Virus genome (UHGV): UHGV-0074612 | Direction: 5' to 3' (one strand) | Length of the DNA: 17,318 nt | DNA from: a virus | Part shown: positions 1 through 17,318 of the stretch, piece after piece | Layout: every line of letters starts with the position of its first letter | Position numbering within the stretch: position 1 is the first letter of the stretch | The notes under the pieces: model-generated | Database searches by the model: none | The model's input: only the letters and a program-made list of their open reading frames with translations | Told to the model about the DNA's origin: nothing | Program-made: the position numbers and the translations under genes

Positions 1-49
1 TTATCAATTTGTTGCAACGAACAGGTCACTATCAGTCAAAATAAAATCA
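1..49. other. attL arm: lambda-type attP P' arm with IHF H' site and Int arm-type sites; the core overlap lies just upstream of the window
   Basis: Exact IHF consensus ATCAAnnnnTTG at 3-14; arm-type Int site motifs AGGTCACTAT (23-32) and CAGTCAAAAT (33-42) directly 3' of the int stop; matches my memory of the lambda P' arm. Confidence 0.6.
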
Positions 50-1120
50 TTATTTGATTTCAATTTTGTCCCACTCCCTGCCTCTGTCATCACGATACTG
101 TGATGCCATGGTGTCCGACTTATGCCCGAGAAGATGTTGAGCAAACTTATCGCTTATCTGCTTCTCATAGAGTCTTGCAGACAAACTGCGCAACTCGTGA
201 AAGGTAGGCGGATCCCCTTCGAAGGAAAGACCTGATGCTTTTCGTGCGCGCATAAAATACCTTGATACTGTGCCGGATGAAAGCGGTTCGCGACGAGTAG
301 ATGCAATTATGGTTTCTCCGCCAAGAATCTCTTTGCATTTATCAAGTGTTTCCTTCATTGATATTCCGAGAGCATCAACATGCAATGCTGTTGGGATGGC
401 AATTTTTACGCCTGTTTTGCTTTGCTCGACATAAAGATATCCATCTACGATATCAGACCACTTCATTTCGCATAAATCACCAACTCGTTGCCCGGTAACA
501 ACAGCCAGTTCCATTGCAAGTCTGAGCCAACATGGTGATGATTCTGCTGCTTGATAAATTTTCAGGTATTCGTCAGCCGTAAGTCTTGATCTCCTTACCT
601 CTGATTTTGCTGCGCGAGTGGCAGCGACAGGGTTTGTTGTTATATGGCCTTCAGCTATTGCCTCTCGGAATGCATCGCTCAGTGTTGATCTGATTAACTT
701 GGCTGACGCCGCCTTGCCCTCGTCTATGTATCCATTGAGCATTGCCGCAATTTCTTTTGTGGTGATGTCTTCAAGTGGAGCATCAGGCAGACCCCTCCTT
801 ATTGCTTTAATTTTGCTCATGTAATTTATGAGTGTCTTCTGCTTGATTCCTCTGCTGGCCAGGATTTTTTCGTAGCGATCAAGCCATGAATGTAACGTAA
901 CGGAATTATCACTGTTGATTCTCGCTGTCAGAGGCTTGTGTTTGTGTCCTGAAAATAACTCAATGTTGGCCTGTATAGCTTCAGTGATTGCGATTCGCCT
1001 GTCTCGGCCTAATCCAAACTCTTTACCCGTCCTTGGGTCCCTGTAGCAGTAATATCCATTGTTTCTTATATAAAGGTTAGGGGGTAAATCCCGGCGCTCA
1101 TGACTTCGCCTTCTTCCCAT
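50..1120 (-). CDS. int: Tyrosine integrase, phage lambda Int type
   Basis: 356-aa ORF; N-terminus MGRRRSHERRDLPPNLYIRNNGYYCYRDPRTGKEFGLG and C-terminus match lambda Int as I recall it; adjacent to P' arm; overlaps xis as in lambda. Confidence 0.97.
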   Translation of the reverse strand: MGRRRSHERRDLPPNLYIRNNGYYCYRDPRTGKEFGLGRDRRIAITEAIQANIELFSGHKHKPLTARINSDNSVTLHSWLDRYEKILASRGIKQKTLINYMSKIKAIRRGLPDAPLEDITTKEIAAMLNGYIDEGKAASAKLIRSTLSDAFREAIAEGHITTNPVAATRAAKSEVRRSRLTADEYLKIYQAAESSPCWLRLAMELAVVTGQRVGDLCEMKWSDIVDGYLYVEQSKTGVKIAIPTALHVDALGISMKETLDKCKEILGGETIIASTRREPLSSGTVSRYFMRARKASGLSFEGDPPTFHELRSLSARLYEKQISDKFAQHLLGHKSDTMASQYRDDRGREWDKIEIK

Positions 1121-1316
1121 TTCTGATCCTCTTCAAAAGGCTACCTGTTACTGGTCGATTTAAGTCAACCTTTACCGCTGATTCGTGGAACAGATACTTT
1201 CTTCCATCCTTAACCGGAGGAGGGAATATCCTGCACTCGCGTACCCATCGACGAACTGTTTCAAGGCTTCTTGGGCGTCGCTGGCGTGCGTTCCACTCCT
1301 GAAGTGTCAAGTACAT
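1098..1316 (-). CDS. xis: Excisionase Xis
   Basis: 72-aa ORF MYLTLQEWNARQRRPRSLETVRRWVRECRIFPPP, lambda Xis-like; its 3' end overlaps the int start by 23 nt. Confidence 0.93.
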   Translation of the reverse strand: MYLTLQEWNARQRRPRSLETVRRWVRECRIFPPPVKDGRKYLFHESAVKVDLNRPVTGSLLKRIRNGKKAKS

Positions 1317-1343
1317 CGCAAAGTCTCCGCAATTACACGCAAG

Positions 1344-1363
1344 AAAAAACCGCCATCAGGCGG
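1344..1363 (-). terminator. Possible intrinsic terminator on the minus strand upstream of xis
   Basis: 5-bp GC stem CCGCC/GGCGG (1350-1354/1359-1363) with ATCA loop, followed on the minus strand by T6 (plus-strand A-run 1344-1349). The stem is short. Confidence 0.3.
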
Positions 1364-1429
1364 CTTGGTGTTCTTTCAGTTCTTCAATTCGAATATTGGT
1401 TACATTGTTTTCATATATGAATAAATAAA

Positions 1430-1609
1430 TTAGCTTTTTTCGTTGCCTTCGCGTTCTTTATTAATTTTGACAAACTTGTTTTTACCACGCTCTCCAAATG
1501 CGTCTTTAGAGTCGTTGTATCCGCAATCGCAGCACACATAATCATCAGACCATCCACGCATTGTTTTTTCTTTTGCAATATTTCCAGAACCGCATTTTGG
1601 ACAAGACAT
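1430..1609 (-). CDS. Small C4 zinc-ribbon protein (59 aa; early-left accessory gene)
   Basis: Track ORF 1430..1642 begins at TTG; an internal ATG at 1609 is preceded by GGAGG with a 7-nt spacer. Product MSCPKCGSGN...CCDCGYND carries CxxC...CxxC. Confidence 0.6.
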   Translation of the reverse strand: MSCPKCGSGNIAKEKTMRGWSDDYVCCDCGYNDSKDAFGERGKNKFVKINKEREGNEKS

Positions 1610-1908
1610 ATCACTACCTCCAAAGCATGAGAGAGATGACAACGTAACATTGATTGGAGATTAACAATAGATTGCTGATGTAAAAGATATGTATAAGCTT
1701 AGCTATCAAAGAGGAGGTTCTGGTAGTTGCATCCAGTCGGTTACATTGCGACTCTGTGTTTCGAAAAATTCATCACCATTGCGGACAATATCGAAAAACT
1801 CTCCGTCTCGATATTGCACATAAAGAACGAATGCGCCATCACATAAAATAATTACGTGCTGACCATCATCTGGCATTAGCTCACTACAGCTTATCCAACC
1901 ATCCGGAG

Positions 1909-2352
1909 TTACGGAGAGTTGCCGGGTTCTTTAATGTGCAAACGAGGCTCACCATCTTTTGGTTCAGGCCACTGGCGCTCCATGTTGATCTTCAATTTAT
2001 TTTCCATAGCAGCGGTAATTTCAGCATCACTGATACCAGCACGGCGCTGTGCATCCCACAACAGGAACTGCATATCAGCCCACTCGCTGAGATCGTCAGG
2101 TTCGGCTGCGGCTTCCAGAGCCTCTTTTGAGAGGTGTTTCAGTGGACCAATGGGGCCAACGCAGCCAAATGTGGAGTCAGACCATTTGGCATGCTCGTGG
2201 CGAACCCGCTCGCGTTCCAGTGAGGCGAGAGCGATTTTAAATGCTGTAAGCATGTGTGCTTGATCGTTGTCGAGTCCGAATGGCATTTCATCTCGTGCTG
2301 ACTCAATACTGGTAATCGTATTTTGTAGCCATTCCATGGTAAAAGTGCTCAT
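1909..2352 (-). CDS. Hypothetical early-left protein (147 aa)
   Basis: ATG overlaps the stop of the upstream gene (ATGA at 2349-2352), indicating translational coupling in the leftward operon. No confident family assignment. Confidence 0.6.
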   Translation of the reverse strand: MSTFTMEWLQNTITSIESARDEMPFGLDNDQAHMLTAFKIALASLERERVRHEHAKWSDSTFGCVGPIGPLKHLSKEALEAAAEPDDLSEWADMQFLLWDAQRRAGISDAEITAAMENKLKINMERQWPEPKDGEPRLHIKEPGNSP

Positions 2353-2720
2353 CGTAAAATATCCTCTATACTGGTAAGCCCTTCATTATTTAGCCAGATC
2401 ATTGCGTCATCCGGCAACTTGCTGTCTGGTTTTGCGTTTTTGAGAGAGGAACTCAGTCGCTTAATCCACATTGTCAGCTCAGTAATGCGCCTGTGTTTGC
2501 CTTCCAGCTCAACGCGCAGCCTCCCTACCGTTAGTGCAATATCCTCGTTCTCCTTGTCGCGGCGTTTGACGTATTGCTGGTTTCTTTCCCGTTCATCCAG
2601 CAGTGCCAGCACAATCGATGGTGTTACCAGCTCATGGAAAAGGTCCGCGTCAAATCCCCAGTTGTCATGCATTGCCTGCTCTGCCGCTTCACGCAGTGCC
2701 TGAGAGTTAATTTCGCTCAC
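2349..2720 (-). CDS. Ead/Ea22-like protein (123 aa)
   Basis: N-terminus MSEINSQALREAAEQAMHDNWGFDADLFHELVTPSIV resembles the Ead/Ea22 family N-terminus from memory; start overlaps the stop of the upstream gene. Confidence 0.7.
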   Translation of the reverse strand: MSEINSQALREAAEQAMHDNWGFDADLFHELVTPSIVLALLDERERNQQYVKRRDKENEDIALTVGRLRVELEGKHRRITELTMWIKRLSSSLKNAKPDSKLPDDAMIWLNNEGLTSIEDILR

Positions 2721-2938
2721 TTCGAACCTCTCTGTTTACTGATAAGCTCCAGATCTTCCTGGCAACTTGCACAAGTCCGACAACCCTGAACGGCCAGGCG
2801 TCTTCGCTCATCTATGGGATCGCCACACTCACAACAATGAGTGGCAGATATAGCCTGGTGGTTCAGGCGGCGCATTTTTATTGCTGTGTTGCGCTGTAAT
2901 TCTTCAATTTCTGATGCTGAATCAATGATGTCTGCCAT
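2717..2938 (-). CDS. TraR/DksA-family C4 zinc-finger protein (73 aa)
   Basis: C-terminal CxxC(x17)CxxC: CCECGDPIDERRRLAVQGCRTCASC, typical of TraR/DksA-like zinc fingers. Confidence 0.75.
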   Translation of the reverse strand: MADIIDSASEIEELQRNTAIKMRRLNHQAISATHCCECGDPIDERRRLAVQGCRTCASCQEDLELISKQRGSK

Positions 2939-3036
2939 CTTCCATTAATCCCTGAATTGTTGGTTAATACGCTTGAGGGTGAATGCGAATAATAAAAAAG
3001 GAGCCTGTAGCTCCCTGATGATTTTGCTTTTCATAT

Positions 3037-3318
3037 TCACCGTTCCTTAAAGACGCCGTTTAACATGCCGATCGCCAGGCTTAAATGAGTCGGTGTGAAT
3101 CCCATCAGCGTTACCGTTTCGCGGTGCTTCTTCAGTACGCTACGGCAAATGTCATCGACGTTTTTATCCGGAAACTGCTGTCTGGCTTTTTTGATTTCAG
3201 AATTAGCCTGACGGGCAATACTGCGAAGGGCGTTTTCTTGCTGAGGTGTCACTGAACAAGTCCCATGTCGGCAAGCATAAGCACACAGAATATGAAGCCC
3301 GCTGCCAGAAAAATGCAT
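3037..3318 (-). CDS. Hypothetical ORF (93 aa); doubtful
   Basis: Open frame only; no recognisable Shine-Dalgarno ahead of the ATG at 3318; overlaps the coupled small ORF 3249..3332 in another frame. Confidence 0.35.
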   Translation of the reverse strand: MHFSGSGLHILCAYACRHGTCSVTPQQENALRSIARQANSEIKKARQQFPDKNVDDICRSVLKKHRETVTLMGFTPTHLSLAIGMLNGVFKER

Positions 3319-3332
3319 TCAGTGGTTGTCAT
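3249..3332 (-). CDS. Candidate 27-aa hydrophobic peptide MTTTECIFLAAGFIFCVLMLADMGLVQ
   Basis: Its ATG overlaps the TGA of the orf63-like gene (ATGA at 3329-3332); uninterrupted hydrophobic core. Not in the ORF track because it is under 60 aa. Confidence 0.3.
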   Translation of the reverse strand: MTTTECIFLAAGFIFCVLMLADMGLVQ

Positions 3333-3520
3333 ACCTGGTCTCTCTCATCTGCTTCTGCTTTCGCCACCATCATTTCCAGCTTTTGTGAAAGGGATGCGGC
3401 TAACGTATGAAATTCTTCGTCTGTTTCTACTGGTATTGGCACAAACCTGATTCCAATTTGAGCAAGGCTATGTGCCATCTCGATACTCGTTCTTAACTCA
3501 ACAGGAGATGCTTTGTGCAT
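3329..3520 (-). CDS. Lambda orf63-like small protein (63 aa)
   Basis: Size and position immediately downstream of the orf60a-like gene and exo; sequence feels lambda-like from memory. Confidence 0.7.
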   Translation of the reverse strand: MHKASPVELRTSIEMAHSLAQIGIRFVPIPVETDEEFHTLAASLSQKLEMMVAKAEADERDQV

Positions 3521-3681
3521 ATAGCCCCTCGTTTATTATTTATCTCCTCAGCCAGCCGCTGTGCTTTCAGTGGATTTCGGATAACAGAAAGGCCGGGAAA
3601 TACCCAGCCTCGCTTTGTAACGGAGTAGACGAAAGTGATTGCGCCTACCCGGATATTATCGTGAGGATGCTTCATCGCCAT
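3493..3681 (-). CDS. Lambda orf60a-like small protein (60-62 aa)
   Basis: Directly downstream of exo in the leftward operon; alternative start at Met3 (3675) would give 60 aa. Confidence 0.7.
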
Positions 3682-4352
3682 TGCTCCCCAAATACAAAAC
3701 CAATTTCAGCCAGTGCCTCGTCCATTTTTTCGATGAACTCTGGCACCATTTCGTCAAAACCAGCCATGTATTTTTCATCCCGCTCGACCACGACATAATG
3801 CAGGCCTTCACGCTTCATACGTGGGTCATAGTTGGCAAAGTACCAGGCATCTTTTCGCGTCGCCCACATGCTGAATTGCACCTGGGCCATGTAAGCTGAT
3901 TTTATTGCCTCGAAACCACCGAGCCGGAATTTCATGAAATCCCGGGAGGTAAACGGGCATTTCAGTTCAAGGCCGTTGCCGTCACTGCATAAACCATCGG
4001 GAGAGCAGGCGGTGCGCATACTTTCGTCGCGATAGATGATCGGGGATTCAATAACATTTACGCCGGAAGTGAACTCAAACAGGGTTCTGGCGTCGTTCTC
4101 GTACTGTTTTCCCCAGGCCAGCGCTTTAGCGTTAACTTCCGGAGCCACACCGGTGCAAACCTCAGCCAGCAGGGTGTGGAAGTAGGACATTTTCATGTCA
4201 GGCCACTTCTTTCCTGATCGGGGCTTTGCTATCACGTTGTGAACTTCTGAAGCGGTGATGACGCCGAGCCGTAATTTGTGCCATGCATCATCCCCCTGTT
4301 CGACAGCTCTCACGTCGATCCCGGTACGCTGCAGGATAATGTCCGGTGTCAT
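3672..4352 (-). CDS. exo: Lambda exonuclease (Red alpha)
   Basis: 226-aa [43 protein letters not shown]..., lambda Exo length and sequence as I recall; start overlaps the bet stop. Confidence 0.97.
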
Positions 4353-5134
4353 GCTGCCACCTTCTGCTCAGTGGCTTTCTGTTTCAGGAATCCGAGAGCT
4401 TTCACTGCTTCGACCTGTGTCAGTTCTGACGATGCGCGAATGTCGCGGCGAAATATCTGGGAACAGAGCGGCAATAAGTCGTCATCCCATGTTTTATCCA
4501 GGGCAATCAGCAGAGTGTTAATCTCCTGCATGGTTTCATCGTTAACCGGAGTGATGTCGCGTTCCGGCTGACGTTCTGCAGTGTATGCGGTATTTTCGAC
4601 AATGCGCTCGGCTTCATCCTTGTCATAGATACCAGCAAATCCGAAGGCCAGACGGGCACACTGAATCATGGCTTTATGACGTAACATCCGTTTGGGATGC
4701 GACTGCCACGGCCCCGTGATTTCTCTGCCTTCGCGGGTTTTGAATGGTTCGCGGCGGCATTCATCCATCCACTCGGTAACGCAGATCGGATGATTACGGT
4801 CCTTGCGGTAAATCCGGCATGTGCAGGATTCATTGTCCTGCTCAAAGTCCATGCCATCAAACTGCTGGTTTTCATTGATGATACGGGACCAGCCATCAAC
4901 GCCCACCACCGGAACGATGCCGTTCTGCTTGTCAGGGAAGGCGTAAATTTCTTTCGTCCACGGATTAAGGCCGTACTGGTTGGCGACGATCAACAATGCG
5001 ATGAACTGCGCATCGCTGGCATCGCCTTTAAATGCCGTCTGGCGAAGAGTGGTGATCAGTTCCTGTGGGTCGACAGAATCCATGCCGACACGTTCAGCCA
5101 GCTTCCCAGCCAGCGTTGCGAGTGCTGTACTCAT
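4349..5134 (-). CDS. bet: Single-strand annealing protein Bet (Red beta)
   Basis: 261-aa [53 protein letters not shown]..., lambda Bet length and sequence as I recall. Confidence 0.97.
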
Positions 5135-5139
5135 CCGTT

Positions 5140-5208
5140 TTATACCTCTGAATCAATATCAACCTGGTGGTGAGCAATGGTTTCAACCATGTACCGGATG
5201 TGTTCTGC
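5140..5208 (-). pseudogene. gam: 3'-terminal remnant of gam (last 22 codons plus stop)
   Basis: Minus strand encodes AEHIRYMVETIAHHQVDIDSEV then stop, 5 nt upstream of the bet ATG; matches the lambda Gam C-terminus from memory. Upstream codons (NVS...) diverge and a stop occurs at 5221-5223. Confidence 0.7.
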
Positions 5209-5228
5209 TACATTACTGAGCTAATAAC

Positions 5229-5260
5229 AGGCCTGCTGGTAATCGCAGGCCTTTTTATTT
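5229..5260 (+). terminator. Rho-independent terminator, lambda tR2-like
   Basis: 8-bp stem AGGCCTGC/GCAGGCCT (5229-5236/5245-5252), 8-nt loop, then TTTTTATTT; located just upstream of ninB as tR2 is in lambda. Confidence 0.75.
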
Positions 5261-5276
5261 GGGGGAGAGGGAAGTC

Positions 5277-5717
5277 ATGAAAAAACTAACCTTTGAAATT
5301 CGATCTCCAGCACATCAGCAAAACGCTATTCACGCAGTACAGCAAATCCTTCCAGACCCAACCAAACCAATCGTAGTAACCATTCAGGAACGCAACCGCA
5401 GCTTAGACCAAAACAGGAAGCTATGGGCCTGCTTAGGTGACGTCTCTCGTCAGGTTGAATGGCATGGTCGCTGGCTGGATGCAGAAAGCTGGAAGTGTGT
5501 GTTTACCGCAGCATTAAAGCAGCAGGATGTTGTTCCTAACCTTGCCGGGAATGGCTTTGTGGTAATAGGCCAGTCAACCAGCAGGATGCGTGTAGGCGAA
5601 TTTGCGGAGCTATTAGAGCTTATACAGGCATTCGGTACAGAGCGTGGCGTTAAGTGGTCAGACGAAGCGAGACTGGCTCTGGAGTGGAAAGCGAGATGGG
5701 GAGATCGGGCTGCATGA
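5277..5717 (+). CDS. ninB: NinB (Orf family recombination mediator)
   Basis: Track ORF 5259..5717; ATG at 5277 gives MKKLTFEIRSPAHQQNAIHAVQQILPDP..., lambda NinB-like, preceded by GGAGAGGG. Confidence 0.93.
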   Translation: MKKLTFEIRSPAHQQNAIHAVQQILPDPTKPIVVTIQERNRSLDQNRKLWACLGDVSRQVEWHGRWLDAESWKCVFTAALKQQDVVPNLAGNGFVVIGQSTSRMRVGEFAELLELIQAFGTERGVKWSDEARLALEWKARWGDRAA

Positions 5718-6241
5718 CTATCAAATCAAATACGCCAGCACACGACAAGGACTGCTGGCAAACGCCGCTTTGGCTTTTTGATGCACTGGATATTGAGTTT
5801 GGATTCTGGCTGGATTCGGCAGCGAGCGACAAAAATGCTCTGTGTGCTCACTGGCTAACTGAGGCCGACGACGCGCTCAATTCTGAGTGGGTAAGCCACG
5901 GTGCAATCTGGAATAACCCACCGTACAGCAATATCAGGCCGTGGGTGGAAAAAGCCGCTGAGCAGTGCATACAACAGCGACAGACGGTAGTTATGCTTGT
6001 GCCAGAGGATATGTCAGTCGGATGGTTCAGCAAGGCTCTGGAGAGTGTCGACGAAGTTCGCATTATCACTGATGGACGGATTAATTTTATCGAACCATCG
6101 ACAGGGCTGGAGAAGAAGGGAAACAGCAAAGGCTCCATGCTGCTGATTTGGCGACCGTTCATCAGTCCTCGACGGATGTTTACTACCGTATCCAAAGCGG
6201 CATTGATGGCGATCGGGCAGGGCGTCAGGAGGGCGGCATGA
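5714..6241 (+). CDS. Phage N6-adenine DNA methyltransferase (orphan, no cognate nuclease seen)
   Basis: Start ATGA overlaps the ninB stop; product [26 protein letters not shown]... with NPPY catalytic motif (WNNPPYS). No restriction endonuclease candidate nearby. Confidence 0.85.
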
Positions 6242-6414
6242 GGCGACAGCGACGAAGTTTCACCGACATCATCTGCGAAAACTGCAAATACCTTCCAACG
6301 AAACGCTCCAGAAATAAACGCAAGCCAATCCCAAAAGAATCTGACGTAAAAACCTTCAATTACACAGCTCACCTGTGGGATATCCGGTGGCTAAGATATC
6401 GTGCGAGGAAATGA
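6238..6414 (+). CDS. ninE: NinE
   Basis: Internal ATG at 6238 of track ORF 6148..6414 gives [34 protein letters not shown]..., lambda NinE-like; ATGA overlap with the methyltransferase stop. Confidence 0.8.
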
Positions 6415-6758
6415 CAATGGATTATTCACAGTTAAGTGATTTTGAAATTAACAGAATGGTAGGAGACATAATTTTTAAAGGCCTTTGGGCAAGTAAACCG
6501 GAAACATCAGGGAATAACACCAACAAATGGTATTACGGAAATGCTGATACAACTTTTGAGCCATTAAATCATTTGCCTGACTACTGCAATGATCCGAGCG
6601 CTTCATGGCCGATTATTGAGAAATACAGGATTTCTATCTTAGACCAGTTAACTGAATGGTGTGTGGATGCAAAAGGCGTAAGCCCAATATTTGATACCAG
6701 ACCTCTCCGCGCCGCCATGATTGTCTTTCTCCTGATGCAGGAGGCCAATAATGCTTAG
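6411..6758 (+). CDS. Hypothetical nin-region protein (about 114 aa)
   Basis: Track ORF 6375..6758; in-frame ATGs at 6411 (ATGA overlap with ninE stop) and 6417, with GAGGAA upstream. Confidence 0.65.
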
Positions 6759-6945
6759 CCCATCTCAATCCCTTCAATACCTGAAAGGAAGCATAGAGCG
6801 GGCTTCAATGTGCACAGAGTGGATTCTATCTAGGTTTAGCGCATACAGAAGATTGCCGGTAAAGGGCATGCCAAGCAAGTCGATGCTGCATATGCAAAAG
6901 AATGCGCGCTGGAAGGTATGGCGAGAACACAGGTTATCTGGCTGA
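6751..6945 (+). CDS. Hypothetical small nin-region protein (64 aa)
   Basis: ATG at 6751 preceded by GGAGG with about a 6-nt spacer; fills the gap before rusA. Confidence 0.45.
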
Positions 6946-6964
6946 AAGAGGGGGTTATTAAGGC

Positions 6965-7327
6965 GTGAATACCTACAGCATCACATTACCCTGGCCTCCG
7001 AGCAATAACCGCTACTACCGGCATAATCGCGGGCGCACGCACATCAGCGCAGAAGGGCAGGCATACCGTGATAACGTCGCCCGAATCATTAAAAACGCAA
7101 TGCTGGATATCGGCCTGGCTATGCCTGTGAAAATCCGCATTGAGTGCCACATGCCGGATCGCCGTCGCCGTGACCTGGATAATCTGCAAAAAGCCGCTTT
7201 TGACGCACTCACTAAAGCAGGTTTCTGGCTGGATGATGCTCAGGTCGTTGATTACCGCGTTGTGAAGATGCCTGTTACCAAAGGTGGGAGGCTGGAACTG
7301 ACCATCACCGAAATGGGGAATGAATGA
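6965..7327 (+). CDS. rusA: Holliday-junction resolvase RusA
   Basis: 120-aa [28 protein letters not shown]...; RusA sequence as I recall; GTG start with GAGGGGG upstream. Confidence 0.95.
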
Positions 7328-7464
7328 TGTTTGAGTTTAATATGGCAGAACTTCTTCGCCACCGCTGGGGGCGTCTGCGCTTATATCGTTTCCCCGGTTC
7401 TGTTTTGACCGATTACCGAATACTGAAGAATTACGCCAAAACCCTGACAGGAGCAGGAGTATGA
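7324..7464 (+). CDS. ylcG: Small protein, YlcG-like (46 aa)
   Basis: ATGA overlap with the rusA stop; translation [46 protein letters not shown] matches my recollection of DLP12 YlcG. Under the track size cutoff. Confidence 0.5.
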
Positions 7465-7549
7465 AGTCAGAGATAACAATCAACTAATACTGTTTTGTTG
7501 ATTTTTGCTTGTAATTGGCGTTTTGGTCTGATTTTTGTGGAGTAAGTTG

Positions 7550-7933
7550 ATGCGTGATATTCAGATGGTTCTTGAGCGTTGGGGAGCGTGGGCGGCTAAT
7601 AATCATGAAGATGTGACCTGGTCGTCCATTGCCGCCGGTTTTAAGGGATTAATTCCTTCAAAAGTAAAATCTCGCCCGCAATGTTGTGACGATGACGCGA
7701 TGATCATTTGCGGGTGCATGGCCCGCCTGAAAAAGAACAACAGCGATTTGCACGATTTATTAGTAGATTATTATATAGTCGGTATGACATTCATGTCACT
7801 GGCAGGTAAGCATTGCTGCTCTGATGGTTATATCGGGAAAAGGTTACAAAAGGCTGAGGGCATAATTGAAGGGATGTTAATGGCATTAGATATCCGGTTA
7901 GAGATGGATATCGTTGTTAATAACTCTAATTAA
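7550..7933 (+). CDS. Late-gene antiterminator Q (QuuD-like)
   Basis: Track ORF 7535..7933; ATG at 7550 after GGAGTAAG gives [24 protein letters not shown]... with a Cys-rich zinc-binding region, resembling the DLP12 QuuD antiterminator. Confidence 0.88.
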
Positions 7934-7955
7934 TACGCCAATTATTTACTAAAAG

Positions 7956-7984
7956 TTATTAAAAATGGGGCGTTGAAACGCCCC
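7956..7984 (-). terminator. Intrinsic terminator for the porin transcript (minus strand)
   Basis: GC-rich 7-bp stem GGGGCGT/ACGCCCC (7967-7973/7978-7984) with tetraloop, followed on the minus strand by ATTTTTAATAAC. Confidence 0.6.
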
Positions 7985-8121
7985 CAAAAATAAAGGGTAA
8001 TATATAACAGAAGGTTTATATAGTTAGAAGCAAGGTTGTGCTTCTAAAGGAAGTGGCTTGAGGGAGCCACTTATATGTTGGGGAGGCAAAGCCTCCCACA
8101 ACATATCTTTTAGTAATCAAA
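7956..8121 (-). ncRNA. Highly structured porin 3' region; candidate IpeX-like small RNA
   Basis: Four consecutive stem-loops between the porin stop (8122) and the terminator: 8077-8104, 8051-8072, 8024-8047, 7967-7984. I recall that the DLP12 sRNA IpeX maps just downstream of nmpC; exact boundaries not determinable here. Confidence 0.3.
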
Positions 8122-9204
8122 TTAGAACTGGTAAACCATACCTACAGCAACGATATCATCGGTAGCAACGCCAGATGCTTTCGTGAAATCGCTCTTATCA
8201 ATCAGGTTGATTTTGTAGTCAACAAAAGTGGACATATTTTTGTTGAAGTAATAGGTTGCACCTACATCAACATATTCAACCAGGTCCTGATCACCCCAAA
8301 CACCCAAGTCTTTTCCTTTAGAATGCAGGTAAGCAACGGATGGACGCAGGCCGAAGTCGAACTGATATTGTGCAACAGCTTCGAAGTTTTGTGCTTTGTT
8401 GGCAATATGGTTATTACCAAAAACAGTCATGTTCTGGGTTTCAGAATAGGTGGTGGCCAGATAGATGTTGTTCGCATCATATTTCAGACCAGCTGCCCAT
8501 ACTTCAGCATTTTGACCAGAAGCATTCAGACCGTTGTTACCGTAGATAACCTGATTATTAGTGCGATCAGATTTAGCATAGGTTGCACCCACGCCGAATC
8601 CTTCATACTCATAAGTAGTTGAGAAACCGAAACCATCGCCATTAGCTTCAGTTACTTCATTTCGGTCATTTTTGCCCTGATACTGAGCTGCAAAGTTCAG
8701 GCCATCAACCAGACCAAAGAAGTCGTTGTTACGATAAGTTGCAACACCTGTGGTGCGACCAGTCATGAATACATCTGTTTGGGTCCAGGTATCGCCACCG
8801 AATTCTGGCAGAACGTCGGTCCATGCACCGATGTCGTATGCTACACCGTAGTTACGGCCGTAATCGATGGAGCCGTAGTCACCGAATTTCAGGCCAGCGA
8901 AGGCAAGACGGGTTTTATCTTTGGAGGAACCTTGAGATTCAGCGCGGTTGCCTTTGAATTCATATTCCCACTGACCGAAACCAGTCAGTTGATCGTTGAT
9001 TTGGGTTTCACCTTTGAAGCCAAGACGGGCATAAGTAGTATCACCATCATCTGCATCATTAGAGGAGAAGTAGTGCTTAGCATTAACTTTCCCGTACAGA
9101 TCCAGCTTGTTACTGTCTTTATTATAAATTTCAGCTGCCTGAGCAGACATCGCCATCAGTACTGATGCAGCTACAGCAGAAATTGCCACTGTTAATTTTT
9201 TCAT
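8122..9204 (-). CDS. nmpC: OmpC/OmpF-family general porin, prophage-encoded (NmpC/Lc-like)
   Basis: 360-aa ORF with signal peptide [23 protein letters not shown] then AEIYNKD..., C-terminal VGMVYQF ending in Phe; located between Q and the holin on the opposite strand, as nmpC is in DLP12. Confidence 0.93.
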
Positions 9205-9632
9205 CGTGAGCCCTTTTTTTTGAACTATTATTAAAAAATGATGTCACTGCGCGATAAATATTCATCTAATCAATGTGAATATTTCAAGATGTAAGTTTTG
9301 GTTTCTCGTTTGATTTGTGAAGTAGATCTCTATTTTTATCTGAACTTTTTTCTATCGAATCCTATTCATGGCTCTTGACTGAATAAAAATAAATCTATTA
9401 GCCAATTTATATTAATGGCTGTTATTTATAAGTGCTCTATAATTTGAAGGTTCAATTTAAATTGACTAAAAATAACGCTGGAAATTATTTGTTGGTTATT
9501 TGTTGAGATTTGCTTATGTATTTGTAGTGGTGTTTTCAATACTCGGTAGCATTCTCGCAAATATCATTTAGTGGTTTACGTACGTAAAAAATTGGTTATG
9601 CTGTTAAGAGTGGTTACTTCGTCACACAGCTT

Positions 9633-9666
9633 AAACCCGCCGTCGAGCGGGTTTTTCCATTTTTTG
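9633..9666 (+). terminator. Rho-independent terminator inside the porin-holin intergenic region (tR'-like)
   Basis: 8-bp stem AAACCCGC/GCGGGTTT (9633-9640/9647-9654), 6-nt loop, then TTCCATTTTTTG. No plus-strand gene ends upstream of it. Confidence 0.7.
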
Positions 9667-9777
9667 AGTCTCGATATTAGCTGATAACCCAATACCTGAG
9701 TTATTCACTGACTCCGAGTCTGTTACGTTTCGTAGTATTCCCTCAATTTACACCCGCTTTGTCTGCGAGGTGGGGTT

Positions 9778-9993
9778 ATGAAATCCATGGATAAGTTAAC
9801 AACGGGTGTCGCCTATGGCACCTCAGCAGGTAGTGCCGGGTACTGGTTTTTACAGCTGCTCGATAAAGTCACGCCCTCACAGTGGGCAGCAATAGGTGTG
9901 CTGGGTAGCCTGGTATTTGGCCTGCTGACGTACCTGACAAACCTTTATTTCAAGATTAAAGAAGATAAGCGCAAGGCTGCGAGAGGTGAATAA
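9778..9993 (+). CDS. Phage-21-type pinholin (S21/EssD-like) with dual start motif
   Basis: 71-aa [29 protein letters not shown]...; Met1/Met4 dual start, two TMDs, charged C-terminus; GAGGTGG upstream. Confidence 0.92.
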
Positions 9994-10490
9994 TGCCTCC
10001 ATCATTACGAAAAGCCGTTGCTGCTGCTATTGGTGGCGGAGCAATTGCTATAGCATCAGTGTTAATCACTGGCCCAAGTGGTAACGATGGTCTGGAAGGT
10101 GTCAGCTACATACCATACAAAGATATTGTTGGTGTATGGACTGTATGTCACGGGCATACAGGAAAAGACATCATGCTCGGTAAAACGTATACCAAAGCAG
10201 AATGCAAAGCCCTCCTGAATAAAGACCTTGCCACGGTCGCCAGACAAATTAACCCGTACATAAAAGTTGATATACCGGAAACAACGCGCGGCGCTCTTTA
10301 CTCGTTCGTTTACAACGTGGGCGCTGGCAATTTCAGAACATCGACACTTCTTCGCAAAATAAACCAGGGCGATATCAAAGGCGCATGTGATCAGCTACGT
10401 CGCTGGACATATGCTGGCGGTAAGCAATGGAAAGGTCTCATGACTCGTCGTGAGATTGAGCGTGAAATCTGTTTGTGGGGTCAGCAATGA
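9993..10490 (+). CDS. SAR endolysin (phage-21 R / RrrD-like lysozyme)
   Basis: 165-aa ORF with N-terminal Gly/Ala-rich signal-anchor-release segment [20 protein letters not shown] followed by a lysozyme domain; start overlaps the holin stop. Confidence 0.92.
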
Positions 10491-10945
10491 ACAGAGTAAC
10501 CGCGATTATCTCCGCTCTGGTTATCTGCATCATCGTCTGCCTGTCATGGGCTGTTAATCATTACCGTGATAACGCCATTACCTACAAAGCCCAGCGCGAC
10601 AAAAATGCCAGAGAACTGGAGAAGGCGAACGCCACCATCGCTGACATGCGGAAGCGTCAACGTGATGTAGCAGAACTCGACGCAAGATACACAAAGGAGC
10701 TTGCTGATGCTAACGCGACTATCGAAAGTCTCCGTGCTGATGTTTCTGCTGGGCGTAAGCGCCTGCAAGTCGCCGCCACCTGTGCAAAGTCAACGACCGG
10801 AGCCAGCGGCATGGGCGATGGAGAAAGCCCAGGACTTACAGCAGATGCTGAACTCAATTATTACCGTCTCCGAAGTGGAATCGACAAGATAACCGCGCAG
10901 GTTAACTACCTGCAGGAATACATCAGGACGCAATGCCTGAAATAA
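10487..10945 (+). CDS. Spanin inner-membrane subunit Rz
   Basis: ATG at 10487 (ATGA overlap with endolysin stop) gives [21 protein letters not shown]..., an N-terminal TMD followed by a periplasmic coiled-coil-like region. Confidence 0.88.
10701..10892 (+). CDS. Spanin outer-membrane lipoprotein Rz1, embedded in Rz in the +1 frame
   Basis: 63-aa ORF wholly inside Rz; signal peptide with lipobox VSAC followed by a proline-rich segment [13 protein letters not shown]. Confidence 0.8.
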
Positions 10946-10976
10946 TTTTTTTGCAAATCACAAAGTCCATTTAATG

Positions 10977-11000
10977 AGCCTCGCGATGCGGGGCTTTTTG
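10977..11000 (+). terminator. Lysis-operon terminator 1
   Basis: 8-bp stem AGCCTCGC/GCGGGGCT (one G-U pair) with GAT loop then TTTTG. Confidence 0.55.
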
Positions 11001-11006
11001 CAATAA

Positions 11007-11031
11007 ATGCGTACCGCAACGCATGTTTTTT
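11007..11031 (+). terminator. Lysis-operon terminator 2
   Basis: 6-bp stem ATGCGT/ACGCAT, 6-nt loop, followed by GTTTTTT. Confidence 0.6.
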
Positions 11032-11146
11032 ACACCGAACCTGCCCCTTTGGAATGGGCCTTTGAGGATACCAGTTAGTGCTGGCGAGCCTCGGTGGGCT
11101 GGTTTCCTGTGCGGCAAAGGTTCATTTCAAAGAGTAGGTACACGCT

Positions 11147-11644
11147 ATGAAATCATTAACCCTCTTCAATCAACCAATTCGTATCGGTGAAGATGGCATG
11201 ATCTGCCTCACTGATATGTGGAAAGCCAGTGGTAAAAGTGAATCTGAATCGCCTTACCACTACCTGCGAAACAAGCAGACCAAAGAGTTCTTAGCCGAGC
11301 TGGAGAAAAACCACGAATCTGTGGTTTTTACTGAGCGCGGTGTACACGGTGGAACATATGGCGGGAAGTTTGTTGCTTACGATTATGCGGCTTGGTTAAA
11401 CCCCGGGTTCAAGTACGCGGCCTATAAAGTCCTCGATGACTACTTCACCGGAGAACTTCAGCATCGCAACAGCTTAAGTGCGCAGCTCAACATGAAATGT
11501 CATGAGTTTGACCAGAAGAAAGACATGGCGAGCTTCTGCGGACAAGGGCTGGCAGCATGGCGCTATACGAAGCCAGTGTTGGTCGCTGAGATTAACTCCC
11601 TGGCTAACCAGCTGCAGATTACGATCCCCGGGCTTCCGGGATGA
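11147..11644 (+). CDS. KilA-N/Bro-N-like domain protein (165 aa)
   Basis: N-terminal FNQPIRIGEDGMICLTDMWKASGK fits the KilA-N pattern (F..IR...DG..........A.G) by eye. Confidence 0.65.
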   Translation: MKSLTLFNQPIRIGEDGMICLTDMWKASGKSESESPYHYLRNKQTKEFLAELEKNHESVVFTERGVHGGTYGGKFVAYDYAAWLNPGFKYAAYKVLDDYFTGELQHRNSLSAQLNMKCHEFDQKKDMASFCGQGLAAWRYTKPVLVAEINSLANQLQITIPGLPG

Positions 11645-11910
11645 GTGATCGTGTCATTGAATGCGCCTCCAGAGCGGGGCGCGACTTCTCAGAGTTCATG
11701 AAAGGCGAGAAGGGCATGATGGAAGCATTGGCCTCGGTGGATGAGTTTGGCGAGCAGCTGCGCCTCAACGGCTGTGTCAATCATCACTTTGTTAGCTACA
11801 TGATGCGGAACTCGATCATGCAGGCATTCATGGACATGGCAAAAGCCGAGAGGAAAGAAGAGCGCCGGCGTAAGCGAGCGGAAGCAAAAGCAAAAGCAAA
11901 AGTGAAGTAG
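11641..11910 (+). CDS. Hypothetical protein (89 aa) with Lys/Arg/Ala/Glu-rich C-terminal tail
   Basis: ATGA overlap with the stop of the KilA-N-like gene; C-terminus AKAERKEERRRKRAEAKAKAKVK. Confidence 0.6.
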   Translation: MSDRVIECASRAGRDFSEFMKGEKGMMEALASVDEFGEQLRLNGCVNHHFVSYMMRNSIMQAFMDMAKAERKEERRRKRAEAKAKAKVK

Positions 11911-11947
11911 CCATTACAAAGCCCATTTACGGGTGGGCTTGATAATG
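11911..11947. repeat. Hairpin-containing element, copy A
   Basis: CCATTACAAAGCCCATTTACGGGTGGGCTTGATAATG immediately after the TAG of the 89-aa gene; stem AAGCCCA/TGGGCTT (11919-11925/11934-11940). Confidence 0.5.
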
Positions 11948-12134
11948 AAACCGGAATTTATTCTGGGCCACCAGTTAACGGCAGTACCACGAAACAACCC
12001 AAGCCAGTAAGTGGGGAAATAACACCGGCAGCCACTGAAAGATGAACCTCCTGCCTTATGGCAAAAAAGATTCTTTGTGGTGGCGGACTGATGGAAAGAC
12101 ATCCTAATTTCAGCCAAACATTGAAGGAGTTGTT

Positions 12135-12206
12135 ATGTCAGCAGAAGGTTTCAATAACCCATCAAAATTCCGGGATGAGTGGGATAGCAGCGTAAAGAGT
12201 AAGTGA
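12135..12206 (+). CDS. Candidate 23-aa ORF MSAEGFNNPSKFRDEWDSSVKSK
   Basis: AAGGAG Shine-Dalgarno 6 nt upstream of the ATG; stop immediately precedes copy B of the hairpin element. Confidence 0.3.
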   Translation: MSAEGFNNPSKFRDEWDSSVKSK

Positions 12207-12207
12207 T

Positions 12208-12249
12208 GCCATCACAAAAGCCATTCCCTACAGAGTGGCTTTGATAATG
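12208..12249. repeat. Hairpin-containing element, copy B
   Basis: GCCATCACAAAAGCCATTCCCTACAGAGTGGCTTTGATAATG; shares the CCAT(Y)ACAAA(A)GCC ... GGCTT(T)GATAATG framework with copy A, with base changes that still pair in the stem. Confidence 0.5.
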
Positions 12250-12264
12250 GCTTATACCCTACAC

Positions 12265-12290
12265 GGGATAACTTAACTGATATCCCTTTT
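12265..12290 (+). terminator. Possible intrinsic terminator
   Basis: Stem GGGATA/TATCCC (12265-12270/12281-12286), 10-nt loop, then TTTT. Confidence 0.4.
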
Positions 12291-12498
12291 AAAGGATAAA
12301 GGCATTCAAGCCTGACACATCATGCGCTGTATCGTCGCCGTATTCCCGTATTAACAGAGACCGTAGCCCGACGGGGAACTCCTTCTGCGCGAGTGTGCGG
12401 GAATAATCAAAAACGATGCACACCGGGGTTACCGGGTACACATATTTCATCATGCCAGCGAGTCCGGTTCTGGCACGGAAGAAACCGGACGTTATGAT

Positions 12499-12909
12499 TT
12501 AGTGCGGAAATATTTGTGTAGTGTTCTGAATGTTCTCAGTAAAGAGTAATGAATTATCAAAGGTATAGTAATACCTTTTGTTTTCGTGGATATTTGTAAT
12601 CCATCTGAAAACCCCTGCTGTAGCAAGATTTTTCCTGTATTCGTAAAATGATAACTCTCCTGATTTGAATCCTTTTAAGGTGGCTTCTATAAGGCATTTA
12701 TTTTTTGAAAATCTTACATTTACAACCTTACCCTGTCCTTTTATTAAAACCGTATTATCGTTTTCAAGAACAAGATGAATATTCTCTGTGGCTAAATAGT
12801 AAATGTAATGTGAGACATTGTGACGTTTTAGTTCAGAATAAAACCAGTGATAGTTTAAATTATTTCGCACTTTATCGAATATTTGTTTAAAAATGGCAAC
12901 CTGAGCCAT
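12499..12909 (-). CDS. YbcV-like (DUF1398-like) protein, 136 aa, AT-rich
   Basis: Track ORF 12499..12924; ATG at 12909 preceded by GAAGGT gives [17 protein letters not shown]..., matching my recollection of DLP12 YbcV and its 136-aa length. Gene is markedly AT-rich relative to its flanks. Confidence 0.75.
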
Positions 12910-12966
12910 TGTAGTACCTTCCATGTGATATGAGGGGGCGTAGTCTGCACGATTATCTAAATTGCT

Positions 12967-13200
12967 TCAATCTGGTCTAACCTGTTTTCTGAGCAATTCA
13001 GTAATGTCACTCTTTTCTTTGTTTGCTTCAGGCGAAACTCTTTTTTCTGAGCACAGTCTCCGGCGGCAGGCTTCAATGACCCAGGCTGAGAAATTCCCGG
13101 ACCCTTTTTGAACAAGAGCGATGTTAATTTGTTCAATCATTTGGTTAGGAAAGCGGATGTTGCGGGTTGTTGTTCTGCGGGTTCTGTTCTTCGTTGACAT
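12967..13200 (-). CDS. YlcI-like small protein with putative ribbon-helix-helix fold (77 aa)
   Basis: Co-directional and 42 bp upstream of the YbcV-like gene; basic N-terminus then RNIRFPNQMIEQINIALVQKGSGNFSAWVIEACRRRL, which reads like a strand-helix-helix unit. Confidence 0.6.
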   Translation of the reverse strand: MSTKNRTRRTTTRNIRFPNQMIEQINIALVQKGSGNFSAWVIEACRRRLCSEKRVSPEANKEKSDITELLRKQVRPD

Positions 13201-13379
13201 GAGGTTGCCCCGTATTCAGTGTCGCTGATTTGTATTGTCTGAAGTTGTTTTTACGTTAAGTTGATGCAGATCAATTAATACGATACCTGCGTCATAATTG
13301 ATTATTTGACGTGGTTTGATGGCGTAGATGCACGTTGTGACATGTAGATGATAATTATTATCATTTTGCGGGTCCTTTC

Positions 13380-13445
13380 CGGCGATCCGACAGGTTACGG
13401 GGCGGAAGGCGCGCGGGTTTTCGCTATTTATGAAAATTTTCCGGG
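13380..13445. other. cos site region with cosN-like 12-mer at 13400-13411
   Basis: GCGATCCGACAGGTTACG + GGGCGGAAGGCG + CGCGGGTTTTCGCTATTTATGAAAATTTTCCGG; both flanks match the lambda right and left ends as I recall, but the 12-mer differs from lambda GGGCGGCGACCT at its last six positions. Confidence 0.65.
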
Positions 13446-13508
13446 GAAAATCATGTCGGTACTTCTCGAACATAACTATTTGTTTTTTCTAATATCGAAT
13501 CCGTAAAA

Positions 13509-13563
13509 GGTCCGACATGAAAACGCCTAAAAAAGTCATTTTCGGGCACTTTCATGTCGGACC
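13509..13563. repeat. Perfect 14-bp inverted repeat with 27-bp A-rich spacer, in cosB position
   Basis: GGTCCGACATGAAA (13509-13522) and TTTCATGTCGGACC (13550-13563); sits between the cosN-like site and the Nu1-like start codon at 13588. Confidence 0.7.
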
Positions 13564-13587
13564 CTGTGTTTGTTGTTAGACTGTTTC

Positions 13588-13704
13588 ATGAAGGTTAATA
13601 AAAAGAAACTTGCCGAAATTTTCAACGTGGATCCGCGAACGATTGAACGCTGGCAGTCTCAGGGACTCCCTTGCGTCTCCGGAGGTGGCAGCGGGCCATC
13701 ATGA
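13588..13704 (+). pseudogene. Terminase small subunit (Nu1/gp1-like), N-terminal 38-codon stub
   Basis: [38 protein letters not shown] then stop; resembles the Nu1 N-terminal DNA-binding segment (lambda MEVNKKQLADIFGASIRTIQNWQEQGMPVLRGGG). The frame ends where terminase A homology begins. Confidence 0.75.
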
Positions 13705-14570
13705 ATGCGATGGGCAGTGACTACATCCGCGAGGTGAATGTGGTGAAGTCTGCCCGTGTTGGTTATTCCAAAATGCTGCTGGGTGTTTATGCCTACTTCA
13801 TAGAGCATAAGCAGCGCAACACCCTTATCTGGTTGCCGACGGATGGTGATGCCGAGAACTTTATGAAAACCCACGTTGAGCCGACTATTCGTGATATTCC
13901 GTCGCTGCTGGCGCTGGCCCCGTGGTATGGCAAAAAGCACCGGGATAACACGCTCACCATGAAGCGTTTCACTAATGGGCGTGGCTTCTGGTGCCTGGGC
14001 GGTAAAGCGGCAAAAAACTACCGTGAAAAGTCGGTGGATGTGGCGGGTTATGATGAACTTGCTGCTTTTGATGATGATATTGAACAGGAAGGCTCTCCGA
14101 CGTTCCTGGGTGACAAGCGTATTGAAGGCTCGGTCTGGCCAAAGTCCATCCGTGGCTCCACGCCCAAAGTGAGAGGCACCTGCCAGATTGAGCGTGCAGC
14201 CAGTGAATCCCCGCATTTTATGCGTTTTCATGTTGCCTGCCCGCACTGCGGGGAGGAGCAGTATCTTAAATTTGGCGACAAAGAGACGCCGTTTGGCCTC
14301 AAATGGACGCCGGATGACCCCTCCAGCGTGTTTTATCTCTGCGAGCATAATGCCTGCGTCATCCGCCAGCAGGAGCTGGACTTTACTGATGCCCGTTATA
14401 TCTGCGAAAAGACCGGGATCTGGACCCGTGATGGCATTCTCTGGTTTTCGTCATCCGGTGAAGAGATTGAGCCGCCGGACAGTGTGACCTTTCACATCTG
14501 GACGGCGTACAGCCCGTTCACCACCTGGGTGCAGATTGTCAAAGACTGGATGAAGACGAAAGGGGATACC
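13689..14570 (+). pseudogene. Terminase large subunit A, internal fragment (about residues 58-350 of lambda gpA)
   Basis: Track ORF 13671..14630; [50 protein letters not shown]... through ...[14 protein letters not shown] is lambda gpA as I recall. It lacks the gpA N-terminus and C-terminal half; the frame then runs into J-derived sequence out of frame. Confidence 0.85.
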
Positions 14571-14571
14571 C

Positions 14572-15883
14572 GAACACGGCACTGGTCGGCGTGCAGGTGG
14601 ACTCGGAGCAGTTCGGCAGCCAGCAGGTGAGCCGTAATTATCATCTGCGCGGGCGCATTCTGCAGGTGCCGTCGAACTATAACCCGCAGACGCGGCAATA
14701 CAGCGGTATCTGGGATGGAACGTTTAAGCCAGCATACAGCAACAACATGGCCTGGTGTCTGTGGGATATGCTGACCCATCCGCGCTACGGCATGGGGAAA
14801 CGTCTTGGTGCAGCAGATGTGGATAAATGGACGCTGTATGTCATCGGCCAGTACTGCGACCAGTTGGTACCGAATGGTTTTGGCGGCACGGAGCCGCGCA
14901 TCACCTGTAATGCCTGGCTGACCACACAGCGTAAGGCGTGGGATGTGCTCAGTGATTTCTGCTCGGCGATGCGCTGTATGCCGGTATGGAACGGGCAGAC
15001 GCTGACGTTCGTGCAGGACCGACCATCAGATAAGGTGTGGACCTATAACCGCAGTAATGTGGTGATGCCGGATGATGGCGCGCCGTTCCGCTACAGCTTC
15101 AGCGCCCTGAAGGACCGCCATAATGCCGTTGAGGTGAACTGGATTGACCCGAACAACGGCTGGGAGACGGCGACAGAGCTTGTTGAAGATACGCAGGCCA
15201 TTGCCCGTTACGGTCGTAATGTCACGAAGATGGATGCCTTTGGCTGTACCAGCCGGGGGCAGGCACACCGCGCCGGGCTGTGGCTGATTAAAACGGAACT
15301 GCTGGAGACGCAGACCGTGGATTTCAGCGTGGGTGCTGAAGGGCTTCGCCATGTACCGGGCGATGTCATTGAAATCTGCGATGATGACTATGCCGGTATC
15401 AGCACCGGTGGTCGCGTGCTGGCGGTGAACAGCCAGACCCGGACGCTGACGCTCGACCGTGAAATCACGCTGCCATCTTCCGGCACCACGCTGATAAGCC
15501 TGGTTGACGGGCAGGGGAGTCCGGTCAGCGTGGAGGTTCAGTCCGTCACCGACGGACTTAAGGTGAAAGTGAACCGGGTTCCTGACGGCGTTGCAGAATA
15601 CAGTGTGTGGGGGCTGAAGTTGCCGACGTTGCGTCAGCGCCTGTTCCGCTGTGTGAGTATCCGTGAGAACGATGACGGCACGTATGCCATCACTGCCGTG
15701 CAGCATGTACCGGAAAAAGAAGCCATCGTGGATAACGGGGCGCACTTTGACGGCGACCAGAGCGGCACGGTGAATGATGTCACGCCGCCAGCGGTGCAGC
15801 ACCTGACTGCCGAAGTCACCGCAGACAGCGGGGAATATCAGGTGCTGGCGCGCTGGGACACGCCGAAGGTGGTGAAGGGGGTG
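14572..15883 (+). pseudogene. Tail tip protein J, internal fragment
   Basis: Track ORF 14591..16687 begins at a GTG inside J-like sequence ([28 protein letters not shown]...). J homology runs to ...[12 protein letters not shown]; the J N-terminal third and C-terminal receptor-binding region are absent. Confidence 0.85.
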
Positions 15884-16687
15884 AAGGCACATTACAGAAA
15901 TGGAGGTCTGTTCTACCGTTCCTCAAGAGATGGCTATGGTTTTGAGGAAGACTGGGCAGAAGTTTATACCTCGAAAAATCTTCCACCAGAAAGCTACCCA
16001 GTCGGCGCACCAATCCCGTGGCCATCAGATACCGTTCCGTCTGGTTATGCCCTGATGCAGGGGCAGACTTTTGACAAATCTGCATACCCGAAACTTGCAG
16101 CCGCTTATCCGTCAGGCGTGATCCCTGATATGCGTGGCTGGACGATTAAGGGCAAACCTGCCAGTGGTCGCGCCGTATTGTCTCAGGAACAGGACGGCAT
16201 TAAATCGCACACCCACAGCGCCAGCGCATCCAGTACGGATTTGGGGACGAAAACCACATCGTCGTTTGATTACGGAACCAAATCCACGAATAACACCGGG
16301 GCGCATACCCATAGTATTAGCGGGACCGCAAATAGTGCCGGCGCGCACCAACACAAGAGTTCCGGTGCATTTGGTGGCACGAACACGAGCATTTTCCCTA
16401 ATGGTTATACCGCGATTTCAAATCCAAGCGCGGGGATTATGAGCACAACAAGCGGTAGTGGTCAGACTCGTAATGCAGGGAAGACATCATCAGATGGTGC
16501 TCATACCCACTCGCTGTCCGGCACTGCTGCAAGCGCAGGCGCACATGCACATACTGTCGGTATTGGTGCTCATACGCACTCCGTTGCGATTGGCTCACAT
16601 GGACACACCATCACCGTTAACGCTGCGGGTAACGCGGAAAACACCGTCAAAAACATCGCATTTAACTATATTGTGAGGCTTGCATAA
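15884..16687 (+). pseudogene. Side tail fibre (Stf-like) C-terminal region, fused in frame to the J fragment
   Basis: ...[45 protein letters not shown]... with repeated Gly/His boxes ([30 protein letters not shown]) and C-terminus [11 protein letters not shown], typical of lambda Stf and T4 gp37-type fibre tips. Confidence 0.8.
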
Positions 16688-17268
16688 TGGCATTCAGAAT
16701 GAGTGAACAAGCACGGACCATAAAAATTTATAATCTGCTGGCCGGAACTAATGAATTTATTGGTGAAGGTGACGCATATATTCCGCCTCATACAGGTCTG
16801 CCAGCAAACAGTACCGATATTGCACCACCAGATATTCCGGCAGGCTTCGTGGCTGTTTTCAACAGTGATGAGGCATCGTGGCATCTCGTTGAAGACCATC
16901 GGGGGAAAACGGTTTATGACGTAGCGTCAGGGGACGAGTTATTTATTTCTGAACTCGGTCCGTTACCGGAAAATGTTACCTGGTTATCGCCGGGAGGGGA
17001 ATATCAGAAGTGGAACGGCACAGCCTGGGTGAAGGATACGGAAGCAGAAAAACTGTTCCGGATCCGGGAGGCGGAAGAAACAAAAAACAGCCTGATGCAG
17101 ATAGCCAGTGAGCATATAGCGCCGCTTCAGGATGCTGTGGATCTGGAGATCGCAACGGAGGAAGAAACCTTGTTGCTGGAAGCCTGGAAAAAGTATCGGG
17201 TGTTGCTGAACCGTGTTGATACATCAACTGCACCGGATATTGAATGGCCAGTAGCACCTATAGGGTAA
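16687..17268 (+). CDS. tfa: Tail fibre assembly protein Tfa
   Basis: 193-aa [42 protein letters not shown]...; start overlaps the stop of the upstream tail-fibre ORF; lambda Tfa-like length and sequence as I recall. Confidence 0.9.
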
Positions 17269-17318
17269 ATTCGTAATGATTACCTAAATACGTTATTCTT
17301 TTGTTAAAAAAGTGATTT

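Follow-up and report, generated by a model that had tools for sequence, protein, structure and literature searches.

Location and gene content of the prophage remnant

The window, by which we mean the whole analysed stretch of 17,318 nucleotides, starts within the left attachment site of a lambdoid prophage. Positions 1-49 constitute the P' arm of attL, window base 1 corresponding to lambda 27763, while the 15-bp att core is located 24-38 bp to the left of this base beside the host gene ybhC. In the sister contig IMGVR_UViG_3300039332_000035 the left flank ends with ...GCTTTTTTATACTAAGTTGGCATTATAAAAAAGCATTGC, followed by window base 1. To the right of the window, sister copies carry 3.3 kb of b-region cargo, comprising a gene for an AraC-family regulator which lies outside the window, and then the attR core and host ybhB-bioABFCD. 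The element is clearly an integrated prophage which spans 20.65 kb from attL to attR and occupies att-lambda, the attachment site of lambda, between ybhC and ybhB-bioA. The viable temperate phage ev099 (NC_049953, Radostvirus) covers 80% of the window at 97.7% identity and the gene order is collinear with that of lambda. The window very probably represents most of a defective ("grounded") lambdoid prophage of about 20.65 kb present in one E. coli clone.

The left part is encoded on the minus strand. It starts with the gene of a lambda-type integrase (int, 50-1120, 356 aa) sharing 99.4% amino acid identity with ev099 Int over 356/356 residues, and with that of the excisionase (xis, 1098-1316, 72 aa; 72/72 residues, 98.6%); at the nucleotide level the int-xis region is 99.3% identical to lambda 27763-29165. 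Early-left accessory genes follow at 1433-3675, encoding an Eag/Lar-like zinc finger protein, a dATP/dGTP pyrophosphohydrolase, an Ea22-like and a TraR/DksA protein as well as small DUF1382 and DUF1317 ORFs. The retained pyrophosphohydrolase gene is split by a 1-nt deletion at 1911/1912. Lambda exonuclease (exo, 3672-4352, 226 aa) is intact (226/226 residues, 97.8% identity to ev099) and contains, at 3741-3897, an 11-site conversion patch specific to the window copy. The RecT-family annealase (bet, 4349-5134, 261 aa; Pfam RecT) is full length compared to ev099, while merely the last ~24 codons of gam (residues 75-98) persist at 5140-5208.

On the plus strand the nin region (5277-7464) comprises ninB/orf, a Dam-type N6-adenine methyltransferase gene, ninE, ninX, ninF, rusA and ylcG, all of which are full length with 97.5-100% amino acid identity to ev099 (Pfam matches NinB, Dam, NinX, RusA and YlcG). 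The subsequent antiterminator Q (7550-7933, plus strand, 127 aa), also full length compared to ev099, is of the DLP12 QuuD type. To the structures 6JNX/6P18, which we take to be Q21, it shows only a distant match (E = 1e-7 over 80 residues; 127 aa versus 162 aa), ruling out its identification as a Q21 antiterminator. An intact moron gene at 8122-9204 on the minus strand encodes an NmpC/OmpD-like porin (360 aa, Pfam Porin_1) with 100% identity to that of ev099. The lysis cassette (9778-10945, plus strand) contains, by comparison with ev099, an S21-type holin (71 aa, Pfam Phage_holin_2_1), a SAR endolysin (165 aa) and Rz (152 aa), in which an intact Rz1 ORF with the lipobox VSAC is embedded at 10701-10892. 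The endolysin is identical to RrrD (4ZPU) in 164 of 165 residues and also matches 3HDE/3HDF, presumably phage 21 lysozyme, over its full length (E = 2.6e-111), the score of 3HDE being nearly equal to that of RrrD. Judged from their sequences, the lysis genes truly are of the 21/DLP12 type; the remnant shares the S21-type holin and the SAR endolysin of R21 type with phage 21, but not Q21.

Between 11147 and 13200, annotation and comparison with ev099 reveal small cargo genes for a KilA-N/ORF11CD3 protein, orf89, orf54, a DUF1398 (ybcV-like) and a DUF3950 (ylcI/ynfO-like) protein. A PADLOC defence search gave no match of note. A variant cosN, GGGCGGAAGGCG (13400-13411, plus strand), marks a mosaic breakpoint and is followed by a non-lambda cosB; since the TW10590 prophage, which is apparently intact, has the identical variant, it is natural and not a product of decay. 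The remaining features, likewise on the plus strand, are mostly fragments. Of a non-lambda gene for the small terminase subunit only the first ~31-33 codons remain (nu1', 13588-13688), joined to codons 56-353 of the terminase large-subunit gene (A', 13689-14578). An in-frame fusion ORF of 698 aa (J'::'stf, 14591-16687) combines J codons 212-~651 with the C-terminal part of Stf. It matches Pfam Phage-tail_3, Ig_J and Collar and is annotated as "Host specificity protein J" in ENA (SPX35658.1), while it is not called as a gene in PGAP-annotated copies. The tail-fibre assembly gene tfa (16687-17268, 193 aa) is again full length compared to ev099; an Rfam IS009 match lies inside it at 17030-17228.

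Taken as a set, int, xis, exo, bet, ninB, dam, ninE/X/F, rusA, ylcG, Q, porin, holin and lysozyme are full length with 97-100% protein identity to ev099, and Rz (87.5%) and tfa (95.3%) are full length at lower identity. The earlier note, written from the sequence without database searches, had listed int, xis, exo, bet, ninB, rusA, the methyltransferase, Q, the porin, the lysis cassette and tfa as intact, which agrees with this comparison.

Relationship to ev099 and lambda

Phage ev099 is collinear with all retained parts at 95.6-99.1% nucleotide identity and possesses the same b region, with the AraC regulator and IS fragments in front of attP. It differs from the window in three mosaic patches, 1403-2677 (found in the ET220 prophage instead), 11151-12209 and 13404-13688 (cosB/nu1). 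Lambda resembles the window in the ea-exo-bet region (97%), ninB (99.6%), terminase A (98.4%), J (94.9%) and tfa (93.7%), whereas it lacks a homologue of the segment with dam, ninX, rusA, Q, porin, holin and endolysin, and its cosN, cosB and nu1 are different. The ancestor would have been a mosaic phage of the ev099 type of ~47.4 kb, in which lambda-type int/xis/red, terminase A, J, stf and tfa were combined with DLP12/21-type rusA-Q-porin-lysis genes and a non-lambda cosB/nu1. Hence a mosaic with lambda-like ends and a phage-21/DLP12-like Q-lysis segment, as proposed in the earlier note, stands as far as its lambda/DLP12-type make-up and its 21/DLP12-type lysis genes are concerned, while Q is only distantly related to Q21.

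Four deletions account for the missing functions

Collinear maps with ev099, lambda and the ET220 and TW10590 prophages reveal four joins. Compared to the intact relatives (ev099, lambda, TW10590 prophage), four simple deletions have removed 26,745 bp, the 26.7 kb which ev099 still carries. Deletion A (window 5208/5209) lacks 6,901 bp, ev099 32612-39514 or lambda 32884-40575. It extends from gam codon 75 (ev099 32612) to 5 nt past the ren stop codon (39514) and has eliminated most of gam as well as kil, cIII, N, PL, cI, PR, cro, cII, O/ori, P and ren. Deletion B (13688/13689; 587 bp missing) connects nu1 at codon ~31 with terminase A at codon 56, the TW10590 prophage serving as reference. Deletion C (~14575-14578; 14,378 bp missing) lies between A codon 353 and J codon 212; with it every head and tail-shaft gene is gone. 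In deletion D (15882-15884; 4,879 bp missing) lom was lost along with the C-terminal part of J and the N-terminal part of stf. Of the essential functions, the window accordingly lacks cI, cro, N, O and P, the genes W through I, most of nu1 and portions of A, J and stf, and none of these was found when they were also sought in the flanks. The earlier note had left room for the lost modules lying just beyond the window; what lies there are host genes and b-region cargo. The losses it had named, immunity, replication, head and tail shaft, are thereby borne out.

It had further spoken of three or four clean deletions. Four simple joins are indeed present, but they are not clean with respect to gene borders: seven of the eight endpoints fall within genes, leaving the fragments gam', nu1', A', J' and stf', useless remains which total ~3 kb. 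At a coding density of 0.874 the probability of at least seven of eight endpoints lying in coding sequence is 0.73, and the placement of the endpoints looks random. Microhomology at the joins amounts to only 0-3 bp, and the deletions would be illegitimate.

Comparison with DLP12

The cryptic prophage DLP12 of E. coli K-12, located at argU, shows the same remnant architecture. Its order is int-xis-exo' / ren'...nin-rusA-ylcG-quuD-nmpC-essD-rrrD-rzpD...ybcV-ylcI-cos-nohD-aaaD' / tfaD...AraC-type appY, and both elements lack immunity and replication as well as head and tail functions. The remnant contains a DLP12-type module, with nucleotide identities of 98% in rusA-quuD and 92% in nmpC-rzpD, and the AraC-family protein of its b region shares 28% identity with AppY. 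In contrast, DLP12 uses IntD at argU and the remnant a lambda-type Int at att-lambda, no nucleotide match to intD being found in the remnant. The deletion endpoints of DLP12 are independent, one deletion cutting inside exo (exo'-ren') and the other joining A codon ~103 to tfa (A'-tfa'). Decay has also advanced further in DLP12, where IS3 and IS5 have inserted and xis, exo and nmpC are pseudogenes, whereas exo, bet, the porin gene and the nu1-proximal cos are still intact in the remnant, which harbours three partial deletions instead of one.

Transcriptional context

A tR2-type intrinsic terminator (5229-5252, plus strand) is located directly upstream of ninB, and a tR'-like one (9633-9654, plus strand) ~125 nt upstream of the holin gene. 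A simple consensus scan revealed no promoter-like sites between join A and ninB. Since PL, PR, N and cII were lost in deletion A and the tR2-type terminator precedes ninB, int/xis/exo/bet and ninB-rusA-Q are cut off from their only known promoters. We infer that the early and late genes are probably transcriptionally silent, as the sequence offers no expression route for int/xis/exo/bet or for the ninB-Q-lysis genes; morons with a promoter of their own, such as the porin gene, fall outside this assessment. If Q is not made, the lysis cassette stays behind the tR' terminator. As our assignment of promoters combines the consensus scan with knowledge of lambda, some genes could still be transcribed from weak or non-sigma-70 promoters. 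Plausible contributors to a host phenotype are only the genes with promoters of their own (porin, DUF1398, ynfO, KilA-N and the AraC-family regulator). A precedent for silent retained nin genes is provided by rusA of DLP12, which is silent until an IS element inserts upstream (PMC1636454).

Distribution and age of the remnant

Joins A, C and D were found in none of 5,426 complete E. coli genomes, and the best 12 matches to join B all have an intact nu1-A. The same four joins are present in at least 10 independent assemblies (ENA, NCBI isolates including drafts, JGI), on contigs of up to 1.34 Mb. All recovered copies belong to one host clone with host flanks 99.96-100% identical, and persistence across diverged host lineages was not observed: no complete genome has join A, C or D, and there is a single clone.

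Ten copies were compared. Most of their 56 variable sites fall into clustered conversion patches, leaving ~8 isolated SNPs per 13.6 kb. The remnant is therefore young, its age being presumably on the order of centuries, a rough estimate because recombination patches blur the SNP count. Changes in the dead J'::'stf fragment are synonymous only; such patterns must therefore arise here from conversion or chance. In ynfO one sister allele carries a nonsense codon. With so few substitutions after the deletions, a test for purifying selection on the retained genes has no power of detection and, since the remnant is so young, intact genes are expected under neutrality.

Domestication versus neutral grounding

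In all likelihood the element adds one to the known defective lambdoid prophages; it is of the ordinary kind and was crippled only recently. The most convincing explanation of its gene content is a viability filter on deletions combined with too little time to decay. A deletion removing the repressor would survive only if killing functions were also removed or silenced, and deletion A took out cI, PL, PR, N, kil, cII, O and P in a single event. It would strand the leftward int-xis-exo-bet and the rightward ninB-rusA-Q genes without promoters; as silent genes, the stranded recombination, Q and lysis genes would be harmless and invisible to selection. The morphogenesis operon, once hit, would be neutral and could accumulate three nested deletions which leave nu1', A' and J'::'stf as junk. 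The remaining genes are intact because there has been too little time for decay, the copies being almost identical. The intactness of all major retained genes and the open reading frame across the J'::'stf join count against this neutral reading.

The earlier note had favoured prophage domestication over random decay. Its description as a mosaic deletion derivative which has lost immunity/replication and head/tail blocks stands; the inference of domestication finds no support, in view of the random-looking endpoints, the lost promoters and the single young clone. True domestication would mean that exo, bet, ninB and rusA, which make up the recombination set, are kept along with the methyltransferase, Q-lysis and tfa for a host benefit such as repair by recombination, evasion of restriction or controlled autolysis serving biofilm, and that the choice of retained blocks was shaped by selection. 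All genes of this set are full length and the same set was independently retained in DLP12, and purifying selection on defective prophages was reportedly found by Bobay, Touchon and Rocha in 2014. We nevertheless regard domestication as decidedly unlikely, for the native promoters and the antiterminator are deleted while terminators remain before ninB and the holin gene, junk fragments and a frameshifted gene are kept beside the intact ones, the element occurs in one clone and in 0 of 5,426 complete genomes, and the post-deletion substitutions are too few to show constraint. Studies of selection on defective prophages (Bobay, Touchon & Rocha 2014; Khan, Burmeister & Wahl 2020) deal with elements inherited vertically across diverged strains, in contrast to the one near-identical clone seen here. 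According to a general survey (PMC7744054), incomplete prophages preferentially lose replication, packaging, structural and release genes, while integrase and tail-fibre-related genes are enriched and cargo is kept. This enrichment may be cited for domestication; yet the pattern of loss and retention in the remnant is the generic one of incomplete prophages, and DLP12 has reached it independently. It can be explained equally well by selection against deletion products that are lethal or induction-competent and by selection for retained genes. The outcome is non-random at some level because DLP12 has independently lost the same two blocks and kept the same set of int, nin-rusA-Q, porin, lysis genes and AraC-type regulator, and selection for some retained genes may conceivably have acted. 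Nothing in the sequence demonstrates adoption of the surviving genes by the host.

Two further explanations fare worse. As a helper-dependent mobile element (satellite- or cosmid-like), the remnant could be excised and packaged, or its modules rescued, by a superinfecting lambdoid phage. Intact int and xis, both att sites, a complete cosN/cosB and the retained Q, lysis genes and tail-fibre module would suit such a life style, as would the conversion patches, which show continuing exchange with other prophages, and the length of a dimer of the 20.65-kb element (41.3 kb), which is inside lambda packaging limits. But O, P and ori are deleted, leaving neither a replication module nor an origin, nu1 and A are truncated, the cosB type requires a matching terminase, the gene order is that of a deleted full-length phage without satellite-specific genes, and all copies reside at one chromosomal site in one clone, which renders this explanation highly improbable. 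A PICI-like phage satellite was rejected: there is no primase, replication gene or origin, and the entire gene set follows the order of a full phage with deletions. A false joining of co-resident lambdoid prophages during assembly might be suspected because E. coli genomes match the window in 7 places (median) and because one sister copy is a metagenome-derived viral contig. We give it virtually no credence: the 0-3 bp shared at the joins are far below any assembler k-mer, and misassembly is excluded by the recurrence of identical joins in independent assemblies, isolate drafts included.

Returning to the young, neutrally grounded prophage, its value is modest. It offers a very young, clone-specific remnant with all four joins, for which a nearly identical viable relative (ev099) and, in DLP12, an old counterpart formed by convergence are available, a combination which could calibrate the speed and order of prophage grounding. 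It also illustrates that intact genes in any remnant are no evidence of domestication unless age and transcriptional context are checked. A more speculative and, to our mind, unlikely extension is that lambdoids of the ev099/DLP12 type repeatedly follow one selection-filtered "grounding pathway", in which one-step loss of PL-cI-PR-O-P and loss of head and tail genes would yield an island of stereotyped make-up, comprising int, the recombinases of red and nin, rusA, Q, porin, 21-type lysis genes, tfa and the AraC-type regulator. Part of this island would then be used by the host, candidates being the porin, the AraC regulator, the lysis cassette and the in-frame J'::'Stf-Tfa receptor-binding module, and the remnant would capture, at a very early stage, the process which made DLP12.

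Four deletions in an ev099-like prophage

By homology to phage records the window represents the remnant of a lambdoid prophage. Its best intact relative is Escherichia phage ev099 (NC_049953), a viable temperate phage of 47.2 kb which matches 80% of the window at 97.7% identity (megablast, phage records). Neither a phage record nor any of the 5,426 complete E. coli genomes searched contains at least 80% of the window at a single place. When mapped by local BLAST to ev099, lambda and the prophages of ET220 and TW10590, the element is collinear with these relatives except for four joins. At join A (window 5208/5209) codon 75 of gam is connected to a position 5 nt past the ren stop, corresponding to lambda coordinates 32884 to 40575. 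The 6,901 bp gone here comprised most of gam, followed by kil, cIII, N, PL, cI, PR, cro, cII, O/ori, P and ren. Join B (13688/13689) leads from about codon 31 of nu1 to codon 56 of terminase A with the loss of 587 bp. At join C (about 14575-14578) codon 353 of A is linked to codon 212 of J, whereby 14,378 bp including every head and tail-shaft gene have disappeared. Join D (15882-15884) connects approximately codon 651 of J to the C-terminal part of stf and lacks 4,879 bp encoding the J C-terminus, lom and the stf N-terminus. The deleted DNA amounts to 26,745 bp. Hence, the claim of the earlier note that three or four deletions took immunity, replication, head and tail-shaft functions is borne out, with four joins mapped and those modules missing. 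Since microhomology at the joins is restricted to 0-3 bp, we consider them illegitimate deletions and neither the result of homologous exchange nor an assembler product; misassembly is further ruled out by the presence of the same joins in at least 10 assemblies.

The missing modules might have been located just outside the window. The flanks of sister copies, however, consist of host genes, attL/attR and the b-region, and the modules are not there. An exact 28-mer spanning join A matches a single contig of the viral set, from IMG/VR, and none in the genome and metagenome contig sets searched. On its left this contig contains 1,369 bp more, namely host ybhC and then an intact attL (GCTTTTTTATACTAA plus P' arm) continuing into window base 1. 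The exact 698-aa protein encoded by the J'::'stf fusion is present on many contigs, 15 of which were read, and the exact 309-aa A' fragment on 37 (50 indexed blocks). These contigs, the longest of 1.34 Mb, derive from E. coli draft isolates (e.g. EFB8625712.1) and human-gut metagenome assemblies; further accessions of the A' fragment are EFC3133854.1, HAH9129153.1 and HAW8161501.1. To the right of tfa they carry a b-region of about 3.3 kb, 97.6-98.6% identical to that of ev099, with an AraC-family regulator gene and two IS fragments, followed by attR and ybhB-bioA-bioBFCD. The complete element thus measures about 20.65 kb; together with the deleted DNA this implies that its ancestor was, at about 47.4 kb, as large as ev099. 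The same b-region occurs at att-lambda in 176 complete genomes.

At attR of the sister copies (L006 16010, L012 16815, L013 16817, L014 14267) ACTTTTTTATACTAA replaces GCTTTTTTATACTAA on the P-arm side of the core, which reads CAACTTT in every copy compared to CAGCTTT in lambda and ev099. As this variant is common to all copies and fits the consensus core-type Int site, an attR defect was dismissed and the exchange is probably harmless. The gene of the AraC-family regulator, which lies outside the window, is called at 231, 247 or 308 aa depending on the copy (L012, L014, L015). In L006 about 83 bp (14877-14959) are additionally present at its 3' end compared to ev099 and the other copies.

Age and variation of the copies

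Searches of the 5,426 complete E. coli genomes with the whole window and 200-bp join probes yielded neither joins A, C or D nor any intermediate form by which the deletions might be ordered and dated, and all of the best 12 matches to join B contain intact nu1-A. The joins are common to all 10 independent copies, whose b-region-ybhB-bio host flanks are 99.96-100% identical, which argues for one host clone. Within 13.6 kb the copies differ at 56 sites, only about eight of which are isolated SNPs, while most are closely clustered within exo, ynfO, J and tfa. The clusters (window 3741-3897, 12979-13112, 16905-16937 and 16986-17148; in L012 the equivalents of 14779-14875 and 15307-15409) resemble tracts left by gene conversion from other lambdoid prophages in the host, or consensus mixing in metagenome assemblies. 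In L007 and L016 the ynfO patch includes a change of Trp to stop.

The divergence of the copies amounts to about 2-4 x 10^-4 differences per site, so that less than one inactivating point mutation is expected per copy and intact genes are the neutral expectation. At typical short-term E. coli rates such a divergence would correspond to centuries, as a rough age of the remnant. Of the few coding changes that stand isolated, most are synonymous, and as this also applies to the dead J'::'stf fragment, the signal is unreadable as selection here. Likewise, post-deletion dN/dS is without meaning, with too few sites and interfering recombination patches.

State and transcription of the retained genes

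Comparison with the ev099 and ET220 proteins (tblastn) reveals int, xis, exo, bet, ninB, the dam methyltransferase gene, ninE, ninX, ninF, rusA, ylcG, Q and the genes of porin, holin, endolysin, DUF1398 and ynfO as full length with 97-100% amino acid identity. Rz (87.5%) and tfa (95.3%) are likewise full length, and Rz1, which is nested in Rz, is intact including its lipobox. This agrees with the earlier description of the recombination genes, methyltransferase, Q, porin, lysis cassette and tfa as intact. Compared to the ET220 prophage, the dATP/dGTP pyrophosphohydrolase gene has suffered a 1-nt deletion at 1911/1912, which splits this gene for 215 aa into ORFs of 147 and 56 aa. As the Pfam domain resides entirely in the 147-aa ORF, the enzyme may still be functional. 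Among the cargo genes PADLOC recognises no defence system, just an orphan methyltransferase. The sole Rfam match in the window, IS009, lies inside the tfa coding sequence (17030-17228); it is full-length (221 bits compared to a gathering score of 117), and this candidate sRNA family probably originates from prophage tfa.

About 3 kb of the window consist of the fragments gam', nu1', A', J' and stf'. The A' reading frame is not kept across join C. By chance, J' and stf' are in frame and form a 698-aa ORF (14591-16687) with Phage-tail_3, Ig_J and Collar domains next to the intact tfa. In ENA it is annotated as "Host specificity protein J of prophage" (SPX35658.1), and the PGAP-annotated copies contain no gene call for it.

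None of PL, PR, N and cII has survived deletion A. In lambda, int, xis, exo and bet are transcribed from PL with the aid of N, int additionally from the cII-dependent PI, and ninB through Q from PR, through tR2, again with N. In the remnant a tR2-type hairpin (5229-5252) directly follows join A and precedes ninB. A consensus scan detected no promoter-like site around join A on either strand and 13 hits in total, compared to 24.7 in shuffled sequence. It did not locate PR', so that silence of the late genes is what we infer: a tR'-like terminator is situated 125 nt upstream of the holin gene, and without Q late transcription should end there. Judged from these sequence features, the recombination, Q and lysis genes still present are most likely silent passengers. 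Expression of Rac recET requires sbcA mutations. A direct precedent is found in DLP12, the cryptic prophage of K-12, in which rusA is quiescent until IS2 or IS10 inserts upstream (PMC1636454). The interval from Q to the convergently oriented porin gene contains a GC-rich hairpin (7967-7984; GGGGCGTTTCAACGCCCC) with A/T runs on both sides, likely a bidirectional terminator isolating the porin moron.

Selective retention or generic loss

The earlier note took the selective retention of genes as a sign of domestication rather than random decay. The endpoints of the deletions, the lost promoters, the young age of the remnant with all copies in one clone, and the generic pattern of loss either speak against this or leave the sequence with no power to decide it. 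Seven of the eight endpoints lie in coding sequence, which at the ev099 coding density of 0.874 is a random-like outcome (P = 0.73 for at least seven). Though described as clean, the deletions are so only in the simplicity of their joins: none respects gene or module boundaries, and gam', nu1', A', J' and stf' are left as debris. Three of the four fall into the morphogenesis operon with nested debris, which looks like the gradual neutral decay of an operon that was dead already.

According to PMC7744054, incomplete prophages have on average preferentially lost replication, packaging and release genes and kept integrase and tail-fibre genes. DLP12 lacks the same two blocks as the remnant, at different endpoints (exo'-ren' and A'-tfa'). 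The genes kept are likewise the same and even include an AraC-type b-region regulator, AppY, which is 28% identical to its counterpart in the remnant. We read this shared outcome as convergence which a viability filter would bring about. Loss of the repressor would be survivable solely if N, PL, PR, O and P were lost with it; the same event would strip the flanking operons of transcription and thus render them harmless, and the 20-kb morphogenesis block would present the largest neutral target. Selection would act on the loss and not on the genes kept, though some cargo, e.g. the porin or the AraC regulator, may be selected for. The interpretation as a mosaic deletion derivative is right, while the inference of domestication is not supported. 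Though new, the remnant is ordinary for a defective lambdoid prophage, its sole distinction being that it is seen very soon after grounding and that a viable, almost identical relative is at hand.

Mosaic composition and the cos region

Compared to lambda, the window is 99.3% identical in int-xis, 97% in the ea-exo-bet region, 99.6% in ninB, 98.4% in A, 94.9% in J and 93.7% in tfa. In contrast, its dam, ninX, rusA, Q, porin, holin and endolysin genes have no match in lambda. DLP12 of K-12 is 98% identical in rusA-ylcG-quuD and 92% in nmpC-essD-rrrD-rzpD. The endolysin shares 164 of 165 residues with DLP12 RrrD (PDB 4ZPU) and matches 3HDE/3HDF, the SAR endolysin of phage 21, along its full length. 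Q is of the 127-aa QuuD type and only distantly matches the Q-protein structures 6JNX/6P18 (E = 1e-7), which are of Q21. Likeness to phage 21 was judged through PDB sequences only, no phage 21 genome record being among the matches listed. Of the mosaic proposed previously, the lambda-like ends, the DLP12-like Q-lysis segment and the 21-type endolysin are therefore retained, but Q is only distantly related to Q21. At least 80% of the Q-porin-lysis module is found in 35 phage records, which identifies it as a standard lambdoid phage module.

The cosN/cosB/nu1 patch constitutes a third lineage, the mosaic breakpoint being situated exactly at cosN. This site (13400-13411) reads GGGCGGAAGGCG compared to GGGCGGCGACCT in lambda, DLP12 and ET220, a difference at 5 of 12 positions, and is followed by a non-lambda cosB (13412-13587) with CATGTCGG/CCGACATG repeats. 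Since the apparently intact TW10590 prophage contains an identical cosN/cosB sequence, decay of cosN was dismissed in favour of a natural variant. On sequence grounds, this implies a putative lineage of lambdoid terminases whose cohesive ends differ. The ev099 record (NC_049953.1, RefSeq/ENA) lacks the true cos end; where it belongs, at positions 1-33, the record starts with TCGTCGGCAGCGTCAGATGTGTATAAGAGACAG, the Nextera transposase adapter, which looks like library contamination.

What the first reader, a model, noticed from the sequence alone, without database searches (positions are those of the whole stretch)
3249..3332. Translationally coupled 27-codon hydrophobic ORF downstream of the orf63-like gene
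The ATG overlaps the TGA of the upstream gene (ATGA), and the product MTTTECIFLAAGFIFCVLMLADMGLVQ is essentially one hydrophobic helix. That resembles small membrane peptides and type I toxin-like peptides. It competes with a 93-aa ORF in another frame that lacks a Shine-Dalgarno.
Basis: seen in the sequence. Interest (0 to 1): 0.45.

Follow-up and report, generated by a model that had tools for sequence, protein, structure and literature searches.

The report
Hidden small membrane-peptide gene in lambda
A 27-codon reading frame between two early genes of lambda-type prophages has been overlooked because databases draw the next gene (orf61) too long; it shows the mutation pattern of a real protein-coding gene and probably makes a tiny membrane peptide whose role is unknown.

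Summary
The ORF is real and sits at 3249..3332 on the minus strand. It lies in the exo-xis region of a lambda-like E. coli prophage, and the identical peptide is encoded by phage lambda at 30925..31008. Its ATG overlaps the orf63 stop (ATGA). Its own TGA also overlaps a GTG (ATG in most alleles) that starts a 71-aa frame.

That 71-aa protein is the true Orf61:
- Distant homologues are 69-75 aa and start at the same position.
- It models alone as a confident three-helix domain.
- A variant prophage gives it its own Shine-Dalgarno.

The first 22 codons of the "93-aa ORF" are therefore not Orf61 coding sequence.

Across about 200 loci, polymorphism in the 27-codon frame is mostly synonymous: 11 of 15 recurrent changes against 4.4 expected, P=0.0005. 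This matches the orf61 control. The 93-aa frame looks unconstrained. The ORF and both overlaps survive replacement of orf63 by a Dam methylase.

The best reading is a genuine, translationally coupled small gene encoding a hydrophobic, probably membrane, peptide that also relays ribosomes to orf61. The type I toxin reading is not supported. The gene is restricted to E. coli lambdoid prophages (58% of complete genomes). It is only sporadically annotated as hypothetical, and its function is unknown.

The parts
3249..3332 (-). 27-codon small ORF (MTTTECIFLAAGFIFCVLMLADMGLVQ), the finding. Equivalent to lambda 30925..31008.
   Evidence: Intact in 200 of 201 loci that carry it. Excess of synonymous polymorphism in this frame.
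3329..3332 (-). ATGA junction: the orf63 stop overlaps the small-ORF start.
   Evidence: ATGA is kept in every locus with the small ORF, including three divergent orf63 3' ends and the Dam-methylase context.
3249..3252 (-). GTGA junction: the small-ORF stop overlaps the Orf61 (71 aa) start codon. It is ATGA in most alleles, including lambda.
   Evidence: 187 loci have ATGA and 13 have GTGA. The A/G polymorphism is synonymous in the small frame and keeps a start codon.
3037..3252 (-). orf61 proper: a 71-aa three-helix protein (PGAP WP_000188870-type 'hypothetical protein', sometimes named 'ZapA').
   Evidence: PGAP call in NCTC9008. Distant homologues of 69-75 aa start at this point. AlphaFold pLDDT is 89.6 for the 71 aa alone. 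pN/pS is 0.25 for all alleles and 0.09 for recurrent ones.
3253..3318 (-). Spurious N-terminal extension of the '93-aa ORF' (orf61 as annotated in 933W, Stx phages and PHROG 303). It overlaps the small ORF in another frame.
   Evidence: In this frame only 2 of 15 recurrent polymorphisms are synonymous, and pN/pS is 0.72-2.4. Weak SD. Absent from distant homologues.
3329..3520 (-). orf63 (DUF1382), the upstream gene that delivers ribosomes.
2945..3040 (-). 31-aa ORF whose GTG overlaps the Orf61 TGA (GTGA at 3037..3040). It is the next link of the coupled chain and contains a terminator-like hairpin at 2998..3016.
   Evidence: A 31-aa peptide gene found in this region by lambda ribosome profiling (orf2313) is cited in PMC8614690; equating it with this ORF is my inference from length and place.
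2717..2938 (-). orf73 (TraR/DksA-type zinc finger), the end of the conserved block.
3187..3192 (-). A6 tract inside orf61. Lambda has A7 here, which frameshifts and truncates its Orf61.
   Evidence: alignment; 6 A in 193 loci, 7 A in 18, mostly lambda itself.

Best explanation
The 27-codon frame is a genuine small protein-coding gene of the lambda-type early leftward (pL) operon. It lies between orf63 and a correctly delimited 71-aa orf61.

How it is translated (inferred): ribosomes finishing the upstream gene (orf63, or a Dam methylase in some prophages) re-initiate at the overlapping ATG (ATGA), helped by a moderate to strong SD. They translate 27 codons, terminate at a TGA that overlaps the [A/G]TG of orf61, and re-initiate there. 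The orf61 start has almost no SD of its own in this arrangement. The ORF therefore acts as a translational relay for Orf61.

What the product is: its amino-acid sequence is itself under purifying selection (shown). It is a hydrophobic peptide with one about 21-residue helix and no basic residues (net charge -2). It most likely inserts into the inner membrane early after induction or infection (inferred). Its target is unknown.

Status of each step: the ORF, its two overlaps, its conservation pattern and the true extent of orf61 are shown. Translation, coupling, membrane insertion and any phenotype are inferred.
For: 1. Anatomy. The junctions ATGA (3329..3332), GTGA (3249..3252) and GTGA (3037..3040) chain orf63, the small ORF, orf61 and the 31-aa ORF.

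2. Polymorphism. The sample was about 200 loci and 83-104 distinct haplotypes.
- In the small frame there were 12 synonymous and 10 non-synonymous changes, pN/pS 0.26.
- Alleles seen in at least 2 haplotypes gave 8 synonymous and 2 non-synonymous changes, at codon positions [2,0,8].
- In the permutation test, which used a slightly wider haplotype set, 11 of 15 recurrent changes were synonymous against 4.35 expected, P=0.0005.
- The 93-aa frame had 2 of 15 synonymous, P=0.93.
- The orf61 control in its own frame had 17 of 24 synonymous, P=0.0001.
- Every polymorphism above about 4% frequency is synonymous in the small frame and non-synonymous in the 93-aa frame, apart from one T3A replacement in 9 of 200 loci that is non-synonymous in both.

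3. Integrity. 200 of 201 loci carrying the ORF keep it intact with both overlaps.

4. Module swaps.
- In 20 loci a 185-aa Dam methylase replaces orf63. Homology resumes exactly at the small ORF's ATG, ATGA is kept, and a strong SD (GGGAGG, -10.3 kcal/mol) precedes it.
- In the P0025-type prophage the small ORF is absent and the 71-aa gene has its own SD and ATG.

5. Orf61 is 71 aa.
- A HMMER scan of 1.84 billion representatives finds 69-75 aa homologues aligned from residue 1-6.
- Klebsiella and Vibrio phage homologues start directly at the upstream gene's stop.
- The 71-aa protein models at pLDDT 89.6.
- PGAP calls the 71-aa form.
- Published models of the 93-aa form disagree over residues 1-23 (PMC8614690).

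6. Start signals. The orf61 start has a weak SD (-3.9 kcal/mol), consistent with dependence on coupling.

7. Hydrophobicity. The Kyte-Doolittle mean over 21 residues is 2.42. The replacements seen (T3A/I, E5K, C6S, F8L, A11G, G12V, F15L, A20S/V, D22G/N, V26I) are compatible with a helix.
Against: - There is no direct evidence of translation. A review of the lambda ribosome-profiling study lists only a 7-aa and a 31-aa new ORF in this block. Footprints over the small ORF would, however, have been credited to the annotated orf61.
- The gene is confined to E. coli lambdoid prophages. tblastn finds nothing below about 92% identity in 50,697 phage records. Distant Orf61 loci lack it, so Orf61 does not need it.
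- One Escherichia sp. locus (L006) has a 14-nt deletion that destroys it and joins the coupled ATG to the orf61 frame. One locus has a stop at codon 27.
- The peptide has no Lys or Arg flanks, which is unusual for a membrane anchor.
- Short hydrophobic ORFs are common by chance in this window.
- The antisense frame whose wobble positions coincide with the small frame's mimics the signal (pN/pS 0.38 for all alleles and 0.11 for recurrent ones). The same artefact appears for the orf61 control.
- Only 15-22 mutations underlie the statistics.
Confidence: 0.7

Rival explanations
1. Relay-only upstream ORF. The frame is translated solely to carry ribosomes from orf63 to the weakly initiating orf61 start. 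The peptide itself has no function and is degraded.
For: Both junctions are stop/start overlaps and orf61 has a weak SD here. Distant Orf61 genes are coupled directly to the upstream gene without any spacer ORF. This shows that the essential feature is coupling, not the peptide.
Against: A pure relay should tolerate amino-acid changes. Instead pN/pS is 0.08-0.26, as low as in orf61 itself, and 175 of 200 loci encode the identical peptide. A relay does not need 27 codons or a hydrophobic helix.
Confidence: 0.15
2. The 93-aa ORF (orf61 as annotated in 933W, phi24B and PHROG 303) is the real gene, and the 27-codon frame is an untranslated chance ORF inside its 5' end.
For: Many phage records and PHROG 303 use the 93-aa form. 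The frame is open in all alleles. Re-initiation after the orf63 stop could reach an ATG 11 nt downstream. In locus L006 the coupled, strong-SD ATG is in this frame.
Against: The first 22 codons evolve as if unconstrained, with radical replacements at high frequency (G>R, T>A, H>Y, S>R/G/C, M>V). Distant homologues and a variant E. coli module lack the extension. SD is poor. The upstream limit of this frame varies between alleles (TGA, GGA or AGA at the preceding codon). The overexpressed annotated ORF was insoluble (PMC6213356).
Confidence: 0.07
3. Type I toxin-like peptide. The small hydrophobic peptide depolarises the membrane and is kept in check by an antisense RNA.
For: Its size and hydrophobicity resemble TisB, DinQ and ShoB-class toxins (own knowledge). 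A weak plus-strand promoter-like site lies at 2964..2993.
Against: The ORF has no promoter or leader of its own and is embedded in an operon, coupled on both sides. The only opposite-strand promoter-like site is about 250 nt away, is followed by a terminator-like site that would stop transcription before the ORF, and is no more than chance predicts (1 found, 1.7 expected). There is no Rfam hit. The RNA is less structured than shuffles (z=+2.2). The peptide has no basic residues.
Confidence: 0.03
4. The selected feature is a gene on the opposite strand (61-aa ORF 3265..3450, plus strand), whose third codon positions coincide with those of the small ORF.
For: That frame also shows low pN/pS, 0.38 for all alleles and 0.11 for recurrent ones.
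Against: The same mimicry appears antisense to the orf61 control, so it is a known geometric artefact. In all 20 Dam-context loci this antisense ORF is broken or loses its ATG, while the small ORF stays intact. No promoter faces it.
Confidence: 0.02

Closest known systems
Lambda orf61 / 933W L0070 / phi24B vb_24B_7c (exo-xis region 'Orf61')
   Same: Same DNA. The small ORF lies wholly inside the annotated lambda orf61 (30839..31024) and overlaps the first 22 codons of the 93-aa annotation in Stx phages.
   Different: It is a different reading frame and a different product. The comparative data assign nt 3253..3318 to the 27-aa frame and start Orf61 at the following [A/G]TG (71 aa). Published orf61 deletions removed both genes (PMC6213356).
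Small ORFs of the lambda exo-xis block found by ribosome profiling (orf2311 of 7 aa and orf2313 of 31 aa, Liu et al. 2013 as cited in PMC8614690)
   Same: Same operon and the same style of tiny ORF linked by a stop/start overlap. The 31-aa ORF at 2945..3040 starts on the Orf61 stop codon, just as Orf61 starts on the small ORF's stop.
   Different: The 27-aa ORF is not listed there. It is masked by the orf61 annotation, and its support here is evolutionary, not experimental.
Small single-helix inner-membrane proteins of E. coli (for example YohP 27 aa, KdpF 29 aa, MgtS 31 aa, AcrZ 49 aa; own knowledge)
   Same: Length and one hydrophobic helix. Missed by annotation pipelines.
   Different: No sequence similarity and no family hit in Pfam, NCBIfam or PHROGs. 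It is phage-encoded, lacks basic flanking residues, and has no known partner.
Type I toxins (Hok, TisB, DinQ, ShoB, Ibs; own knowledge)
   Same: A short hydrophobic peptide, often prophage-associated.
   Different: No antisense RNA, no independent promoter or structured leader, and an operon-internal coupled position.
Other small host-directed proteins of the lambda pL operon (the Kil peptide, PMC3961180; CIII, own knowledge)
   Same: Early pL expression, small size and dispensability for plaque formation. Likely host-modulating.
   Different: Kil and CIII are soluble or amphipathic with known targets (FtsZ/ZipA, FtsH). This peptide is a hydrophobic helix with no known target.
Termination-reinitiation coupling at overlapping stop/start codons (ATGA, TGATG; own knowledge)
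   Same: Both junctions are the canonical 4-nt overlap. The downstream start has a weak SD.
   Different: Coupling has not been measured here.

Membership tests
Protein-coding gene under purifying selection | The reading frame is kept open across alleles. | tested here: met
   200 of 201 loci carrying it are intact. One has a stop at codon 27.
Protein-coding gene under purifying selection | Excess of synonymous over non-synonymous polymorphism in this frame only. | tested here: met
   11 of 15 recurrent changes are synonymous against 4.35 expected, P=0.0005. The other two sense frames are not significant. The orf61 control behaves the same way.
Protein-coding gene under purifying selection | A conserved, usable translation start. 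| tested here: met
   ATGA overlap in all loci. SD is -5.6 kcal/mol after orf63 and -10.3 kcal/mol after Dam.
Protein-coding gene under purifying selection | Direct evidence of translation (ribosome footprints, peptide). | not testable with these tools
   The Liu et al. 2013 paper and its data are not held. The peptide was not found in the text or supplements searched.
N-terminal part of Orf61 (93-aa annotation) | The extension is conserved at the amino-acid level. | tested here: not met
   pN/pS is 0.72 (all alleles) and 2.44 (recurrent). Only 2 of 15 recurrent changes are synonymous.
N-terminal part of Orf61 (93-aa annotation) | The extension is present in homologues. | tested here: not met
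   Distant homologues are 69-75 aa and align from residue 1-6. Klebsiella and Vibrio phage genes start at that point. The P0025-type E. coli allele has its own SD there.
Type I toxin-antitoxin | Small hydrophobic peptide. | tested here: met
   27 aa, GRAVY 1.62.
Type I toxin-antitoxin | Antisense or adjacent RNA antitoxin with its own promoter. | tested here: inconclusive
   No promoter-like site faces the ORF. The only plus-strand site is about 250 nt away and at chance level. No Rfam family matches. A consensus scan cannot exclude a weak promoter.
Type I toxin-antitoxin | Independent toxin transcript with a structured 5' leader that controls translation. | tested here: not met
   The ORF is operon-internal and its start overlaps the upstream stop. 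The RNA is less stable than shuffles, z=+2.17.
Type I toxin-antitoxin | Toxicity or membrane depolarisation on expression. | not testable with these tools
   Needs an experiment.
Single-helix membrane peptide | Hydrophobic stretch of about 19-21 residues above the Kyte-Doolittle threshold. | tested here: met
   CIFLAAGFIFCVLMLADMGLV has a mean of 2.42.
Single-helix membrane peptide | Basic flanking residues (positive-inside rule). | tested here: not met
   No Lys or Arg. The only charged residues are E5 and D22 (read from the sequence).
Single-helix membrane peptide | Membrane localisation. | not testable with these tools
   Needs fractionation or a tagged fusion.

The most novel reading that the evidence does not exclude
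The 27-aa peptide, not Orf61, is responsible for part of the 'orf61' phenotypes reported for lambda. Lambda's own Orf61 is frameshifted, yet deleting 'orf61', which also removes the small ORF, still raised lysogenisation. On this reading the peptide would be a new lambda early gene product acting at the inner membrane on the lysis-lysogeny decision or on host physiology, for example through a membrane protease or sensor.
Probability: 0.15. Interest if true: 0.7.

Novelty: new member of a known kind. Interest (0 to 1): 0.45.

Why it matters
Lambda is the reference temperate phage, and the exo-xis block is one of its last poorly understood regions. It influences the lysis-lysogeny choice and Shiga-toxin prophage induction.

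If the re-annotation is right:
1. Lambda and the Stx phages carry one more early gene than their reference annotation shows. It is present in about 58% of complete E. coli genomes.
2. Orf61 has been cloned, modelled and overexpressed with 22 wrong N-terminal residues. This may explain the insoluble protein and the discordant models.
3. Published orf61 deletions are double knock-outs, so their phenotypes need to be re-assigned.

The case also shows how an over-long neighbouring annotation can hide a small gene.

Tried and rejected
- **Distant homologues of the peptide.** tblastn against 50,697 phage records at E<=10 found nothing below about 92% identity. Pfam, NCBIfam and PHROGs gave only non-significant hits. 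The peptide is too short (27 aa) for the deep HMMER scan or for structure prediction.
- **Genome-contig scan with Orf61.** It returned almost only E. coli and lambda DNA contaminating unrelated assemblies.
- **Profile-based locus search for distant Orf61 genes.** I used tblastn on phage records instead.
- **RNA-structure explanation.** The region is less structured than shuffled sequence. Rejected.
- **Known sRNA or antitoxin.** No Rfam hit in the region.
- **Programmed -1 frameshift from the small frame into the orf61 frame.** There is no X XXY YYZ slippery site in frame (read from the sequence), and the product would lose the hydrophobic helix. Not pursued.
- **Orf61 fold.** It is a confident three-helix model, but no PDB match reached E<1. 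Neither the 'ZapA' name (Pfam E=0.014, below cut-off) nor the homeodomain reading could be confirmed.
- **Literature.** The peptide string is absent from 8 million full texts and from the held supplements of two small-ORF surveys, although those files were truncated. Liu et al. 2013 is not held.
- **Protein cluster.** The 428-aa proteins that cluster with the peptide are an unrelated glycosyltransferase, a clustering artefact.

Full report
**Where we are.** The window carries the early-left (pL) recombination and exo-xis block of a lambda-like E. coli prophage. All of these genes are on the minus strand:
- bet, 4349..5134
- exo, 3672..4352
- orf60a (DUF1317), 3493..3681
- orf63 (DUF1382), 3329..3520
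- the region in question
- orf73 (TraR/DksA zinc finger), 2717..2938

Window 2900..3700 is 98% identical to phage lambda 30575..31376 and 99.4% identical to a prophage of E. coli NCTC9008.

**The observation.** It is correct. ORF 3249..3332 (minus strand) encodes MTTTECIFLAAGFIFCVLMLADMGLVQ, and its ATG overlaps the orf63 TGA (ATGA at 3329..3332). Lambda encodes the identical peptide at 30925..31008, inside the annotated orf61 (30839..31024). The rival 93-aa ORF (3037..3318) exists. Its ATG follows an in-frame TGA and has a poor anti-SD match, -3.8 kcal/mol against -5.6 for the small ORF.

**A second overlap.** The small ORF's TGA overlaps a GTG at 3252..3250. This codon is ATG in lambda and in 187 of 200 loci. 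It opens a 71-aa frame, and this is exactly what NCBI's pipeline calls in NCTC9008 (WP_000188870). That gene's TGA in turn overlaps the start of a 31-aa ORF (2945..3040). PMC8614690 cites a 31-aa peptide gene, orf2313, detected in this region by lambda ribosome profiling; I take it to be this ORF from its length and position. The block is therefore a chain of stop/start overlaps: orf63, 27 aa, 71 aa, 31 aa.

**What is Orf61?** Four independent lines say it is 71 aa, not 93.
1. A full HMMER scan of 1.84 billion representatives finds distant relatives (30-65% identity). Nearly all are 69-75 aa and align from their residues 1-6 to residues 1-5 of the 71-aa protein.
2. In Klebsiella phages Mulock, 2b LV-2017 and Kp4856-1, and in Vibrio phage PVA1, the homologue starts directly on or next to the stop of the upstream gene (a methylase in the Klebsiella phages). 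Nothing lies in between.
3. In an E. coli prophage variant (P0025-type, 344 cluster members), a 250-aa gene is followed by GAGG, then ATG, then the 71-aa protein. There is no small ORF.
4. The 71 aa alone give a confident AlphaFold model: pLDDT 89.6, with helices at residues 3-26, 32-49 and 54-64.

This agrees with the literature. Published models of the 93-aa form are consistent only for residues 24-93 (PMC8614690). The model has no significant PDB neighbour, and the 'ZapA' label rests on a sub-threshold Pfam hit.

**Which frame is selected between 3253 and 3318?** I extracted the region from about 213 loci: IMG/VR prophage contigs, phage records and genomes. Because some contigs were fetched twice, I worked with distinct haplotypes and with sites rather than copies.
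- There are 23 segregating sites in the 84 nt, and 12 of them fall on third positions of the small frame. Every polymorphism above about 4% frequency is synonymous in the small frame and non-synonymous in the 93-aa frame, apart from one T3A replacement in 9 of 200 loci that is non-synonymous in both. The 93-aa-frame replacements are often radical: G>R, T>A, H>Y, M>V.
- pN/pS is 0.26 in the small frame and 0.08 for alleles seen in at least 2 haplotypes. It is 0.72 and 2.44 in the 93-aa frame. The orf61 control gives 0.25 and 0.09 in its own frame.
- A permutation test re-placed each observed mutation type at random positions, using a slightly wider haplotype set. It gave 11 of 15 recurrent changes synonymous against 4.35 expected (P=0.0005), and 17 of 35 for all changes (P=0.004). 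The 93-aa frame gave P=0.93. The orf61 control gave P=0.0001.
- The antisense frame that shares wobble positions mimics the signal. It does the same opposite the orf61 control. That antisense ORF is broken in all 20 Dam-context loci, where the small ORF is intact.

**Modularity.** In 20 loci orf63 is replaced by a 185-aa Dam-type methylase. Homology to the window resumes exactly at the small ORF's ATG. The methylase stop again forms ATGA, and a strong SD (GGGAGG, -10.3 kcal/mol) precedes it. Three divergent orf63 3' ends also keep ATGA. The small ORF therefore travels with orf61 and keeps a functional start in unrelated upstream contexts. Exceptions are rare. One Escherichia sp. locus (L006) has a 14-nt deletion that removes the ORF's start and puts the coupled ATG in the orf61 frame. 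One locus has a stop at codon 27. One database protein (P0074) is a frameshift fusion.

**Distribution and prior knowledge.**
- The 132-nt region occurs in 3,142 of 5,426 complete E. coli genomes, at 4,250 places. It occurs in 176 phage records, including lambda, 434, 933W, VT2-Sakai and many Stx phages. No phage record matches below about 92% peptide identity.
- No Pfam, NCBIfam or PHROG family covers it.
- RefSeq and the phage records inspected do not annotate it.
- The exact peptide exists in sequence databases as 'hypothetical protein' (UniRef A0A0A2SGE8) and was called on 981 contigs.
- No paper in the searchable library mentions it.

**Mechanism.**
- Shown: the anatomy, the selection pattern and the boundaries of orf61.
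- Inferred for translation: ribosomes terminating at the upstream gene re-initiate at the overlapping ATG. After 27 codons they terminate on the [A/G]TGA and re-initiate orf61, whose own SD is weak here (-3.9 kcal/mol).
- Inferred for the product: because the peptide sequence is conserved as tightly as Orf61's, it is more than a spacer. It is one hydrophobic helix (Kyte-Doolittle mean 2.42 over 21 residues) with only E5 and D22 charged. Most likely it inserts into the inner membrane early in lytic growth.
- The target is unknown.
- The RNA is not structured (z=+2.2), no antisense promoter faces the ORF and no Rfam family matches. The type I toxin model is therefore unsupported.

**Consequences for published work.** Lambda carries A7 instead of A6 at window 3187..3192, which truncates its Orf61 (also noted in PMC8614690). 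The orf61 deletions of Dydecka et al. replaced the whole annotated ORF, and so also removed the 27-aa gene. Their effects were stronger in phi24B than in lambda, and the overexpressed ORF was insoluble (PMC6213356). The residual lambda phenotype could come from the small peptide. This is speculation, which I put at about 15%.

**Verdict.** This is a real, conserved, lineage-restricted small gene hidden by an over-long neighbouring annotation. It is a new member of a known kind: small, coupled, probably membrane peptides of phage early operons. Its biological role is open.

Noticed in passing
window 2945..3040 (-); L235 1104..1205: The 31-aa ORF MNMKSKIIRELQAPFLLFAFTLKRINQQFRD starts on the Orf61 stop codon and contains a terminator-like hairpin at 2998..3016. 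Enterobacter phage CobraSix has a 33-aa ORF at the same place, before its TraR gene, with a similar C-terminal half (..RPFLLLAFTFNRINRLFEE). Either the peptide or the terminator is conserved across genera.
   Followed up: partly
window 3187..3192 (A6 on the minus strand); L001 (lambda): Reference lambda has A7 here. This frameshifts Orf61, so the lambda 'orf61' annotation is a chimera of the wrong-frame 5' part and a truncated 3' part. 193 of 213 loci have A6.
   Followed up: yes
L007-L020 (genome-contig hits): Assemblies labelled Pseudomonas, Shewanella, Bradyrhizobium, Kitasatospora, Paenibacillus and others carry contigs of up to about 48 kb that match lambda's version of orf61, with the extra A. 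This almost certainly reflects lambda DNA contamination of those assemblies.
   Followed up: no
L006 1430..1720 (Escherichia sp. E1V33): A 14-nt deletion relative to the window removes the small ORF's start and joins a strong-SD, ATGA-coupled ATG to the orf61 frame, predicting a 90-aa Orf61. It is the only locus seen in which an extended Orf61 looks designed to be made.
   Followed up: partly
L231, L232, L233 (Klebsiella phages): The order methylase, Orf61-like, TraR/DksA, xis, int is conserved in Klebsiella phages Mulock and 2b LV-2017, and Kp4856-1 keeps at least the methylase-Orf61 junction. Orf61 and the TraR-like protein may work together.
   Followed up: no
window 3037..3252 (-), model m02be458996a7: The 71-aa Orf61 gives a confident three-helix model with no significant PDB neighbour (best Foldseek E=1.4). 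The RefSeq name 'cell division protein ZapA' rests on a Pfam hit below threshold (E=0.014).
   Followed up: partly
window 2964..2993 (+) and 3168..3185 (+): A promoter-like site and a terminator-like site on the plus strand could define an RNA of about 190 nt antisense to orf61. Both are weak and within chance expectation.
   Followed up: no
window 17030..17228 (+): Full-length Rfam match to IS009 (RF02111), 221 bits.
   Followed up: no

Follow-up and report, generated by a model that had tools for sequence, protein, structure and literature searches.

A deletion scar joining a gam remnant to the tR2-ninB region in a cryptic lambdoid prophage of Escherichia coli

The cryptic lambdoid prophages Rac, DLP12 and Qin of Escherichia coli K-12 are about 20 kb long after internal deletions, are non-inducible and have lost their structural genes. 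Rac keeps racR and a silent exonuclease/annealase pair, recE/recT, which is expressed only after activating sbcA mutations. DLP12 carries a Q-porin(nmpC)-essD-rrrD-Rz block and nu1/J fragments, and the DLP12-type nu1-J scar is present in E. coli B, C and ATCC 8739. Defective prophages with intact exo and bet, also located at att-lambda, are used in recombineering (lambda cI857 delta(cro-bioA), DY380-type); these strains keep pL, N, gam and cI857 for switching on Red, and their deletion runs from cro rightward into bioA. The nin5 deletion of lambda takes the P-Q interval, including tR2 and ninB-ninH, and spares the immunity and replication genes.

The DNA analyzed here (the window, the whole 17,318 nucleotides of UHGV virus genome UHGV-0074612) belongs to a prophage integrated at att-lambda of E. 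coli, between ybhC and ybhB-bioA, with a length of approximately 20.55 kb from core to core. This element belongs to the deletion-decayed cryptic lambdoid prophages and is, as a kind of feature, ordinary. It is chromosomal and lies between a recognisable attL and attR; it is collinear with the intact phages ev099, lambda and IdasGreatGrand except for the missing blocks, and genes are truncated at the joins (gam, nu1/A, A/J and J/stf). The essential lytic and lysogenic modules are gone (no cI, cro, cII, N, O or P, and no head genes), and the same scars occur in independent samples, as in vertical inheritance within a host lineage. Like Rac, the element keeps an exonuclease/annealase pair, although of the Red (exo/bet) and not of the RecET type, and like DLP12 it has the same block from Q through the porin to Rz, as well as nu1/J fragments. 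By contrast with Rac it lacks any repressor, and its site (ybhC/ybhB) is not that of Rac, DLP12 or Qin. Since the remaining DNA is 97–100% identical to functional phages and there are no IS insertions in the window, the element is much younger than those three.

Compared with the recombineering prophages, the window element has lost the control region and gam and has kept the nin-Q-lysis arm and bioA. An engineered prophage of that type was considered and rejected, the element being a natural variant (95–98% identity to lambda) from gut metagenomes. The pattern is also opposite to that of nin5, and a deletion of the nin5 type was rejected: the element keeps tR2 and ninB, both identical to lambda, whereas it lacks the immunity and replication genes. 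Nor is the element a functional lambda Red system; only the final 22 codons of gam are left, and pL, oL, nutL and N, the basis of pL transcription with N antitermination, are deleted. Finally, it resembles the “grounded” prophages, that is, a lysogen lineage whose prophage cannot enter the lytic cycle, an outcome that is presumably favored, as the cost of induction is then removed. Grounding has been attributed mainly to defects in att, int and xis (PMC6379469), whereas the window element has kept int, xis and both att cores intact and is blocked at the level of regulation and replication. Moreover, the repressor is lost too, so that no superinfection immunity would be left.

The first-pass annotation had described the region 5135–5260 as a deletion scar, in which a gam 3′ remnant directly abuts the sequence preceding tR2 and ninB, and had expected two blocks of lambda homology to meet near 5208/5209. 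This description proved accurate to the base. Local BLAST was performed against lambda (NC_001416, 27000–48502, L001) and Escherichia phage ev099 (NC_049953, L002). Window positions 2502–5208, containing exo, bet and the last 22 gam codons, matched lambda 30177–32884 with 97.0% identity; positions 5208–5717, which start 5 nt past the ren stop codon (TGA) and contain tR2 and ninB, matched lambda 40575–41084 with 99.6% identity. The E-values of both blocks were effectively zero, so a chance match is no concern. The deletion junction therefore lies at 5208..5209, where lambda 32884 is joined to 40575 and ev099 32612 to 39514, and the multiple alignment and the print-out of the junction revealed a single base common to both parents at the breakpoint, the C at 5208. 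The junction is followed on the plus strand by a 20-nt spacer (5209..5228) that aligned with lambda 40576–40595, between the ren stop codon and tR2 in that phage. Overall, lambda was 95–99% identical to the window over the parts in common, and ev099 was the nearest sequenced phage, with approximately 97–98% identity across the common blocks.

The segment absent from the window corresponds to bases 32885–40574 of lambda (7,690 bp) or 32613–39513 of ev099 (6,901 bp). Its left part holds the rest of gam, kil, cIII, ea10, ral, sieB, N, nutL and pL/oL; the remainder holds rexAB (a NYN-domain gene in ev099), cI, oR/pR, cro, nutR, cII, O with ori, P and ren. The intact relatives ev099, ET220 and lambda have the order gam-kil-...-cI-cro-cII-O-P-ren-ninB between the same flanks. 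As the true parent phage was not found, the size of the deletion and the set of lost genes are estimated from relatives with 97–98% identity, and the genes lost from the real parent probably differ slightly from those of lambda (ev099, for instance, lacks rex). The proteins encoded by the missing segment in lambda and ev099 were used as tblastn queries against the window and against three related contigs, one of which extends to ybhC (L003) and two through attR into ybhB-bioABFCD (L019 and L005). No match at E≤0.01 was obtained in these sequences for kil, cIII, ea10, ral, sieB, N, rexA/B or the NYN-domain gene, nor for cI, cro, cII, O, P or ren. Bet, Exo, NinB and the Gam C-terminus, searched as positive controls, were each detected. 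Hence, the absence of repressor, N and replication genes that had been proposed from the window sequence extends from attL to attR, with no cI/cro region elsewhere in the prophage or in its two flanks, and pL and pR fall within the deleted lambda interval.

The gam remnant (5140..5208, minus strand) consists of the last 22 codons plus the stop codon. Its translation, AEHIRYMVETIAHHQVDIDSEV, is exactly that of the final 22 residues of lambda Gam (117–138), and the tblastn search detected only Gam residues 115–138. The remnant has no start codon, and an in-frame stop is found 5 codons upstream. The two neighboring genes, predicted to be intact in the initial reading, are indeed full length. The bet gene (4349..5134, minus strand) encodes the Red-beta ssDNA annealing protein of 261 aa, with 2 aa differences from lambda Bet and a Pfam RecT match at 2.8e-33; the protein was complete and identical in six other contigs of the lineage. 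The exo gene (3672..4352, minus strand) is a full-length ORF encoding the lambda exonuclease of 226 aa, with 7 aa differences from lambda Exo and a Pfam YqaJ match at 9.5e-28. No internal stop was present in exo in the six other lineage contigs covering it, where L003 holds the complete gene and the remaining five the first 217 of the 226 codons.

Additionally, all 11 differences between the window and L003 over 11.8 kb were located within 3741–3897, a stretch of 157 nt in the 3′ part of exo. They amount to 4 amino-acid changes that are lacking in six other contigs of the lineage, and by its sequence this patch looks like gene conversion from another lambdoid exo allele. Further clusters of SNPs among the lineage members were observed at 12979–13211 and 16905–17148.

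To the right of the junction, the intrinsic terminator tR2 (5229..5262, plus strand; hairpin 5229–5252) has an 8-bp GC-rich stem, an 8-nt loop and a T tract. It was detected in the terminator scan, its sequence is identical to that of lambda according to the alignment, and its fold gave −16.9 kcal/mol. The same hairpin read on the minus strand gave −21.9 kcal/mol and is followed by GUUAUUAG, without a U tract. The right-hand arm, which has lost pR, starts with an intact ninB (5277..5717, plus strand), which encodes the Orf recombination mediator of 146 aa, 100% identical to lambda NinB (Pfam NinB, 2e-54). Besides ninB, the genes as far as Q are intact, and so are int, xis, the porin moron and the lysis cassette.

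The first reading had also noted no obvious promoter for exo and bet, and computationally this holds: no sigma-70-like site was found on the minus strand at 5135–7769, that is, for approximately 2.6 kb upstream of bet, nor with a relaxed threshold of 8/12 matches on the minus strand of the 660 nt at 5135–5800. A consensus scan of this kind may miss weak, non-sigma-70 or activator-dependent promoters. The only minus-strand candidate is a strong promoter-like site running from 7799 to 7770 (GTGACA-18-TATAAT, 11/12 matches) inside Q (7550–7933). It points leftward, antisense to Q and the nin genes, and a transcript from it would be antisense to eight genes; no intrinsic terminator was predicted between this site and bet. 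Its likeness to the antisense promoter paQ of lambda is one of position only.

A porin gene of the OmpC/NmpC/OmpD type (8122–9204, minus strand, 360 aa; Pfam Porin_1/Porin_4) lies between Q and the holin gene, as it does in DLP12, ev099 and phage 434. A terminator-like hairpin of this gene was found at 7984 to 7967, and the porin represents an intact moron in an otherwise dead prophage.

Beyond the window, the attL core GCTTTTTTATACTAA was located in L003 (IMGVR_UViG_3300039332_000035), adjoining ybhC, at 25–39 nt to the left of window position 1. This contig is 99.9% identical to window 1–11839 and extends 1.37 kb past position 1. The attR core, with one mismatch, was found in L019, adjoining ybhB-bioA; the right end, covered by L005 and L019, consists of tfa, an AraC-family gene, IS fragments, the att core with its mismatch, ybhB and bioABFCD. 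An 89-aa protein at 11641–11910 was tried as a left-flank anchor and discarded because it was too widespread (2,187 blocks) and retrieved only unrelated intact lambdoid and P22-like prophages.

Three further scars, missed in the first reading, were identified in the window. At 13688/13689, a phage-21-like nu1 (terminase small subunit) breaks off after approximately 33 codons and continues into A; the loss relative to phage IdasGreatGrand (L025, 622 joined to 1210) is about 587 bp, without microhomology. At 14567–14569, terminase A (ev099 1748) is joined to J (ev099 16124) with the microhomology TAC, and approximately 14.4 kb is gone relative to ev099, comprising all head and most tail genes; this join creates a chimeric ORF of 309 aa (13701–14630), which has 50 indexed blocks in the protein collection and serves well to mark the lineage. 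At 15882–15884, J (ev099 17441) is joined to stf (ev099 22318) with the microhomology TGA and a loss of approximately 4.9 kb, leaving an open J′-Stf′ ORF of 698 aa (14591–16687) that was found in 15 contigs. Together with the gam junction, the losses sum to approximately 26.8 kb (6.9 + 0.6 + 14.4 + 4.9 kb) and account for the difference between the 47.2 kb of ev099 and the remnant of about 20.55 kb. The 0–3 nt of homology at the four joins are the signature of illegitimate recombination. The 12-nt cohesive end of cosN (13400–13411) is also altered: it reads GGGCGGAAGGCG instead of the canonical GGGCGGCGACCT, with five of the six bases at 13406–13411 changed. The window and each of the 9 lineage contigs that extend to this position carry the altered form, whereas the canonical form was found in every intact relative examined, including IdasGreatGrand, which is 97% identical. 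As a guess, this clustered change close to the nu1 scar might stem from error-prone repair of an in situ terminase cut.

In E. coli REL606 (551067–553128), the prophage at the DLP12 position has its terminase small-subunit gene joined directly to J, and equivalents occur in E. coli C and ATCC 8739. Since this scar differs from that of the window, independent head/tail deletions with similar endpoints recur in lambdoid remnants.

The distribution of the gam-tR2 junction was analyzed in several collections. None of the 5,426 complete E. coli genomes covered a 401-nt junction query to at least 80%, although one half or the other was carried by 3,693 of them, and the two blocks were adjacent in none of 50,697 phage records; the arrangement is thus not that of a different lambdoid phage, which was an objection foreseen when the scar was first described. 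The junction-spanning 32-mer ACCGGATGTGTTCTGCTACATTACTGAGCTAA had no match among the GTDB species-representative genomes or the JGI metagenome contigs and matched one IMG/VR contig. When related contigs were retrieved with the fusion ORFs of two of the other scars as lineage probes, the exact 32-mer was found in at least 8 contigs besides the window, its carriers being L003, L005, L006, L007, L019, L020, L022, L023 and L024. The carriers came from human-gut metagenomes, JGI sample 3300039332, the MAG GCA_948144105.1 and the NCBI drafts GCA_016856385.1 and GCA_008041115.1.

In every contig reaching the site, exo-bet directly adjoins ninB, and all lineage contigs reaching the three other joins carry them; the junction and the three other scars were common to 9–11 contigs from different samples. 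Each contig differed from the window by 9–19 SNPs per 12.7 kb (a divergence of approximately 0.1%, mostly in recombination patches), so they represent independent samples of one lineage. An exact junction in independent contigs, each with its own SNPs, rules out an assembly chimera and places the fixation of the deletion before the diversification of the lineage. No complete E. coli genome combined the three other scars with an intact immunity region, the best matches being different defective prophages with scars of their own. Therefore, the deletion is inherited and lineage-specific, and is neither an assembly artefact nor a native phage layout. As far as the collections examined show, this scar is undescribed and confined to one E. 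coli lineage, for which the 32-nt junction offers a convenient marker.

The locus is very probably the product of an illegitimate deletion in a lambda-like prophage at att-lambda, which left an apparently promoterless, locked-in and harmless cryptic remnant. The deletion would have removed approximately 6.9–7.7 kb in one piece, from gam codon 116/117 to 5 nt past the ren stop codon. What is left over would be two divergent promoterless arms, bet-exo-...-xis-int leftward and tR2-ninB-...-Q rightward, separated by approximately 140 bp that consist of the gam stump and tR2. In lambda, transcription of exo, bet and xis-int normally starts at pL and is antiterminated by N, with pI, which depends on cII, as a second promoter for int; the nin-Q genes are read from pR through tR2, again with N. 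Since these signals and factors were deleted, both arms would be orphaned. Without pL, pR, N and cII, the element is expected to be non-inducible and non-replicating, with no kil expression; its own signals should not transcribe exo, bet, int, xis or the nin-Q genes, and with Q absent the late and lysis genes would be off. Thus, exo and bet are presumably silent, and co-resident prophages could act on the element in trans.

The endpoints also lie just outside the genes by which a derepressed lambda kills its host, kil on the left and O/P (P/ren) on the right. The loss of cI would be survivable only if kil, N-dependent expression and in situ replication by O/P went too, and because these host-killing functions were removed together with cI, the observed span may be what a viability filter would pass. 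The selective background is likely to be the cost that prophage induction carries in the gut. Gut selection for inactivated prophages has been described, with an induction cost documented for lambda (PMC4752277), and “grounded” prophages express the same general idea (PMC6379469).

Several other origins of the junction were weighed. The gap might have arisen by at least two successive smaller deletions, for example cI-P at first and an erosion of gam later, and the fact that the same prophage gained at least three other independent deletions speaks in favor of this. However, no intermediate was found among the complete genomes or the sampled contigs, the latter all having the four scars, and from lambda genetics the loss of cI with kil/N or O/P still expressed would probably be lethal, which favors a single event; a stepwise origin thus seems unlikely, while retaining some small plausibility. 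Were the gene order native to an unsampled lambdoid phage, or to a satellite without immunity and replication genes of its own, this would fit the mosaic nature of lambdoid phages and the retention of int, xis, both att sites and the cos region, by which a helper could in principle mobilise the element. A native order is nevertheless very improbable: gam is a 22-codon stump that lacks a start codon and follows an in-frame stop, the junctions also cut nu1, A, J and stf, and the cohesive end is mutated at 5/12 positions relative to every intact relative. Furthermore, a 20.5 kb element is far under the packaging range of lambda, the order occurs in no phage record searched, and the flanking blocks are 97–100% identical to ordinary lambdoid phages. 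A satellite of the PICI type was rejected, given the lack of replication and regulatory genes, the mutated cosN and the four truncated phage genes at the junctions. Practically negligible is the chance that metagenome assembly produced a chimera of two lambdoid prophages. The window is absent from every complete genome searched, and lambdoid prophages are repeat-rich and can be mis-joined by metagenome assemblers; but the identical 32-nt junction is present in at least 9 contigs from differing samples, assemblers and sources (ENA, JGI and NCBI isolate drafts), each with its own SNPs and all with the same three other scars, the join involves no repeat (1 nt in common), and the contigs are continuous from ybhC to bioD.

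A different question is whether exo and bet, together with ninB and rusA, form a domesticated recombination cassette that is kept by selection and would be expressed from the antisense site in Q or a cryptic promoter, or would come into use when related phages superinfect. In the lineage contigs that reach these genes, Bet is complete and Exo shows no stop even though four deletions took approximately 27 kb around them, the candidate promoter in Q is followed by no predicted terminator before bet, and the clustered SNPs at 3741–3897, 12979–13211 and 16905–17148 resemble gene-conversion patches, which means that the element and its relatives do exchange DNA. For lambda and defective prophages, exchange that depends on Bet has been documented (PMC3945230, PMC4752277). 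However, at a divergence of about 0.1% the intact ORFs carry no statistical weight for selection, and intact exo and bet in all copies fit a young deletion just as well as selection to keep them. The candidate promoter lies at a distance of 2.6 kb, its untranslated antisense RNA would be a typical Rho target and would have to cross the reversed tR2 hairpin (−21.9 kcal/mol), and gene-conversion patches can equally be made by host RecA or by the recombinase of an incoming phage. We consider domestication rather improbable. The four deletions took every lethal or structural function and spared a contiguous, apparently functional series of recombination genes, in which exo and bet directly abut ninB/orf, followed by dam and rusA; that this promoter-orphaned Red/Orf/RusA set (exo, bet, ninB/orf, dam, rusA) drives the patchy gene conversion through expression at a low level or during superinfection is an idea to which we assign a distinctly low probability.

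Under the preferred reading of a single illegitimate deletion, the att-lambda element would be a non-inducible, non-replicating remnant that prophage predictors should not score as an active phage. It would also be a clean, young case in which one viable deletion took the lambdoid repressor and every gene that is lethal after its loss. Moreover, it provides a natural strain background with exo and bet intact on the chromosome and uncoupled from pL, a modestly useful test case for the expression of orphaned Red genes in wild E. coli. Beyond annotation its importance is slight, as this is an ordinary cryptic prophage. The L003 copy, which includes the host gene ybhC, is catalogued by IMG/VR as a viral genome; a dead prophage has thus been counted as a virus.

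Regarding the rest of the window, an accessory region to the left of exo (1404–2676) is unlike lambda and ev099 and has 98.9% identity to the prophage located at att-lambda in E. coli ET220. Its gene products are a small zinc-finger/Lar-like protein, a DUF551 protein, a dATP/dGTP pyrophosphohydrolase and an Ead/Ea22-like protein. No RNA genes were detected at the junction site by the Rfam and tRNA scans. A full-length match to the Rfam family IS009 (RF02111) was found at 17030–17228 on the plus strand, inside tfa (16687–17268), with 221.5 bits against a gathering score of 117.

Follow-up and report, generated by a model that had tools for sequence, protein, structure and literature searches.

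A porin 3' tail in a decayed lambdoid prophage as a homologue of ipeX with predicted pairing to ompC and ompF

The dense cluster of stem-loops behind the porin gene of the window, i.e. the whole 17,318-nt stretch of viral DNA (UHGV-0074612) that was analysed, is on sequence grounds almost certainly ipeX itself and not merely an 'IpeX-like' element. The feature is therefore an already known one, here located in a decayed prophage whose porin gene has stayed intact. As an overall explanation, it is very probable that ipeX constitutes the structured 3' tail of a porin gene of the nmpC/lc family, an explanation into which we infer direct pairing of the RNA with host porin mRNAs.

The IpeX RNA of 167 nt is made within the porin transcript and needs processing from a larger precursor (PMC12197685). 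Whether on its own or at the end of the lc transcript, it lowers the synthesis of OmpC and OmpF post-transcriptionally, and the phage porin thereby replaces the host porins (PMC3617542, PMC3333887, PMC5069750). With regard to the underlying mechanism, reviews describe IpeX as devoid of complementarity to ompC or of base pairing (PMC10690425, PMC3617542), a further one being more guarded (PMC12197685), while one paper assumes that IpeX does base-pair. The RNA is tabulated as Hfq-independent (PMC8313858).

The element lets a prophage exchange the main porins of its host, which serve as phage receptors and as entry routes for antibiotics, for a porin of its own. Its recognition from the raw sequence amounts to a correct rediscovery of a locus that is unannotated in RefSeq and matched by no Rfam model. 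Beyond this, the analysis contributes, with moderate confidence, a refined anatomy in which the fourth stem-loop (H4) figures as a putative seed, together with a testable model of direct pairing by IpeX. The complementarity to the ribosome-binding sites of ompC and ompF turns a mechanism that has been called unexplained since 2006 into a simple question of compensatory mutations.

Identity with ipeX

In K-12, ipeX has been placed at positions 574365-574531 of the MG1655 genome, on the reverse strand and with a length of 167 nt, as an entry 'manually added to GFF' (PMC8313858, supplementary file 1). This interval begins at the nmpC stop codon and finishes in the U-tract of the terminator, and the corresponding segment of the window (7959-8124, minus strand; Table 1) is 96.4% identical to it (161/167). 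Moreover, the entire spacer between Q and the porin gene aligns over its full length with the quuD-nmpC spacer of MG1655. The earlier note had suspected an IpeX-like small RNA at 7956-8121, pointing to the position of IpeX immediately downstream of nmpC in DLP12, and had named alignment to the K-12 locus as a way to check this; the degree of identity and the same position in K-12 bear the suspicion out, and the interval proposed at that time was at most 3 nt off the homologue.

The six substitutions or indels that separate the two sequences are located in the 5' single strand, in the bulge and loop of H1 and in the terminator loop, whereas none falls within the predicted seed. The seed is identical in K-12 and the window, and the complementarity to ompC and ompF is thus present in both. 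The 3' region of lc in phage PA-2 (J02580) matches the cluster of the window at 95.7%. In DLP12 of K-12 and in PA-2, as in the window, the element reaches from the porin stop codon to an intrinsic terminator, on the same strand as the porin gene and convergent with Q. The window differs from K-12 in the length of ipeX, 166 instead of 167 nt, and in the state of the porin gene, as nmpC of K-12 is interrupted by IS5 at 58 nt upstream of the stop codon, whereas the gene of the window is intact.

A search of positions 7700-8400 with the models of Rfam 15 returned no match at gathering score and only chance-level matches at E <= 10, the best of which was traJ_5 with 19 bits versus a gathering score of 50. 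An IpeX family thus seems to be missing from Rfam 15, and the RefSeq record of MG1655 lists micF and micC, with ipeX absent.

Table 1. Features of the porin-ipeX-Q locus and their coordinates in the window.
Feature	Position	Strand	Remarks
Q antiterminator gene, QuuD homologue, convergent	7550..7933	+	Pfam Phage_antitermQ, 1.1e-53
ipeX homologue = porin 3' UTR, stop codon to terminator U-tract, 166 nt	7959..8124	-	161/167 identical to K-12 ipeX
Intrinsic terminator, H5 hairpin 7967-7984 and AUUUUUAA at 7959-7966	7959..7984	-	H5 -12.5 kcal/mol
Predicted antisense seed, RNA nt 109-133, AACCUUCUGUUAUAUAUUACCCUUU	7992..8016	-	complementary to ompC and ompF ribosome-binding sites
H4, marginal all-A/U hairpin, loop ACCUUCUG	8001..8022	-	-1.3 kcal/mol
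H3, 7-9-bp hairpin, loop variable	8024..8047	-	-9.6 kcal/mol
H2, 8-bp hairpin, loop CCCUCA	8051..8072	-	-10.4 kcal/mol
H1, 15-bp hairpin, one-base bulge, begins 18 nt past the stop codon	8073..8106	-	-22.2 kcal/mol, z = -7.5
Porin gene, NmpC/Lc family, lambdoid prophage, 360 aa, intact	8122..9204	-	Pfam Porin_1, 3.6e-152

Organization of the locus

A spacer of 188 nt separates the two convergent genes, between the stop of the Q antiterminator gene at 7933 on the plus strand and the porin stop codon at 8122-8124 on the minus strand. The porin transcript bears ipeX as its 3' end, while the Q gene is a neighbour only and lies outside the RNA. This porin-ipeX-Q layout is common to MG1655, APEC O78, PA-2 and Lambda_4C10; the identical porin gene in APEC O78 is named 'porin OmpC' by PGAP. 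On the minus strand between the porin 3' end and the hairpin cluster, no sigma-70-like promoter was found. Lacking such a site of its own, the ipeX RNA must derive from the porin promoter, as the end of the porin transcript. Three small ORFs of 26-35 aa within the cluster were considered as well; they run through the hairpins, and support was found for none of them.

Hairpins that lack a promoter of their own and close a gene presumed to be highly expressed would also befit a purely cis-acting 3' UTR, in which they keep 3' exonucleases off the porin mRNA and end its transcription, with the effect in trans as a multicopy artefact. REP-like palindromes point in the same direction, ipeX being listed by RepRanger among the small RNAs that contain them. 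This explanation is nevertheless improbable, as it leaves an invariant unstructured run of 17 nt (see below) unexplained and conflicts with the work of Castillo-Keller et al. of 2006, in which PA-2 lysogeny and synthesis of the lc transcript at natural copy number reportedly inhibit OmpC.

Fold and terminator

Folded as minus-strand RNA, the spacer reaches a minimum free energy of -70.5 kcal/mol, compared with -31.2 +/- 3.7 kcal/mol in 200 dinucleotide shuffles, none of which folds as well (z = -10.8). The dense structure that the earlier note had claimed is hence confirmed. Its description of four hairpins followed by a strong minus-strand terminator holds for three solid hairpins (H1-H3) and for the terminator with H5, but not for the fourth hairpin, as H4 is marginal and 7 of 200 shuffles fold equally well.

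From 7984 to 7959 the terminator reads GGGGCGUUUCAACGCCCC and then AUUUUUAA, and it constitutes the sole terminator-like site on the minus strand between 7400 and 9900. As to the features of an Hfq module, UUUAUUUUU stands directly 5' of the terminator, and the tail comprises just five U, interrupted by A. In the computed fold the whole cluster is closed by an outer 9-bp inverted repeat (7947-7955 / 8107-8115; TACTAAAAG / CTTTTAGTA), the 3' half of which is situated past the terminator and has no counterpart in E. albertii or in the L296 clade. This outer repeat is probably outside the RNA and might be the mark of an old recombination joint.

The plus strand of the spacer attains z = -8.6, a similar fold that is expected because the elements are palindromes. 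A plus strand that folds equally well could also be taken for an insulator or bidirectional terminator between Q and the porin gene, which would stop early rightward transcription antisense to the porin. On that strand H1 is followed by CUUUU (CUUUUU in K-12), and, with a likely late promoter and its terminator (9633-9654) beyond the porin gene, Q-modified transcription need not cross the cluster. A terminator scan, however, called no plus-strand terminator inside the cluster. In addition, E. albertii and the L296 clade keep the unit together with the porin while the sequence past the terminator differs, which assigns the unit to the porin instead of Q. An insulator as the explanation of the cluster is accordingly highly improbable, although such a role could coexist with that of a small RNA.

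The cluster was further considered as the leader and terminator of a late promoter on the plus strand, which is ruled out: the only good plus-strand terminator is that at 9633-9654, just before the holin gene.

Distribution and boundaries of the inherited unit

Among 5426 complete E. coli genomes, 2502 (~46%) carry the ipeX region at 90-100% identity, with a median of one copy and a maximum of three places per genome, always behind a phage porin, and it was also found in 36 deposited phage genomes. Every phage-porin locus with enough flank, 287 of 287 from IMG/VR and other sources, carries the ipeX tail. On the other hand, none of 79 other enterobacterial loci with chromosomal porins of the OmpC, OmpD or OmpF type, from Citrobacter, Salmonella, Enterobacter, Klebsiella, Serratia and other genera, has an ipeX-like 3' region; among the enterobacterial porin loci examined, such a tail occurs only in E. 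coli and E. albertii. A viral scan with a Klebsiella porin as query returned the same family of E. coli phage porins.

These copy numbers exclude that a dispersed palindromic repeat, of either the REP/BIME or the MITE type, came to lie behind the porin by chance. The tandem imperfect palindromes and the REP label given by RepRanger would fit such an element, but a repeat confined to a median of one and a maximum of three places per genome, always in this context, with no REP consensus and no terminal repeats conserved between clades, leaves it a negligible probability.

In the divergent sequences, namely that of E. albertii (89% identical) and those of the L290-L297 clade (81-82%), homology ends exactly past the U-tract of the terminator. 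Consequently, the inherited unit consists of the porin and its tail up to the terminator, to which the outer inverted repeat does not belong. The L290-L297 clade, retrieved from IMG/VR, adjoins the 3' end of a 367-aa porin, and its ipeX shows a rebuilt H1 stem and a longer H3 loop; a C-to-U change in its seed still pairs with ompC as G-U. This clade is the best material for an IpeX covariance model.

Covariation and conservation

Compensatory changes in the hairpins across related prophages, a check that the earlier note had put forward, were found in part of the structure: H1 (four pairs) and H3 (one pair) display them, whereas H2, H4 and H5 show no covariation among 49 variants. An initial analysis of variants at least 89% identical was uninformative, with a single double-sided pair, and the alignment became informative once the 81-82% clade was included. 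Altogether five pairs are changed on both sides, comprising four of the 15 in H1 and the one in H3. Column shuffles average 1.7 such pairs, only 1 of 500 reaching five, and slid controls give at most two. Since the signal derives from three related sequences and E. albertii, it reflects few independent events; the maintenance of H1 and H3 by compensatory substitutions is real but thin.

The hairpins differ in the way they vary. The compensatory double changes of H1 occur in the L296 clade or in E. albertii, while in H3 a U-A pair is replaced by A-U and the stem is kept despite variation in the sequence and length of the loop. Free variation is seen in the loops of H1, H3 and H5. H2 hardly varies, but its loop-closing pairs are broken in about 10 variants. 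In H4, a pair is broken in 18 of 49 variants, each time through the 5' arm and in no case compensated, whereas the loop and the 3' arm remain constant. H4 is therefore conserved in sequence and not in structure, as befits a seed and not a hairpin. No invariant run in the family is longer than that at nt 112-129 in 47 variants, or nt 113-129 in all 49, which lies inside the predicted seed, and a 25-nt window over the seed contains 3 variable positions compared with a mean of 7.8.

Predicted pairing with ompC and ompF

The predicted seed is composed of the H4 loop, the H4 3' arm and the linker that follows. It emerged from a scan of IpeX against translation initiation regions (-80 to +40), in which windowed duplex energies were combined with the opening energies of both partners. 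Windowed duplexes replaced an unrestricted whole-molecule duplex prediction, which gave meaningless full-length duplexes, and opening energies were added because hybrid energy without accessibility was non-discriminating, GC-rich stems matching random GC-rich sequence.

Among the 32 leaders tested, ompC and ompF, the published targets of IpeX, rank first and second. For ompC, RNA nt 109-123 (AACCUUCUGUUAUAU) and positions -21 to -7 of the leader (AUAUAACAGAGGGUU) form 15 contiguous predicted pairs, one of them G-U; the duplex spans the Shine-Dalgarno sequence GAGGG, with a hybrid energy of -20.0 and a total of -9.4 kcal/mol. For ompF, nt 117-132 (GUUAUAUAUUACCCUU) are predicted to pair with positions -14 to +2 over 16 nt with one mismatch, from GAGGG to the AU of the start codon, at a total of -8.4 kcal/mol, or -10.5 kcal/mol with a 24-nt window. 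A 6-bp match between the H2 loop CCCUCA and UGAGGG of ompF, seen by eye, is too short to count.

With the same method, the positive controls MicC-ompC and MicF-ompF yielded -15.2 and -10.3 to -11.3 kcal/mol, respectively, and the negative controls IpeX-ompA, IpeX-phage porin leader and MicF-ompC yielded -5.0, -5.1 and -2 kcal/mol. The leader of the phage porin itself is devoid of the pairing site. In a set of 269 non-porin enterobacterial leaders (mean -2.0, sd 2.05), none reaches the value of ompC and one reaches that of ompF. The plus-strand RNA scores about -2 against the targets, and a cofold calculation gave the same order of partners. Shuffled targets reach the real value in 2 of 150 cases each for ompC and ompF, statistics that are moderate (about 1-2% per target) and, owing to the relatedness of the two leaders, do not represent two independent matches.

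Of 5371 E. coli genomes, 5351 have an ompC site conserved to at least 99%. Among the porin leaders of other Enterobacteriaceae, 18 of 69 attain the value of ompF, and in 14 of these the site is identical, which indicates that the target sequence is conserved well beyond the range in which ipeX was found. These 14 leaders are of the OmpC type, match the IpeX seed at -22 to -6 and stem, for example, from Dryocola, Scandinavium, Enterobacter and Lelliottia (among L087-L165). Furthermore, the predicted seed overlaps nt 128-142 of K-12 IpeX, which in vivo accessibility mapping has singled out as the likely functional region (PMC8313858).

Resemblance to known small RNAs

The predicted seed resembles those of both host-encoded regulators of the porins. 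With the 5' seed of MicC (GUUAUAU-G-CCUUUAUU), nt 117-137 of IpeX (GUUAUAU-AUUAC-CCUUUAUU) have two blocks of 7 and 8 nt in common, and the MicC site on ompC (-31 to -14) is overlapped by the predicted IpeX site at -21 to -7, plus -29 to -24. Unlike in MicC, the IpeX seed is internal rather than 5'-terminal and its duplex would reach over the Shine-Dalgarno sequence; there is no homology between the two RNAs outside the seed, and the predicted ompC energy of IpeX is the weaker one. Their genes also differ in setting, that of IpeX residing in the 3' UTR of a phage mRNA and that of MicC adjoining ompN. In the case of MicF, nt 17-28 (UUAUUUAUUACC) equal nt 118-129 of IpeX (UUAUAUAUUACC) at 11 of 12 positions, and both RNAs pair, at similar predicted energies, with GGGUAAUAAAUAA in the ompF ribosome-binding site. 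IpeX lacks the extra 5' pairing of MicF to the start codon region of ompF, and the genomic origins of the two are unrelated.

In its biogenesis IpeX is akin to small RNAs that are released from 3' UTRs by processing, such as CpxQ and SroC. Like these, it has no promoter of its own, shares the terminator of the upstream coding gene and features an AU-rich single strand at its presumed 5' end; unlike these, it is encoded by a phage, is far more heavily structured owing to its three stable 5' hairpins and reportedly acts at least in part without Hfq. With DicF of prophage Qin it shares the property of a prophage-encoded RNA that regulates core host genes post-transcriptionally. The two are unrelated in sequence and structure, DicF being cut from an immunity-region transcript and IpeX from the 3' UTR of a moron.

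Proposed mechanism

As a working mechanism, direct antisense repression of ompC and ompF through the predicted pairing is somewhat favoured and is put forward with moderate confidence. The weakly structured A/U-rich stretch between H3 and the terminator (nt 109-133) would pair with the ribosome-binding sites and thereby block ribosome entry, in the manner of MicC and MicF. As a guess, H1-H3 may provide the RNA with a stable 5' body, and the AU-rich single strand between stop codon and H1 may, by a similar guess, be the likely processing site. In the study of Castillo-Keller et al. of 2006, the effect of IpeX was reportedly Hfq-independent on ompC but not on ompF; a perfect 15-bp duplex with ompC as opposed to an imperfect one with ompF would fit these reported Hfq data. 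More tentatively, nt 109-133 of IpeX may imitate both seeds, those of MicC and MicF, in one composite segment whose pairing is the mechanism and which has not been reported previously, a proposition that is somewhat doubtful as a whole. If it were true, a phage would have equipped the 3' UTR of its replacement porin with antisense regulators directed at the two host porins.

Several points speak against direct pairing. The model assigns no role to H1-H3, though H1 and H3 are kept by compensatory changes, and the tail of five U is short and thus poor for Hfq. Moreover, complementarity to ompC is denied in reviews, and the original authors may have tested and excluded this segment; Castillo-Keller et al. 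reportedly found in 2006 no complementarity within that ompC untranslated region which the effect requires.

Alternatively, IpeX might act indirectly and without mRNA pairing, its hairpins titrating an RNA-binding protein or nuclease on which translation or stability of the porin mRNAs depends, or triggering an envelope response. The complementarity to ompC and ompF would then be incidental or a relic. In favour of such indirect action, the review statements (PMC12197685, PMC10690425, PMC3617542) and the entry as Hfq-independent (PMC8313858) can be adduced, and a role would be given to H1-H3, of which H1 and H3 are maintained by compensation and H2 is nearly invariant. Indirect action is nonetheless unlikely: both known targets form the two best predicted duplexes, each of them on a Shine-Dalgarno sequence, no other part of the RNA is as well conserved as the complementary stretch, whereas the arm by which it would be hidden decays, and neither a protein-binding motif nor an Rfam family was recognised.

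Prophage context

The window represents a degraded lambdoid prophage, in which int, xis, exo and bet are followed directly by ninB, dam, ninX, rusA and Q. Past Q, the gene order continues with the ipeX-porin module, an S21-type holin, lysozyme, Rz, a KilA-N protein, ybcV and a J/tail-fibre fusion. The immunity and replication region from gam to P is wholly missing, which renders the prophage defective, while the porin/ipeX module is intact. At the corresponding junction, bet (4349-5134, minus strand) directly precedes ninB (ATG at 5278, plus strand), and a terminator-like hairpin is located around 5231-5262.

In the interval from the porin start to the S21-type holin, the plus-strand intrinsic terminator at 9633-9654 is preceded by TATAAT (9436-9441) about 190 nt upstream, and these elements (9436-9654) look like a late promoter with its terminator. 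If a late promoter is located there, the porin/ipeX module stands between Q and the target promoter of Q. For the region homologous to 9205-9777, two CRP sites are given in the record of PA-2.

In none of the 5426 complete E. coli genomes does a single place cover more than 78% of the window, although each of its parts is common; the particular mosaic of the window is thus unrepresented among them. Head and tail genes are absent between the packaging region and an ORF of 698 aa (14591-16687, plus strand), which combines domains of the tail-tip protein J (Phage-tail_3, Ig_J) with a tail-fibre collar and fibre repeats and looks like a deletion fusion. Further downstream, the Rfam family RF02111 ('IS009') matches at full length at 17030-17228 on the plus strand (221 bits, E = 1e-54). 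This match lies inside the ORF 16687-17268, which is located at the tail-fibre end of the prophage, such that an 'RNA gene' family overlaps coding sequence.

Follow-up and report, generated by a model that had tools for sequence, protein, structure and literature searches.

A probable uninterrupted lc/nmpC porin gene of lambdoid-phage type, with an IpeX-type 3′ untranslated region, in a deleted prophage

A porin gene that lies between the antiterminator gene Q and the lysis genes of a lambdoid prophage, on the opposite strand, raises several questions at once: whether the gene is whole and to which lineage it belongs, whether the sequence on either side forms part of the same unit, how it stands to the late transcription of the phage, and whether it is still the cargo of a phage at all. 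We addressed these questions for UHGV virus genome UHGV-0074612, a 17,318-nt stretch of DNA that was analysed over its full length and is called the window here. A preliminary description, made from the letters of the sequence, had presented the locus as an intact OmpC-family porin gene carried as a lysogenic-conversion moron and lying antisense to the late operon. Our analysis indicates with considerable confidence that we are dealing with an undamaged allele of a porin gene of lambdoid phages, called lc in phage PA-2 and nmpC in DLP12. The lc/nmpC-type porin cassette with IpeX is already well described, and the sequence itself holds nothing new; what can be refined is the extent of the conserved unit, its position relative to the late promoter, and the state of the prophage around it.

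The porin gene and its relatives

The coding part of the locus comprises the following features.

8122..9204, minus strand: porin coding sequence, 360 codons and a TAA stop codon at 8122-8124
9204-9136, minus strand: signal peptide, codons 1-23, with cleavage after AQA (residue 23)
9135-8125, minus strand: mature porin, the last residue being Phe

In the open reading frame listing of the window, 8122..9204 on the minus strand is a single ATG-initiated frame of 360 amino acids without an internal stop. Residues 29-360 of its product cover the whole Pfam model Porin_1 (PF00267; model positions 1-337 of 337, E = 3.6e-152). The protein scores 515 bits against the NCBIfam subfamily “porin OmpC”, which has a cut-off of 484, and falls under the cut-offs of the PhoE (505 vs 599) and OmpF (480 vs 583) equivalogs. 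The mature part (residues 24-360) aligns from its first to its last residue with the solved chains of OmpC, OmpK36, PhoE and OmpF. Because these chains begin at query residue 24, cleavage is placed after residue 23 (...SAQA), which leaves a mature N terminus of AEIYNKD, and the same 23-residue signal peptide is annotated in the PA-2 record J02580. The loop-3 motif PEFGGD, within residues 131-140, is aligned and kept in OmpK37 and OmpC, and the C terminus reads ...AVGMVYQF, with a terminal Phe conserved in the same two proteins. The frame, the Porin_1 match and the alignment to solved chains thus bear out what had been proposed about the coordinates, the OmpC family, the signal peptide and the terminal Phe. 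By homology to the solved porins, the product would adopt the fold of a trimeric 16-stranded beta-barrel that acts as a general-diffusion pore; AlphaFold2, run on the single sequence, gave a model too poor to use (mean pLDDT 30).

The likeness to the chromosomal general porins OmpC, OmpF, PhoE, OmpN and OmpK37 extends over the full length, most solved chains being matched at E values between about 1e-115 and 1e-135, and includes the shared mature start AEIYNKD, the PEFGGD motif and the C-terminal YQF. The window porin nevertheless differs from them in belonging to a separate, phage-borne NmpC/Lc lineage, and it is shorter than OmpK37 and OmpC, its best-matching solved chains, at about residues 180-186. 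A further relative, 81.7% identical and likewise provided with a signal peptide, is the nmpC of the P1-like phage P7; it too is cargo of a temperate phage, although it sits in an unrelated phage backbone with odaA and ssb as neighbours.

For comparison with K-12, the IS5 element was removed in silico from the nmpC reference before alignment. The window porin is 90.4% identical in amino acids to PA-2 Lc and 90.4% identical to the IS5-free NmpC, in agreement with the lineage suggested earlier. Alignment of the gene with lc and the IS5-free nmpC revealed no frameshift and no premature stop: there are two gaps, of 3 and 2 codons (9 and 6 nt), both in frame, and the remaining differences are substitutions. 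The K-12 gene is indeed disrupted, since IS5B, flanked by a duplicated CTAA target, interrupts it after codon 346, whereas the window copy is whole, as the preliminary description had supposed. In DLP12 (qsr′) the order quuD, nmpC::IS5 on the opposite strand, essD, rrrD and rzpD is the same as in the window. PA-2 Lc (“protein 2” of J02580) has 365 amino acids vs 360 in the window; the signal peptide and the N-terminal third are identical in the two proteins, the upstream region and the 3′ untranslated region (UTR) are homologous with few substitutions, and the same lysis genes follow in the same relative orientation. PA-2 differs further by a 16-bp insert in its S-proximal spacer.

The differences from Lc and NmpC are unevenly distributed. 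The 35 differing alignment positions, the two in-frame gaps among them, cluster at residues ~181-232, 268-272 and 299-356. At the DNA level, identity to K-12 is 98% in the first 60-nt block and 100% in the next five, that is, over the first 360 nt, and beyond these it drops to 65-94% by block; the C-terminal two-thirds of the gene can be read as a recombinational mosaic. Solved porins show insertions or deletions relative to the query at ~180-186 and 219-226, within the variable clusters, and the positions of these clusters are consistent with surface loops. Given the 35 differing positions, the pore and receptor properties of the window allele may diverge from those of Lc and NmpC.

The closest phage relatives are ev099 and ev243, two isolated lambda-like coliphages whose porin, annotated as OmpD/OmpC, is 100% identical to that of the window. 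The 2.6-kb region from Q through the porin gene to S is 98.9% identical to ev243 and 97.2% to ev099. The RefSeq gene of ev243 starts at an internal Met and accordingly measures 1035 nt instead of 1083.

The porin transcript and the IpeX region

Two noncoding features on the same strand flank the coding sequence.

9205..9403, minus strand: 5′ UTR and promoter region of the porin gene, corresponding by homology to K-12 PnmpC (−199 to −1)
7958..8121, minus strand: 3′ UTR of the porin gene, counterpart by homology of the IpeX region in DLP12 and PA-2 (alignment, fold and terminator)

Upstream of the gene, a Shine-Dalgarno sequence AAGGG is present at 9215-9211. Positions 9313-9333 hold a CRP-like site, TGTGA-N6-TCTCT, unchanged from the one annotated at 1363-1383 of J02580. 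The alignment of the region between the porin gene and S (window 9196-9800) has a mean column identity of 97% to DLP12 and PA-2, and the upstream region and the 3′ UTR are 96-97% identical to these two. The promoter region of the window is equivalent to PnmpC by homology and is regarded here as a putative promoter. A second, distal “CRP site” of J02580 (1067-1087, window 9609-9629) was considered as a regulator of the porin; it falls in the pR′-like leader described below and is kept in Stx phages that have no porin, so that it probably does not serve this purpose.

Whether such a promoter would be used here depends on the weighing of two bodies of evidence. The main rival reading is that the porin gene is intact but largely silent in this host, a remnant that has not yet decayed, whose AT-rich upstream region is repressed by OmpR, IHF, MprA and possibly H-NS and which adds nothing to the envelope in ordinary growth. 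The upstream region does have a GC content of 27-35%, the flanking prophage is decaying, and K-12 PnmpC, reported to be activated by Crp, is also reported to be repressed by OmpR, IHF and MprA. The nmpC gene of E. coli BE is, moreover, said to be “quiescent” in the title of a paper by Prilipov (1998), as far as a title can tell, and that of K-12 is reportedly pH-modulated, in the words of a title by Coll (1994). Against silence, deletion has removed flanking phage genes but left the ORF, the promoter and the 3′ UTR whole, and an unaltered copy of the protein is encoded by three sequenced genomes and by two phages. In K-12, PnmpC is an active sigma-70 promoter according to 5′ RACE and promoter deletion, and it gave the sole detectable read-through transcript into IS5 in glycerol minimal medium (PMC11677980); a wild STEC strain has also been found to contain NmpC protein (PMC9731836). 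We consider a silent gene rather unlikely, and the window porin is expected to be expressed.

Downstream of the stop codon, the 164-nt 3′ UTR (8121 to 7958) shows single-base differences only with respect to DLP12 and PA-2, and the region 7925-8110 is 96.8% identical to PA-2. The RNA is predicted to fold into several hairpins with an energy of −61.5 kcal/mol (z = −8.8 vs shuffles). An intrinsic terminator closes the UTR, with a stem at 7984-7967 and then a T run, 140-165 nt beyond the stop codon. An IpeX-like 3′ UTR was found only in 36 phage records, all of which also have the Q-porin arrangement. Judged by its homology, the 3′ UTR of the window porin is the likely counterpart of the IpeX regulatory RNA. 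Rfam scans at gathering and E-value thresholds returned no IpeX match, Rfam being without an IpeX model; a sub-threshold Trp_leader match (E = 0.36) fell on the pR′-like leader and terminator and is regarded as spurious. We also considered “ORF1” of J02580, which runs antisense over the 3′ end of lc, as a conserved gene and rejected it: owing to a 1-nt difference, the window frame, as read by eye, stops after 12 codons.

Castillo-Keller et al. reportedly found in 2006 that the effect on OmpC depends on the 3′ UTR of lc and not on the Lc protein. In the literature, IpeX is made as part of the porin transcript and inhibits OmpC; in DLP12 and PA-2 it is IpeX, rather than the porin protein, that lowers OmpC/OmpF post-transcriptionally. 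An effect of this kind on OmpC/OmpF would be expected in the host of the window as well. One hypothesis is that the selected function of the cassette resides mainly in the IpeX RNA, acting in superinfection exclusion or envelope remodelling, with the porin as a replacement pore that maintains permeability. Single-base differences over 164 nt, vs 65-90% DNA identity in the C-terminal half of the ORF, are what such a hypothesis would lead one to expect, and a fold far better than that of shuffled sequences, the restriction of the UTR to phage records with the Q-porin arrangement and the crediting of OmpC inhibition to IpeX all point the same way. On the other hand, the ORF is likewise intact and its pore motifs are conserved, and nearness to Q and recent recombination could account in part for how well the UTR is conserved. 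We regard the primacy of the RNA as a tentative possibility, with a likelihood somewhat below even.

Under the preferred reading of the locus as an intact lc/nmpC allele, transcription would start at the sigma-70 promoter PnmpC, within ~200 bp upstream of the ATG, and the transcript would consist of the 360-codon ORF, the structured 3′ UTR of ~160 nt and the intrinsic terminator. The porin would be exported through its 23-residue signal peptide (Sec) and would form the trimeric 16-stranded general-diffusion pore, giving the cell one more route of permeation and a structure new to its surface. IpeX would lower OmpC/OmpF post-transcriptionally and so shift porin composition, and the lowering of OmpC would leave less of the OmpC receptor that is used by phages such as PA-2. 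An intact nmpC/lc cassette could in this way shift antibiotic permeability as well as sensitivity to porin-dependent phages and colicins.

Position of the cassette relative to Q and the late promoter

On the plus strand, the porin gene is bordered by the following features.

7550..7933, plus strand: antiterminator Q of the QuuD type, Q21/Q933W family (Pfam PF06530, 1.1e-53)
9575..9666, plus strand: pR′-like late-promoter homologue with leader and terminator, by homology to VT2-Sakai/Stx phages
9778..10945, plus strand: lysis cassette (PHROGs holin, endolysin and Rz-like spanin; Pfam Phage_holin_2_1 and Phage_lysozyme)
9778-9993, plus strand: P21-type holin S
9993-10490, plus strand: endolysin R
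10475-10945, plus strand: Rz spanin ORF

These coordinates confirm that the porin gene lies between Q and the lysis genes on the opposite strand, an arrangement of Q, opposite-strand porin and S/R/Rz that also occurs in DLP12, ev243, 434B and 4A7. The window Q is 98% identical to K-12 QuuD and 78% to the Q of VT2-Sakai, and homology among three related Q genes ends after ...RLEMD, at ~7909, where we set the left edge of the porin cassette; its limits come from comparison with VT2-Sakai and phage 1H12. VT2-Sakai has no cassette at this place, its Q homologue and pR′ overlapping directly. The corresponding sequence in the window is found on the far side of the porin: 9574-9656 (83 nt) is 77-78% identical to the region directly after Q in VT2-Sakai, where the annotation reads “putative late promoter / Q-utilization / terminator”, and a region like it follows Q in several hundred Stx-phage records. 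The elements kept in the alignment comprise a −35 sequence TTTACG at 9575-9580, a 16-bp spacer, a −10 sequence TATGCT at 9597-9602, the early leader GAGTGGTTAC... and a hairpin at 9633-9654 that is followed by a T run to ~9660.

The porin cassette, leftward in orientation and ~1.66 kb long (~7910-9572), would accordingly sit between the core of Q and Q’s cognate late promoter, the latter marking its right edge without belonging to the module. Because the pR′/tR′ homologue maps to 9575-9660, past the 5′ end of the porin gene, late transcripts are not expected to cross the porin; they probably start after it, 170 nt before S, and the porin is probably not antisense to the late transcript. It would instead face the end of the early-right operon. 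This placement of pR′ agrees with the literature on DLP12, which describes for the lysis cassette a separate regulatory region controlled by Q and RpoE. A cassette between Q and the late promoter, outside the late transcript, would also affect regulation models for inducible relatives.

The preliminary description had placed the porin inside the late unit, with Q-antiterminated late transcripts running antisense through it. This model does have the textbook layout in its favour, in which pR′ is adjacent to Q, together with the opposite-strand placement of the porin between Q and S and weak −10-like motifs just after Q. It is not borne out by the elements described above: the only homologue of a late promoter and terminator lies at 9575-9660, after the porin, and the window Q is 78% identical to a Q that uses this promoter/terminator cassette. 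A consensus promoter scan between Q and the porin found no promoter, although the same scan also missed the site at 9575-9602. We rank this model as the least likely of those considered, and improbable.

We also examined and rejected a specific candidate for a late promoter directly after Q, composed of TTGAAA at 7973-7978, TAATAT at 7998-8003 and a −10-like TATAGT at 8019-8024, with the IpeX hairpins as leader and terminator. The supposed −35 would need a 19-bp spacer and varies among relatives because it lies in the terminator loop. The candidate was also rejected on account of the membership of Q in the Q21/Q933W family, its 78% identity to VT2-Sakai Q and the position of the pR′/tR′ homologue. 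Its premise, that QuuD resembles the Q of phage 82 with a pause at +25, was mistaken, as Pfam assigns it to Q21/Q933W.

A more speculative reading combines two elements, and taken together we hold it to be quite unlikely. The cassette would have parted Q from its late promoter by ~1.66 kb in this Q933W-like lineage, so that, upon induction of a relative that is still intact, antiterminated early transcripts reading beyond Q would run into transcription of the cassette and be antisense to the IpeX/porin mRNA; and the substitutions between NmpC/Lc alleles, which cluster where porins of the family differ in length, at presumed surface loops, would reflect diversifying selection on receptor or antigen specificity. 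If true, the collision would turn the conversion functions off and restore OmpC as the phage turns lytic.

State of the prophage and distribution of the cassette

The surroundings of the cassette were compared with those of a complete relative in strain CE0021a, which occupies the same ybhC-side attachment site. The window begins with int (50-1120), xis, exo and bet (4349-5134), followed by a short fragment that we take, from inspection by eye, to be the 3′ part of gam. This fragment is joined at ~5205 to the terminator before ninB, after which come an N6-adenine methyltransferase gene, ninE, ninX, rusA, ylcG, Q, the porin gene, S, R, Rz, a Rha-like gene, ybcV and ylcI. Relative to CE0021a, the immunity region, N, O, P and ren are missing. 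Further downstream, the ATPase domain of the terminase gpA (13671 to ~14580) is fused in frame to mid-J (TipJ profile positions 220-654), with tail-fibre and assembly genes beyond the fusion; the portal, head and tail genes of CE0021a are also absent from the window, and the small terminase gene appears to be lost as well. A search of 5426 complete E. coli genomes did not turn up the junctions of the window in any of them.

The window prophage is a deleted remnant that is not inducible, lacking the stretch from gam to ren and that from the gpA ATPase domain to mid-J. In this it resembles DLP12, which is likewise defective, and differs from PA-2, a viable phage, and from ev099 and ev243, which are complete phage genomes. 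Because the surrounding prophage is heavily deleted, the cassette behaves as a resident chromosomal gene; it is now a resident gene of a cryptic prophage, like the nmpC of DLP12 without IS5.

These observations bear on the proposal of a lysogenic-conversion moron, of which one part stood. The cassette does have the anatomy of a moron: it possesses its own terminator, a promoter region by homology and an AT-rich flank, and it is absent from related phages, among them VT2-Sakai; in phage 1H12, a different leftward gene, for the lipocalin Blc, is found after Q. Lysogenic conversion, on the other hand, describes the origin of the cassette and not its present state.

Relatives of the gene are common. 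Matches that span 80% or more of the porin gene occur in 2501 of 5426 complete E. coli genomes. Among phage records, 42 encode a relative. Close copies are less frequent: the best match reaches at least 99% identity in 243 of the 4609 matching E. coli records, and full-length DNA identity of 100% is found in three E. coli genomes, followed in rank by matches of 99.8-99.9%. The significance of the window cassette is slight beyond its correct annotation, which matters for a gene held by roughly one in two complete E. coli genomes.

Such annotation concerns both the extent and the name of the feature. The conserved module extends past the ORF, and the 3′ UTR had been overlooked in the preliminary description. 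The top E. coli matches are annotated “ompC: porin OmpC”, with none flagged as a pseudogene; the proper name is phage NmpC/Lc porin, and the RefSeq label “ompC” invites confusion with the chromosomal ompC.

The putative late-promoter region and exchange of porin cargo

On the side of the porin gene away from the antiterminator gene Q, the window carries a putative late-promoter region related to that of Shiga toxin (Stx) phages:
9575-9666 (+), pR'-like promoter with leader and terminator, homologous to the post-Q cassette of Stx phages of the 933W/VT2-Sakai type

The leader is common to the window and the Stx phages over approximately its first 50 nt only; the 3' part, which in Stx phages makes up the small RNA StxS, is absent from the window. 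The record of the PA-2 porin gene lc (J02580) includes a distal "CRP binding site" (1067-1087), which corresponds to window 9609-9629 and lies inside the pR'-like leader. Porin-less Stx phages keep this site too, so it more likely belongs to the late-promoter/Q-loading region than regulates the porin.

In phage 1H12 (L007 2516-3574), Q is 84% identical and is followed directly on its 3' side by promoter-like sequence and a strong terminator; after these, at the place of the window's porin, lies another leftward cargo gene, encoding the lipocalin Blc. The junction distal to Q, after ...RLEMD, looks like a recurrent point of cargo insertion. The P1-like phage P7 (L006 2501-3616) possesses an nmpC that is 82% identical, flanked by odaA and ssb and fairly near P7's own lysis genes; porin cargo has moved between temperate-phage backbones that are unrelated to each other. 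In the laboratory phage 434 isolate 434B (L002 2041-5632), a DLP12-type Q and nmpC::IS5 segment is present, annotated as "region of 434 nonhomology" and apparently acquired from K-12 through recombination. 434B shows that the entire Q-porin-pR' block can be exchanged as one unit with the phage still viable.

Deletions in the prophage remnant

Two regions of the window mark the loss of phage genes:
5135-5260, presumed gam remnant and ninB-terminator junction, beside bet
13671-16687, gpA-J fusion region

The fragment adjoining bet, recognised by eye, is presumably a short 3' piece of gam. It abuts the hairpin terminator preceding ninB without intervening DNA, and about 7.5 kb of the complete relatives, the stretch from gam to ren with N, cI, cro, cII, O and P in it, is absent from the window. 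This junction was found in no complete E. coli genome of the collection of 5426.

In the fusion region, only the N-terminal ATPase domain of the terminase large subunit gpA is retained, ending at about 14580 and fused to the middle of the tail-tip protein J (TipJ profile positions 220-654), after which come tail-collar and fibre repeats. Deletion has removed the portal, head and tail genes. The gene for the small terminase seems to be lost as well, since the best genome matches are about 590 bp longer in span than the window.

Annotation of the porin gene and other features

The identical porin of phage ev243 starts at an internal Met in RefSeq, giving 1035 nt versus 1083 (L001 3723-4866; window 9131-9265). 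This start cuts off most of the signal peptide, and RefSeq has added a spurious 44-aa "hypothetical protein" over the true start. In E. coli genomes the gene is labelled "ompC" by RefSeq, a name that makes it easy to mistake for the chromosomal ompC.

The "ORF1" frame of J02580, antisense across the lc 3' end, was read by eye in the window (8074-8112, +), where it ends after 12 codons because the sequence differs by 1 nt from that of K-12 and PA-2; ORF1 therefore does not count as a conserved gene.

The Rfam model IS009 has a full-length match at 17030-17228 (+), whose 221 bits lie well above the gathering score of 117. The match falls within the tail-fibre assembly gene (16687-17268), and the model seems to describe a conserved prophage coding stretch.

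Follow-up and report, generated by a model that had tools for sequence, protein, structure and literature searches.

In phage lambda, transcription from a constitutive late promoter terminates early, and the loading of Q at a DNA site embedded in the promoter leads to readthrough into S, R and Rz. Where such a switch lies when the Q gene and the lysis genes are separated by a gene of opposite orientation is the question raised by the locus described here. The window, i.e., the whole stretch of 17,318 nt that was analyzed (UHGV virus genome UHGV-0074612), is a cryptic lambdoid prophage, or prophage remnant, of the DLP12/PA-2/434B type according to its open reading frame (ORF) map and Pfam scans. 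These place integrase, exo/RecT, Dam, NinX and RusA genes upstream of Q, and KilA-N, DUF1398 and a J-like tail-fiber fragment 3′ of Rz. Q is followed by a porin gene on the minus strand, a 573-bp spacer, and an S21-type lysis cassette. The Q gene (nt 7535–7933, plus strand; PF06530, E=1.2e-53) belongs to the QuuD/Q933 clade, and its product shares 78–81% amino acid identity with the 144-aa Q of 933W, Sp5 and BP-4795 and matches the Q21 structures 6p18 and 6jnx distantly. By blastn, the DNA homology of the gene to 933W and BP-4795 stops at about nt 7882, and the C-terminal ~16 aa differ. The porin gene (nt 8122–9204, minus strand; Porin_1, E=3.6e-152) is of the lc/nmpC type, annotated lc in PA-2 and nmpC in 434B and MG1655, and represents a cargo gene (moron) inserted between Q and the late promoter. 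The lysis cassette (nt 9778–10945, plus strand), assigned from Pfam and the 434B annotation, consists of an S21-type pinholin (nt 9778–9993), a SAR endolysin (nt 9993–10490) and an Rz spanin (nt 10475–10945). No tRNA gene was found between Q and the lysis genes, which differs from 933W and phage 21.

The spacer is widespread. It is present in 2662 of 5426 complete E. coli genomes, with 98–99% identity to phages such as PhiR26_1 and 434B, 98.3% to the K-12 prophage DLP12, and 93.5% to the PA-2 lc sequence of 1986. Phage 434B is viable and uses the DLP12-derived Q, late promoter and lysis segment.

The spacer (nt 9205–9777) has a G+C content of 34%, which falls to 28.7% in nt 9205–9573, compared with 47.9% for the window as a whole. 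No ORF on either strand exceeds 44 aa. The initial annotation had read it as a Q-dependent promoter/qut/terminator arrangement, with an intrinsic terminator in non-coding DNA, a promoter 170–200 nt upstream of the hairpin and an RNA of 150–220 nt. The terminator hairpin, with no plus-strand gene ending before it, was confirmed by the ORF map, a terminator scan and RNAfold. The stem-loop lies at nt 9633–9654 on the plus strand, with 8 base pairs (5 of them G-C) and a 6-nt loop, and is accompanied by U tracts at nt 9652–9656 and 9660–9665; the scan gives TTCCATTTTTT after the stem, and RNAfold returns the identical hairpin with UUUUUCCAUUUUUU in that place. Terminator-like sites numbered 3 in nt 7400–10100, with 2.4 expected from shuffles, and the leader fold has a z-score of only −1.4. 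The hairpin alone is thus not beyond chance and is convincing only through comparative evidence. The scan detected no further terminator before the holin gene, and the leader up to this gene (nt 9657–9777, plus strand) ends with the Shine-Dalgarno sequence GAGGTGGGG directly before the ATG, in line with the ribosome-binding sites annotated in 434B. A sigma70 scan called no plus-strand promoter anywhere in the spacer.

Comparison with Stx phages narrows the spacer to one block. When the BP-4795 interval from Q to stx was searched against the window with blastn, two matches only were obtained, one in Q (to nt 7882) and the other at nt 9574–9656; nothing matched in nt 7934–8121 or 9205–9573. The second match, an 83-bp block on the plus strand, is the sole part of the spacer common to Stx phages and porin-less phages, with identities over the 83 nt of 78% to BP-4795 and 85.5% to PhiR55_1. 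The corresponding block in 933W is annotated as a putative pR′ (TTTACG-N16-TATCAT), a qut site and the first terminator. The type of architecture first proposed, with the hairpin as its terminator, is therefore supported by a homology to Stx-phage PR′ that is confined to this block. PhiR55_1, whose Q shares 83% identity with the window Q, has another cargo gene, and its homology is also bounded by nt 9574 and 9656; in E. coli NH-21 the homology likewise stops at nt 9656. Since these bounds are shared, nt 9574–9656 behaves as a discrete module, referred to below as the cassette.

The transcription start in the cassette can be predicted from a mapped relative. In Sp5 of strain Sakai, the PR′ start determined by dRNA-seq and the tR′ 3′ end determined by Term-seq are 258 nt apart (Sy 2020). 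The sole fit to 258 nt in the Sakai sequence places the start 7 nt beyond TATCAT (L006 position 746) and the 3′ end within the U tract of the second terminator (L006 position 1003); the published start and 3′ end are then both offset by 142 nt relative to the current record. Homology transfer of this Sp5 start predicts that the window PR′ starts at A9609, within about 2 nt. The start would accordingly lie 24 nt before the hairpin instead of 170–200 nt, and the leader RNA deduced by homology would measure ~45–57 nt, far shorter than the RNA first envisaged. A MAFFT alignment to the SDPE of phage 21 had offered TATCAT/TATGCT as a pause element and not a −10; this assignment was rejected, as the 258-nt spacing in Sakai is impossible from a start upstream of TATCAT.

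The predicted promoter is composed of the −35 hexamer TTTACG (nt 9575–9580) and, after 16 nt, the −10 hexamer TATGCT (nt 9597–9602, plus strand), which is the alignment equivalent of the 933W TATCAT. With 8 of 12 consensus matches it falls below the threshold of the sigma70 scan, and TAnnnT is found at a constant position in nearly all cassette variants. From these sequences we infer that the promoter occupies nt 9575–9609, with a start near A9609. A perfect 14-bp inverted repeat, TTTACGTACGTAAA (nt 9575–9588, −34 to −21), overlaps the −35 hexamer and is a candidate Q-binding element, as judged from its center and its sequence across Q clusters. Downstream of the start, folding predicts a small 5′ leader hairpin paired as GUGG/UCAC (nt 9610–9625, +2 to +17), whose C-to-U variants preserve G·U pairs and which sits inside the nearly invariant initial transcribed region, nt 9609–9634. 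The terminator hairpin then occupies +25 to +46. No sigma70-dependent pause element stands out convincingly; the candidates are TACTTC at +7 to +12, without the final T of the 933W TACATT, or alternatively AAGAGT at −3 to +3. A CRP site annotated in J02580 over nt 9609–9629 was discarded, being a good match at one half-site only. Two small ORFs span the cassette, one of 37 aa at nt 9571–9684 on the plus strand and one of 38 aa at nt 9576–9692 on the minus strand; they were set aside because the block is kept at the nucleotide level where reading frames differ.

Variation within the porin-linked locus is distributed unevenly. Among 26 distinct porin-linked spacers, 15 of 25 columns vary at nt 9355–9379 and 17 of 25 at nt 9430–9454, compared with 1 of 50 at nt 9580–9629 and none at nt 9605–9629; the most variable stretch of the spacer is nt 9430–9479. 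The terminator stem carries G9649T in 12 of the 26 variants, PA-2 included, by which it is weakened from −14 to −8 kcal/mol.

The association of the cassette with Q was surveyed by an exact scan of IMG/VR with the 15-mer TAAGAGTGGTTACWT. The scan gave 120 loci, of which ~97 are full cassettes and ~22 are chance matches in unrelated DNA; L016 and L097 are real cassettes that a stricter regular expression had missed. A PF06530 Q gene, 40–100% identical to the window Q in its product, lies upstream of every true cassette for which at least 1.4 kb of upstream DNA is available. Locus L077 appeared to be an exception, and it contains only the last 31 aa of Q, ~3.9 kb upstream. The distance from the Q stop to the start ranges from 9 nt to ~3.9 kb and falls into classes of 9–50 nt (21 nt in Stx phages), ~630, ~800–865, 1182, 1435–1692 and 2255–2465 nt, with the porin contexts at 1672–1691 nt. 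The gaps are filled by unrelated cargo genes, mostly on the minus strand, among them the porin, a KAP NTPase, an esterase and several orphan genes. Wherever a contig has such a gap, the cassette is located downstream of the cargo.

The cassettes also vary with the type of Q. Clustering of the Q proteins at 85% identity yielded 11 groups, and the sequence AGTGGTTACTTCGCCACACAGCTTAA downstream of the −10 is almost invariant over all of them, although its first 11 nt were set by the search pattern, so that the conservation of +1 to +11 is circular. Of 12 Q-cluster representatives, 11 have an inverted repeat centered at −27.5, and its sequence changes from cluster to cluster: TTTACG(TA/AT)CGTAAA in cl0, to which the window and 933W belong, GCGGTCCGC in cl1 and cl3, GCGTACGC in cl2, TGTTATAACA in cl4, GCGGGCCGC in cl5, TGGAATTCCA in cl6 and cl7, and ATTCGTTACGAAT in cl8 and cl9. 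The clusters with a common repeat (cl6/cl7, cl8/cl9 and cl1/cl3) are mutual closest Q relatives at 69–74% identity. A repeat that co-varies with the Q clade is what would be expected of a Q-binding element with co-evolving specificity. It is also noted that co-inheritance could partly account for the co-variation of repeat and Q. The terminator is retained in a different manner: 45 of 46 distinct leaders form a small 5′ hairpin and, 3′ of it, a terminator hairpin with a U tract within +60, and at least five unrelated terminator stems are used for this. Between the stems CCCUGCC/GGCGGGG and UCCUACC/GGUGGGG, a G-C pair is replaced by A-U through a compensatory change.

Taken together, nt 9574–9656 is probably the cognate late-gene switch of the Q encoded at nt 7535–7933, and the spacer would consist of two back-to-back control regions. 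In the proposed sequence of events, host sigma70 RNA polymerase would start constitutively at about A9609 from TTTACG-N16-TATGCT. In the absence of Q, transcription would terminate at the hairpin and U tract (+25 to +57), the leader RNA of ~45–57 nt would be released, and the holin, endolysin and spanin genes would be kept silent by this termination. Once made, Q is predicted to bind the inverted repeat and to be loaded onto a polymerase that is still within the conserved initial transcribed region, perhaps while pausing there; the modified polymerase could then pass the terminator and enter the lysis genes. Insertion of the porin cargo would have moved Q 1.7 kb away from the late promoter. 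Within the Q933/QuuD-type PR′ family the cassette is an ordinary case, at a locus that was sequenced long ago. We further suggest, quite tentatively, that the QuuD/Q933 branch as a whole may use a symmetric, clade-specific inverted repeat at −27.5, coupled to a terminator within 60 nt and to an almost invariant initial transcribed region of 25 nt, which encodes a small 5′ hairpin, and that the junction of Q and cassette may be a recurrent hot spot for minus-strand cargo.

The other of the two control regions belongs to the porin gene. Its divergent promoter (PnmpC/Plc), together with the 5′ UTR and regulator sites, occupies approximately nt 9205–9414 on the minus strand, as delimited by a published deletion and J02580. 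PnmpC is lost when −199 to −210, counted from the nmpC ATG, is deleted, and two CRP sites as well as OmpR, IHF and MprA sites have been described in the nmpC promoter region (PMC11677980). The initial annotation was therefore right to place a divergent porin promoter in the spacer, which is published within ~200 bp of the porin ATG. The OmpR-like string that it singled out does exist, and an OmpR site has precedent in the same study, but the string is located at nt 9289–9305, about 4 nt off the position given for it. In J02580 a CRP site is annotated that falls at nt ~9313–9333 of the window.

The region also contains a published promoter of the opposite direction. A sigmaE-like motif, GAACT-N17-TCACT (nt 9222–9248, plus strand), corresponds to the DLP12 promoter known as essDp, with a +1 near nt 9254. 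The cloned SRRz promoter spans −121 to +650 in the numbering of Rueggeberg 2015, and control of the essD-rrrD-rzpD operon by Q, RpoE and Hha is cited in the same work (Pasqua 2021). The primers of that study place the +1 at MG1655 nt 576874, which is 6 nt after the sigmaE-like motif and 355 nt upstream of nt 577229, the MG1655 counterpart of the predicted start at A9609. The motif itself is conserved in the 26 spacer variants. The essD promoter was reportedly first proposed in silico, by Rueggeberg in 2015.

It is conceivable on these grounds that essDp is the physiological promoter, that Q acts on its transcript, that the hairpin attenuates a leader of ~400 nt, and that the cassette promoter is weak or silent. 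The numbering of the regulatory region and the cited regulation by Q, RpoE and Hha speak for such an arrangement, which is compatible with the cassette as the Q switch, and the essDp transcript may feed the terminator at nt 9633–9654 as well. However, the motif lies within the porin 5′ UTR, where it would be conserved for other reasons, and porin-less phages with a Q of this type lack it; for both reasons essDp cannot be the ancestral Q target. Known Q proteins are loaded within a few tens of nucleotides of the start, beside their DNA site, yet no repeat specific to a Q clade occurs at essDp. We consider this explanation unlikely, though less so than those that follow.

A start at one of the two sites first put forward is quite improbable. 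In that reading, PR′ would be the TATAAT at nt 9438–9443 or TTGACT-N17-TTATTT at nt 9462–9490, both on the plus strand, and an RNA of 150–220 nt, resembling the lambda 6S RNA and containing qut, would end at the hairpin. Both motifs are present as described, TATAAT is retained in 23 of 26 spacer variants, and the hairpin would halt any plus-strand transcript. As promoters they do not hold up: the TATAAT has no usable −35 and lies outside the conserved cassette, TTATTT is devoid of the essential A at position 2 of a −10, and neither was called by the sigma70 scan. The accompanying −35, TTGACT (nt 9462–9467), is polymorphic at 4 of 6 positions and reads CCGGCT in the DLP12 of MG1655. Both motifs fall in the most variable part of the spacer, and both are missing from porin-less phages that have the same Q type and the cassette, such as 933W and PhiR55_1.

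A PR′ directly after Q (nt 7934–8121) would be the canonical lambdoid layout, with the promoter abutting Q as it does in Stx phages and phage 21. The Q-modified polymerase would then read through the porin gene in the antisense direction, and the hairpin at nt 9633 would be one of several terminators to be overcome. Yet nt 7934–8121 contain no cassette or anything like one, no inverted repeat and no promoter-like site, the hairpins in this interval serve the converging genes, and the Q-linked cassette is downstream of the cargo in every gapped contig; this layout is very improbable here. Just as hard to credit is a hairpin at nt 9633–9654 that is unrelated to Q and serves as an insulator, or as the terminator of an orphan small RNA, shielding the lysis genes from stray transcription of the AT-rich region, for while the terminator alone is not beyond chance and has no Rfam family match (IS009, far from the cassette, was the only hit in the whole window at the gathering threshold, and Trp_leader, with E=0.15 and taken as chance, the only one in nt 9100–9900 at E≤1), in all contexts sampled, the block to which the hairpin belongs comes after a Q gene, and different terminators are substituted at the same place in related phages.

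If the cassette is the switch of this Q, it is the module that decides lysis-gene expression in a very common E. coli prophage family, and the literature has probably put the late promoter of K-12 DLP12 ~355 nt too far upstream. The predicted DLP12 start at nt 577229 (NC_000913.3) provides a precise target for a Q-responsive promoter. Text searches of the literature with the K-12 positions predicted for the start and the 3′ end gave unrelated papers only, and the 3′-end tables of Adams 2021 list neither these coordinates nor essD. The placement is relevant to the effects of the DLP12 lysis cassette on biofilm, vesicles and envelope stress, for which the promoter is now taken to be the sigmaE site 355 nt upstream. 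A constitutive RNA of ~50 nt is also predicted; in Stx phages, an RNA of this type gave rise to the StxS regulator. The repeats of the different Q clades would constitute a natural specificity series, in a family of Q proteins whose DNA site is defined only for phage 21.

The DLP12 essDp, PA-2 lc and DLP12 nmpC regions are the same locus as the window. The DLP12 essDp is said to have been published by Toba in 2013 and by Rueggeberg in 2015. The published promoter is of the sigmaE type and ~355 nt upstream of the start predicted here. In the curated 434B record no pR′ is annotated in the spacer, whereas the same authors annotated the pR′ of phage 21 in detail.

Close counterparts are 933W, Sp5 and BP-4795. 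Their PR′ is served by a Q of the same clade, and the homologous 83 bp extend from the −35 and its inverted repeat over the −10 and the start context GATAAGAGTGGTTAC to the proximal hairpin and the adjoining U tract. The Stx-phage promoter reaches into the 3′ end of Q, and the Q stop is 21 nt from the start, whereas in the window the distance is 1.67 kb and the promoter stands behind the porin gene. The −10 is TATGCT in the window and TATCAT in Stx phages, and the center of the repeat is GTAC and GATC, respectively. The window has neither the second terminator at +258 nor the 74-nt StxS sequence; the homology ends at nt 9656. Some Stx-phage transcripts pass the homologous proximal hairpin, as the RNA of 258 nt shows. 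StxS pairs with the rpoS seed that is also used by DsrA, ArcZ and RprA (Sy 2020). The 74 nt that precede the second Sakai terminator contain CCCUGUAACGAAG. This sequence resembles what we take to be the rpoS-pairing seed of DsrA, and it would fit the pairing ascribed to StxS.

Phage 21 shares with the window a Q of PF06530 and, downstream, an S21-type pinholin and a SAR endolysin. Its curated pR′, QBE, SDPE and terminator end at ~+50 describe a leader as short as that predicted for the window. Nevertheless, the similarity of the two Q proteins is distant and the promoters share no DNA homology. The QBE of phage 21 lies between the −35 and the −10 and consists of two TGAGCA direct repeats (~−26 to −12); these are absent from the window, which has the inverted repeat centered at −27.5 instead, at a position equivalent to that of the QBE in lambda and phage 21. 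The SDPE of phage 21, TAAGCT, is clear at +2 to +7, and none is obvious in the window. Lambda has a Q of an unrelated family (PF03589), a promoter that adjoins Q, and a leader of 194 nt compared with the ~50 nt predicted here, but the logic of its PR′-qut-6S-tR′ region is the one proposed for the window.

The junction between the Q gene, which encodes the PF06530 antiterminator, and the late promoter (PR′) is a recurrent site for the insertion of unrelated cargo, both in the window (7883–9573) and in the compared viral loci L018–L124. The cargo lies mostly on the minus strand and comprises the porin, a KAP-family NTPase, an alpha/beta hydrolase, a DnaD-like protein and several orphan proteins. 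With the Q of the Stx phage 933W as the reference, the final 16 or so codons of Q are also swapped by the insertion. Four hairpins lie within 7967–8100, from the stop codon of Q to that of the porin gene. The first of them (7967–7984) is followed by a T run on the minus strand only, and is therefore read as the porin terminator; a clear plus-strand terminator is lacking 3′ of Q.

The window (1–17318) as a whole is a cryptic lambdoid prophage that has undergone heavy deletion. The Dam-NinX-RusA-Q region comes directly after integrase and exo/RecT, and the genes 3′ of the lysis cassette are limited to KilA-N, DUF1398 and a J-like tail-fibre fragment. Genes for immunity, replication, head and tail shaft were not identified among the window ORFs scanned. 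At the right end, 3′ of the tail-fibre gene, Rfam gives a strong IS009 match (17030–17228, plus strand; 221 bits versus a gathering score of 117), contained in the ORF at 16687–17268.

Of the 'CRP sites' marked in the PA-2 record of 1986, the second (J02580 nt 1067–1087) corresponds to window nt 9609–9629 and falls on the late promoter's invariant initial transcribed region. Phages lacking a porin gene conserve this region as well, and porin regulation is therefore probably not the cause of its conservation.

A G-to-T change at nt 9649, on the 3′ side of the terminator stem, converts GCGGG to GCTGG in 12 of the 26 distinct porin-linked spacer variants, PA-2 among them. The predicted leader fold is thereby weakened from about −14 to −8 kcal/mol, so that many prophages may have a leaky late switch. 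Separately, a 16–17-nt indel polymorphism lies at about nt 9730, in the part of the leader that is 3′ of the terminator and 5′ of the holin ribosome-binding site; the insertion occurs in 18 of the 26 variants and is absent from the window.

The PR′ of Stx phages likewise has a textbook intrinsic terminator, at +25 to +49 (nt 770–795 of L006, Sakai Sp5; nt 1707–1729 of L004, 933W). Despite this terminator, the 3′ end of tR′, and of the small RNA StxS, was published at +258 (Sy et al., 2020), with no discussion of the proximal hairpin in that study. Either the hairpin is inefficient so near the start, or its product of about 50 nt escapes sequencing libraries.

Follow-up and report, generated by a model that had tools for sequence, protein, structure and literature searches.

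In the stretch of DNA analysed here (the window, 17,318 nucleotides of the virus genome UHGV-0074612), two overlapping genes follow the lysis genes of a defective prophage. They encode a KilA-N protein (ORF1) and a small partner (ORF2), and they are preceded by a conserved structured leader RNA that we also found before the rha gene of phage P22. These data make it probable that the pair belongs to the Bro/KilA-N antirepressor-like network as an accessory cassette of the late operon, dependent on the antiterminator Q and translationally throttled. It would be a counterpart of P22 rha in which the N-terminal domain has been swapped and a small coupled gene has been added. Of all the elements of the locus, the leader RNA is the most novel.

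Gene order and domains of the pair

ORF1 (11147–11644, + strand) starts with ATG, encodes 165 amino acids and corresponds to hkbK of phage HK620. ORF2 (11641–11910, + strand) also starts with ATG, encodes 89 amino acids and corresponds to HK620 hkbL. The stop codon of ORF1 and the start codon of ORF2 share the ATGA at 11641–11644 (+ strand), an arrangement of translational coupling. Both reading frames and their overlap, as described in the original prediction, can be read directly from the sequence. The prediction also placed the pair after the lysis genes and before cos. Pfam searches bore out the first part: genes for a P21-type holin (9778–9993) and a lysozyme (9993–10490) lie upstream of the pair and Rz (10475–10945) directly precedes its spacer, while the antiterminator Q gene (7535–7933) and a porin gene (8122–9204, − strand) lie upstream of the lysis genes. 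The second part holds for intact relatives, in which nohD and the terminase genes follow, but not for the window, from which the cos/nohD segment is absent. Downstream of the pair, Pfam identified a DUF1398 gene (12499–12924) and a YlcI/DUF3950 gene (12967–13200), both on the − strand. Collinearity with an intact relative then ends at 13444 and restarts within the large terminase gene at 13689. The prophage in the window is defective, with a terminase ATPase fragment that adjoins the tail-fibre genes, and ORF1 and ORF2 are both intact within it, which could indicate usefulness to the host instead of the phage. ORF1 and ORF2 are genuine coding genes. Compared with the copies in HK620, HK022 and Klebsiella phage RAH1, dN/dS was approximately 0.2 for ORF1 and 0.08–0.16 for ORF2, and this strong purifying selection implies that the proteins themselves are functional.

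The predicted KilA-N domain of ORF1 was recovered by profile search (PF04383, 57.6 bits against a Pfam cut-off of 23.8). It spans residues 9–101 (nucleotides 11171–11449) and covers profile positions 8–106 of 107. Bro-N (PF02498), which the prediction had named alongside it, gave no Pfam profile match at E ≤ 0.1 in ORF1 or ORF2. The C-terminus of ORF1 contains an ORF11CD3 domain (PF10549, 50.5 bits against a cut-off of 25; residues 109–161, nucleotides 11471–11629), which had been missed in the first reading of the sequence. ORF1 further matches PHROG 129 and PHROG 10441. Its AlphaFold model (pLDDT 84.5) has a beta/alpha N-terminal domain, consisting of two beta-hairpin strands and helices, followed by two long helices (86–130 and 132–156). 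The best Foldseek match of this model in the PDB was not significant (E = 0.79), with the Mbp1 APSES domain second (E = 0.79), and PDB sequence searches with ORF1 and ORF2 returned empty or chance-level results. ORF1 may be pictured as a putative DNA-binding-type KilA-N domain mounted on a two-helix ORF11CD3 stalk. As ORF11CD3 is common to Rha and P22_AR_N proteins, the stalk probably serves in oligomerisation or partner binding. ORF1 is approximately 30% identical to P1 KilA over residues 17–127, and its KilA-N profile match suggests that it is a member of the same KilA-N/APSES DNA-binding domain family. Unlike ORF1, P1 KilA has its own KilA-C/ANT-type C-terminal domain and is part of a C1-controlled lytic replicon, not of a late operon.

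The original prediction recognised no family for ORF2, and our searches agree. Its only match was PHROG 875, a family of unknown function (E = 3.7e-54), with residues 1–85 aligned to profile positions 1–85 of 85, i.e., over the full length of the profile; no Pfam model matched, and neither did any model in an NCBIfam search. The family is narrow, with 21 cluster representatives among 1.8 billion proteins. In the AlphaFold model of ORF2 (pLDDT 91), three helices span residues 3–20, 26–42 and 48–88. The last of these is long and Arg/Lys-rich, and the protein has a charged C-terminal tail (KAERKEERRRKRAEAKAKAKVK). A Foldseek search of the model against the PDB found nothing significant (best E = 1.7). 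ORF2 is modelled as a three-helix domain with an arginine-rich tail. A metal site formed by C8, C45, H48 and H49, which are invariant in close homologues, was considered and rejected, as C8 is replaced by Ser or Ala in the homologues P0122 and P0132 and C45 by Val in P0135.

A relationship was found with T5orf172/MUG113 proteins of the Bro network (PHROG 4284), which are GIY-YIG-like and whose N-terminal ~60 residues are homologous to ORF2. In two of these, the distant relatives P0132 and P0135, the ORF2-like domain forms the N-terminus, and the link is bidirectional, with a reciprocal match to PHROG 875. The P0132 gene adjoins a KilA-N-P63C gene. Unlike these proteins, ORF2 stands alone and has a basic tail where the nuclease-like domain would be. 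The domain shared with the N-termini of T5orf172 proteins makes ORF2 a likelier candidate for a nucleic-acid or target-recognition module than for an antidote specific to ORF1.

Distribution and mosaicism

The pair is not new as a sequence. It is common in lambdoid phages, where it has been annotated but not characterised: it is the hkbK/hkbL pair of HK620 (96% amino acid identity for ORF1, 100% over 85 residues for ORF2) and also occurs in other phages and in many E. coli genomes. These include ECP1, the Stx phages 1717 and 2851 (where ORF1 is annotated as 'kilA'), Shigella phage Ss-VASD, and Salmonella and Klebsiella phages. In HK620, as in the Stx phages ('kilA' and its neighbour) and ECP1, the genes, their order, the 4-nt overlap and the slot after Rz are the same, and the HK620 locus shows no essential difference from that in the window; its leader is a sequence variant with the same fold. 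Among 5426 complete E. coli genomes, 525 (~10%) contain the pair, 389 of these at a coverage of 80% or more, and the annotation there is 'KilA-N domain-containing protein' followed by 'hypothetical protein'. No functional study of either gene turned up in our literature searches.

Close spacing of the two genes is a conserved feature, with either a 4-nt overlap or a 2-nt gap kept in HK620, RAH1, HK022, mEp234 and a further locus (L090). The identity of the upstream protein is not. Homologues of ORF2 follow hkbK-type KilA-N-ORF11CD3 genes with a 4-nt overlap, KilA-N-P63C genes with a 2-nt gap (HK022, mEp234, mEpX1 and others) and, in one metagenomic lineage, the gene of a 234-aa pRha protein, again overlapping by 4 nt. 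No domain is common to all three types of upstream protein. Conversely, KilA-N-ORF11CD3 genes occur without a partner in ST104 and in Pseudomonas phage D3, whose orf11 product appears to be the protein that gave the ORF11CD3 domain its name, and an Actinobacillus phage carries an ORF1 that is 96% identical beside a truncated ORF2. The idea of a fixed two-gene unit does not survive these solo ORF1-type genes and the three different proteins ahead of ORF2 homologues. Nor can ORF2 be, as a general rule, the specific partner of ORF11CD3 or of KilA-N, as it also follows KilA-N-P63C and pRha proteins and many ORF11CD3 proteins are partnerless. From its varied upstream proteins, the solo ORF1-type genes and the T5orf172 fusions, ORF2 is therefore best seen as one more shuffled domain of the Bro network and not as a dedicated antidote to ORF1. 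Domain swapping is characteristic of Bro-network proteins, which are often regulatory and for which a link to HNH_3 has been noted (PMC10111431).

Recombination joints in the mosaic coincide with gene boundaries, namely the start codon and the junction of ORF1 and ORF2. The cassette is also found in different slots. It follows Rz in E. coli and HK620; other copies lie between R and Rz or among tail genes. The last case is that of Klebsiella phage RAH1, where the major tail and tape-measure genes flank the pair, its leader and a terminator hairpin. A hairpin directly follows the ORF2 stop codon (11912–11947, + strand; CATTACAAAGCCCA...TGGGCTTGATAATG), an inverted repeat with an RNAfold energy of −17.0 kcal/mol and no T-run. 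The sequence of its 5' arm, ATCACAAAGCCCATT, occurs in three copies, in each case just 3' of a stop codon. It is followed by a conserved non-coding stretch that travels with ORF2 (11948–12103, not assigned to a strand), delimited by homology to HK620, HK022 and mEp234. This homology starts inside ORF2 (or ORF1) and reaches 12103 regardless of the type of ORF1 upstream. The next 129 nt of the window (12104–12232) are absent from HK620.

A conserved leader RNA before ORF1 and P22 rha

The spacer upstream of ORF1 (10946–11146, 201 nt) contains two terminator-like hairpins and a rod hairpin of approximately 100 nt. The first terminator-like hairpin, T1 (10977–10999, + strand), lies just 3' of Rz and reads AGCCTCGC-GAT-GCGGGGCT followed by five Ts. 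It was identified directly from the sequence and is one T short of the T-run criterion of the terminator scan; the surrounding region (10950–11005) has an RNAfold energy of −18.2 kcal/mol. Hairpins with the T1 stem AGCCTCG...CGGGGCT and a T-run also precede the pair in HK620 and Klebsiella phage RAH1. The second, T2 (11007–11031, + strand; ATGCGT-ACCGCA-ACGCAT followed by six Ts), was found by the terminator scan and has an RNAfold energy of −6.9 kcal/mol. The original prediction had assigned a putative promoter region of its own to the pair. A sigma-70 scan found no promoter-like site in 10946–11146, where terminator-like and ribosome-binding-site-hiding hairpins lie instead, and no sigma-70-like site upstream of the same pair in HK620 and RAH1 either. 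As this consensus scan is crude, weak or non-sigma-70 promoters may have escaped it.

The rod hairpin forms the core of a conserved structured 5' leader (11030–11149, + strand) that ends at the ATG of ORF1. Its stem spans approximately 11039–11139, with 40 modelled pairs. The base of the 3' stem pairs the Shine-Dalgarno (SD) sequence GUAGGU (11134–11139), and the rod ends 8 nt before the ATG. In the window, the leader folds with a minimum free energy of −48.7 kcal/mol (z = −3.45). Five divergent leader types all fold into one SD-pairing rod, with minimum free energies of −39 to −49 kcal/mol and z-scores of −1.9 to −3.5. They include leaders that precede KilA-N-P63C genes and the KilA-N gene of ST104, which encodes a protein of only 26% identity. 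A consensus obtained with MAFFT and RNAalifold gave a muddled three-way structure, which we rejected, since single-sequence folds and the covariance-model alignment yield one rod.

Several lines of evidence support this structure, on one strand only. Covariance-model scores reached 133–140 bits on the + strand but 15 on the − strand. The window-type leader alone was enough to build a model that recovered the remaining leader types, and the second-round model detected HK022-type leaders, which were outside its training set, at E about 3e-5. Compensatory changes were found in 27 of the 40 pairs in a first sample of leaders, with 93.4% of cells paired, against 3–7 pairs in slid controls. A second, independent sample, fetched from viral contigs via a short pattern, gave the same count (27/40, 91.5% paired; slid controls 2–11 pairs). 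The GG of the SD lies within the paired 3' stem base in 38 of 42 leader variants, and the internal loop on the 3' side, UCCUGUGCGACAAGG, hardly varies. The leader is thus a conserved, one-strand hairpin that sequesters the SD and whose pairs are kept by compensatory change. Rfam contains no match to it at the gathering threshold, and none of relevance at E ≤ 1 in 10900–12500.

In shape, the leader is a long helix interrupted by a conserved asymmetric internal loop, which points to a possible RNase III processing site. RNase III-processed leaders include the lambda N leader and the T7 R sites, and homing endonuclease genes of T4, both free-standing and intron-borne, have hairpins that sequester the ribosome-binding site. 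Like these examples, the leader of the pair is a long hairpin that would mask or control the ribosome-binding site of an accessory gene, potentially a harmful one, within a long polycistronic phage transcript, and it has an asymmetric internal loop inside a long helix. Unlike these examples, with which it shares no sequence relationship, it is confined to lambdoid late-operon cassettes and is absent from Rfam.

The leader is not restricted to the hkbK-type gene. Elsewhere it precedes KilA-N genes with ORF11CD3, with P63C or with KilA-N alone; pRha genes with or without ORF11CD3; an 'ant'-like gene between R and Rz that encodes P22_AR_N and ORF11CD3; and AntA and ANT genes. It also precedes three kinds of HNH_3 endonuclease gene, the gene of the ORF2-like-T5orf172 fusion P0135 and the gene of a TerB-like protein. 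The majority of leader-led Bro genes have no partner gene. Before P22 rha, the second-round model (R2) matched with 108 bits, ending at the in-frame ATG. P22 Rha consists of pRha and ORF11CD3 and its gene lies directly 3' of Rz, which means that ORF1 differs from it only in the N-terminal domain. As ORF1 carries KilA-N instead of pRha, it is a domain-swapped relative of Rha and not its orthologue. P22/phi80 Rha (Phage_pRha, PF09669) thus resembles the pair in its position after Rz in P22, in its leader and in its C-terminal ORF11CD3 domain. In addition to its pRha N-terminal domain, P22 Rha differs from the pair in having no coupled ORF2-like gene. According to the Pfam description of PF09669 and, reportedly, to Henthorn and Friedman (1995), rha belongs to the late operon and is inhibitory to phage growth in IHF-deficient hosts. 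To our knowledge, an IHF phenotype is known solely for rha. The leader in the window contains no IHF consensus site, only matches with one mismatch at background frequency.

Proposed expression and origin of the cassette

The similarities to P22 rha suggest how the cassette may work. It would be the positional and regulatory equivalent of rha, with KilA-N in place of pRha. Transcription would reach the pair only from the Q-antiterminated late promoter, through the two terminator-like hairpins, and translation of ORF1 would be throttled by the ~100-nt leader hairpin that pairs its SD. Relief of this block would require RNA processing (e.g., by RNase III at the UCCUGUGCGACAAGG loop), melting by ribosomes or helicases, or a trans factor. 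ORF2 would then be made by termination-reinitiation at the ATGA. The terminator-like hairpins, together with an SD-hiding leader that is common to the late gene P22 rha, argue for low-level, Q-dependent late expression and against expression in the lysogen. Judging from the sequence, we infer that the pair is expressed late and at a low level and is repressed at translation. Its role may be regulatory, similar to Rha or antirepressors, one of the functions that the original prediction had considered.

The other explanations that we considered are less well supported than this late-operon cassette. One is that the unit of leader and gene is selfish and mobile, spreading among lambdoid genomes by recombination or homing-like events, so that a benefit to the phage is unnecessary. 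The terminators and the SD-hiding hairpin would then mainly limit harm to the carrier phage, comparable to the free-standing homing endonuclease genes of T4. Such mobility fits the leader's presence before HNH_3 endonuclease genes and the GIY-YIG-like T5orf172 fusion, the differing slots, the mosaic joints exactly at the start codon and the ORF1/ORF2 boundary, the near-identical ORF1 in the Actinobacillus phage and the suggested HNH_3-mediated mobilisation of Bro genes (PMC10111431). However, neither ORF1 nor ORF2 contains a nuclease domain and both proteins are under strong purifying selection, and we regard a purely selfish cassette as unlikely. This explanation and the late-operon cassette overlap.

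Superinfection exclusion or abortive-infection defence by a self-promoted moron expressed in the lysogen, in line with the exclusion function raised in the original prediction, would make the pair comparable to BstA, a prophage-encoded abortive-infection protein whose N-terminal domain is KilA-N (PMC8585504). The slot 3' of the lysis genes often holds morons, and both genes are intact in a defective prophage. In PADLOC-DB 2.0, ORF1 gave only a partial match of ~30 residues to the candidate family PDC-S22 (E = 1.2e-8) and ORF2 matched QatB at E = 0.017; the pair matched no complete system, and exclusion or defence thus gained no positive support. The absence of a promoter-like site in the window, HK620 and RAH1 alike speaks against a self-promoted moron, as do the two terminator-like hairpins and the SD-sequestering leader that lie upstream, the latter shared with a late gene. 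ORF1 is also half as large as BstA, whose C-terminal domain it does not have, and BstA is expressed in the lysogen from a locus beside the repressor, whereas ORF1 lies in the late operon behind terminators and an SD-hiding leader. A BstA-like role is therefore distinctly improbable. Still less probable is a kil/anti-kil pair, in which ORF1 would have a toxicity like that of P1 KilA, neutralised stoichiometrically by ORF2 as a result of translational coupling. The similarity of the KilA-N domain to that of P1 KilA, the tight and conserved ATGA coupling and the small size of the partner are what such a pair would look like. However, ORF1-type genes occur alone in ST104 and D3, most leader-led Bro genes are partnerless, and the Actinobacillus phage retains ORF1 beside a truncated ORF2. 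ORF2 homologues follow three proteins with no common domain, the ORF2 domain is also fused to T5orf172, and neither ORF matched a toxin-antitoxin family. Together, these observations make a toxin and its dedicated antidote very improbable.

Returning to the late-operon cassette, a more far-reaching proposal, which we put forward tentatively and consider rather unlikely, concerns the leader and ORF2 together. The leader may represent an undescribed class of cis-regulatory RNA that marks and controls mobile accessory cassettes of Bro-network and HNH/GIY-YIG genes throughout the late operons of lambdoid phages, with P22 rha among them. By virtue of its arginine-rich C-terminal helix (EERRRKRAEAKAKAK), which is reminiscent of the arginine-rich motifs of N proteins, ORF2 may be an RNA- or DNA-binding adaptor that acts on the leader or on the hairpins at the cassette ends, tuning expression or promoting exchange.

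Our analysis places an ordinary gene pair, which carries annotations in Stx-converting phages and in hundreds of prophages of E. coli, Shigella, Salmonella and Klebsiella, beside the experimentally studied rha of P22, with which it has its slot, its leader and its C-terminal domain in common. It also ties the fold of ORF2 to the N-termini of T5orf172 nuclease-like proteins and uncovers a strongly covarying leader RNA, absent from Rfam, before many antirepressor-like and homing-type endonuclease genes of late operons. The leader RNA and the link between ORF2 and the T5orf172 domain are the parts that most deserve follow-up. If the leader truly gates translation, this would account for the tolerance of lambdoid phages to Bro-family and endonuclease cassettes that are potentially harmful, and the leader would provide a simple marker for locating such cassettes.

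Sequences following stop codons

The sequence ATCACAAAGCCCATT occurs three times on the plus strand of the window, allowing up to two mismatches, and each copy begins 3-12 nt after a stop codon. The first copy (10957-10971) follows the stop of the lysis gene Rz, the second (11913-11927) that of ORF2, the 89-aa partner of the KilA-N gene ORF1, and the third (12211-12225) that of a 23-codon ORF. In copies 2 and 3, the sequence makes up the 5' arm of a long hairpin (-17 and -22 kcal/mol, respectively), which ends in the sequence GGCTTGATAATG and is not accompanied by a T-run. These ATCACAAAGCCCATT/GGCTTGATAATG hairpins resemble structures that mark the end of a cassette, or 'boundary' sequences for recombination.

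The 23-codon ORF, MSAEGFNNPSKFRDEWDSSVKSK (12136-12207), lies within a segment of 129 nt (12104-12232) that is missing from phages HK620, HK022 and mEp234. It is preceded by a strong AAGGAG 6 nt 5' of its ATG and followed by a hairpin of the ATCACAAAGCCCATT/GGCTTGATAATG type, and could either encode a small protein or be a remnant.

The right end of the prophage

The window contains a defective prophage. It is collinear with an intact relative up to 13444 and again from 13689, within the large terminase gene, and cos and nohD are therefore missing. A fragment of the gpA ATPase domain (13671-14630) leads directly into a J-like/tail-fibre ORF (14591-16687), which is followed by a tail-fibre assembly gene (16687-17268). 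The latter contains a full-length match on the plus strand to the Rfam family IS009 (RF02111; 17030-17228), scoring 221 bits against a gathering score of 117.

Altered copies of the cassette

ORF1 is frameshifted in some copies (loci L015, L023 and L024). One metagenomic protein is a chimera in which residues 1-68 of a pRha protein are joined to ORF1 from residue 44 on, and in another the C-terminus of ORF1 is joined to ORF2 by a frameshift fusion (P0148 and P0001 are the proteins listed for these two cases). The record of Actinobacillus phage vB_Apl-pPE4, a Pasteurellaceae phage, contains DNA (1958-2565) that is ~93% identical to the E. coli cassette; besides the leader and ORF1, this region includes the initial 65 nt of ORF2, which is truncated at that point. 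Such E. coli-like DNA either was transferred recently between families or stems from faulty assembly or contamination.

Leaders in P22 and in Stx-type prophages

In P22 (NC_002371), the leader match covers 1028-1147 and the rha CDS is annotated from 1076, which places its start inside the hairpin's 5' arm. The covariance-model match runs as far as an ATG at 1145 that is in frame and preceded by GAAGG. Starting at this ATG gives a 178-aa protein with both the pRha and the ORF11CD3 domain intact, so rha is probably annotated as starting 23 codons too early.

In some Stx-type prophages (L059, 1025-1702; L068, 477-1162), a second leader copy sits 5' of an 'ant'-like gene with P22_AR_N and ORF11CD3 domains, whose insertion separates the lysozyme gene from Rz. 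A single late operon can thus accommodate two Bro cassettes, each with its own leader, at a distance of 1.3 kb.

Follow-up and report, generated by a model that had tools for sequence, protein, structure and literature searches.

Two stem-loops of a widespread and so far unannotated hairpin family, which we call H1, lie directly behind stop codons in the viral genome UHGV-0074612, whose whole 17,318-nucleotide stretch is referred to here as the window. The hairpins fold on the sense strand of the late mRNA, are found at the ends of many unrelated phage genes and, in reciprocal model searches, resemble the RNase III sites of phage T7. By analogy with these T7 sites, we tentatively favour the view that H1 serves at gene ends as a T7-type signal for RNase III processing and 3' stabilisation, and that it would also act as a mosaic joint.

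Two hairpins placed behind stop codons

The first hairpin, H1a (subtype A, CCATTACAAAGCCCATTTACGGGTGGGCTTGATAATG), occupies positions 11911-11947 (+ strand) and starts 0 nt past the stop codon TAG (11908-11910) of an 89-aa hkbL-like gene (11641..11910, +), which it directly abuts. This gene, taken from the ORF list and homologous to hkbL of HK620 and to a gene of HK97, has the same orientation as the lysis genes and shows a variable GCAAAA (Ala-Lys) repeat at its C-terminus; its product matched no Pfam family. H1a, as delimited by RNA folding and the family covariance model, is composed of a lower stem (11912-11916/11943-11947), a 2x2 internal loop formed by CA (11917-11918) and GA (11941-11942), an upper stem (11919-11927/11932-11940) and a UACG terminal loop (11928-11931), with a folding energy of -17.0 kcal/mol (z -3.0). 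The second hairpin, H1b (subtype B, GCCATCACAAAAGCCATTCCCTACAGAGTGGCTTTGATAATGGC; 12208-12251, +), delimited by folding and by both the family and the T7 models, begins 2 nt past the TGA (12204-12206) of a 23-codon ORF. Its lower stem (12208-12212/12247-12251) is separated from an upper stem (12217-12226/12233-12242) with a CCUACA loop (12227-12232) by an internal loop (12213-12216/12243-12246) that in the family register reads as CA/GA plus one C.A mismatch, and the whole folds with -22.4 kcal/mol (z -5.1). Scored with the family covariance model (model R1), in whose training set both are included, H1a and H1b reached 63.1 and 52.9 bits, respectively, compared to 12.9 bits for the best unrelated site in the window.

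A first-pass annotation of this DNA had described two hairpins with shared flanks here, and both were found to fold stably right behind their stops. A chance resemblance was excluded, as the expected count of the gapped motif CATTACAR...YGATAATG in shuffled versions of the window is only 0.01. The same annotation had held that these elements are not simple terminators, and rightly so: no T-run follows H1a or H1b, and a terminator scan of the window flagged neither of them. No promoter was found at H1.

A covarying family that folds on one strand

Members of the H1 family are 37-41 nt long and share a layout consisting of a lower stem, a 2x2 CA/GA internal loop, a co-varying upper stem of 9-10 bp and a short loop that is in many cases UNCG. 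The helices comprise 5 + 9 bp around the 2x2 loop in H1a, 5 (+4) + 10 bp in H1b and up to 8-9 + 9 bp in relatives. Across the family alignment 94.5% of the cells were paired and 7 pairs had changed on both sides, and none of 500 shuffles matched the covariation observed. The inner stems found between constant flanks included GCCCA/UGGGC, AGCCAC/GUGGCU, GCGUC/GGCGC and GGGCGG/CUGCCC, and in divergent copies the lower stem itself was altered, with compensation, while the CA/GA loop was kept. The flanks of the motif read CCATTACAAAG...CTTGATAATG.

Single-sequence fold energies of H1 were similar on both strands. The upper stem of the 64 unique sequences, however, contained 85 G.U cells versus 0 A.C cells, indicating that only the sense (late-mRNA) strand folds, which speaks for an RNA element. 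On the basis of this asymmetry we rejected both an RNA produced from the opposite strand and a DNA cruciform, and it also disfavours a protein-binding DNA site, one of the roles initially proposed for these hairpins. RNA processing or stability, also among those initial proposals, became the favoured option in view of the covariation, the strand-specific G.U pairs, the UNCG loops and the reciprocal similarity to T7 RNase III sites described below.

Distribution, gene context and mosaic joints

Far from being restricted to the window, the motif was present in at least 120 viral contigs and in 119 phage records, at one place per record in 118 of the 119. H1 occurs in over 100 phages and prophages of Enterobacterales, lambdoid and P22-like ones, among them HK97, HK022, HK620, L, ES18 and Stx phages, and 2557 of the 5426 E. 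coli genomes contained parts of the H1 region. Prophages carrying the family are present in about half of all complete genomes of this species. Each phage genome carries 1-2 copies, with two in the window and two in HK620 (AF335538; 18881-18917 and 19130-19175). Neither Rfam nor the annotation in GenBank includes the family. The HK620 GenBank record has many terminators and sites annotated and nothing at H1, and Rfam 15 gave nothing in the region at gathering thresholds, the sub-threshold matches being noise (mir-458, 22 bits vs 59; Proteo-phage-1, 19.8 vs 42). No description of H1 was found in the literature searched on boundary sequences or on RNase III in lambdoid late operons (Clark et al. 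2001 lay outside this search), full-text searches for the motif strings returned unrelated papers only, and neither a preprint on the Pas sRNA nor transcriptome papers on phage L and Salmonella prophages cover it. H1 is also absent from E. coli K-12, whose DLP12 prophage shares the backbone without H1, and published K-12 RNase III maps are therefore unusable for this element.

H1 was oriented as the flanking late genes in the contexts inspected, and the upstream ORF stopped 0-13 nt before it in 64 of the 89 instances with a called upstream ORF. Its flanks were highly diverse, with at least 34 unrelated contexts upstream and 28 downstream, and the flank clusters of both sides were joined in 54 combinations that included 5 reticulate (four-gamete) cases. 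As one and the same element of 37-41 nt is found at the end of many unrelated genes, H1 sits exactly at the joints of exchangeable modules. When the upstream flank was shared and the downstream flank differed, H1 copies were 92.5% identical, versus 80% (the background value) when the downstream flank was shared and the upstream one differed, a contrast indicating that the H1 variant travels with the upstream gene. Moreover, the window, PhiR49_1 and HK620 differ by whole modules bordered by H1 copies. By these genome comparisons, H1 marks the points at which phages exchange gene modules.

The first-pass annotation had also entertained the trace of a duplicated gene-end module. Its gene-end part agrees with the linkage of each variant to the upstream gene. 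The duplication was not borne out: H1a and H1b share just 9-13 nt of exact identity and belong to different, long-diverged subtypes, and a recent local duplication was consequently rejected. Subtypes A and B are each widespread beyond the window, and PhiR49_1, a relative, has only one hairpin, which runs straight into the sequence that follows H1b in the window. Judged by sequence comparison, mosaic recombination has placed the two subtypes next to each other here.

Similarity to the RNase III sites of phage T7

The coordinates of the T7 RNase III sites, which we take to be those of Dunn and Studier 1983, were checked for intergenic position and fold. Run on the T7 genome, the H1 covariance model recovered 7 of the 10 RNase III sites among 13 matches (R1, R1.1, R18.5, R1.3, R0.3, R0.5 and R4.7; P ~2e-14, rough binomial), with T7 R1 AGGUCAUCUGCGGGUGGCCU being aligned with H1 AGCCCAUCUGCGGGUGGGCU. 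The reverse model (model R2), built from 7 T7 sites, returned the two H1 copies of HK620 as its top three matches in that genome, and 23 of its 25 best matches in 0.94 Mb of lambdoid DNA were H1 in sense orientation (P ~1e-58, rough binomial). H1b was the best match of the T7 model in the window, with a full-length alignment (18 bits, E 0.036), and H1a ranked 4th of the 10 window matches listed (10.9 bits, E 2.3), which is weak when taken alone. Individual E-values across both models were marginal (0.003 to 6), the strength of the comparison lying only in the collective enrichment. Besides, the H1 model also matched the T7 early terminator TE, and part of the similarity between H1 and T7 sites must thus reflect a common coliphage hairpin type which is not specific for RNase III.

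Both T7 RNase III sites and H1 are intergenic and lie on the sense strand of polycistronic phage mRNA, just past a stop codon. Both consist of a lower stem, an internal loop, an upper stem of 9-10 bp starting from AAG/CUU or AAAG/CUUU and a loop of 4-6 nt, and the T7 sites folded by the same procedure adopted the same layout as H1. The upper hairpins are nearly identical between H1 subtype A and T7 R1, and between subtypes B and C and R1.1 (CAUUC...GAGUG); in H1b, CAUUC...GAGUG agrees with R1.1 at every letter. Nevertheless, the hosts of H1 are temperate lambdoid and P22-like phages rather than T7-like ones, its internal loop is symmetric (2x2, CA/GA) whereas those of T7 are larger and asymmetric, the sequence of its lower stem (CCAUUA/UAAUGG) is unlike T7 sites, and there are 1-2 copies per genome compared to ten in T7.

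The proximal-box consensus of E. coli RNase III comprises G-C at pb1, A-U or U-A at pb2, A-U at pb3 and A-U or U-A at pb4, with no G-C at pb2 or pb4 (PMC1540722). The first three pairs of the H1 upper stem were A-U in 60 of 64 sequences, A-U in 63 of 64, and G-C in 52 or A-U in 11, and the base of this stem, in the register assumed here, fits the consensus without antideterminants. AAAG/CUUU of H1b is an exact pb4-to-pb1 match, and in H1a AAG/CUU is joined by an A.G mismatch, comparable to the U.C found at pb4 in R1.1. Regarding the distal box, which in RNase III signals lies about 11 bp away from the scissile bond, subtypes B and C have the U.G/U-A pairs of R1.1 within CAUUC...GAGUG, and subtype A has U.G/C-G, as T7 R1 does; the spacing of this box (UA/UG) equals that of R1.1 or is 1 bp shorter, the proximal/distal register being ambiguous by 1 bp. 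The H1 helix, with 14-19 bp, falls at the short end of the range for E. coli RNase III.

Proposed role and alternative explanations

T7 sites are cleaved on the 3' side of the internal loop (PMC1540722, PMC3867540), and a single internal-loop cut that leaves a protective 3' hairpin is established behaviour for such substrates (PMC3867540, PMC1540722). We regard H1a and H1b as sense-strand stem-loops of the Q-dependent late message in a DLP12-like lambdoid prophage, with each of them forming the 3'-end element of the gene immediately upstream. By analogy, host RNase III would bind the irregular helix of about two turns and make a single cut in the 3' strand of the internal loop, near CUU^GAUAAUG; in H1a the putative target zone, placed by analogy with T7 sites, is 11941..11943 (+, ...GGGCUU^GAU...). 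Cleavage would leave a stable 3'-terminal hairpin on the upstream cistron or cistrons, blocking 3'-to-5' exonucleases, and would free the downstream RNA with a new 5' end. H1 may additionally provide short homology for module joining by phage recombinases. If RNase III does cut H1, lambdoid late operons, long taken as one unprocessed message of 20-25 kb, would have defined processing points, which would separate the lysis/accessory segment from the packaging genes and stabilise selected upstream cistrons, and the long-debated boundary-sequence model of phage mosaicism would gain a concrete testable sequence. On the practical side, a small covariance model suffices to detect H1, which is a candidate for RNA family databases and could help annotators of prophages to set the limits of modules and to recognise real micro-genes.

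A stable UNCG-capped sense-strand hairpin directly past stop codons, travelling with the upstream gene and found after abundantly needed genes such as those of a major tail protein and a decoration-like protein, would also suit a passive 3'-end stabiliser, i.e. an exonuclease barrier or insulator acting after cleavage elsewhere by other nucleases, without RNase III. We consider this rather unlikely, as it leaves unexplained the invariant CA/GA loop and the conserved lower stem, together with the reciprocal retrieval of T7 sites, which included full-length alignments through the internal loop. A more far-reaching version of the RNase III explanation, in which H1 would be a portable RNase III-site cassette common to virulent T7-like and temperate lambdoid phages, by ancestry or horizontal exchange, and a linker for module joining by Red/Erf/RecT-type recombinases, seems to us quite unlikely; if true, the late operon would owe to a single element the limits of its mRNA segments as well as those of its evolutionary modules.

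The GC-rich upper hairpin of H1 has a near-identical counterpart in the T7 terminator TE (GCUCACCUUCGGGUGGGC), and in L024 a relative of this hairpin carries a T-run and forms a true terminator, so that H1 might be viewed as a weak intrinsic terminator or attenuator, partly stopping non-Q-modified polymerase (for instance polymerase engaged in spurious or moron transcription during lysogeny) and read through in lytic growth. Such a role is improbable: GAUAAUG and not a U-tract follows the stem in all H1 members, about 25 instances directly follow a canonical terminator, which would make a second one redundant, and the extra lower stem and conserved internal loop that set H1 apart from intrinsic terminators play no part in termination. 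We give an equally small chance to an operator for a specific phage or host RNA-binding protein that would read the CAUUA-CA / GA-UAAUG helix and control translation or decay of a neighbour. The lower stem and internal loop are indeed conserved in sequence, with compensated drift confined to the upper stem, and H1 is often followed by small hairpins (H2/H3, see below) whose 3' arm apparently holds the ribosome-binding site of the next gene, but no protein co-occurs consistently, the flanking genes come from more than 30 unrelated families, and RNase III, given the resemblance of H1 to its substrates, is already at hand as a binding protein.

H1 could instead be a DNA-level "boundary sequence", a linker kept for module reshuffling by homologous recombination and devoid of RNA function. 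The boundary-sequence concept goes back to Clark et al. 2001 (cited in PMC3029335), and HK620, the phage of that paper, itself carries H1. Like the lambdoid boundary sequences, H1 is a short conserved sequence found exactly at the junctions of exchangeable modules, as illustrated by the 54 combinations of 34 upstream and 28 downstream flank clusters, the 5 reticulate cases and the H1-bounded modules that distinguish PhiR49_1, the window and HK620; its length of 37-41 bp also comes close to the shortest segment that Red-type recombinases require for pairing, 23-27 bp (PMC3945230). A purely DNA-level function is nonetheless distinctly improbable, given that a hairpin is unnecessary in double-stranded DNA, that the compensatory changes, the 85 G.U versus 0 A.C cells and the UNCG loops reveal selection on one folded strand, hence at the RNA level, and that the exact identity between H1a and H1b is too short for homologous exchange between them. 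Comparable repeated intergenic stem-loop units are the PeSL (promoter-early stem-loop) cassettes of T4-type phages, which Arbiol et al. in 2010 reportedly thought to mediate modular shuffling by recombination and which flank variable genes; PeSLs, however, contain an early promoter and are present in many copies in hyperplastic regions, whereas H1 is promoterless, belongs to the late operon and is RNase III-site-like. Finally, a selfish REP/MITE-type miniature mobile element inserting after genes is scarcely credible despite the identical 37-mers behind unrelated genes and the imperfect palindrome with conserved ends, because H1 does not occur as many dispersed copies in both orientations, as REP/BIME or MITE repeats do, but as 1-2 copies per genome, all of them sense in the instances inspected, no target duplications, terminal inverted repeats beyond the stem or associated transposase were seen, and it is confined to the late operons of one phage supergroup.

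Features flanking the hairpins in the window

H1a is followed by a conserved non-coding leader (11948..12057, +), delimited by an alignment of 24 relatives and a consensus fold, which also follows H1a in HK97, HK620, L and others and opens with a small co-varying hairpin, ACCGGAAUUUAUUCUGGG (11950-11967). A coding role for this leader was rejected on account of the single-base indels between the relatives aligned. Next comes the remnant 5' end of an orf118-like gene (MAKKILCGGGLMERH; 12058..12104, +), recognised by alignment and from the annotation and sequence of phage L. Phages L and ST64T have this gene at full length, whereas in the window a mosaic joint cuts it off. The 23-codon ORF upstream of H1b is a micro-gene (MSAEGFNNPSKFRDEWDSSVKSK, 12135-12206) with a Shine-Dalgarno sequence AAGGAG at 12124-12129 (12124..12206 as a whole, +), and its product corresponds to a conserved peptide family, ..G[FY][DN]NPSKFR[DE]EWD..K, of which 4 further variants, each with its own Shine-Dalgarno sequence, adjoin terS genes or H1.

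Two small hairpins identified in the sequence, H2 (UUAUACCCUACACGGGAUAA; 12252-12271, +) and H3 (AUAUCCCUUUUAAAGGAUAA; 12280-12299, +), lie downstream of H1b. Over the span from H1a to H3 there were 0 compensatory pairs outside H1, in an alignment too conserved to test for a long structured RNA. Readings of the H2/H3 motif as a DnaA box or as an IHF or CsrA site, judged by sequence only, were dropped as weak. H2/H3 were found downstream of H1 in 61 of 122 instances, about half, and in other phages their 3' arm AGGAUAA appears, from its spacing, to occupy the position expected for the ribosome-binding site of the next gene.

Two stop-adjacent hairpins in a DLP12-like prophage

The window is a DLP12-like lambdoid prophage: the integrase gene and Q region are followed by an nmpC/ompD-like porin gene on the − strand, holin, lysozyme and Rz (10475-10945), and then by a KilA-N/ORF11CD3 gene (11147-11644), an hkbL-like gene of 89 aa (11641-11910), a DUF1398 ybcV-like gene on the − strand (12499-12924) and, 3' of the latter, packaging genes. 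The prophage looks defective, most head and tail genes having apparently been deleted, because an ORF limited to the ATPase domain of terminase gpA (13671-14630, +) is overlapped and followed by a J-like tail-tip/tail-fibre ORF (14591-16687, +). K-12 DLP12 has the same backbone (quuD-nmpC-essD-rrrD-rzpD...ybcV-ybcW-nohD), and most of its head and tail genes are likewise deleted. A full-length match to Rfam IS009 (RF02111), a prophage-associated candidate sRNA, lies at 17030-17228 (+; 221.5 bits; gathering score, 117) and has no relation to the hairpins described here.

The first-pass annotation had placed two hairpins right after stop codons, and both were found exactly where it put them. H1a (CCATTACAAAGCCCATTTACGGGTGGGCTTGATAATG, 11911-11947) abuts the TAG of the 89-aa gene, and H1b (GCCATCACAAAAGCCATTCCCTACAGAGTGGCTTTGATAATGGC, 12208-12251) starts 2 nt past the TGA of a 23-codon ORF with an upstream AAGGAG. 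They fold with −17.0 kcal/mol (z = −3.0 versus shuffles) and −22.4 kcal/mol (z = −5.1), respectively, and their gapped flank motif has a chance expectation of 0.01 in the window. A terminator check agreed that neither is followed by a T-run. The proposed duplication, on the other hand, had to be abandoned, since H1a and H1b fall into different, long-diverged subtypes and are thus not a local duplication; the readings as RNA processing or stability elements and as a gene-end module were supported. Two repeats were also seen in this region. The 3' end of the hkbL-like gene (11885-11907, +) carries a hexanucleotide repeat, GCAAAA (Ala-Lys), present in 1 to 4 copies in relatives, and TTCCGGGATGAGTG is an exact 14-nt direct repeat (11634-11647 and 12168-12181, +), located at the KilA-N/hkbL stop-start overlap and inside the micro-ORF, which is improbable by chance within 1 kb and may be the trace of an old recombination joint.

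H1 is a widespread hairpin family with three main subtypes

Searching for the motif beyond the window, as the first-pass annotation had proposed, was productive: a pattern scan of viral contigs found H1 in at least 120 stretches, and its 50-nt consensus matched 119 phage records by BLAST, nearly always at one place per record. HK97, HK022, HK620, L, ES18, SPN3UB and mEp phages are among them, as are several Stx1/Stx2 phages, an Enterobacter phage and an Aeromonas phage. Of 5426 complete E. coli genomes, 2557 carry parts of the region. Among species-representative genomes, the motif was found in Enterobacter, Leclercia, Pantoea, Siccibacter, Kluyvera, Pseudocitrobacter and E. coli, the few non-enteric matches being close to the number that we estimate for chance. 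Rfam 15 gave no match to the H1 region, and H1 positions are unannotated in the HK620, HK97, L and E. coli records.

The hairpin has a lower stem, (C)CAUUA/UAAUG(G), which is often longer and then takes in the stop codon; above it come a 2x2 internal loop that is invariant (5'-CA / 5'-GA), an upper stem of 9-10 bp and a loop of 4-6 nt. Its main subtypes are A (AAGCYCAYC-NNNN-GGUGGGCUU; H1a), B (AAAGCCAYUC-N6-GAGUGGCUUU; H1b) and C (e.g. GCAGGCAUUC-ACU-GAGUGCCUGU), another form of the last, GAGGCCAUUC-AAU-GAGUGGUCUC, being the second copy in HK620 and HK97. Within the 3' part of the ybcV-like gene (12548-12606, −) there is a weak H1-like match (12.9 bits; GGAUUACAAA...AAAGGUAU-UACU-AUACCUUUGAUAAU), which is also kept in K-12 ybcV (locus L128, 5234-5292, −) and is probably due to chance or an old remnant.

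Selection acts on the folded sense strand

In an alignment of 56 distinct H1 sequences, 94.5% of cells were paired and compensatory (double) changes were present at 7 pairs, a covariation reached by none of 500 shuffles; sliding the partners by 1-3 columns lowered pairing to 25-51%. This alignment had been gathered by a pattern with fixed outer flanks and was therefore uninformative about them. In divergent copies recovered with a covariance model, the lower stem does change with compensation (A-U to G-C beside the loop, C-G to G-C and C-G to U.G), CA/GA being retained. Over the nine upper-stem pairs of 64 unique sequences we counted 85 G.U cells and no A.C cell; the complementary strand would have 85 mismatches, so only the late-gene sense strand folds. 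The loop is in many copies a UNCG tetraloop with a closing C-G pair [C(UACG)G, C(UUCG)G, C(UGCG)G], a feature proper to RNA. H1 was co-oriented with the neighbouring late genes wherever its context was inspected. An upstream stop codon lay 0-13 nt before H1 in 64 of the 89 instances with a called ORF (at least 30 aa). In the other 25 the longest upstream ORF reads through H1; these ORFs are probably spurious, and most of the H1 copies under them directly follow a canonical terminator. Selection thus acts on the folded sense strand of H1.

H1 belongs to the upstream gene and marks module boundaries

The genes upstream of H1 represent at least 18-23 unrelated protein families (among them hkbL-like, Rha/Ant-like, a major tail protein, a decoration-like protein and several unknowns). 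Most commonly H1 separates the lysis cassette and accessory genes from the packaging genes, and a few copies lie within structural operons, e.g. after a major tail protein gene. Clustering the 120-nt flanks of 122 instances yielded 34 upstream and 28 downstream clusters in 54 combinations, with a reticulate pattern in which five upstream-cluster pairs have two downstream clusters each in common. Mean H1 identity was 0.925 when only the upstream flank was shared, 0.80 when only the downstream flank was, and 0.81 when both differed (background), indicating that H1 belongs to the 3' end of the upstream gene.

Synteny mostly breaks at the 3' edge of H1, and an identical 37-mer is common to several unrelated upstream genes. 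Being 37-41 nt long and common to many modules, H1 lies at mosaic joints too, and coincides with module boundaries. In PhiR49_1, a single subtype-A hairpin is joined straight to the sequence found 3' of H1b in the window, which by comparison has an extra module of ~300 bp between its two hairpins; in HK620 and HK97, H1a and the same conserved leader precede a subtype-C hairpin; and in phage L, where KilA-N and hkbL have been lost, the last 25 nt of hkbL and H1 remain right after Rz. Red-type recombinases pair over a minimal segment of 23-27 bp (PMC3945230), to which the length of H1 is close, and exchange between like subtypes is therefore plausible; exchange between H1a and H1b is implausible, as their exact identity spans only 9-13 nt.

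H1 resembles the RNase III sites of phage T7

Ten T7 RNase III sites were folded, at coordinates which we take to be those of Dunn and Studier (1983) and which were checked only for being intergenic in the record. They share an H1-like architecture and have very similar upper hairpins. Site R1 (AGGUCAUCUGCGGGUGGCCU) is identical to H1 (AGCCCAUCUGCGGGUGGGCU) at 17 of 20 positions, and among the differences are a G-C pair flipped to C-G and a change from U.G to C-G; R1.1 (AAGGUCAUUC-GCAA-GAGUGGCCUU) resembles H1b (AAAGCCAUUC-CCUACA-GAGUGGCUUU). When the H1 covariance model was run on both strands of the whole T7 genome with no filters, its 13 matches included seven of the ten sites (R1, R1.1, R18.5, R1.3, R0.3, R0.5 and R4.7; rough binomial P ~2e-14), R1 scoring 19.9 bits (E = 0.003), as well as the T7 early terminator, TE. 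Conversely, with a model built from the seven T7 sites only, H1b was the best match in the window (18 bits, E = 0.036), with an alignment that spanned the entire model, lower stem and internal loop included, and H1a ranked fourth (10.9 bits, E = 2.3), weak when taken alone. The top three matches in the 38-kb HK620 genome fell on its two H1 copies, and across 91 lambdoid loci (0.94 Mb in all) sense H1 accounted for 23 of the 25 matches at E ≤ 1 (rough binomial P ~1e-58). Although the E-value of any single match is marginal, the enrichment as a whole is strong.

The E. coli RNase III consensus has G-C at proximal-box position pb1, A-U/U-A at pb2, A-U at pb3 and A-U/U-A at pb4, and G-C at pb2 or pb4 is inhibitory (PMC1540722). 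The base of the H1 upper stem fits this consensus: of 64 sequences, 60 have A-U as the first pair and 63 as the second, and H1b has AAAG/CUUU. H1a has AAG/CUU beside an A.G mismatch, similar to the U.C at pb4 of R1.1, whose UA/UG distal-box pairs are found in subtypes B and C, with a spacing uncertain by 1 bp. The TE hairpin (GCUCACCUUCGGGUGGGC; T7 genome, 7563-7580, +) is almost identical to variants of the subtype-A upper hairpin, e.g. GCUCAUCUUCGGGUGGGC in locus L009. Given the likeness of both TE and R1 to H1, one hairpin type recurs in coliphages as terminator, RNase III site and H1.

A candidate RNase III processing and stabiliser element

Internal loops limit RNase III to one cut, which leaves a 3'-terminal hairpin that shields the upstream RNA from 3'-to-5' exonucleases (PMC3867540, PMC1540722). 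Applied to the window, this would place an RNase III cut near CUU^GAUAAUG in both hairpins of the late transcript; the KilA-N/hkbL and micro-gene segments would then each carry a stable terminal hairpin, and the RNA 3' of the cut would be set free. Such cleavage would fit the linkage of H1 to the upstream gene, its stop-adjacent position and its presence after genes needed in high copy number.

That H1 is a passive stabiliser with no role for RNase III seems to us rather unlikely. We are more doubtful still of a weak terminator for unmodified polymerase: the similarity of H1 to TE speaks for this, but H1 has no U-tract and would be redundant beside adjacent true terminators. An operator for another RNA-binding protein is just as doubtful. 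A purely DNA-level boundary sequence is slightly less credible again, being contradicted by the strand-specific pairing, and a selfish mini-element is highly improbable in view of copy number, orientation and distribution. H1 is best filed, on the present comparisons, as an unannotated new family of putative phage RNase III-type processing/stabiliser hairpins in lambdoid phages, which may be among the boundary sequences of Clark et al. 2001.

Sequences between and beyond the hairpins

H1a is followed by a conserved non-coding leader (11948-12057), which opens with a small co-varying hairpin and differs among relatives by single-base indels, and by a 5' remnant of an orf118-like gene (12058-12104), which is truncated here but complete in phages L and ST64T. 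The 23-codon ORF (MSAEGFNNPSKFRDEWDSSVKSK, 12135-12206, +) is probably a real micro-gene, so that both hairpins would follow genuine stop codons. Four more variants of its peptide, ..G[FY][DN]NPSKFR[DE]EWD..K, occur in other phages; each has a Shine-Dalgarno sequence of its own and lies immediately 5' of either a small-terminase gene or H1. The conserved family (23-29 aa, core NPSKFR[DE]EW, a strong Shine-Dalgarno each; loci L085, L088 and L030) had no annotation in the records examined.

Two small hairpins, H2 and H3 (UUAUACCC-UACA-CGGGAUAA and AUAUCCC-UUUUAA-AGGAUAA), lie 3' of H1b (12252-12299, +) and follow H1 in 61 of the 122 instances. Their stems showed no covariation, the stem sequence being conserved. 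In other phages the 3' arm, (A)GGAUAA, is 5-8 nt before the next start codon (L126, 3040-3070; L038), and may therefore sequester the ribosome-binding site of that gene. Further downstream, 3' of the terminator that follows the H1/H2/H3 cassette and just upstream of the terminase genes, ATGCGCATCGCACGCGCA is conserved in HK97-like phages [L028, L042, L024, L125 (3680-3740) and L126 (3270-3300)] and may be part of the cos region.

Follow-up and report, generated by a model that had tools for sequence, protein, structure and literature searches.

Do the two small genes that lie side by side next to the cos region of this lambda-like prophage form a toxin-antitoxin (TA) or defence module, as had been proposed from the sequence alone, or are they independent genes that have become neighbours? 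The window, that is the whole stretch of 17,318 nucleotides analysed, is a deleted lambdoid prophage, as judged from its gene content: integrase, Ea22-like, exonuclease, RecT, Dam, NinX, porin, lysozyme/Rz, KilA-N, DUF1398, ylcI, cos and Nu1–A, in that order. The reading that we favour, at a probability of roughly 0.7, is that the locus is a Qin-type accessory segment holding two independent genes, a candidate regulator (YlcI) and an optional DUF1398 cassette. The ynfO–ydfO / ylcI–ybcV locus is already catalogued in lambda-like prophages and is not a new TA or defence module. The practical value of the analysis lies in a corrected annotation of the ynfO–ydfO locus and a corrected expectation of what it does.

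The two genes and their base composition

Both ORFs are real genes on the minus strand, and the original observation of two genes is confirmed:

12499-12909, minus strand: DUF1398 gene (ybcV/ydfO/lambda p78 family), 136 aa
12967-13200, minus strand: ylcI/ynfO gene, 77 aa (PF13132, NF041551)

The two families had been guessed correctly. The DUF1398 ORF matches PF07166 over profile positions 1-119 of 119 (E 3e-43; 147 bits against a 22-bit cutoff), and the 77-aa ORF matches both PF13132, DUF3950 (E 2e-20; 72.8 bits against a cutoff of 25), and the NCBIfam model YlcI_YnfO_N, NF041551 (35.2 bits against a cutoff of 30). Counted from an upstream ATG at 12924, the DUF1398 ORF (12499-12924) has 141 aa. 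The most likely start is, however, the second ATG at 12909, which gives 136 aa and is favoured by the sequence GGAAGG 7 nt upstream and by the use of the same start in the PGAP and K-12 annotations.

The two genes differ in base composition. The DUF1398 gene has 31.4% GC (GC3 30.7%), a value as low as which occurs in only 1.2% of stretches of the same size, against 47.9% for the window; ylcI, with 44.4%, falls at the 28th percentile. The claim that both genes are much more AT-rich than their surroundings therefore stands for DUF1398 and falls for ylcI. The mobile or foreign, moron-like character attributed to the AT-rich DUF1398 gene is consistent with the data. Like the bor/lom-type morons of lambda, this gene is a short element of deviant GC content that related phages may or may not carry; it has promoter-like sites of its own and is oriented against the late operon. 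However, the products of bor and lom have been identified, as an outer-membrane lipoprotein and a beta-barrel, whereas DUF1398 is a soluble protein. In lambda and DLP12, bor lies downstream of the DUF1398 gene; in the window a KilA-N gene is found there instead. A circuit of the Arc/Mnt–ant type involving this nearby KilA-N gene was considered and rejected, since lambda has ylcI but no gene of this kind, and since the orientation is unlike that of P22 immI.

Separate histories of ylcI and the DUF1398 gene

The layout of the window is that of the K-12 Qin prophage. In the Qin pair ynfO–ydfO (b4533–b1549), the order, strand, sizes (77 and 136 aa) and 57-bp gap are as in the window, and nohA, which is Nu1-like, lies 389 bp from ynfO, a distance equal to that in the window. 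YnfO is 97% identical between the two and the region upstream of ynfO is 100% identical, whereas the DUF1398 protein of the window shares 75% identity with Qin YdfO and its gene 63-67% DNA identity in the middle. Over the whole segment, DNA identity is 97-100% across ynfO and its upstream region and 63-90% inside DUF1398; the two genes have different histories.

The right end of lambda and DLP12 carry a homologous DUF1398 gene with its PdhR-type box, the ylcI N-domain and the cos flank with the palindrome discussed below. Their order differs: ylcI is followed by ybcW/p79 on the opposite strand, then by ybcV/p78 and bor. The YlcI of lambda and DLP12 has 64 aa, with a tail unlike that of the 77-aa YnfO of the window; the lambda ORF, complement(48109..48303), also of 64 aa, is unannotated in both NC_001416.1 and J02459. 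Two blocks are common to the window and lambda/DLP12, namely DUF1398 with about 75 bp upstream (to 12983-12987) and ylcI codons 1-54 with the cos flank (from 13038). Between them lies a short junction, whose breakpoints (12983/13038) were placed by blastn of the window against HK630/lambda and DLP12:

12984-13037, 54 bp: junction replacing the 613-bp ybcW/p79 cassette and encoding part of the YnfO tail

The YnfO tail is thus encoded partly by junction DNA and partly by the region upstream of DUF1398, and the adjacency of ylcI and DUF1398 in the window results from the missing ybcW cassette. From RNA-seq of K-12, ybcW and ylcI are reported to be a convergent pair with overlapping transcripts (PMC12288877).

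The distribution of the two genes points in the same direction. When 12300-13600 was searched by megablast, 4796 of the 5426 complete E. coli genomes contained matching DNA, as did 178 phage records, lambda included. By tblastn, YlcI was found in 152 phage records and DUF1398 in 43, so that at least 109 YlcI-bearing phages, Stx-converting phages among them, are without DUF1398. For example, BP-4795 carries ylcI between Rz and HNH–TerS–TerL, the start codons of HNH and ylcI being 41 bp apart, and has no DUF1398. At 160 IMG/VR loci, wherever the gene divergent from ylcI on its upstream side could be assigned, it was a packaging gene, either Nu1 or HNH plus TerS. This applies to about nine loci in ten, and most of the others have too little upstream DNA for an assignment. 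On the other side, ylcI is followed by DUF1398 at some loci and immediately by Rz at the rest. The position of ylcI is fixed at the boundary of the packaging module, across two unrelated terminase types.

Distant homologues of DUF1398 are present at five chromosomal loci in Raoultella, Kluyvera, Pseudocitrobacter and another Enterobacteriaceae genome; these loci come from a narrower alignment, to which they are 50-58% identical. Their neighbours include umuDC, a POT transporter, carbonic anhydrase, DinI, a GGDEF protein and PTS genes, and a search by tblastn and with the family HMM found no YlcI-like ORF within 4 kb of any of the five. Two of the four chromosomal homologues with both flanks lie beside SOS-regulon genes (umuDC and dinI), which may be coincidence. 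Thus ylcI and DUF1398 are not a unit; they are inherited independently.

As read from the sequence, the DUF1398 gene has its own control region, composed of a promoter-like site and a conserved PdhR-type box:

12952-12979, minus strand: promoter-like site for DUF1398 (TAGACC, 16 nt, GATAAT; 9 of 12 consensus matches)
12970-12986: PdhR-box-like sequence ATCTGGTCTAACCTGTT, overlapping the -35 element, 62 bp upstream of the DUF1398 start

The promoter-like site, which falls partly within the end of the ylcI coding sequence and partly in the short gap between the genes, was identified only by its match to the consensus; such sites are no more frequent in the region than in shuffled sequence. The PdhR-type box, too, is a match at the level of sequence. 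The core of the box, TCTGGTCT[A/G]ACC, is kept 62-63 bp upstream of ybcV (DLP12), ydfO (Qin) and lambda p78. The DLP12 copy is a SELEX PdhR site, and ybcV mRNA is 10-fold lower in a pdhR mutant (PMC7660256).

These observations bear on the proposal of a type II TA system, in which YnfO would be a ribbon-helix-helix (RHH) antitoxin and autorepressor and DUF1398 the toxin, the two being co-transcribed from near the palindrome. The locus resembles type II TA operons with RHH antitoxins (ParDE, RelBE and MazEF-mt types) in having a small putative RHH gene directly upstream. Its gene order fits an antitoxin-first operon, and the 57-bp gap of the Qin-type layout would still allow co-transcription; yet DUF1398 has the conserved box and promoter-like site described above. 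Moreover, the linkage that characterises such operons is not conserved: the two genes are not co-inherited, chromosomal DUF1398 genes have no partner, and an opposite-strand gene separates the pair in lambda and DLP12. The YnfO tail is the same as that of Qin, although DUF1398 differs by 25%, and part of this tail is junction DNA. Over-expression of ybcV (PMC2853380) and of YdfO (PMC4077768) has been reported with non-lethal phenotypes, and the DUF1398 fold is not toxin-like. A TA system of this kind is extremely unlikely. The TA or defence reading of the pair fails on conserved linkage, its one testable defining feature, and nothing positive speaks for it.

The DUF1398 protein and the defence question

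DUF1398 shares the fold of a solved member of the family, YdfO (2HH8). The protein is soluble, its alpha/beta fold is duplicated internally and carries no catalytic signature, and no likeness of this fold to any known toxin was found. Matches to an anthranilate synthase model (NCBIfam) and to HEPN_AbiA_CTD (Pfam) were discarded, both being far below the cutoffs of those models. Neither of the names given to the family, 'head protein' (PHROG 413, RefSeq) and 'envelope protein', found support in this analysis; that of lambda p78, called 'head protein' by RefSeq, looks propagated from PHROG 413.

The idea that DUF1398 might be an anti-phage defence or superinfection-exclusion moron acting in the lysogen, either alone or under the control of YlcI, draws on its position in a moron region beside bor-type genes, antisense to late transcription. 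It also draws on the character of the gene as an AT-rich mobile cassette, in which the middle segment changes more rapidly than the rest (pN/pS 0.27-0.50) and shows mosaicism relative to Qin. However, pN/pS for DUF1398 is 0.24-0.43, which indicates purifying selection and stays below 1. Stand-alone chromosomal homologues occur in non-mobile contexts, and literature searches found no link of the family to defence. A search of PADLOC-DB v2 gave no significant match, with none for YlcI and, for DUF1398, a best hit to Csx23 that is at the level of chance (E 0.025, 12.6 bits). A defence function for DUF1398 is therefore improbable, and the original proposal of a two-gene TA or defence module is not supported, given the absence of co-inheritance, the intervening gene in lambda and DLP12, the separate control of DUF1398 and the PADLOC result taken together.

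In the literature on both families, only expression and screen data were found, and no mechanism. The gene ydfO is strongly induced by ionic liquid, and over-expression of YdfO reportedly raises resistance to H2O2 (PMC4077768). ybcV is up-regulated in an evolved sabinene-tolerant strain (PMC7181518), and an ASKA clone over-expressing ybcV grew, with altered glycogen content (PMC2853380). A role of DUF1398 in stress is suggested by these inductions, by ionic liquid and in the sabinene-tolerant strain, and by the cited H2O2 phenotype.

The favoured reading, that of two independent genes in a Qin-type accessory segment, can be put in mechanistic terms as follows. The segment occupies the interval between the lysis genes and cos, with both genes read leftward, against the late operon. 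YlcI would be a transcriptional regulator expressed from the resident prophage, with a target that is probably not specifically DUF1398. DUF1398 is an optional AT-rich cassette with its own promoter region and PdhR-type box, and its product may be a lysogenic-conversion or stress-related binding protein.

YlcI, the palindrome and the cos flank

The conserved part of YlcI is its N-terminal domain:

13051-13200, minus strand: DUF3950 domain, candidate Arc-like RHH (codons 1-50; codons 51-77 form a variable tail)

YlcI is a small basic protein. Its residues 1-50 are nearly invariant across lambdoid phages, whereas the tail varies. The pN/pS ratio of the N-domain, calculated against the BP-4795 lineage, is 0.10-0.14 at a pS of about 0.5, and this shows selection on the protein itself, beyond the conservation of DNA near cos. 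A second subfamily of 67 aa, about 38% identical, occurs across Enterobacterales, and R16, F17, P18, N36, F37, S38, W40 and C45 are invariant in both subfamilies.

The 77-aa protein had been read as an RHH DNA binder. In favour of this reading, YlcI is similar in size to Arc and Mnt, the RHH repressors of P22, and displays a similar pattern: a basic N-arm, an N-x-R-[FW]-P strand, a helix, a G-x-S…N/S loop and a second helix. The AF2 model has an extended N-terminus followed by two helices (pLDDT 69). The alignment of YlcI 12-36 on Arc 6-30 by hhalign is in the RHH register but weak (P 0.007, probability 5.5%), and that with Mnt has a probability of 0.3%. Against it, Foldseek gave no matches for the model in the PDB, phmmer and hmmsearch with YlcI and its profiles gave only chance matches to PDB sequences, and none of the Pfam RHH families matched at E <= 10. 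That the 50-residue N-domain forms an Arc-like RHH DNA-binding dimer is plausible, and in our view likely, although the statistical support is weak.

As to the operator on which such a protein might act, a near-palindrome upstream of ylcI had been put forward. The features of this region are:

13270-13282 and 13290-13302: imperfect inverted repeat ATCAATTAATACG / CGTCATAATTGAT, 13 nt with a 7-nt spacer, overlapping the near-palindrome
13290-13311: near-palindrome CGTCATAATTGATTATTTGACG, ending 89 nt upstream of the ylcI ATG
13370-13411: cos region, with cosQ-like GGGTCCT at 13370-13376, the nick at 13399/13400 and a predicted cohesive end GGGCGGAAGGCG

The near-palindrome had been located at 13297-13318; its actual position is 7 bases away. 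The perfect inverted repeat in it comprises only 5 bp, around 12 AT-rich bases, and the pattern is rare in shuffled sequence (0.09 expected), in a test that is post hoc. The imperfect repeat that overlaps it (13270-13302) is complementary at 11 of 13 positions (85%). A consensus promoter scan revealed no convincing sigma-70 promoter for ylcI.

The palindrome lies 89-110 bp to the left of the cosN nick, the position of which was set by the end of the lambda record J02459 in the alignment (window position 13399). The assignments of cosQ and cosN at 13370-13411 follow the arrangement in lambda, where the two lie within roughly 30 bp, and the palindrome falls outside them. Alignment to the right and left ends of lambda did not place it within any defined cos subsite. 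It is present in 110 of 110 Nu1-type loci, always 89 nt from the ylcI ATG, and missing from 36 of 36 loci in which the same YlcI domain abuts HNH-TerS. In 84 distinct Nu1-type sequences, conservation is 94-100% all the way from cos to ylcI codon 50, with the palindrome no different from its flanks; in seven of the 84, changes break one arm without compensation in the other. The restriction of the palindrome to Nu1-type loci, together with conservation of the whole block, places it in the lambda-type cos flank. Its proposed role as the YlcI operator is not supported: it travels with the cos/Nu1 block (110/110 against 0/36) and not with ylcI, and the changes in its arms are uncompensated. In lambda-type phages, the palindrome may have a local role.

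Two minor features of the cos flank are worth recording. The predicted cohesive end at 13400-13411 is GGGCGGAAGGCG here and GGGCGGCGACCT in lambda, and the lambda version is found in most related viral contigs. An ORF of 85 aa (13216-13473, minus strand), annotated in phage ev099 as the hypothetical protein gp73, runs across the cos nick. Since no Pfam family matches it and its sequence would be severed in the DNA of the virion, it is probably not a gene.

The fixed position of ylcI raises the possibility that YlcI acts on the packaging or late region, either by repressing or blocking read-through into the terminase genes in the lysogen or by binding near cos, with DUF1398 as a passenger. In favour of this, ylcI stays beside packaging genes whichever of two unrelated terminase types they belong to, purifying selection on its N-domain is strong, and the sister subfamily is the only counter-oriented gene in an int–alpA–primase–capsid satellite operon. 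However, the two terminase contexts have unrelated DNA upstream and no visible operator in common, and the satellite subfamily does not lie beside packaging genes. Moreover, the right end of lambda is dispensable in the laboratory. An action of this kind is decidedly improbable.

The 67-aa subfamily is of interest in its own right. It is the sole opposite-strand gene inside PICI-type satellites with the arrangement int–alpA–(AntA)–primase–capsid, and is a candidate regulator of these elements. In some satellite records the gene is masked by a probably spurious antisense ORF of 324 aa. A broader proposal is that YlcI is an unrecognised Arc-like repressor of quiescent lambdoid prophages, lambda included, and of PICI-like satellites, encoded in both as the lone counter-oriented gene and silencing the neighbouring lytic-mode operon. 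This too is unlikely; if true, late and packaging genes would be kept off in phages and the early operon in satellites. A clear DNA target and regulatory role for YlcI would close a minor gap in the knowledge of a phage that has been studied very thoroughly.

The prophage of the window looks defective, as judged from its damaged terminase region (13570-16687). The Nu1 frame is cut short after 44 aa (13570-13704), and gpA-like sequence follows in an ORF that begins at 13671, so that Nu1 and the beginning of A seem to have been fused or deleted; the gpA frame is itself split (13671-14630 and 14591-16687). Dam methylase and NinX (5134-6241) come almost immediately after RecT (4349-5134), and no genes for immunity or replication were seen in the interval, a further indication that the prophage is heavily deleted. 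A porin gene on the minus strand in the region 8122-9750 (360 aa; Porin_1, E 4e-152) appears to be another moron-like cassette, one of the nmpC/ompD type. The region upstream of it is the most AT-rich stretch of the window, with 28-31% GC around 9150-9600.

Finally, lambda-type sequences turned up in unexpected database entries. Many ENA contigs of about 3.5 kb contain error-ridden variants of YlcI and DUF1398, and GenBank records named 'Escherichia phage Lambda' exist with lengths of 3.35-3.46 kb; these contigs and short records look like the lambda right-end control amplicon of nanopore sequencing. Lambda-type sequence is also present in a 'Campylobacter phage CJLB-4' record and in proteins attributed to Staphylococcus, Bacillus and a spider, where it is likely to represent contamination.

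Follow-up and report, generated by a model that had tools for sequence, protein, structure and literature searches.

A lambda-family cos site with a variant cohesive-end 12-mer in a defective prophage: probably a widespread and cleavable natural allele of cosN

The 17,318-nucleotide stretch of DNA analysed here as a whole (virus genome UHGV-0074612, referred to as the window) contains a site that resembles the joined ends of the phage lambda genome on both sides of a 12-mer that is not the one of lambda. This raises the question of whether the site is a broken cos, a cos of a different specificity or a natural variant that packaging enzymes would still cut. We consider it likely that positions 13370–13564 form a structurally complete lambda-family cos with a phage-21-type cosB, and that its cosN is a widespread natural allele which can be cleaved and gives sticky ends different from those of lambda.

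The lambda genome ends (NC_001416, 48200–48502 joined to 1–300) were used as the reference for a base-by-base alignment. Window positions 13400–13411 read GGGCGGAAGGCG, and the cosN 12-mer of lambda, phage 21 and their close relatives is GGGCGGCGACCT. An earlier, sequence-only reading of this DNA had stated that both flanks match the lambda ends, and they do: 13380–13399 agrees with lambda 48483–48502 at 19 of 20 positions, and 13412–13444 is lambda 13–45. The likeness to lambda stops at 13445, and rightwards of this point the sequence is a phage-21-type cosB. The same reading had described the 12-mer as altered at six positions. The alteration is real and the count is five (7 C>A, 8 G>A, 9 A>G, 10 C>G and 12 T>G, with 7/12 positions in agreement), because C11 is retained. 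The five changes are packed into six neighbouring bases of cosN; elsewhere, the surrounding stretch of roughly 130 bp is the same as in the viable phages 2H10 on its left and IdasGreatGrand on its right. Phage 21, IdasGreatGrand, 2H10 and Turner all carry GGGCGGCGACCT amid near-identical surroundings.

The site is composed of the following features:

13370–13376, plus strand: cosQ, exact heptamer GGGTCCT, at the lambda distance to cosN and collinear with lambda
13398–13413, plus strand: cosN, CG followed by GGGCGGAAGGCG (13400–13411) and CG, from the alignment to the lambda ends
13412–13444, plus strand: spacer between cosN and cosB, identical to lambda bp 13–45
13445–13564, plus strand: phage-21-type cosB, 85% identical to phage 21 (M81255) and 97% to IdasGreatGrand
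about 13449–13464, plus strand: R3, CATGTCGG at 13452
about 13505–13521, inverted: R2, inverted copy of CATGTCGG at 13512
about 13548–13564, plus strand: R1, CATGTCGG at 13553

In the description of lambda-family cos sites that we followed, cosQ is the packaging-termination element and cosN is recognized by 12 bp between the nicks, a left half GGGCGG and CG flanks; the identity of bp 7–12 is not defining, and natural variation there is common (PMC4669245). The cosN of the window reads CG GGGCGG AAGGCG CG, so that the left half and both nick-flanking CG pairs are conserved, and bp 7–12 differ from the CGACCT of lambda at 5/6 positions. From the termini of the lambda and N15 records we infer a top-strand nick at 13399/13400 and a bottom-strand nick at 13411/13412. 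The 33-bp right spacer is common to nearly all the cos sites that we collected, of either allele. R3, I1, R2 and R1 are annotated in M81255, and the R-box offsets in the window are equal to those of phage 21; a strict WATCAANNNNTTR scan of 13381–13600 for an IHF site gave no match on either strand. The 21-type R boxes and the first 33 residues of a 21-type small terminase subunit (TerS) point to phage-21 packaging specificity and, cosN aside, window 13367–13688 is 97% identical at the DNA level to IdasGreatGrand, a viable isolated phage.

Lambda-like phages often differ at cosN bp 7–12 (Feiss et al., 2015; PMC4669245): N15 and phiD326 differ from lambda at bp 9 and 12 and Gifsy-1 at bp 8, 9 and 11, and cosN-N15 is cut by the lambda large terminase subunit (TerL) as efficiently as its own site. 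In the account of earlier genetics given by the same paper, right-half mutations are minimal in effect and the symmetric left-half ones severe (Xu and Feiss, 1991), changes at bp 7–12 have no measurable effect on cos cleavage by lambda TerL (Xu and Feiss, 1991; Hang et al., 2001), and the left/right asymmetry depends on the anchoring of TerL by cosB (Hang et al., 2001); the elements described as being under selection are the nick-flanking CG pairs, the left half and cosQ (PMC4669245). The published tests comprise single and double changes and the N15 allele with its two changes; here there are five, of which C10>G and T12>G adjoin the bottom-strand nick. As all five changes fall within bp 7–12 and everything known to matter is conserved, the allele fits the published pattern. 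The claim in the sequence-only reading that terminase could not produce lambda-type cohesive ends from this site thus holds for the sequence of the ends, which would not be that of lambda, but the supposed failure to nick is contradicted by the genetics in PMC4669245.

Other right-half alleles exist as well. The N15 record, which we checked, has the 12-mer GGGCGGCGTCCG, and among phage records PhiR70.1 (L226) carries GGGCGGAGACCT and cdtI (L215) and phi458 (L220) carry GGGCGGGAGCGT. Our collection contained still other cosN alleles, namely GGGCGTCAGGCG (L110, L134 and L140), GGGCGGCGACCG (L069) and GGGCGACGACCT (L097); GGGCGTCAGGCG also alters bp 6, and both contigs tested for it were without an intact TerL. 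With AAGGCG, GGGCGGAGACCT and GGGCGGGAGCGT, these three look like a stepwise allelic series. We also considered that AAGGCG might have been copied from the AAGGCG of lambda R3 (TTTAAGGCGTTTCC) or have arisen by quasi-palindrome correction, but the related alleles AGACCT and CAGGCG point rather to stepwise change.

The allele of the window turned out to be recurrent. An exact 34-mer across the site was found in 14 IMG/VR contigs, with lambda flanks, and an 18-mer (the 12-mer with the flanks ACG and CGC) in 86, about 83 of them obvious cos sites with more than 35 flank combinations and many unrelated cosQ-to-cosN spacers. These sites span three types of cosB, with lambda R boxes, with phage-21 R boxes and a third one beginning AGCATTTTAAGGGG. 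cosQ is kept in almost all of them, though the spacers are very diverse, and bp 1–6 and the CG flanks are invariant. The third cosB type, which contains TATTTATGAGCATTTTAAGGGGACTGGTGGTGG and was seen with the variant cosN at the IMG/VR loci L145, L154, L196 and L202, is neither lambda- nor 21-type.

Among 5,426 complete E. coli genomes, the canonical 12-mer is present in about 4,340 and the variant allele in about 114–178, as calculated by subtraction between two 48-mer probe searches; this count is given only as a range because megablast sometimes extended the probes through the mismatch cluster. The 21-type version of the site occurs at 99–100% identity in 48 complete genomes, including ETEC H10407, and the cos of K-12 itself is canonical, its match at 578995 being 89.6% identical to the variant probe. 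In GenBank phage records the exact 12-mer is found in PhiR46_1 (PV340565) and YDC107_1 (CP025712); all but two of about 70 matching records have the canonical form, the variant being the minority. An exact 34-mer scan of the GTDB representatives gave no match, which is uninformative because E. coli is represented there by a single genome. This recurrence shows that the 12-mer is neither an error nor the product of chance. A literature search for GGGCGGAAGGCG returned no paper naming it, its sole return being an unrelated plant paper, and the allele is apparently unnamed.

The genomic contexts of the allele were inspected for the state of the genes that follow it. Full-length nu1 (181 aa) and A (641 aa, 99.2–99.7% identical to gpA) follow the variant in eight IMG/VR contigs. 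In E. coli 582 it is followed by nu1 through J, lom and stf, all annotated as intact, in what is apparently a complete prophage, and in two further genomes with the variant nu1, A, W, B and C are intact. In PhiR46.1 (PV340565) the allele stands beside a lambda-type morphogenesis operon that is complete. Its status as an isolated temperate phage rests on the host field of the GenBank record and on the strain table of PMC13190303, a study in which the phage panel that includes it was screened by plaque assays; as the record runs through cos without ending there, its physical ends are deduced. In the same record (L222, PV340565 17000–46290) the lambda-type cos, terminase, head and tail module occurs together with ParA/ParB and an annotated telR site, which identify PhiR46.1 as an N15-like linear-plasmid prophage. 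YDC107_1, the second record with the variant, is assigned to Ravinvirus. The ETEC H10407 prophage (L224, NC_017633 1287895–1328080) has the variant cosN with a 21-type cosB, and an IS66-family element is located in it between the head-decoration and major-capsid genes.

These contexts bear on the possibility that the five substitutions inactivate cosN, and that the allele survives only in prophages that do not package. The prophage of the window is plainly defective, that of H10407 has its IS66-family insertion in the head genes, and almost all sequenced phage isolates carry the canonical 12-mer, as a dead nicking site would lead one to expect. However, intact terminase genes follow 37 of 42 non-redundant variant IMG/VR sites against 45 of 57 canonical ones, a difference that is not significant and that comes from a crude ORF-length test, in which the sequence of the window itself (L012) was wrongly scored as intact and the variant count was corrected for it. 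The presence of the allele in apparently complete prophages and in the isolated phage PhiR46.1 likewise argues against inactivation, as does the dispensability of bp 7–12 for cleavage in the published genetics (PMC4669245). Moreover, the allele has spread over more than 35 flank combinations with bp 1–6, the CG flanks and cosQ invariant, which marks a site on which selection still acts. A dead nicking site is therefore very unlikely, and the altered 12-mer does not signal decay. The suggestion of a decayed prophage was correct for the element, with its truncated nu1 and its deletions, and failed as an explanation of the 12-mer, since the allele also stands before intact nu1 and A. A sequencing or assembly artefact, which the earlier reading had allowed for as a read error in the 12-mer, would suit a sequence of metagenomic origin, and window 11840–16684 (L012) is indeed 100% identical to the 18,053-bp metagenome viral contig IMGVR_UViG_3300039332_000035; the identical 12-mer in dozens of independent contigs from isolate genomes, in complete genomes and in GenBank phage records refutes it, and its probability is practically nil.

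A distinct cos specificity, also proposed on the sequence, would mean that the allele is cut solely by a co-adapted terminase nuclease, cosN and TerL forming a new pair. The TerL proteins encoded after 45 variant and 41 canonical lambda-like sites were compared column by column. TerL does not co-vary with the allele. Six identical TerL proteins were found with both alleles, the TerL beside the variant site at L181 is 100% identical to lambda gpA, and both alleles also pair with a 21-type TerL of about 65% identity. The substitutions N9D and S21A are enriched beside the variant (about 22 of 45 sites against 3–4 of 41 canonical ones, loci L006–L212), and these two are the sole TerL columns whose frequencies lie more than 0.3 apart in the two classes of site. 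Residues 9 and 21 belong to the N-terminal TerS-binding segment, outside the nuclease domain, and this segment adjoins nu1 and is in this way physically linked to cos; the enrichment is probably due to linkage with a nu1 variant rather than to function. Co-adaptation at gpA residues 509 and 515, which can extend cosN specificity, was rejected because no variant-linked TerL departs from lambda gpA there. T466I was also examined as a candidate; it is frequent, yet missing from L014 and L006. What speaks for a new cosN/TerL pair is thus the excess of N9D and S21A (22/45 against 3/41); the place of both residues near nu1 rather than in the nuclease, the lack of any other column differing by more than 0.3, and the TerL sequences shared between alleles, from exact gpA to the 21 type, all speak against it, which leaves a distinct specificity highly improbable.

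Taken together, the conserved elements, the lack of TerL co-variation and the right-half genetics make this site best read as a cleavable cos, and lambda-type packaging enzymes most likely cut the variant normally. By analogy with lambda, TerS dimers on the R boxes of cosB (R3, R2 and R1) would anchor a TerL protomer, which would nick the bottom strand between bp 12 and 13 (13411/13412); being positioned by cosB, this protomer would be almost indifferent to bp 7–12. A second protomer would read the conserved left half and make the top-strand nick before bp 1 (13399/13400). With both nicks at the lambda positions, the predicted products are 12-nt 5′ overhangs of this allele, GGGCGGAAGGCG at the left end and CGCCTTCCGCCC at the right end, which would pair within the allele and form five mismatches against the ends of lambda.

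The element in which the site lies is a different matter. Downstream of cos, the window contains the following gene remnants:

13588–13704, plus strand: truncated small-terminase gene (nu1/gene 1, 21 type), 38 codons and then a stop
13689–14578, plus strand: internal fragment of gene A, codons about 57–353, out of frame with the nu1 remnant
14576–16687, plus strand: fragment of J (from codon about 212) with a side-tail-fibre-like C-terminus, with lambda matches

Residues 1–33 of TerS are identical to those of IdasGreatGrand and match phage 21 gp1 at 30/33 and lambda Nu1 at 19/33 positions; the small-terminase homology ends at 13688, and the protein is non-functional because it is truncated after 38 codons. 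The A fragment is 98.4% identical to lambda A at the nucleotide and 99% at the protein level. At the junction 13688/13689, codon 34 of nu1 meets codon ~57 of A, and 587 bp are missing compared to IdasGreatGrand; at the second junction, about 14576–14578, A codon ~353 is joined to J codon ~212 with a TAC microhomology. The J/stf hybrid is 95% identical to lambda 16138–17455 and then continues with lambda 21245–21500. Its J homology ends at 15884, a segment like lambda stf (orf-314) covers 16004–16259, and Pfam matches are to Phage-tail_3, Ig_J and Collar. Compared to lambda about 14.4 kb are absent, which removes the head genes and most of the tail genes, from W through I, together with the N-terminal part of J. 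With these genes gone, nu1 truncated and A partial, this is not a functional, inducible prophage, and it is dead through large deletions, not through the cosN variant.

The architecture of the deletion junctions was not found in any of the 5,426 complete E. coli genomes and, since the window is probably the same sequence as IMGVR_UViG_3300039332_000035, the junctions rest on a single assembly. Because the adjoining terminase and all head genes are deleted, the cos of the window is an orphan; for it to be cut, a co-resident phage of 21-type packaging specificity would have to act in trans. In its left part, the window has genes for a lambda-type integrase, exo/bet and a porin, lysis genes, and genes for KilA-N and DUF1398 proteins. 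The porin gene (8122–9204, minus strand) is intact, codes for a general porin of 360 aa (Pfam Porin_1, E = 4e-152) and has the late-regulatory region on one side and the lysis genes on the other, as has nmpC in DLP12-type prophages.

If alleles of this kind are cut, the right halves of cosN might act as cohesive-end compatibility groups, an idea that we regard as unlikely. Packaging from the cos of one allele to that of another would produce ends mismatched at 5/12 positions, which would rarely cyclize; such mixed ends could derive from tandem or neighbouring prophages, mixed concatemers or hijacking islands. For a two-base end mismatch, a roughly four-fold reduction in yield has been reported, with both alleles reaching the progeny (PMC4669245). 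Were the idea true, the allele would partly isolate its carriers from cross-packaging with phages of the canonical allele, and rare mismatched successes would transfer the 12-mer as one block between flanks that are otherwise identical. The mosaic distribution of the allele is compatible with compatibility groups; ordinary flanking recombination explains it equally well.

Reading the site as a natural and cleavable cosN allele has practical consequences. A non-lambda cosN 12-mer is not to be scored as prophage decay, and a few per cent of the lambda-type cos sites of E. coli would escape annotation and phage-terminus tools that search for GGGCGGCGACCT. The known natural tolerance of the right half of cosN would be widened from two or three changes to five. 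The allele agrees with the model that a TerL protomer anchored by cosB has almost no sequence requirement when it nicks the bottom strand, and this allele offers a natural substrate to probe both this nicking model and the limits of end mismatch in cyclization.

Compared with known systems, the site shares with lambda cos the cosQ heptamer and its spacing, cosN bp 1–6 and C11, the CG pairs at the nicks and the 33 bp that follow cosN on the right, and differs from it at cosN bp 7, 8, 9, 10 and 12 and in having a 21-type instead of a lambda-type cosB. With phage 21 (M81255) and IdasGreatGrand (PP925829) it has in common the R3, R2 and R1 boxes (CATGTCGG) at equal offsets, whereas these two phages carry the canonical GGGCGGCGACCT and intact terminase genes. 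As in N15, phiD326 and Gifsy-1, the variation is confined to bp 7–12 and the left half and CG flanks are conserved, but there are five changes here and two or three there; furthermore, the allele is associated with complex cosB of lambda and 21 type, whereas the cosB of N15 is simple. PhiR46.1 and YDC107_1 are identical to the window in the cosN 12-mer and the 33-bp right flank, and differ from it by their lambda-type cosB, their intact Nu1 and A and their complete virion genes.

For the element as a whole, the closest layout is that of the DLP12-type prophages, which likewise have an integrase, exo/bet, a porin, essD/rrrD/rzpD-like lysis genes, a ylcI-like gene and cos, and after cos a Nu1 homologue followed by remnants of terminase A and tail fibre; the comparison is with the gene order of K-12 DLP12. 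K-12 differs in that the 12-mer of its cos is canonical. The genes in the left part of the window and the remnant to their right together are a DLP12-like defective lambdoid prophage.

Follow-up and report, generated by a model that had tools for sequence, protein, structure and literature searches.

A perfect inverted repeat beside cosN in a defective lambdoid prophage fragment matches the R2 and R1 terminase boxes of phage 21

In the present study, we analyzed a 17,318-nucleotide stretch of viral DNA (UHGV virus genome UHGV-0074612; 17.3 kb, hereafter the window), and the results indicated with high confidence that the inverted repeat at 13509-13563 represents the R2 and R1 recognition boxes for the small terminase subunit (TerS) in a cosB of phage 21 specificity, within a complete lambda-like cos site. 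The cosB element of phage 21 is already known and well studied, and it is by homology with such systems that TerS and IHF would be expected to occupy the sites in the window. The left arm of the repeat, GGTCCGACATGAAA (13509-13522), lies inside the R2 box and the right arm, TTTCATGTCGGACC (13550-13563), inside the R1 box; the two 14-bp arms are perfectly complementary and enclose a 27-bp gap, ACGCCTAAAAAAGTCATTTTCGGGCAC. It was observed that this is the sole perfect inverted repeat of at least 12 bp with a spacer of at most 60 nt in the window, where base composition gives a chance expectation of 0.004 for such 14-bp repeats. The symmetry ran imperfectly into the spacer, yielding 25-nt arms with 84% complementarity and a 5-nt loop. 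The original prediction had located a perfect 14-bp repeat between cosN (13400-13411) and the Nu1-like ATG (13588), and this location was confirmed. Its description of the gap as a 27-bp A-rich spacer was correct as to length, but the A-richness was overstated, with 9 A among 27 nt, including one A6 run, alongside one T4 run.

The subsites of cos were transferred to the window by pairwise alignment from three phage 21 records (M81255, X02501 and OL657228), which carry experimental-era annotations. The resulting order was cosQ/R4, cosN, I2, R3, I1, R2 and R1. The R4 box CGGGTCCTTTCC (13369-13380, plus strand) was identical at 12 of 12 positions to the R4 protein_bind feature of M81255. This region is the packaging-termination subsite upstream of cosN. 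We take cosQ to lie within the R4 box. The cohesive-end sequence of cosN, GGGCGGAAGGCG (13400-13411, plus strand), had a canonical left half and a variant right half. Between cosN and R3, a putative I2, a weak IHF-like site, was assigned by annotation transfer (13429-13443, plus strand; 13/15 to I2 of M81255). The R3 box AATCATGTCGGTACTT, the principal TerS site, was found at 13449-13464 on the plus strand and matched phage 21 R3 at 15 of 16 positions. It was followed by a predicted I1, the IHF site, at 13471-13485 on the minus strand (13/15), which aligned to I1 of both M81255 and OL657228. The R2 box AAGGTCCGACATGAAA (13507-13522, minus strand) was inverted with respect to R3 and R1 and agreed with phage 21 R2 at all 16 positions, and the R1 box TTTCATGTCGGACCCT (13550-13565, plus strand), an accessory TerS site, agreed with its phage 21 counterpart at 14 of 16. 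The R2-R1 spacer (13523-13549), to which no strand was assigned, is a 27-bp quasi-palindrome, and the small-terminase gene (gene 1) starts at 13588.

In M81255 and OL657228, the features annotated as R2 and R1 coincided base for base with the arms of the repeat. The exact 9-mer core TCATGTCGG occurred only three times in the window, namely at 13451 (plus strand) in R3, at 13512 (minus strand) in R2 and at 13552 (plus strand) in R1. As read from the sequence, this R3 (+)/R2 (-)/R1 (+) arrangement is what defines a complex cosB of the lambda-like kind, and previous studies have reported that the orientation of R2 is opposite to that of R3 and R1 in complex cosB sites (PMC9026076, PMC4669245). 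The repeat is inverted because R2 points opposite to the other two boxes. The boxes (13449-13565) directly follow cosN on its right side and precede the TerS ATG, which is the position of a complex cosB. Counting 13400 as bp 1, R3 occupied bp 50-65, and its spacing from cosN was identical to that in phage 21 (OL657228). Within R3, bp 56 (13455) and bp 59 (13458) were both G, as in phage 21. The corresponding bases in lambda are presumably T and C. These two positions have been reported to be critical for TerS recognition and for the discrimination between phage 21 and lambda (PMC4669245).

The gene that follows the boxes was identified as a remnant of the small terminase (phage 21 gene 1/Nu1 family) at 13588-13704 on the plus strand, consisting of 34 native codons, a frameshifted tail (SGPS) and a stop. 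The Pfam Phage_Nu1 model, matched over its positions 1-36 of 164, passed its threshold at 50.1 bits. Over residues 1-29, the N-terminus was identical to phage 21 gp1 at 28 positions, and the recognition helix RTIERWQS (residues 17-24) was identical both to that of phage 21 gp1 and to that of PDB 7LWR, the DNA-binding domain of phage 21 TerS. The Nu1-like N-terminus had been described as different from lambda, and this was borne out by the helix, which reads RTIQNWQE in lambda. The original prediction had further placed the repeat in a cosB of non-lambda, phage 21 type and had proposed a comparison with phage 21 cosB and the gp1 N-terminus; in that comparison, both the annotated boxes (R2 16/16, R3 15/16, R1 14/16) and the gp1 N-terminus with its helix matched. 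The departure from lambda downstream of the cos flank was likewise recovered, with lambda-type and 21-type sequences parting from about 13445.

The pairing of box type and helix type was also seen in other loci. Nearly all of the approximately 125 IMG/VR loci with 21-type boxes encode one 18-residue DNA-binding motif (two differ at one residue, and two are frameshifted), and a lambda-type N-terminus and helix were found where the boxes are of lambda type (E. coli pAH01-1, APEC E14033 and K-12 DLP12). R-box and helix sequences thus co-vary, in the way that a protein and the site it recognizes would be expected to. A third R-box type, with cores CATGTCAG and CATGTCGT in the same R3-I1-R2-R1 layout, was observed in phage PhiR5_1 (L128:790-920), where it goes with a third helix, RTIDRWQT; this combination may represent another packaging specificity. 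In two intact relatives (L004:3288-3833 and L005:1722-2267), we found a natural chimeric TerS, in which a 21-type N-terminal DNA-binding domain is joined to a lambda-type C-terminal part. In intact relatives, the chimeric TerS is followed by a lambda-type large subunit, gpA.

The cos region of the window was compared with those of phage 21 and lambda. In phage 21 (gp1/TerS-21; M81255, X02501, OL657228), all subsites have the same order, orientation and spacing as in the window, and the overall cos identity was approximately 85-88%. Several differences were observed. The phage 21 arms pair at 13 of 14 positions, whereas those of the window pair at all 14; the window has one extra A between I1 and R2; the spacer of phage 21 is in the opposite orientation; and the window shows changes at 5 of 6 positions of the right half of cosN and a truncated TerS gene. 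Moreover, the intact relatives of the window carry a lambda-like TerS C-terminus and a lambda-like gpA, unlike phage 21. The cosB of lambda (gpNu1; PDB 1J9I) has the same architecture, with an inverted R2/R1 pair in which 16 bp are identical and with a similar spacer (PMC4669245, PMC9026076). In lambda, I1 likewise lies between R3 and R2, and cosN and R3 are as far apart as in the window (PMC4669245, PMC9026076). The lambda R boxes, however, are of the CGTTTCC type, in contrast to CATGTCGG in the window, and the lambda helix differs as given above. These differences in R box and helix define the mutually exclusive packaging specificities of lambda and phage 21 (PMC4669245).

The position of the IHF site bears directly on how the repeat is read. 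It had been proposed that the arms are small-subunit sites flanking an IHF-induced bend inside the 27-bp spacer. Both arms are indeed small-subunit sites, and the A6 and T4 tracts of the spacer fit such a bend. However, a scan with the IHF consensus WATCAANNNNTTR gave a one-mismatch match at 13473-13485 on the minus strand, between R3 and R2; the same scan detected no IHF consensus in the R2-R1 spacer (13523-13549), even with one mismatch. All three phage 21 annotations also set the IHF sites outside the R2-R1 spacer. Furthermore, phage 21 and the lineage of the window, to which the isolated phage IdasGreatGrand belongs, have the spacer in opposite orientations, and no segment of cosB is less conserved; neither property would be expected of an asymmetric IHF site. 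We therefore consider a bend within the spacer extremely unlikely. The claim that the arms flank the IHF bend was not sustained, since the three annotations and the consensus scan agree in placing I1 at 13471-13485, between R3 and R2.

A different reading concerns the transcript rather than the DNA. The repeat might form an RNA hairpin in the leader of the late transcript, ahead of the small-terminase start, that controls translation, mRNA stability or termination. The predicted fold is stable in the plus strand of both the window (-32.4 kcal/mol, z -3.7) and phage 21 (-36.6 kcal/mol), and the hairpin ends 25 nt before the ATG. Nevertheless, the strand that pairs best is not the same in the two lineages: it is the minus strand in the window (-36.2 against -32.4 kcal/mol) and the plus strand in phage 21 (-36.6 against -24.7 kcal/mol). 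This reversal follows from the inversion of the spacer and speaks against an RNA function tied to one strand. Neither a terminator-like site nor a promoter was detected at the repeat by scanning; the nearest promoter-like match lies upstream, at 13337-13364, and is within chance expectation. Similarly, no Rfam family reached its threshold at the repeat, where generic hairpin (miRNA-precursor) matches scored 21-28 bits against gathering scores of 60-95. The arms are, in addition, fully explained by the R-box orientation conserved in all lambda-like cosB sites (PMC9026076). The co-variation of the arms between lambda-type and 21-type sites is equally predicted by protein specificity, and the RNA stem cannot be broken by mutations that leave the R boxes on DNA unchanged, which makes the RNA and DNA readings hard to separate by sequence change. 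Taken with the strand reversal and the R-box explanation, a regulatory hairpin seems highly unlikely to us. A chance palindrome, or the site of an unrelated dimeric regulator, would account for the symmetry and for nothing else. Against it stand the chance expectation of 0.004, the third copy of the core in direct orientation at the R3 position and the match to characterized phage 21 sites, which leave this reading with virtually no probability.

For the preferred reading, in which the arms are the R2 and R1 boxes, a mechanism can be proposed by analogy with phage 21 and lambda. IHF would bend the DNA at I1, between R3 and R2; in the characterized systems this bend is about 180 degrees and aligns R3 and R2 for a TerS dimer (PMC4669245, PMC9026076). 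The two winged helix-turn-helix motifs of the dimer, each with the helix RTIERWQS, would then dock in the major grooves at R3 and at the inverted R2 across the bend, and R1 would serve as an accessory, non-essential TerS site. This corresponds to the published model, in which the TerS dimer bridges R3 and R2 over the bend and R1 is accessory (PMC4669245). The left arm, as R2, would act together with R3 across the bend and not with the right arm across the spacer, and the repeat would thus be a by-product of box orientation. Bound TerS would anchor the large subunit, TerL, which would nick cosN 12 bp apart, and packaging would start rightward. Previous studies have reported that the anchoring of TerL by TerS serves accurate staggered nicking of cosN (PMC4669245, PMC9026076). 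The spacer between R2 and R1 would carry no oriented signal.

The spacer of the window was identical to that of phage 21 at 16 of 27 positions in direct comparison and at 23 of 27 when compared as the reverse complement. With a flank identity of 88%, the probability of 16 or fewer matches in 27 is 1e-4, and 23 of 27 is unremarkable. Simple divergence would therefore be a poor account of the direct comparison, and the contrast between the two orientations points to one inversion between the arms, separating the lineages; on this alignment evidence, the inversion itself seems genuine. Repeated reversal of the spacer was considered and rejected, as 63 unique cos sequences showed one old event and no ongoing switching, with each spacer orientation always tied to its own flanks. 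Both orientations occur in isolated phages, which suggested that the orientation is functionally neutral and that a phage remains viable with the R2-R1 spacer inverted. The extended R2-spacer-R1 quasi-palindrome, with its 25-nt arms, may be an inversion-prone or cruciform-capable module, and an orientation-independent symmetric DNA structure might aid the assembly of the packaging-initiation complex; such a structural role is speculative, and we regard it as unlikely. The words "inverted", "palindrome" and "cruciform" do not appear in one paper on cos (PMC4856287).

A BLAST comparison of the region with phage records gave approximately 85% identity to phage 21 and 97% to the isolated coliphage IdasGreatGrand, which carries the same cosB subtype, and thousands of E. 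coli prophages also matched the region. Among 69 unique relatives, the R boxes were the most conserved segments, with 14 of 16 columns of R3 invariant; for the IMG/VR set, the search pattern fixed the R2 and R1 cores, so that their conservation is partly circular, and left R3 and I1 unconstrained. The least conserved segments in the same 69 relatives were the R2-R1 spacer (mean 0.81) and the stretch from R1 to the start codon (0.81).

The cosN of the window, GGGCGGAAGGCG, differed from the sequence shared by lambda and phage 21, GGGCGGCGACCT, at bp 7, 8, 9, 10 and 12, that is, at 5 of the 6 right-half positions. The left half and the flanking CG dinucleotides were conserved. It has been reported that variation in cosN's right half (bp 7-12) is common in nature and tolerated (PMC4669245). 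The variant cosN was present in 17 of 117 IMG/VR loci, mostly with an intact TerS, as well as in dozens of E. coli genomes, and the exact combination of the cosB subtype of the window with this cosN was found in prophages whose TerS genes are full-length. A lambda-type cosB accompanied the same cosN in E. coli pAH01-1 and APEC E14033. The occurrence of the variant cosN with either 21-type or lambda-type cosB indicated that cosN and cosB assort independently, with a crossover near 13444/13445. The packaging signals of lambda-like phages thus appear modular, in that the right half of cosN, the type of cosB and the TerS C-terminus assort independently. Four IMG/VR loci (L013, L034, L055 and L100) combined 21-type R3, I1, R2 and R1 boxes and a 21-type helix-turn-helix with a very different cosN region (…CCGGGGGTCATAGCACGCGCAAAAACGCGC…); the small-subunit gene of this divergent group starts with GTG.

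The original prediction had overlooked the truncation of the Nu1-like gene, which amounts to a 38-codon stump continuing into gene A, so that the site lacks a cognate terminase in cis. Alignment to intact relatives revealed the junction of a 586-bp deletion at 13688/13689, which takes away the remainder of the small-subunit gene together with the beginning of gene A. By this deletion, TerS codon 34 runs into an interior part of a lambda-type gene A in a different reading frame, and no microhomology is obvious at the joint. A search of 5,426 complete E. coli genomes and the GTDB species representatives did not recover this junction, and it was found only in one 18-kb metagenomic IMG/VR contig (L099; IMGVR_UViG_3300039332_000035), which is probably the source contig of the window itself. 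The sequence to the right of the junction, at 13689-14570 on the plus strand, is an internal fragment of the large terminase (PHROG 15, Pfam GpA_ATPase), comprising the lambda-type gpA ATPase domain with both ends gone. Homology to gene A stops at 14569-14578 according to BLAST, and homology to tail fibre J begins at about 14567, with the C-terminal part of J at 14591-16687 on the plus strand (PHROG 31, central tail fibre J; profile positions 480-912 of 1565). At this second junction, at about 14569-14578, the terminase fragment is fused straight to J; the head genes have all been lost, as have most tail genes. The genes beside cos are accordingly not an intact terminase pair: TerS is the 38-codon stump, and TerL is the internal fragment fused to J.

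The backbone of the window is that of a lambdoid prophage, with int, exo, bet, RusA, Q, a porin-like gene, holin, endolysin, Rz and a Rha-like regulator, followed by cos. Between bet and the RusA-like gene, the segment 5134-6965 contained short ORFs only, to which no function was assigned, and the immunity/replication region may be reduced. The cos sequence itself looks intact when aligned to its relatives. With the terminase genes destroyed in cis, however, the cos of this contig is a relic, which could be used only with a 21-specificity terminase supplied in trans by a co-resident phage, and its present-day function is doubtful. Identifying the packaging specificity of this defective lambdoid prophage fragment as phage 21 type has little import beyond correct annotation. 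The fragment also shows that terminase genes can be lost while a cos of intact appearance persists, and a helper phage of 21 specificity could, in principle, still use this cos. The cryptic prophage DLP12 of E. coli K-12 (nohD and the aaaD pseudogene) resembles the window in having an intact-looking cos beside decayed terminase genes and a terminase fragment adjoining tail-fibre genes. In DLP12, the R boxes are of lambda type and the small-subunit gene, nohD, is full-length, whereas the window has 21-type boxes and a 38-codon stump.

Follow-up and report, generated by a model that had tools for sequence, protein, structure and literature searches.

We analysed a 17,318-nucleotide stretch of UHGV virus genome UHGV-0074612, referred to throughout as the window. 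In its late region, a cos site is followed by the start of a Nu1-type terminase small-subunit gene, a fragment of the large-subunit gene A, a fusion of J and side-tail-fibre sequences, and an intact tail-fibre assembly gene. The small-subunit gene is a pseudogene stub on the plus strand. It forms an open reading frame of 38 codons, from an ATG at 13588-13590 to a TGA at 13702-13704. The first 34 codons are native and the last four, encoding SGPS, are out of frame. The native codons end at the first of three deletion joints that the late region contains.

Joint 1 and the cos site

The first 101 nucleotides of the stub (13588-13688) match the 5' end of the 181-codon small-subunit gene in the E. 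coli TW10590 prophage (L001) at 101 of 101 positions. The same 101 nucleotides begin the intact 181-codon Nu1-type gene of E. coli prophages and of one sequenced phage. From 13689, the sequence is that of lambda gene A, at 98-99% identity, with its first base at the start of codon 57. By BLAST, 13689-14578 was 99.2% identical to the L001 large-subunit gene and 98.4% identical to lambda nucleotides 879-1768. The last 9 nt of this alignment are a mismatched extension; true A homology stops at 14569, equivalent to lambda nucleotide 1759. In an anchored comparison, the window from 13689 onward corresponded to L001 from 3687 onward, where large-subunit codon 57 begins. From the difference in offset, the two homology blocks lie 587 bp apart in this intact relative. 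Judged from the alignments, a two-block match with a 587-bp gap cannot be a product of chance.

Joint 1 lies between 13688 and 13689, where the window reads GGAGGTGG/CAGCGGGCC (slashes mark breakpoints). The joint is blunt and frame-shifting, and takes Nu1 codon 34 to A codon 57. The missing 587 bp begin with the third base of small-subunit codon 34 and extend through large-subunit codon 56. Codon 34 still encodes glycine across the joint. Since 587 is not a multiple of three, the stub reads A-derived DNA in another frame, adds SGPS and stops. A first-pass annotation of this DNA had described a 38-codon Nu1-like stub at 13588-13704, joined to an internal point of A and running into A-derived sequence in a different frame before stopping. 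All of this was borne out, the coordinates exactly, by the alignments to L001 and lambda. The annotation had drawn the join near 13688-13691, which is the right region, but the exact position is 2 nt to the left. It had also proposed that the rest of Nu1 and the first 57 or so codons of A were gone. The Nu1 part of that statement stands; the loss from A at this joint is exactly 56 codons.

A 201-bp query centred on joint 1 matched six genomes with both halves at 100% identity, the halves lying 587 bp further apart than in the window. One of the six is TW10590, where a 181-codon gene for the "terminase small subunit" is followed by a 641-codon large-subunit gene. Four intact relatives have the right Nu1 type: TW10590, YJ6, SEC470/H10407 and phage IdasGreatGrand. 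In these, the left breakpoint reads GGAGGTGG/TAAGGG and the right breakpoint CCCTTT/CAGCGGG. The join in the window reads GGAGGTGG/CAGCGGG and, compared with these relatives, is blunt. Microhomology at the join, proposed as a check in the first-pass annotation, was therefore not found. A 2-bp "CA" was considered and rejected. It needs lambda Nu1 as the parent; "CA" is present on the Nu1 side in the lambda-type genes (GGTGGCAAGG) of lambda, DLP12, Qin and strain 203740. Conversely, the four same-type relatives read GGTGGTAAGG, with T at that position.

The cos region upstream of the stub (13400-13587, plus strand) was placed by alignment to lambda, L001, L011 and L012. A variant 12-nt cohesive end, GGGCGGAAGGCG, occupies 13400-13411; the lambda overhang is GGGCGGCGACCT. 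Three CATGTCGG repeats take the place of the lambda cosB R sites. Two are on the plus strand (13452-13459 and 13553-13560) and one is inverted (13512-13519). By position only, these are putative small-subunit binding sites. A mosaic boundary falls at cosN (13388-13600). Rightwards, the DNA is identical to the intact prophage L001, which has a different cos type; left of the cosN nick site it is lambda-type and identical to Qin and strain 203740. The non-lambda cos type is matched by non-lambda sequence in the first ~70 residues of the small subunit. The cosN overhang, the cosB repeats and these residues probably resemble phage 21 gp1. The cos site looks intact and may remain cleavable by a helper phage of matching type. 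At position 13577, 11 nt upstream of the stub ATG and probably within the ribosome-binding region, T is present in the window, L010 and L017, and G in the other seven carriers described below and in intact L001 (gTAGAc versus gGAGAc). A promoter and terminator scan of 12900-14800 gave counts not above the shuffled expectation.

Contents of the terminase fragments and the downstream region

The stub matches Pfam Phage_Nu1 (PF07471) at profile positions 1-36 of 164 (E 3.2e-13, 50 bits). This is above the Pfam gathering threshold; a MerR-type HTH is matched weakly. The intact relative matches Phage_Nu1 at positions 1-164. Solved DNA-binding constructs of small subunits comprise 54-56 amino acids (7LWR, 7LXS and 7LW0) or 68 amino acids (1J9I), with one construct of 101. 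A complete winged helix-turn-helix domain takes ~54-68 residues and the stub has 34 native ones. Hence, the stub is not a self-standing DNA-binding segment. Its native residues end within the Gly-rich loop, roughly half of the way along the domain. The first-pass annotation was right that the Nu1 N-terminus is kept, but what it called the DNA-binding segment is only about half present. By alignment, small-subunit residues 35-181 are absent. In lambda terminase, the central and C-terminal region of Nu1 mediates self-assembly and large-subunit binding; this region is missing from the stub.

The large-subunit (gpA) fragment, here A', spans 13689-14569 on the plus strand and holds codons 57 to ~350, as placed by BLAST to lambda and L001. 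Its longest open frame begins at TTG 13671 or ATG 13701 and ends at 14630, reading as gpA from residue 57 or 61. These frames have 319 or 309 codons and end in a 19-residue out-of-frame tail. A' contains a GpA_ATPase domain (PF05876, positions 19-237 of 247, E 5.5e-46). GpA_nuclease (PF20454) is matched at positions 2-34 of 294 only, below the Pfam cut-off; the intact relative matches at 2-286. Hence, A' lacks the nuclease domain, and the portal-binding C-terminus is also absent. The N-terminal 56 residues of gpA are missing too. In lambda terminase, gpA binds gpNu1 through its N-terminus. The stop codon of the stub overlaps the ATG of A codon 61, forming ATGA at 13701-13704. At the overlap, ATCATGAAT is native A sequence (I60-M61-N62). 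Because ATGA is native sequence read in two frames, we treat the overlap as a by-product of the frame shift.

Joint 2 (14567-14569) is an out-of-frame junction, across a shared TAC, of A codon ~350 with J codon ~217. It was placed in a three-way alignment in which L011 and lambda supplied the A and J parents. In lambda coordinates, ~14.4 kb of head and tail genes are lost here. Downstream is an open frame of 698 codons (14591-16687, plus strand), in which J residues 220-650 are fused in frame to the C-terminal ~265 residues of a side tail fibre. The fusion point, at ~15882-15884, is joint 3, where J residue ~650 meets the side-tail-fibre C-terminus. By BLASTP, the J part is 96% identical to lambda J over 436 amino acids, and the fibre part 69% identical to the lambda orf-314/Stf C-terminus. 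From 15882 onward, the window is 100% identical to stfR-type DNA. The fusion matches Pfam Phage-tail_3, Ig_J and Collar, and its frame is open in all carriers. In L005, it differs from the window by 17 SNPs, mostly in patches, and is still called as a 698-amino-acid gene. The next gene is tfa (16687-17268, plus strand), intact at 193 codons. It is 93.7% identical to lambda tfa in nucleotide sequence, and its product in carriers matches Pfam Caudo_TAP. The 3' half of tfa also contains a 221-bit match to Rfam IS009, a candidate small RNA, at 17030-17228.

Microhomology amounts to 0 bp at joint 1, 3 bp at joint 2 and about 3 bp at joint 3. Together, the joints remove the C-terminal part of Nu1, the A nuclease domain, genes W through I, the N- and C-termini of J, lom and the stf N-terminus. 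Still present are the integrase, the recombination genes, Q, a porin gene, the lysis cassette, the tail-fibre tip and tfa. The integrase is a 356-amino-acid open frame at 50-1120, which we take to be near-identical to lambda Int. The porin gene, of OmpC/NmpC type, is intact at 360 codons (8122-9204, minus strand). It lies between the Q antiterminator and the holin genes, the position of nmpC in DLP12. A tRNA scan found none.

Carriers and chromosomal location

IMG/VR contig UViG_3300039332_000035 contains the whole window without mismatch. An index of a public assembly collection lists the exact 309-residue A' product in 50 blocks, and six loci were returned from it. Two are NCBI drafts (GCA_016856385.1 and GCA_008041115.1), three come from ENA gut metagenomes and one is the JGI source contig. 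Four more carriers were retrieved through the J'-Stf' product; NCBI draft carriers also include GCA_903973615.1 and GCA_948144105.1. A 40-mer across joint 1 was present in all ten sampled carriers (draft genomes and gut metagenomes), on contigs of up to >100 kb with normal E. coli flanks. Since all ten share the same joint, it must be inherited rather than an assembly error. We conclude that joint 1 is a real allele of an E. coli lineage.

The undeleted form, with the extra 587 bp, was found in ~540 of 5,426 complete E. coli genomes; by megablast, 534 of them matched 13300-14700 in two pieces with additional DNA in between. A search of phage genomes with the same interval gave the same two-piece pattern. 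Joint 1 occurred in 0 of the 5,426 complete genomes and had no match among GTDB species representatives or in the metagenome_contigs collection; it was recovered solely by way of the exact-protein index and the source IMG/VR contig. Likewise, no complete E. coli genome spans joint 2, and there was no match in the GTDB representatives or metagenome_contigs. Across the collections scanned, joint 2 was always found together with joint 1, and no intermediate was detected that has joint 2 while keeping an undeleted Nu1-A 5' end. The two joints share one distribution. The first-pass annotation had named a short small-subunit gene, conserved in related phages, as the alternative to truncation. No such gene was found: the ~540 complete genomes have the 181-codon gene and none has the short form. 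The 38-amino-acid product is not on record as a called gene in any carrier.

To the right of tfa, carriers have an AraC-type gene and IS3-family fragments, and then ybhB-bioA-bioB-bioF. In L005 (13570-16900), the interval between tfa and ybhB holds an AraC-family regulator and IS3-family transposase fragments. Many E. coli chromosomes match the ybhB-bioABF flank at 100% identity. The position occupied by the element is that of attB lambda, where phage lambda integrates in E. coli. At the same site, strain 203740 has a nearly complete lambdoid sibling prophage, with the attR core GCTTTTTTATACTAA. This core is absent from the carriers. Hence, the right end of the prophage has been eroded as well.

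Carriers differ from the window at 0.1-0.3% of sites and the differences are clustered. SNP patches occur at 3741-3897 in exo, 14779-14875 in J' and 16905-17148 in tfa. Such clustering is the pattern that would be expected from recombination with other resident lambdoid prophages. Between 13578 and 14715, there are no differences among the ten carriers. Six of the ten were selected by exact identity of the A' protein, and overall divergence is tiny, so this SNP-free interval is not evidence for selection either way. The patch in exo, a YqaJ-type gene, comprises eleven SNPs that separate the window from five other carriers. These include JGI contig Ga0169851_079, from the same sample (3300039332) as the window. 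The cluster suggests either two co-resident alleles or a recombination patch.

Prophage decay and alternative explanations

We assign a probability of roughly 0.93 to the following interpretation, against which no observation spoke. Joint 1 would be the scar of a deletion within a cryptic ("grounded") lambdoid prophage that is integrated at the lambda attachment site in an E. coli lineage, and the fragments would be pseudogene remnants. The ancestor would have had cos, a small-subunit gene of 181 codons and a large-subunit gene of 641 codons, in that order. One illegitimate, homology-independent deletion of 587 bp would have joined small-subunit codon 34 to A codon 57. The small-subunit frame would then pass into wrong-frame A DNA and meet a stop after four codons. 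One such deletion accounts for the observed anatomy. The small subunit has lost half of its winged helix-turn-helix, together with all parts for self-assembly and gpA binding. The large subunit has lost its N-terminal 56 residues and, by another deletion, the nuclease domain and C-terminus. The fragments were probably carried passively during stepwise loss of morphogenesis genes. Given joints 1 and 2 together, we infer that no packaging activity can remain and that neither terminase fragment keeps a packaging function.

The element has the properties of a cryptic prophage. It occupies a phage attachment site on the chromosome and is bounded at one end by a phage integrase. The three joints have cost it genes without which particles cannot be made, and the attR core is missing. 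It has persisted vertically, the same joints recurring in ten carriers that differ by SNP patches elsewhere. Incomplete prophages preferentially lose terminase and portal genes, and are enriched for tail-fibre and integrase genes (PMC7744054). The loss of terminase here fits this published pattern. The element likewise agrees with what has been described in general for "grounded" E. coli prophages (PMC6379469). Events of this sort are well known, and the decay seen here is ordinary.

Two other explanations would make the joint or the stub something else entirely. The window derives from an IMG/VR metagenomic contig, and its junction is missing from complete E. coli genomes, GTDB species representatives and metagenome_contigs. 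Hence, the contig might be chimeric, an artefact of assembly or binning with a junction found in no real genome. We give this next to no credence, because the identical 40-mer was recovered from ten of ten independently assembled carriers, on contigs of up to >100 kb, and because assemblers do not make chimeras by blunt joins without a shared k-mer. It is equally far-fetched that the 38-codon frame is no truncation but a real gene, short by nature, for a small subunit or regulator in a separate phage lineage. Its Phage_Nu1 score above threshold and weak MerR-type match would agree with such a gene. However, beyond codon 34 the DNA is that of gene A, at 98-99% identity and out of frame. Furthermore, all relatives of the same type, including the sequenced phage, have a 181-codon gene, and no carrier records the short product as a gene.

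The fragments could instead have been domesticated as an interference module. The stub start and re-initiation at ATGA would then yield a gpA fragment with only the ATPase, which would poison terminase in superinfecting lambdoid phages or benefit the host in some other way. The overlap at 13701-13704 is visible in the sequence, and A' keeps an almost complete GpA_ATPase domain in an open frame of 309 codons. Upstream, the gene for the Q antiterminator and those for lysis are intact, which could allow late transcription to extend into A', and 13578-14715 is free of substitutions among the ten carriers. Nevertheless, we regard this as very unlikely. The ATGA is native A sequence that the frame shift happens to expose, and A' ends in an out-of-frame tail of 19 residues supplied by a second random deletion. 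A lack of SNPs is expected at 0.1-0.3% divergence and was partly imposed by the way that carriers were retrieved. No precedent emerged from literature searches, and no paper was found that treats nohA, cryptic prophages and terminase together. The specific proposal that A', without the Nu1-binding N-terminus, the nuclease and the portal-binding end, is a dominant-negative inhibitor of a superinfecting lambdoid terminase is highly improbable. If true, it would amount to a packaging-interference defence encoded by a prophage remnant, and would account for the open frame of A' in every carrier.

Prophage decay of the kind we favour has close parallels in K-12. DLP12 (nohD - aaaD' - tfaD) shares the order DUF1398 (ybcV) - DUF3950 (ylcI) - cos - Nu1 homologue - truncated A. 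Further right, it also has a tail-fibre assembly gene and then an AraC-type regulator (appY in DLP12). In both, head and tail genes are gone through internal deletion; the A remnant of DLP12 is annotated as a pseudogene. However, the DLP12 Nu1 homologue is full length (181 codons) and A codons 1-103 are kept, whereas in the window Nu1 is cut to 34 codons and A codons 57-350 are kept. DLP12 is integrated at argU (PMC6379469) and the present element at attB lambda. In Qin (nohA - J' - stfQ' - tfaQ), the layout begins with ydfO (DUF1398), ynfO and the small-subunit gene; immediately after these come fragments of J and of a tail fibre, and then tfa. Alignment indicates that, in Qin too, a deletion joint inside the small-subunit gene gives an out-of-frame tail. 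That joint is at the 3' end of the gene (residue ~169) and leads straight into J without an A fragment; the joint in the window is at codon 34 and leads into A. Hence, the element shares the neighbourhood and decay style of DLP12 and Qin, but its breakpoints and chromosomal site differ.

Likeness to lambda itself is seen in the 98.4% DNA identity of the A segment, in the membership of the stub in Phage_Nu1, and in the conserved cos-Nu1-A order. The differences are the cosN overhang, the cosB repeats and the first ~70 Nu1 residues, which are of a non-lambda specificity type; lambda Nu1 and this Nu1 type are 58% identical overall. Compared with lambda, and with intact prophages of the same type (TW10590, phage IdasGreatGrand), the terminase genes in the window are probably non-functional fragments.

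For annotation, the 38-codon and 309/319-codon open frames should be recorded as terminase pseudogene fragments. The contig should be labelled as a defective E. coli prophage at attB lambda and not as a viral genome. The element offers a clean and datable case of a prophage decaying step by step. Since the joints occur in 0 of 5,426 complete E. coli genomes, the joint sequences could serve as lineage markers.
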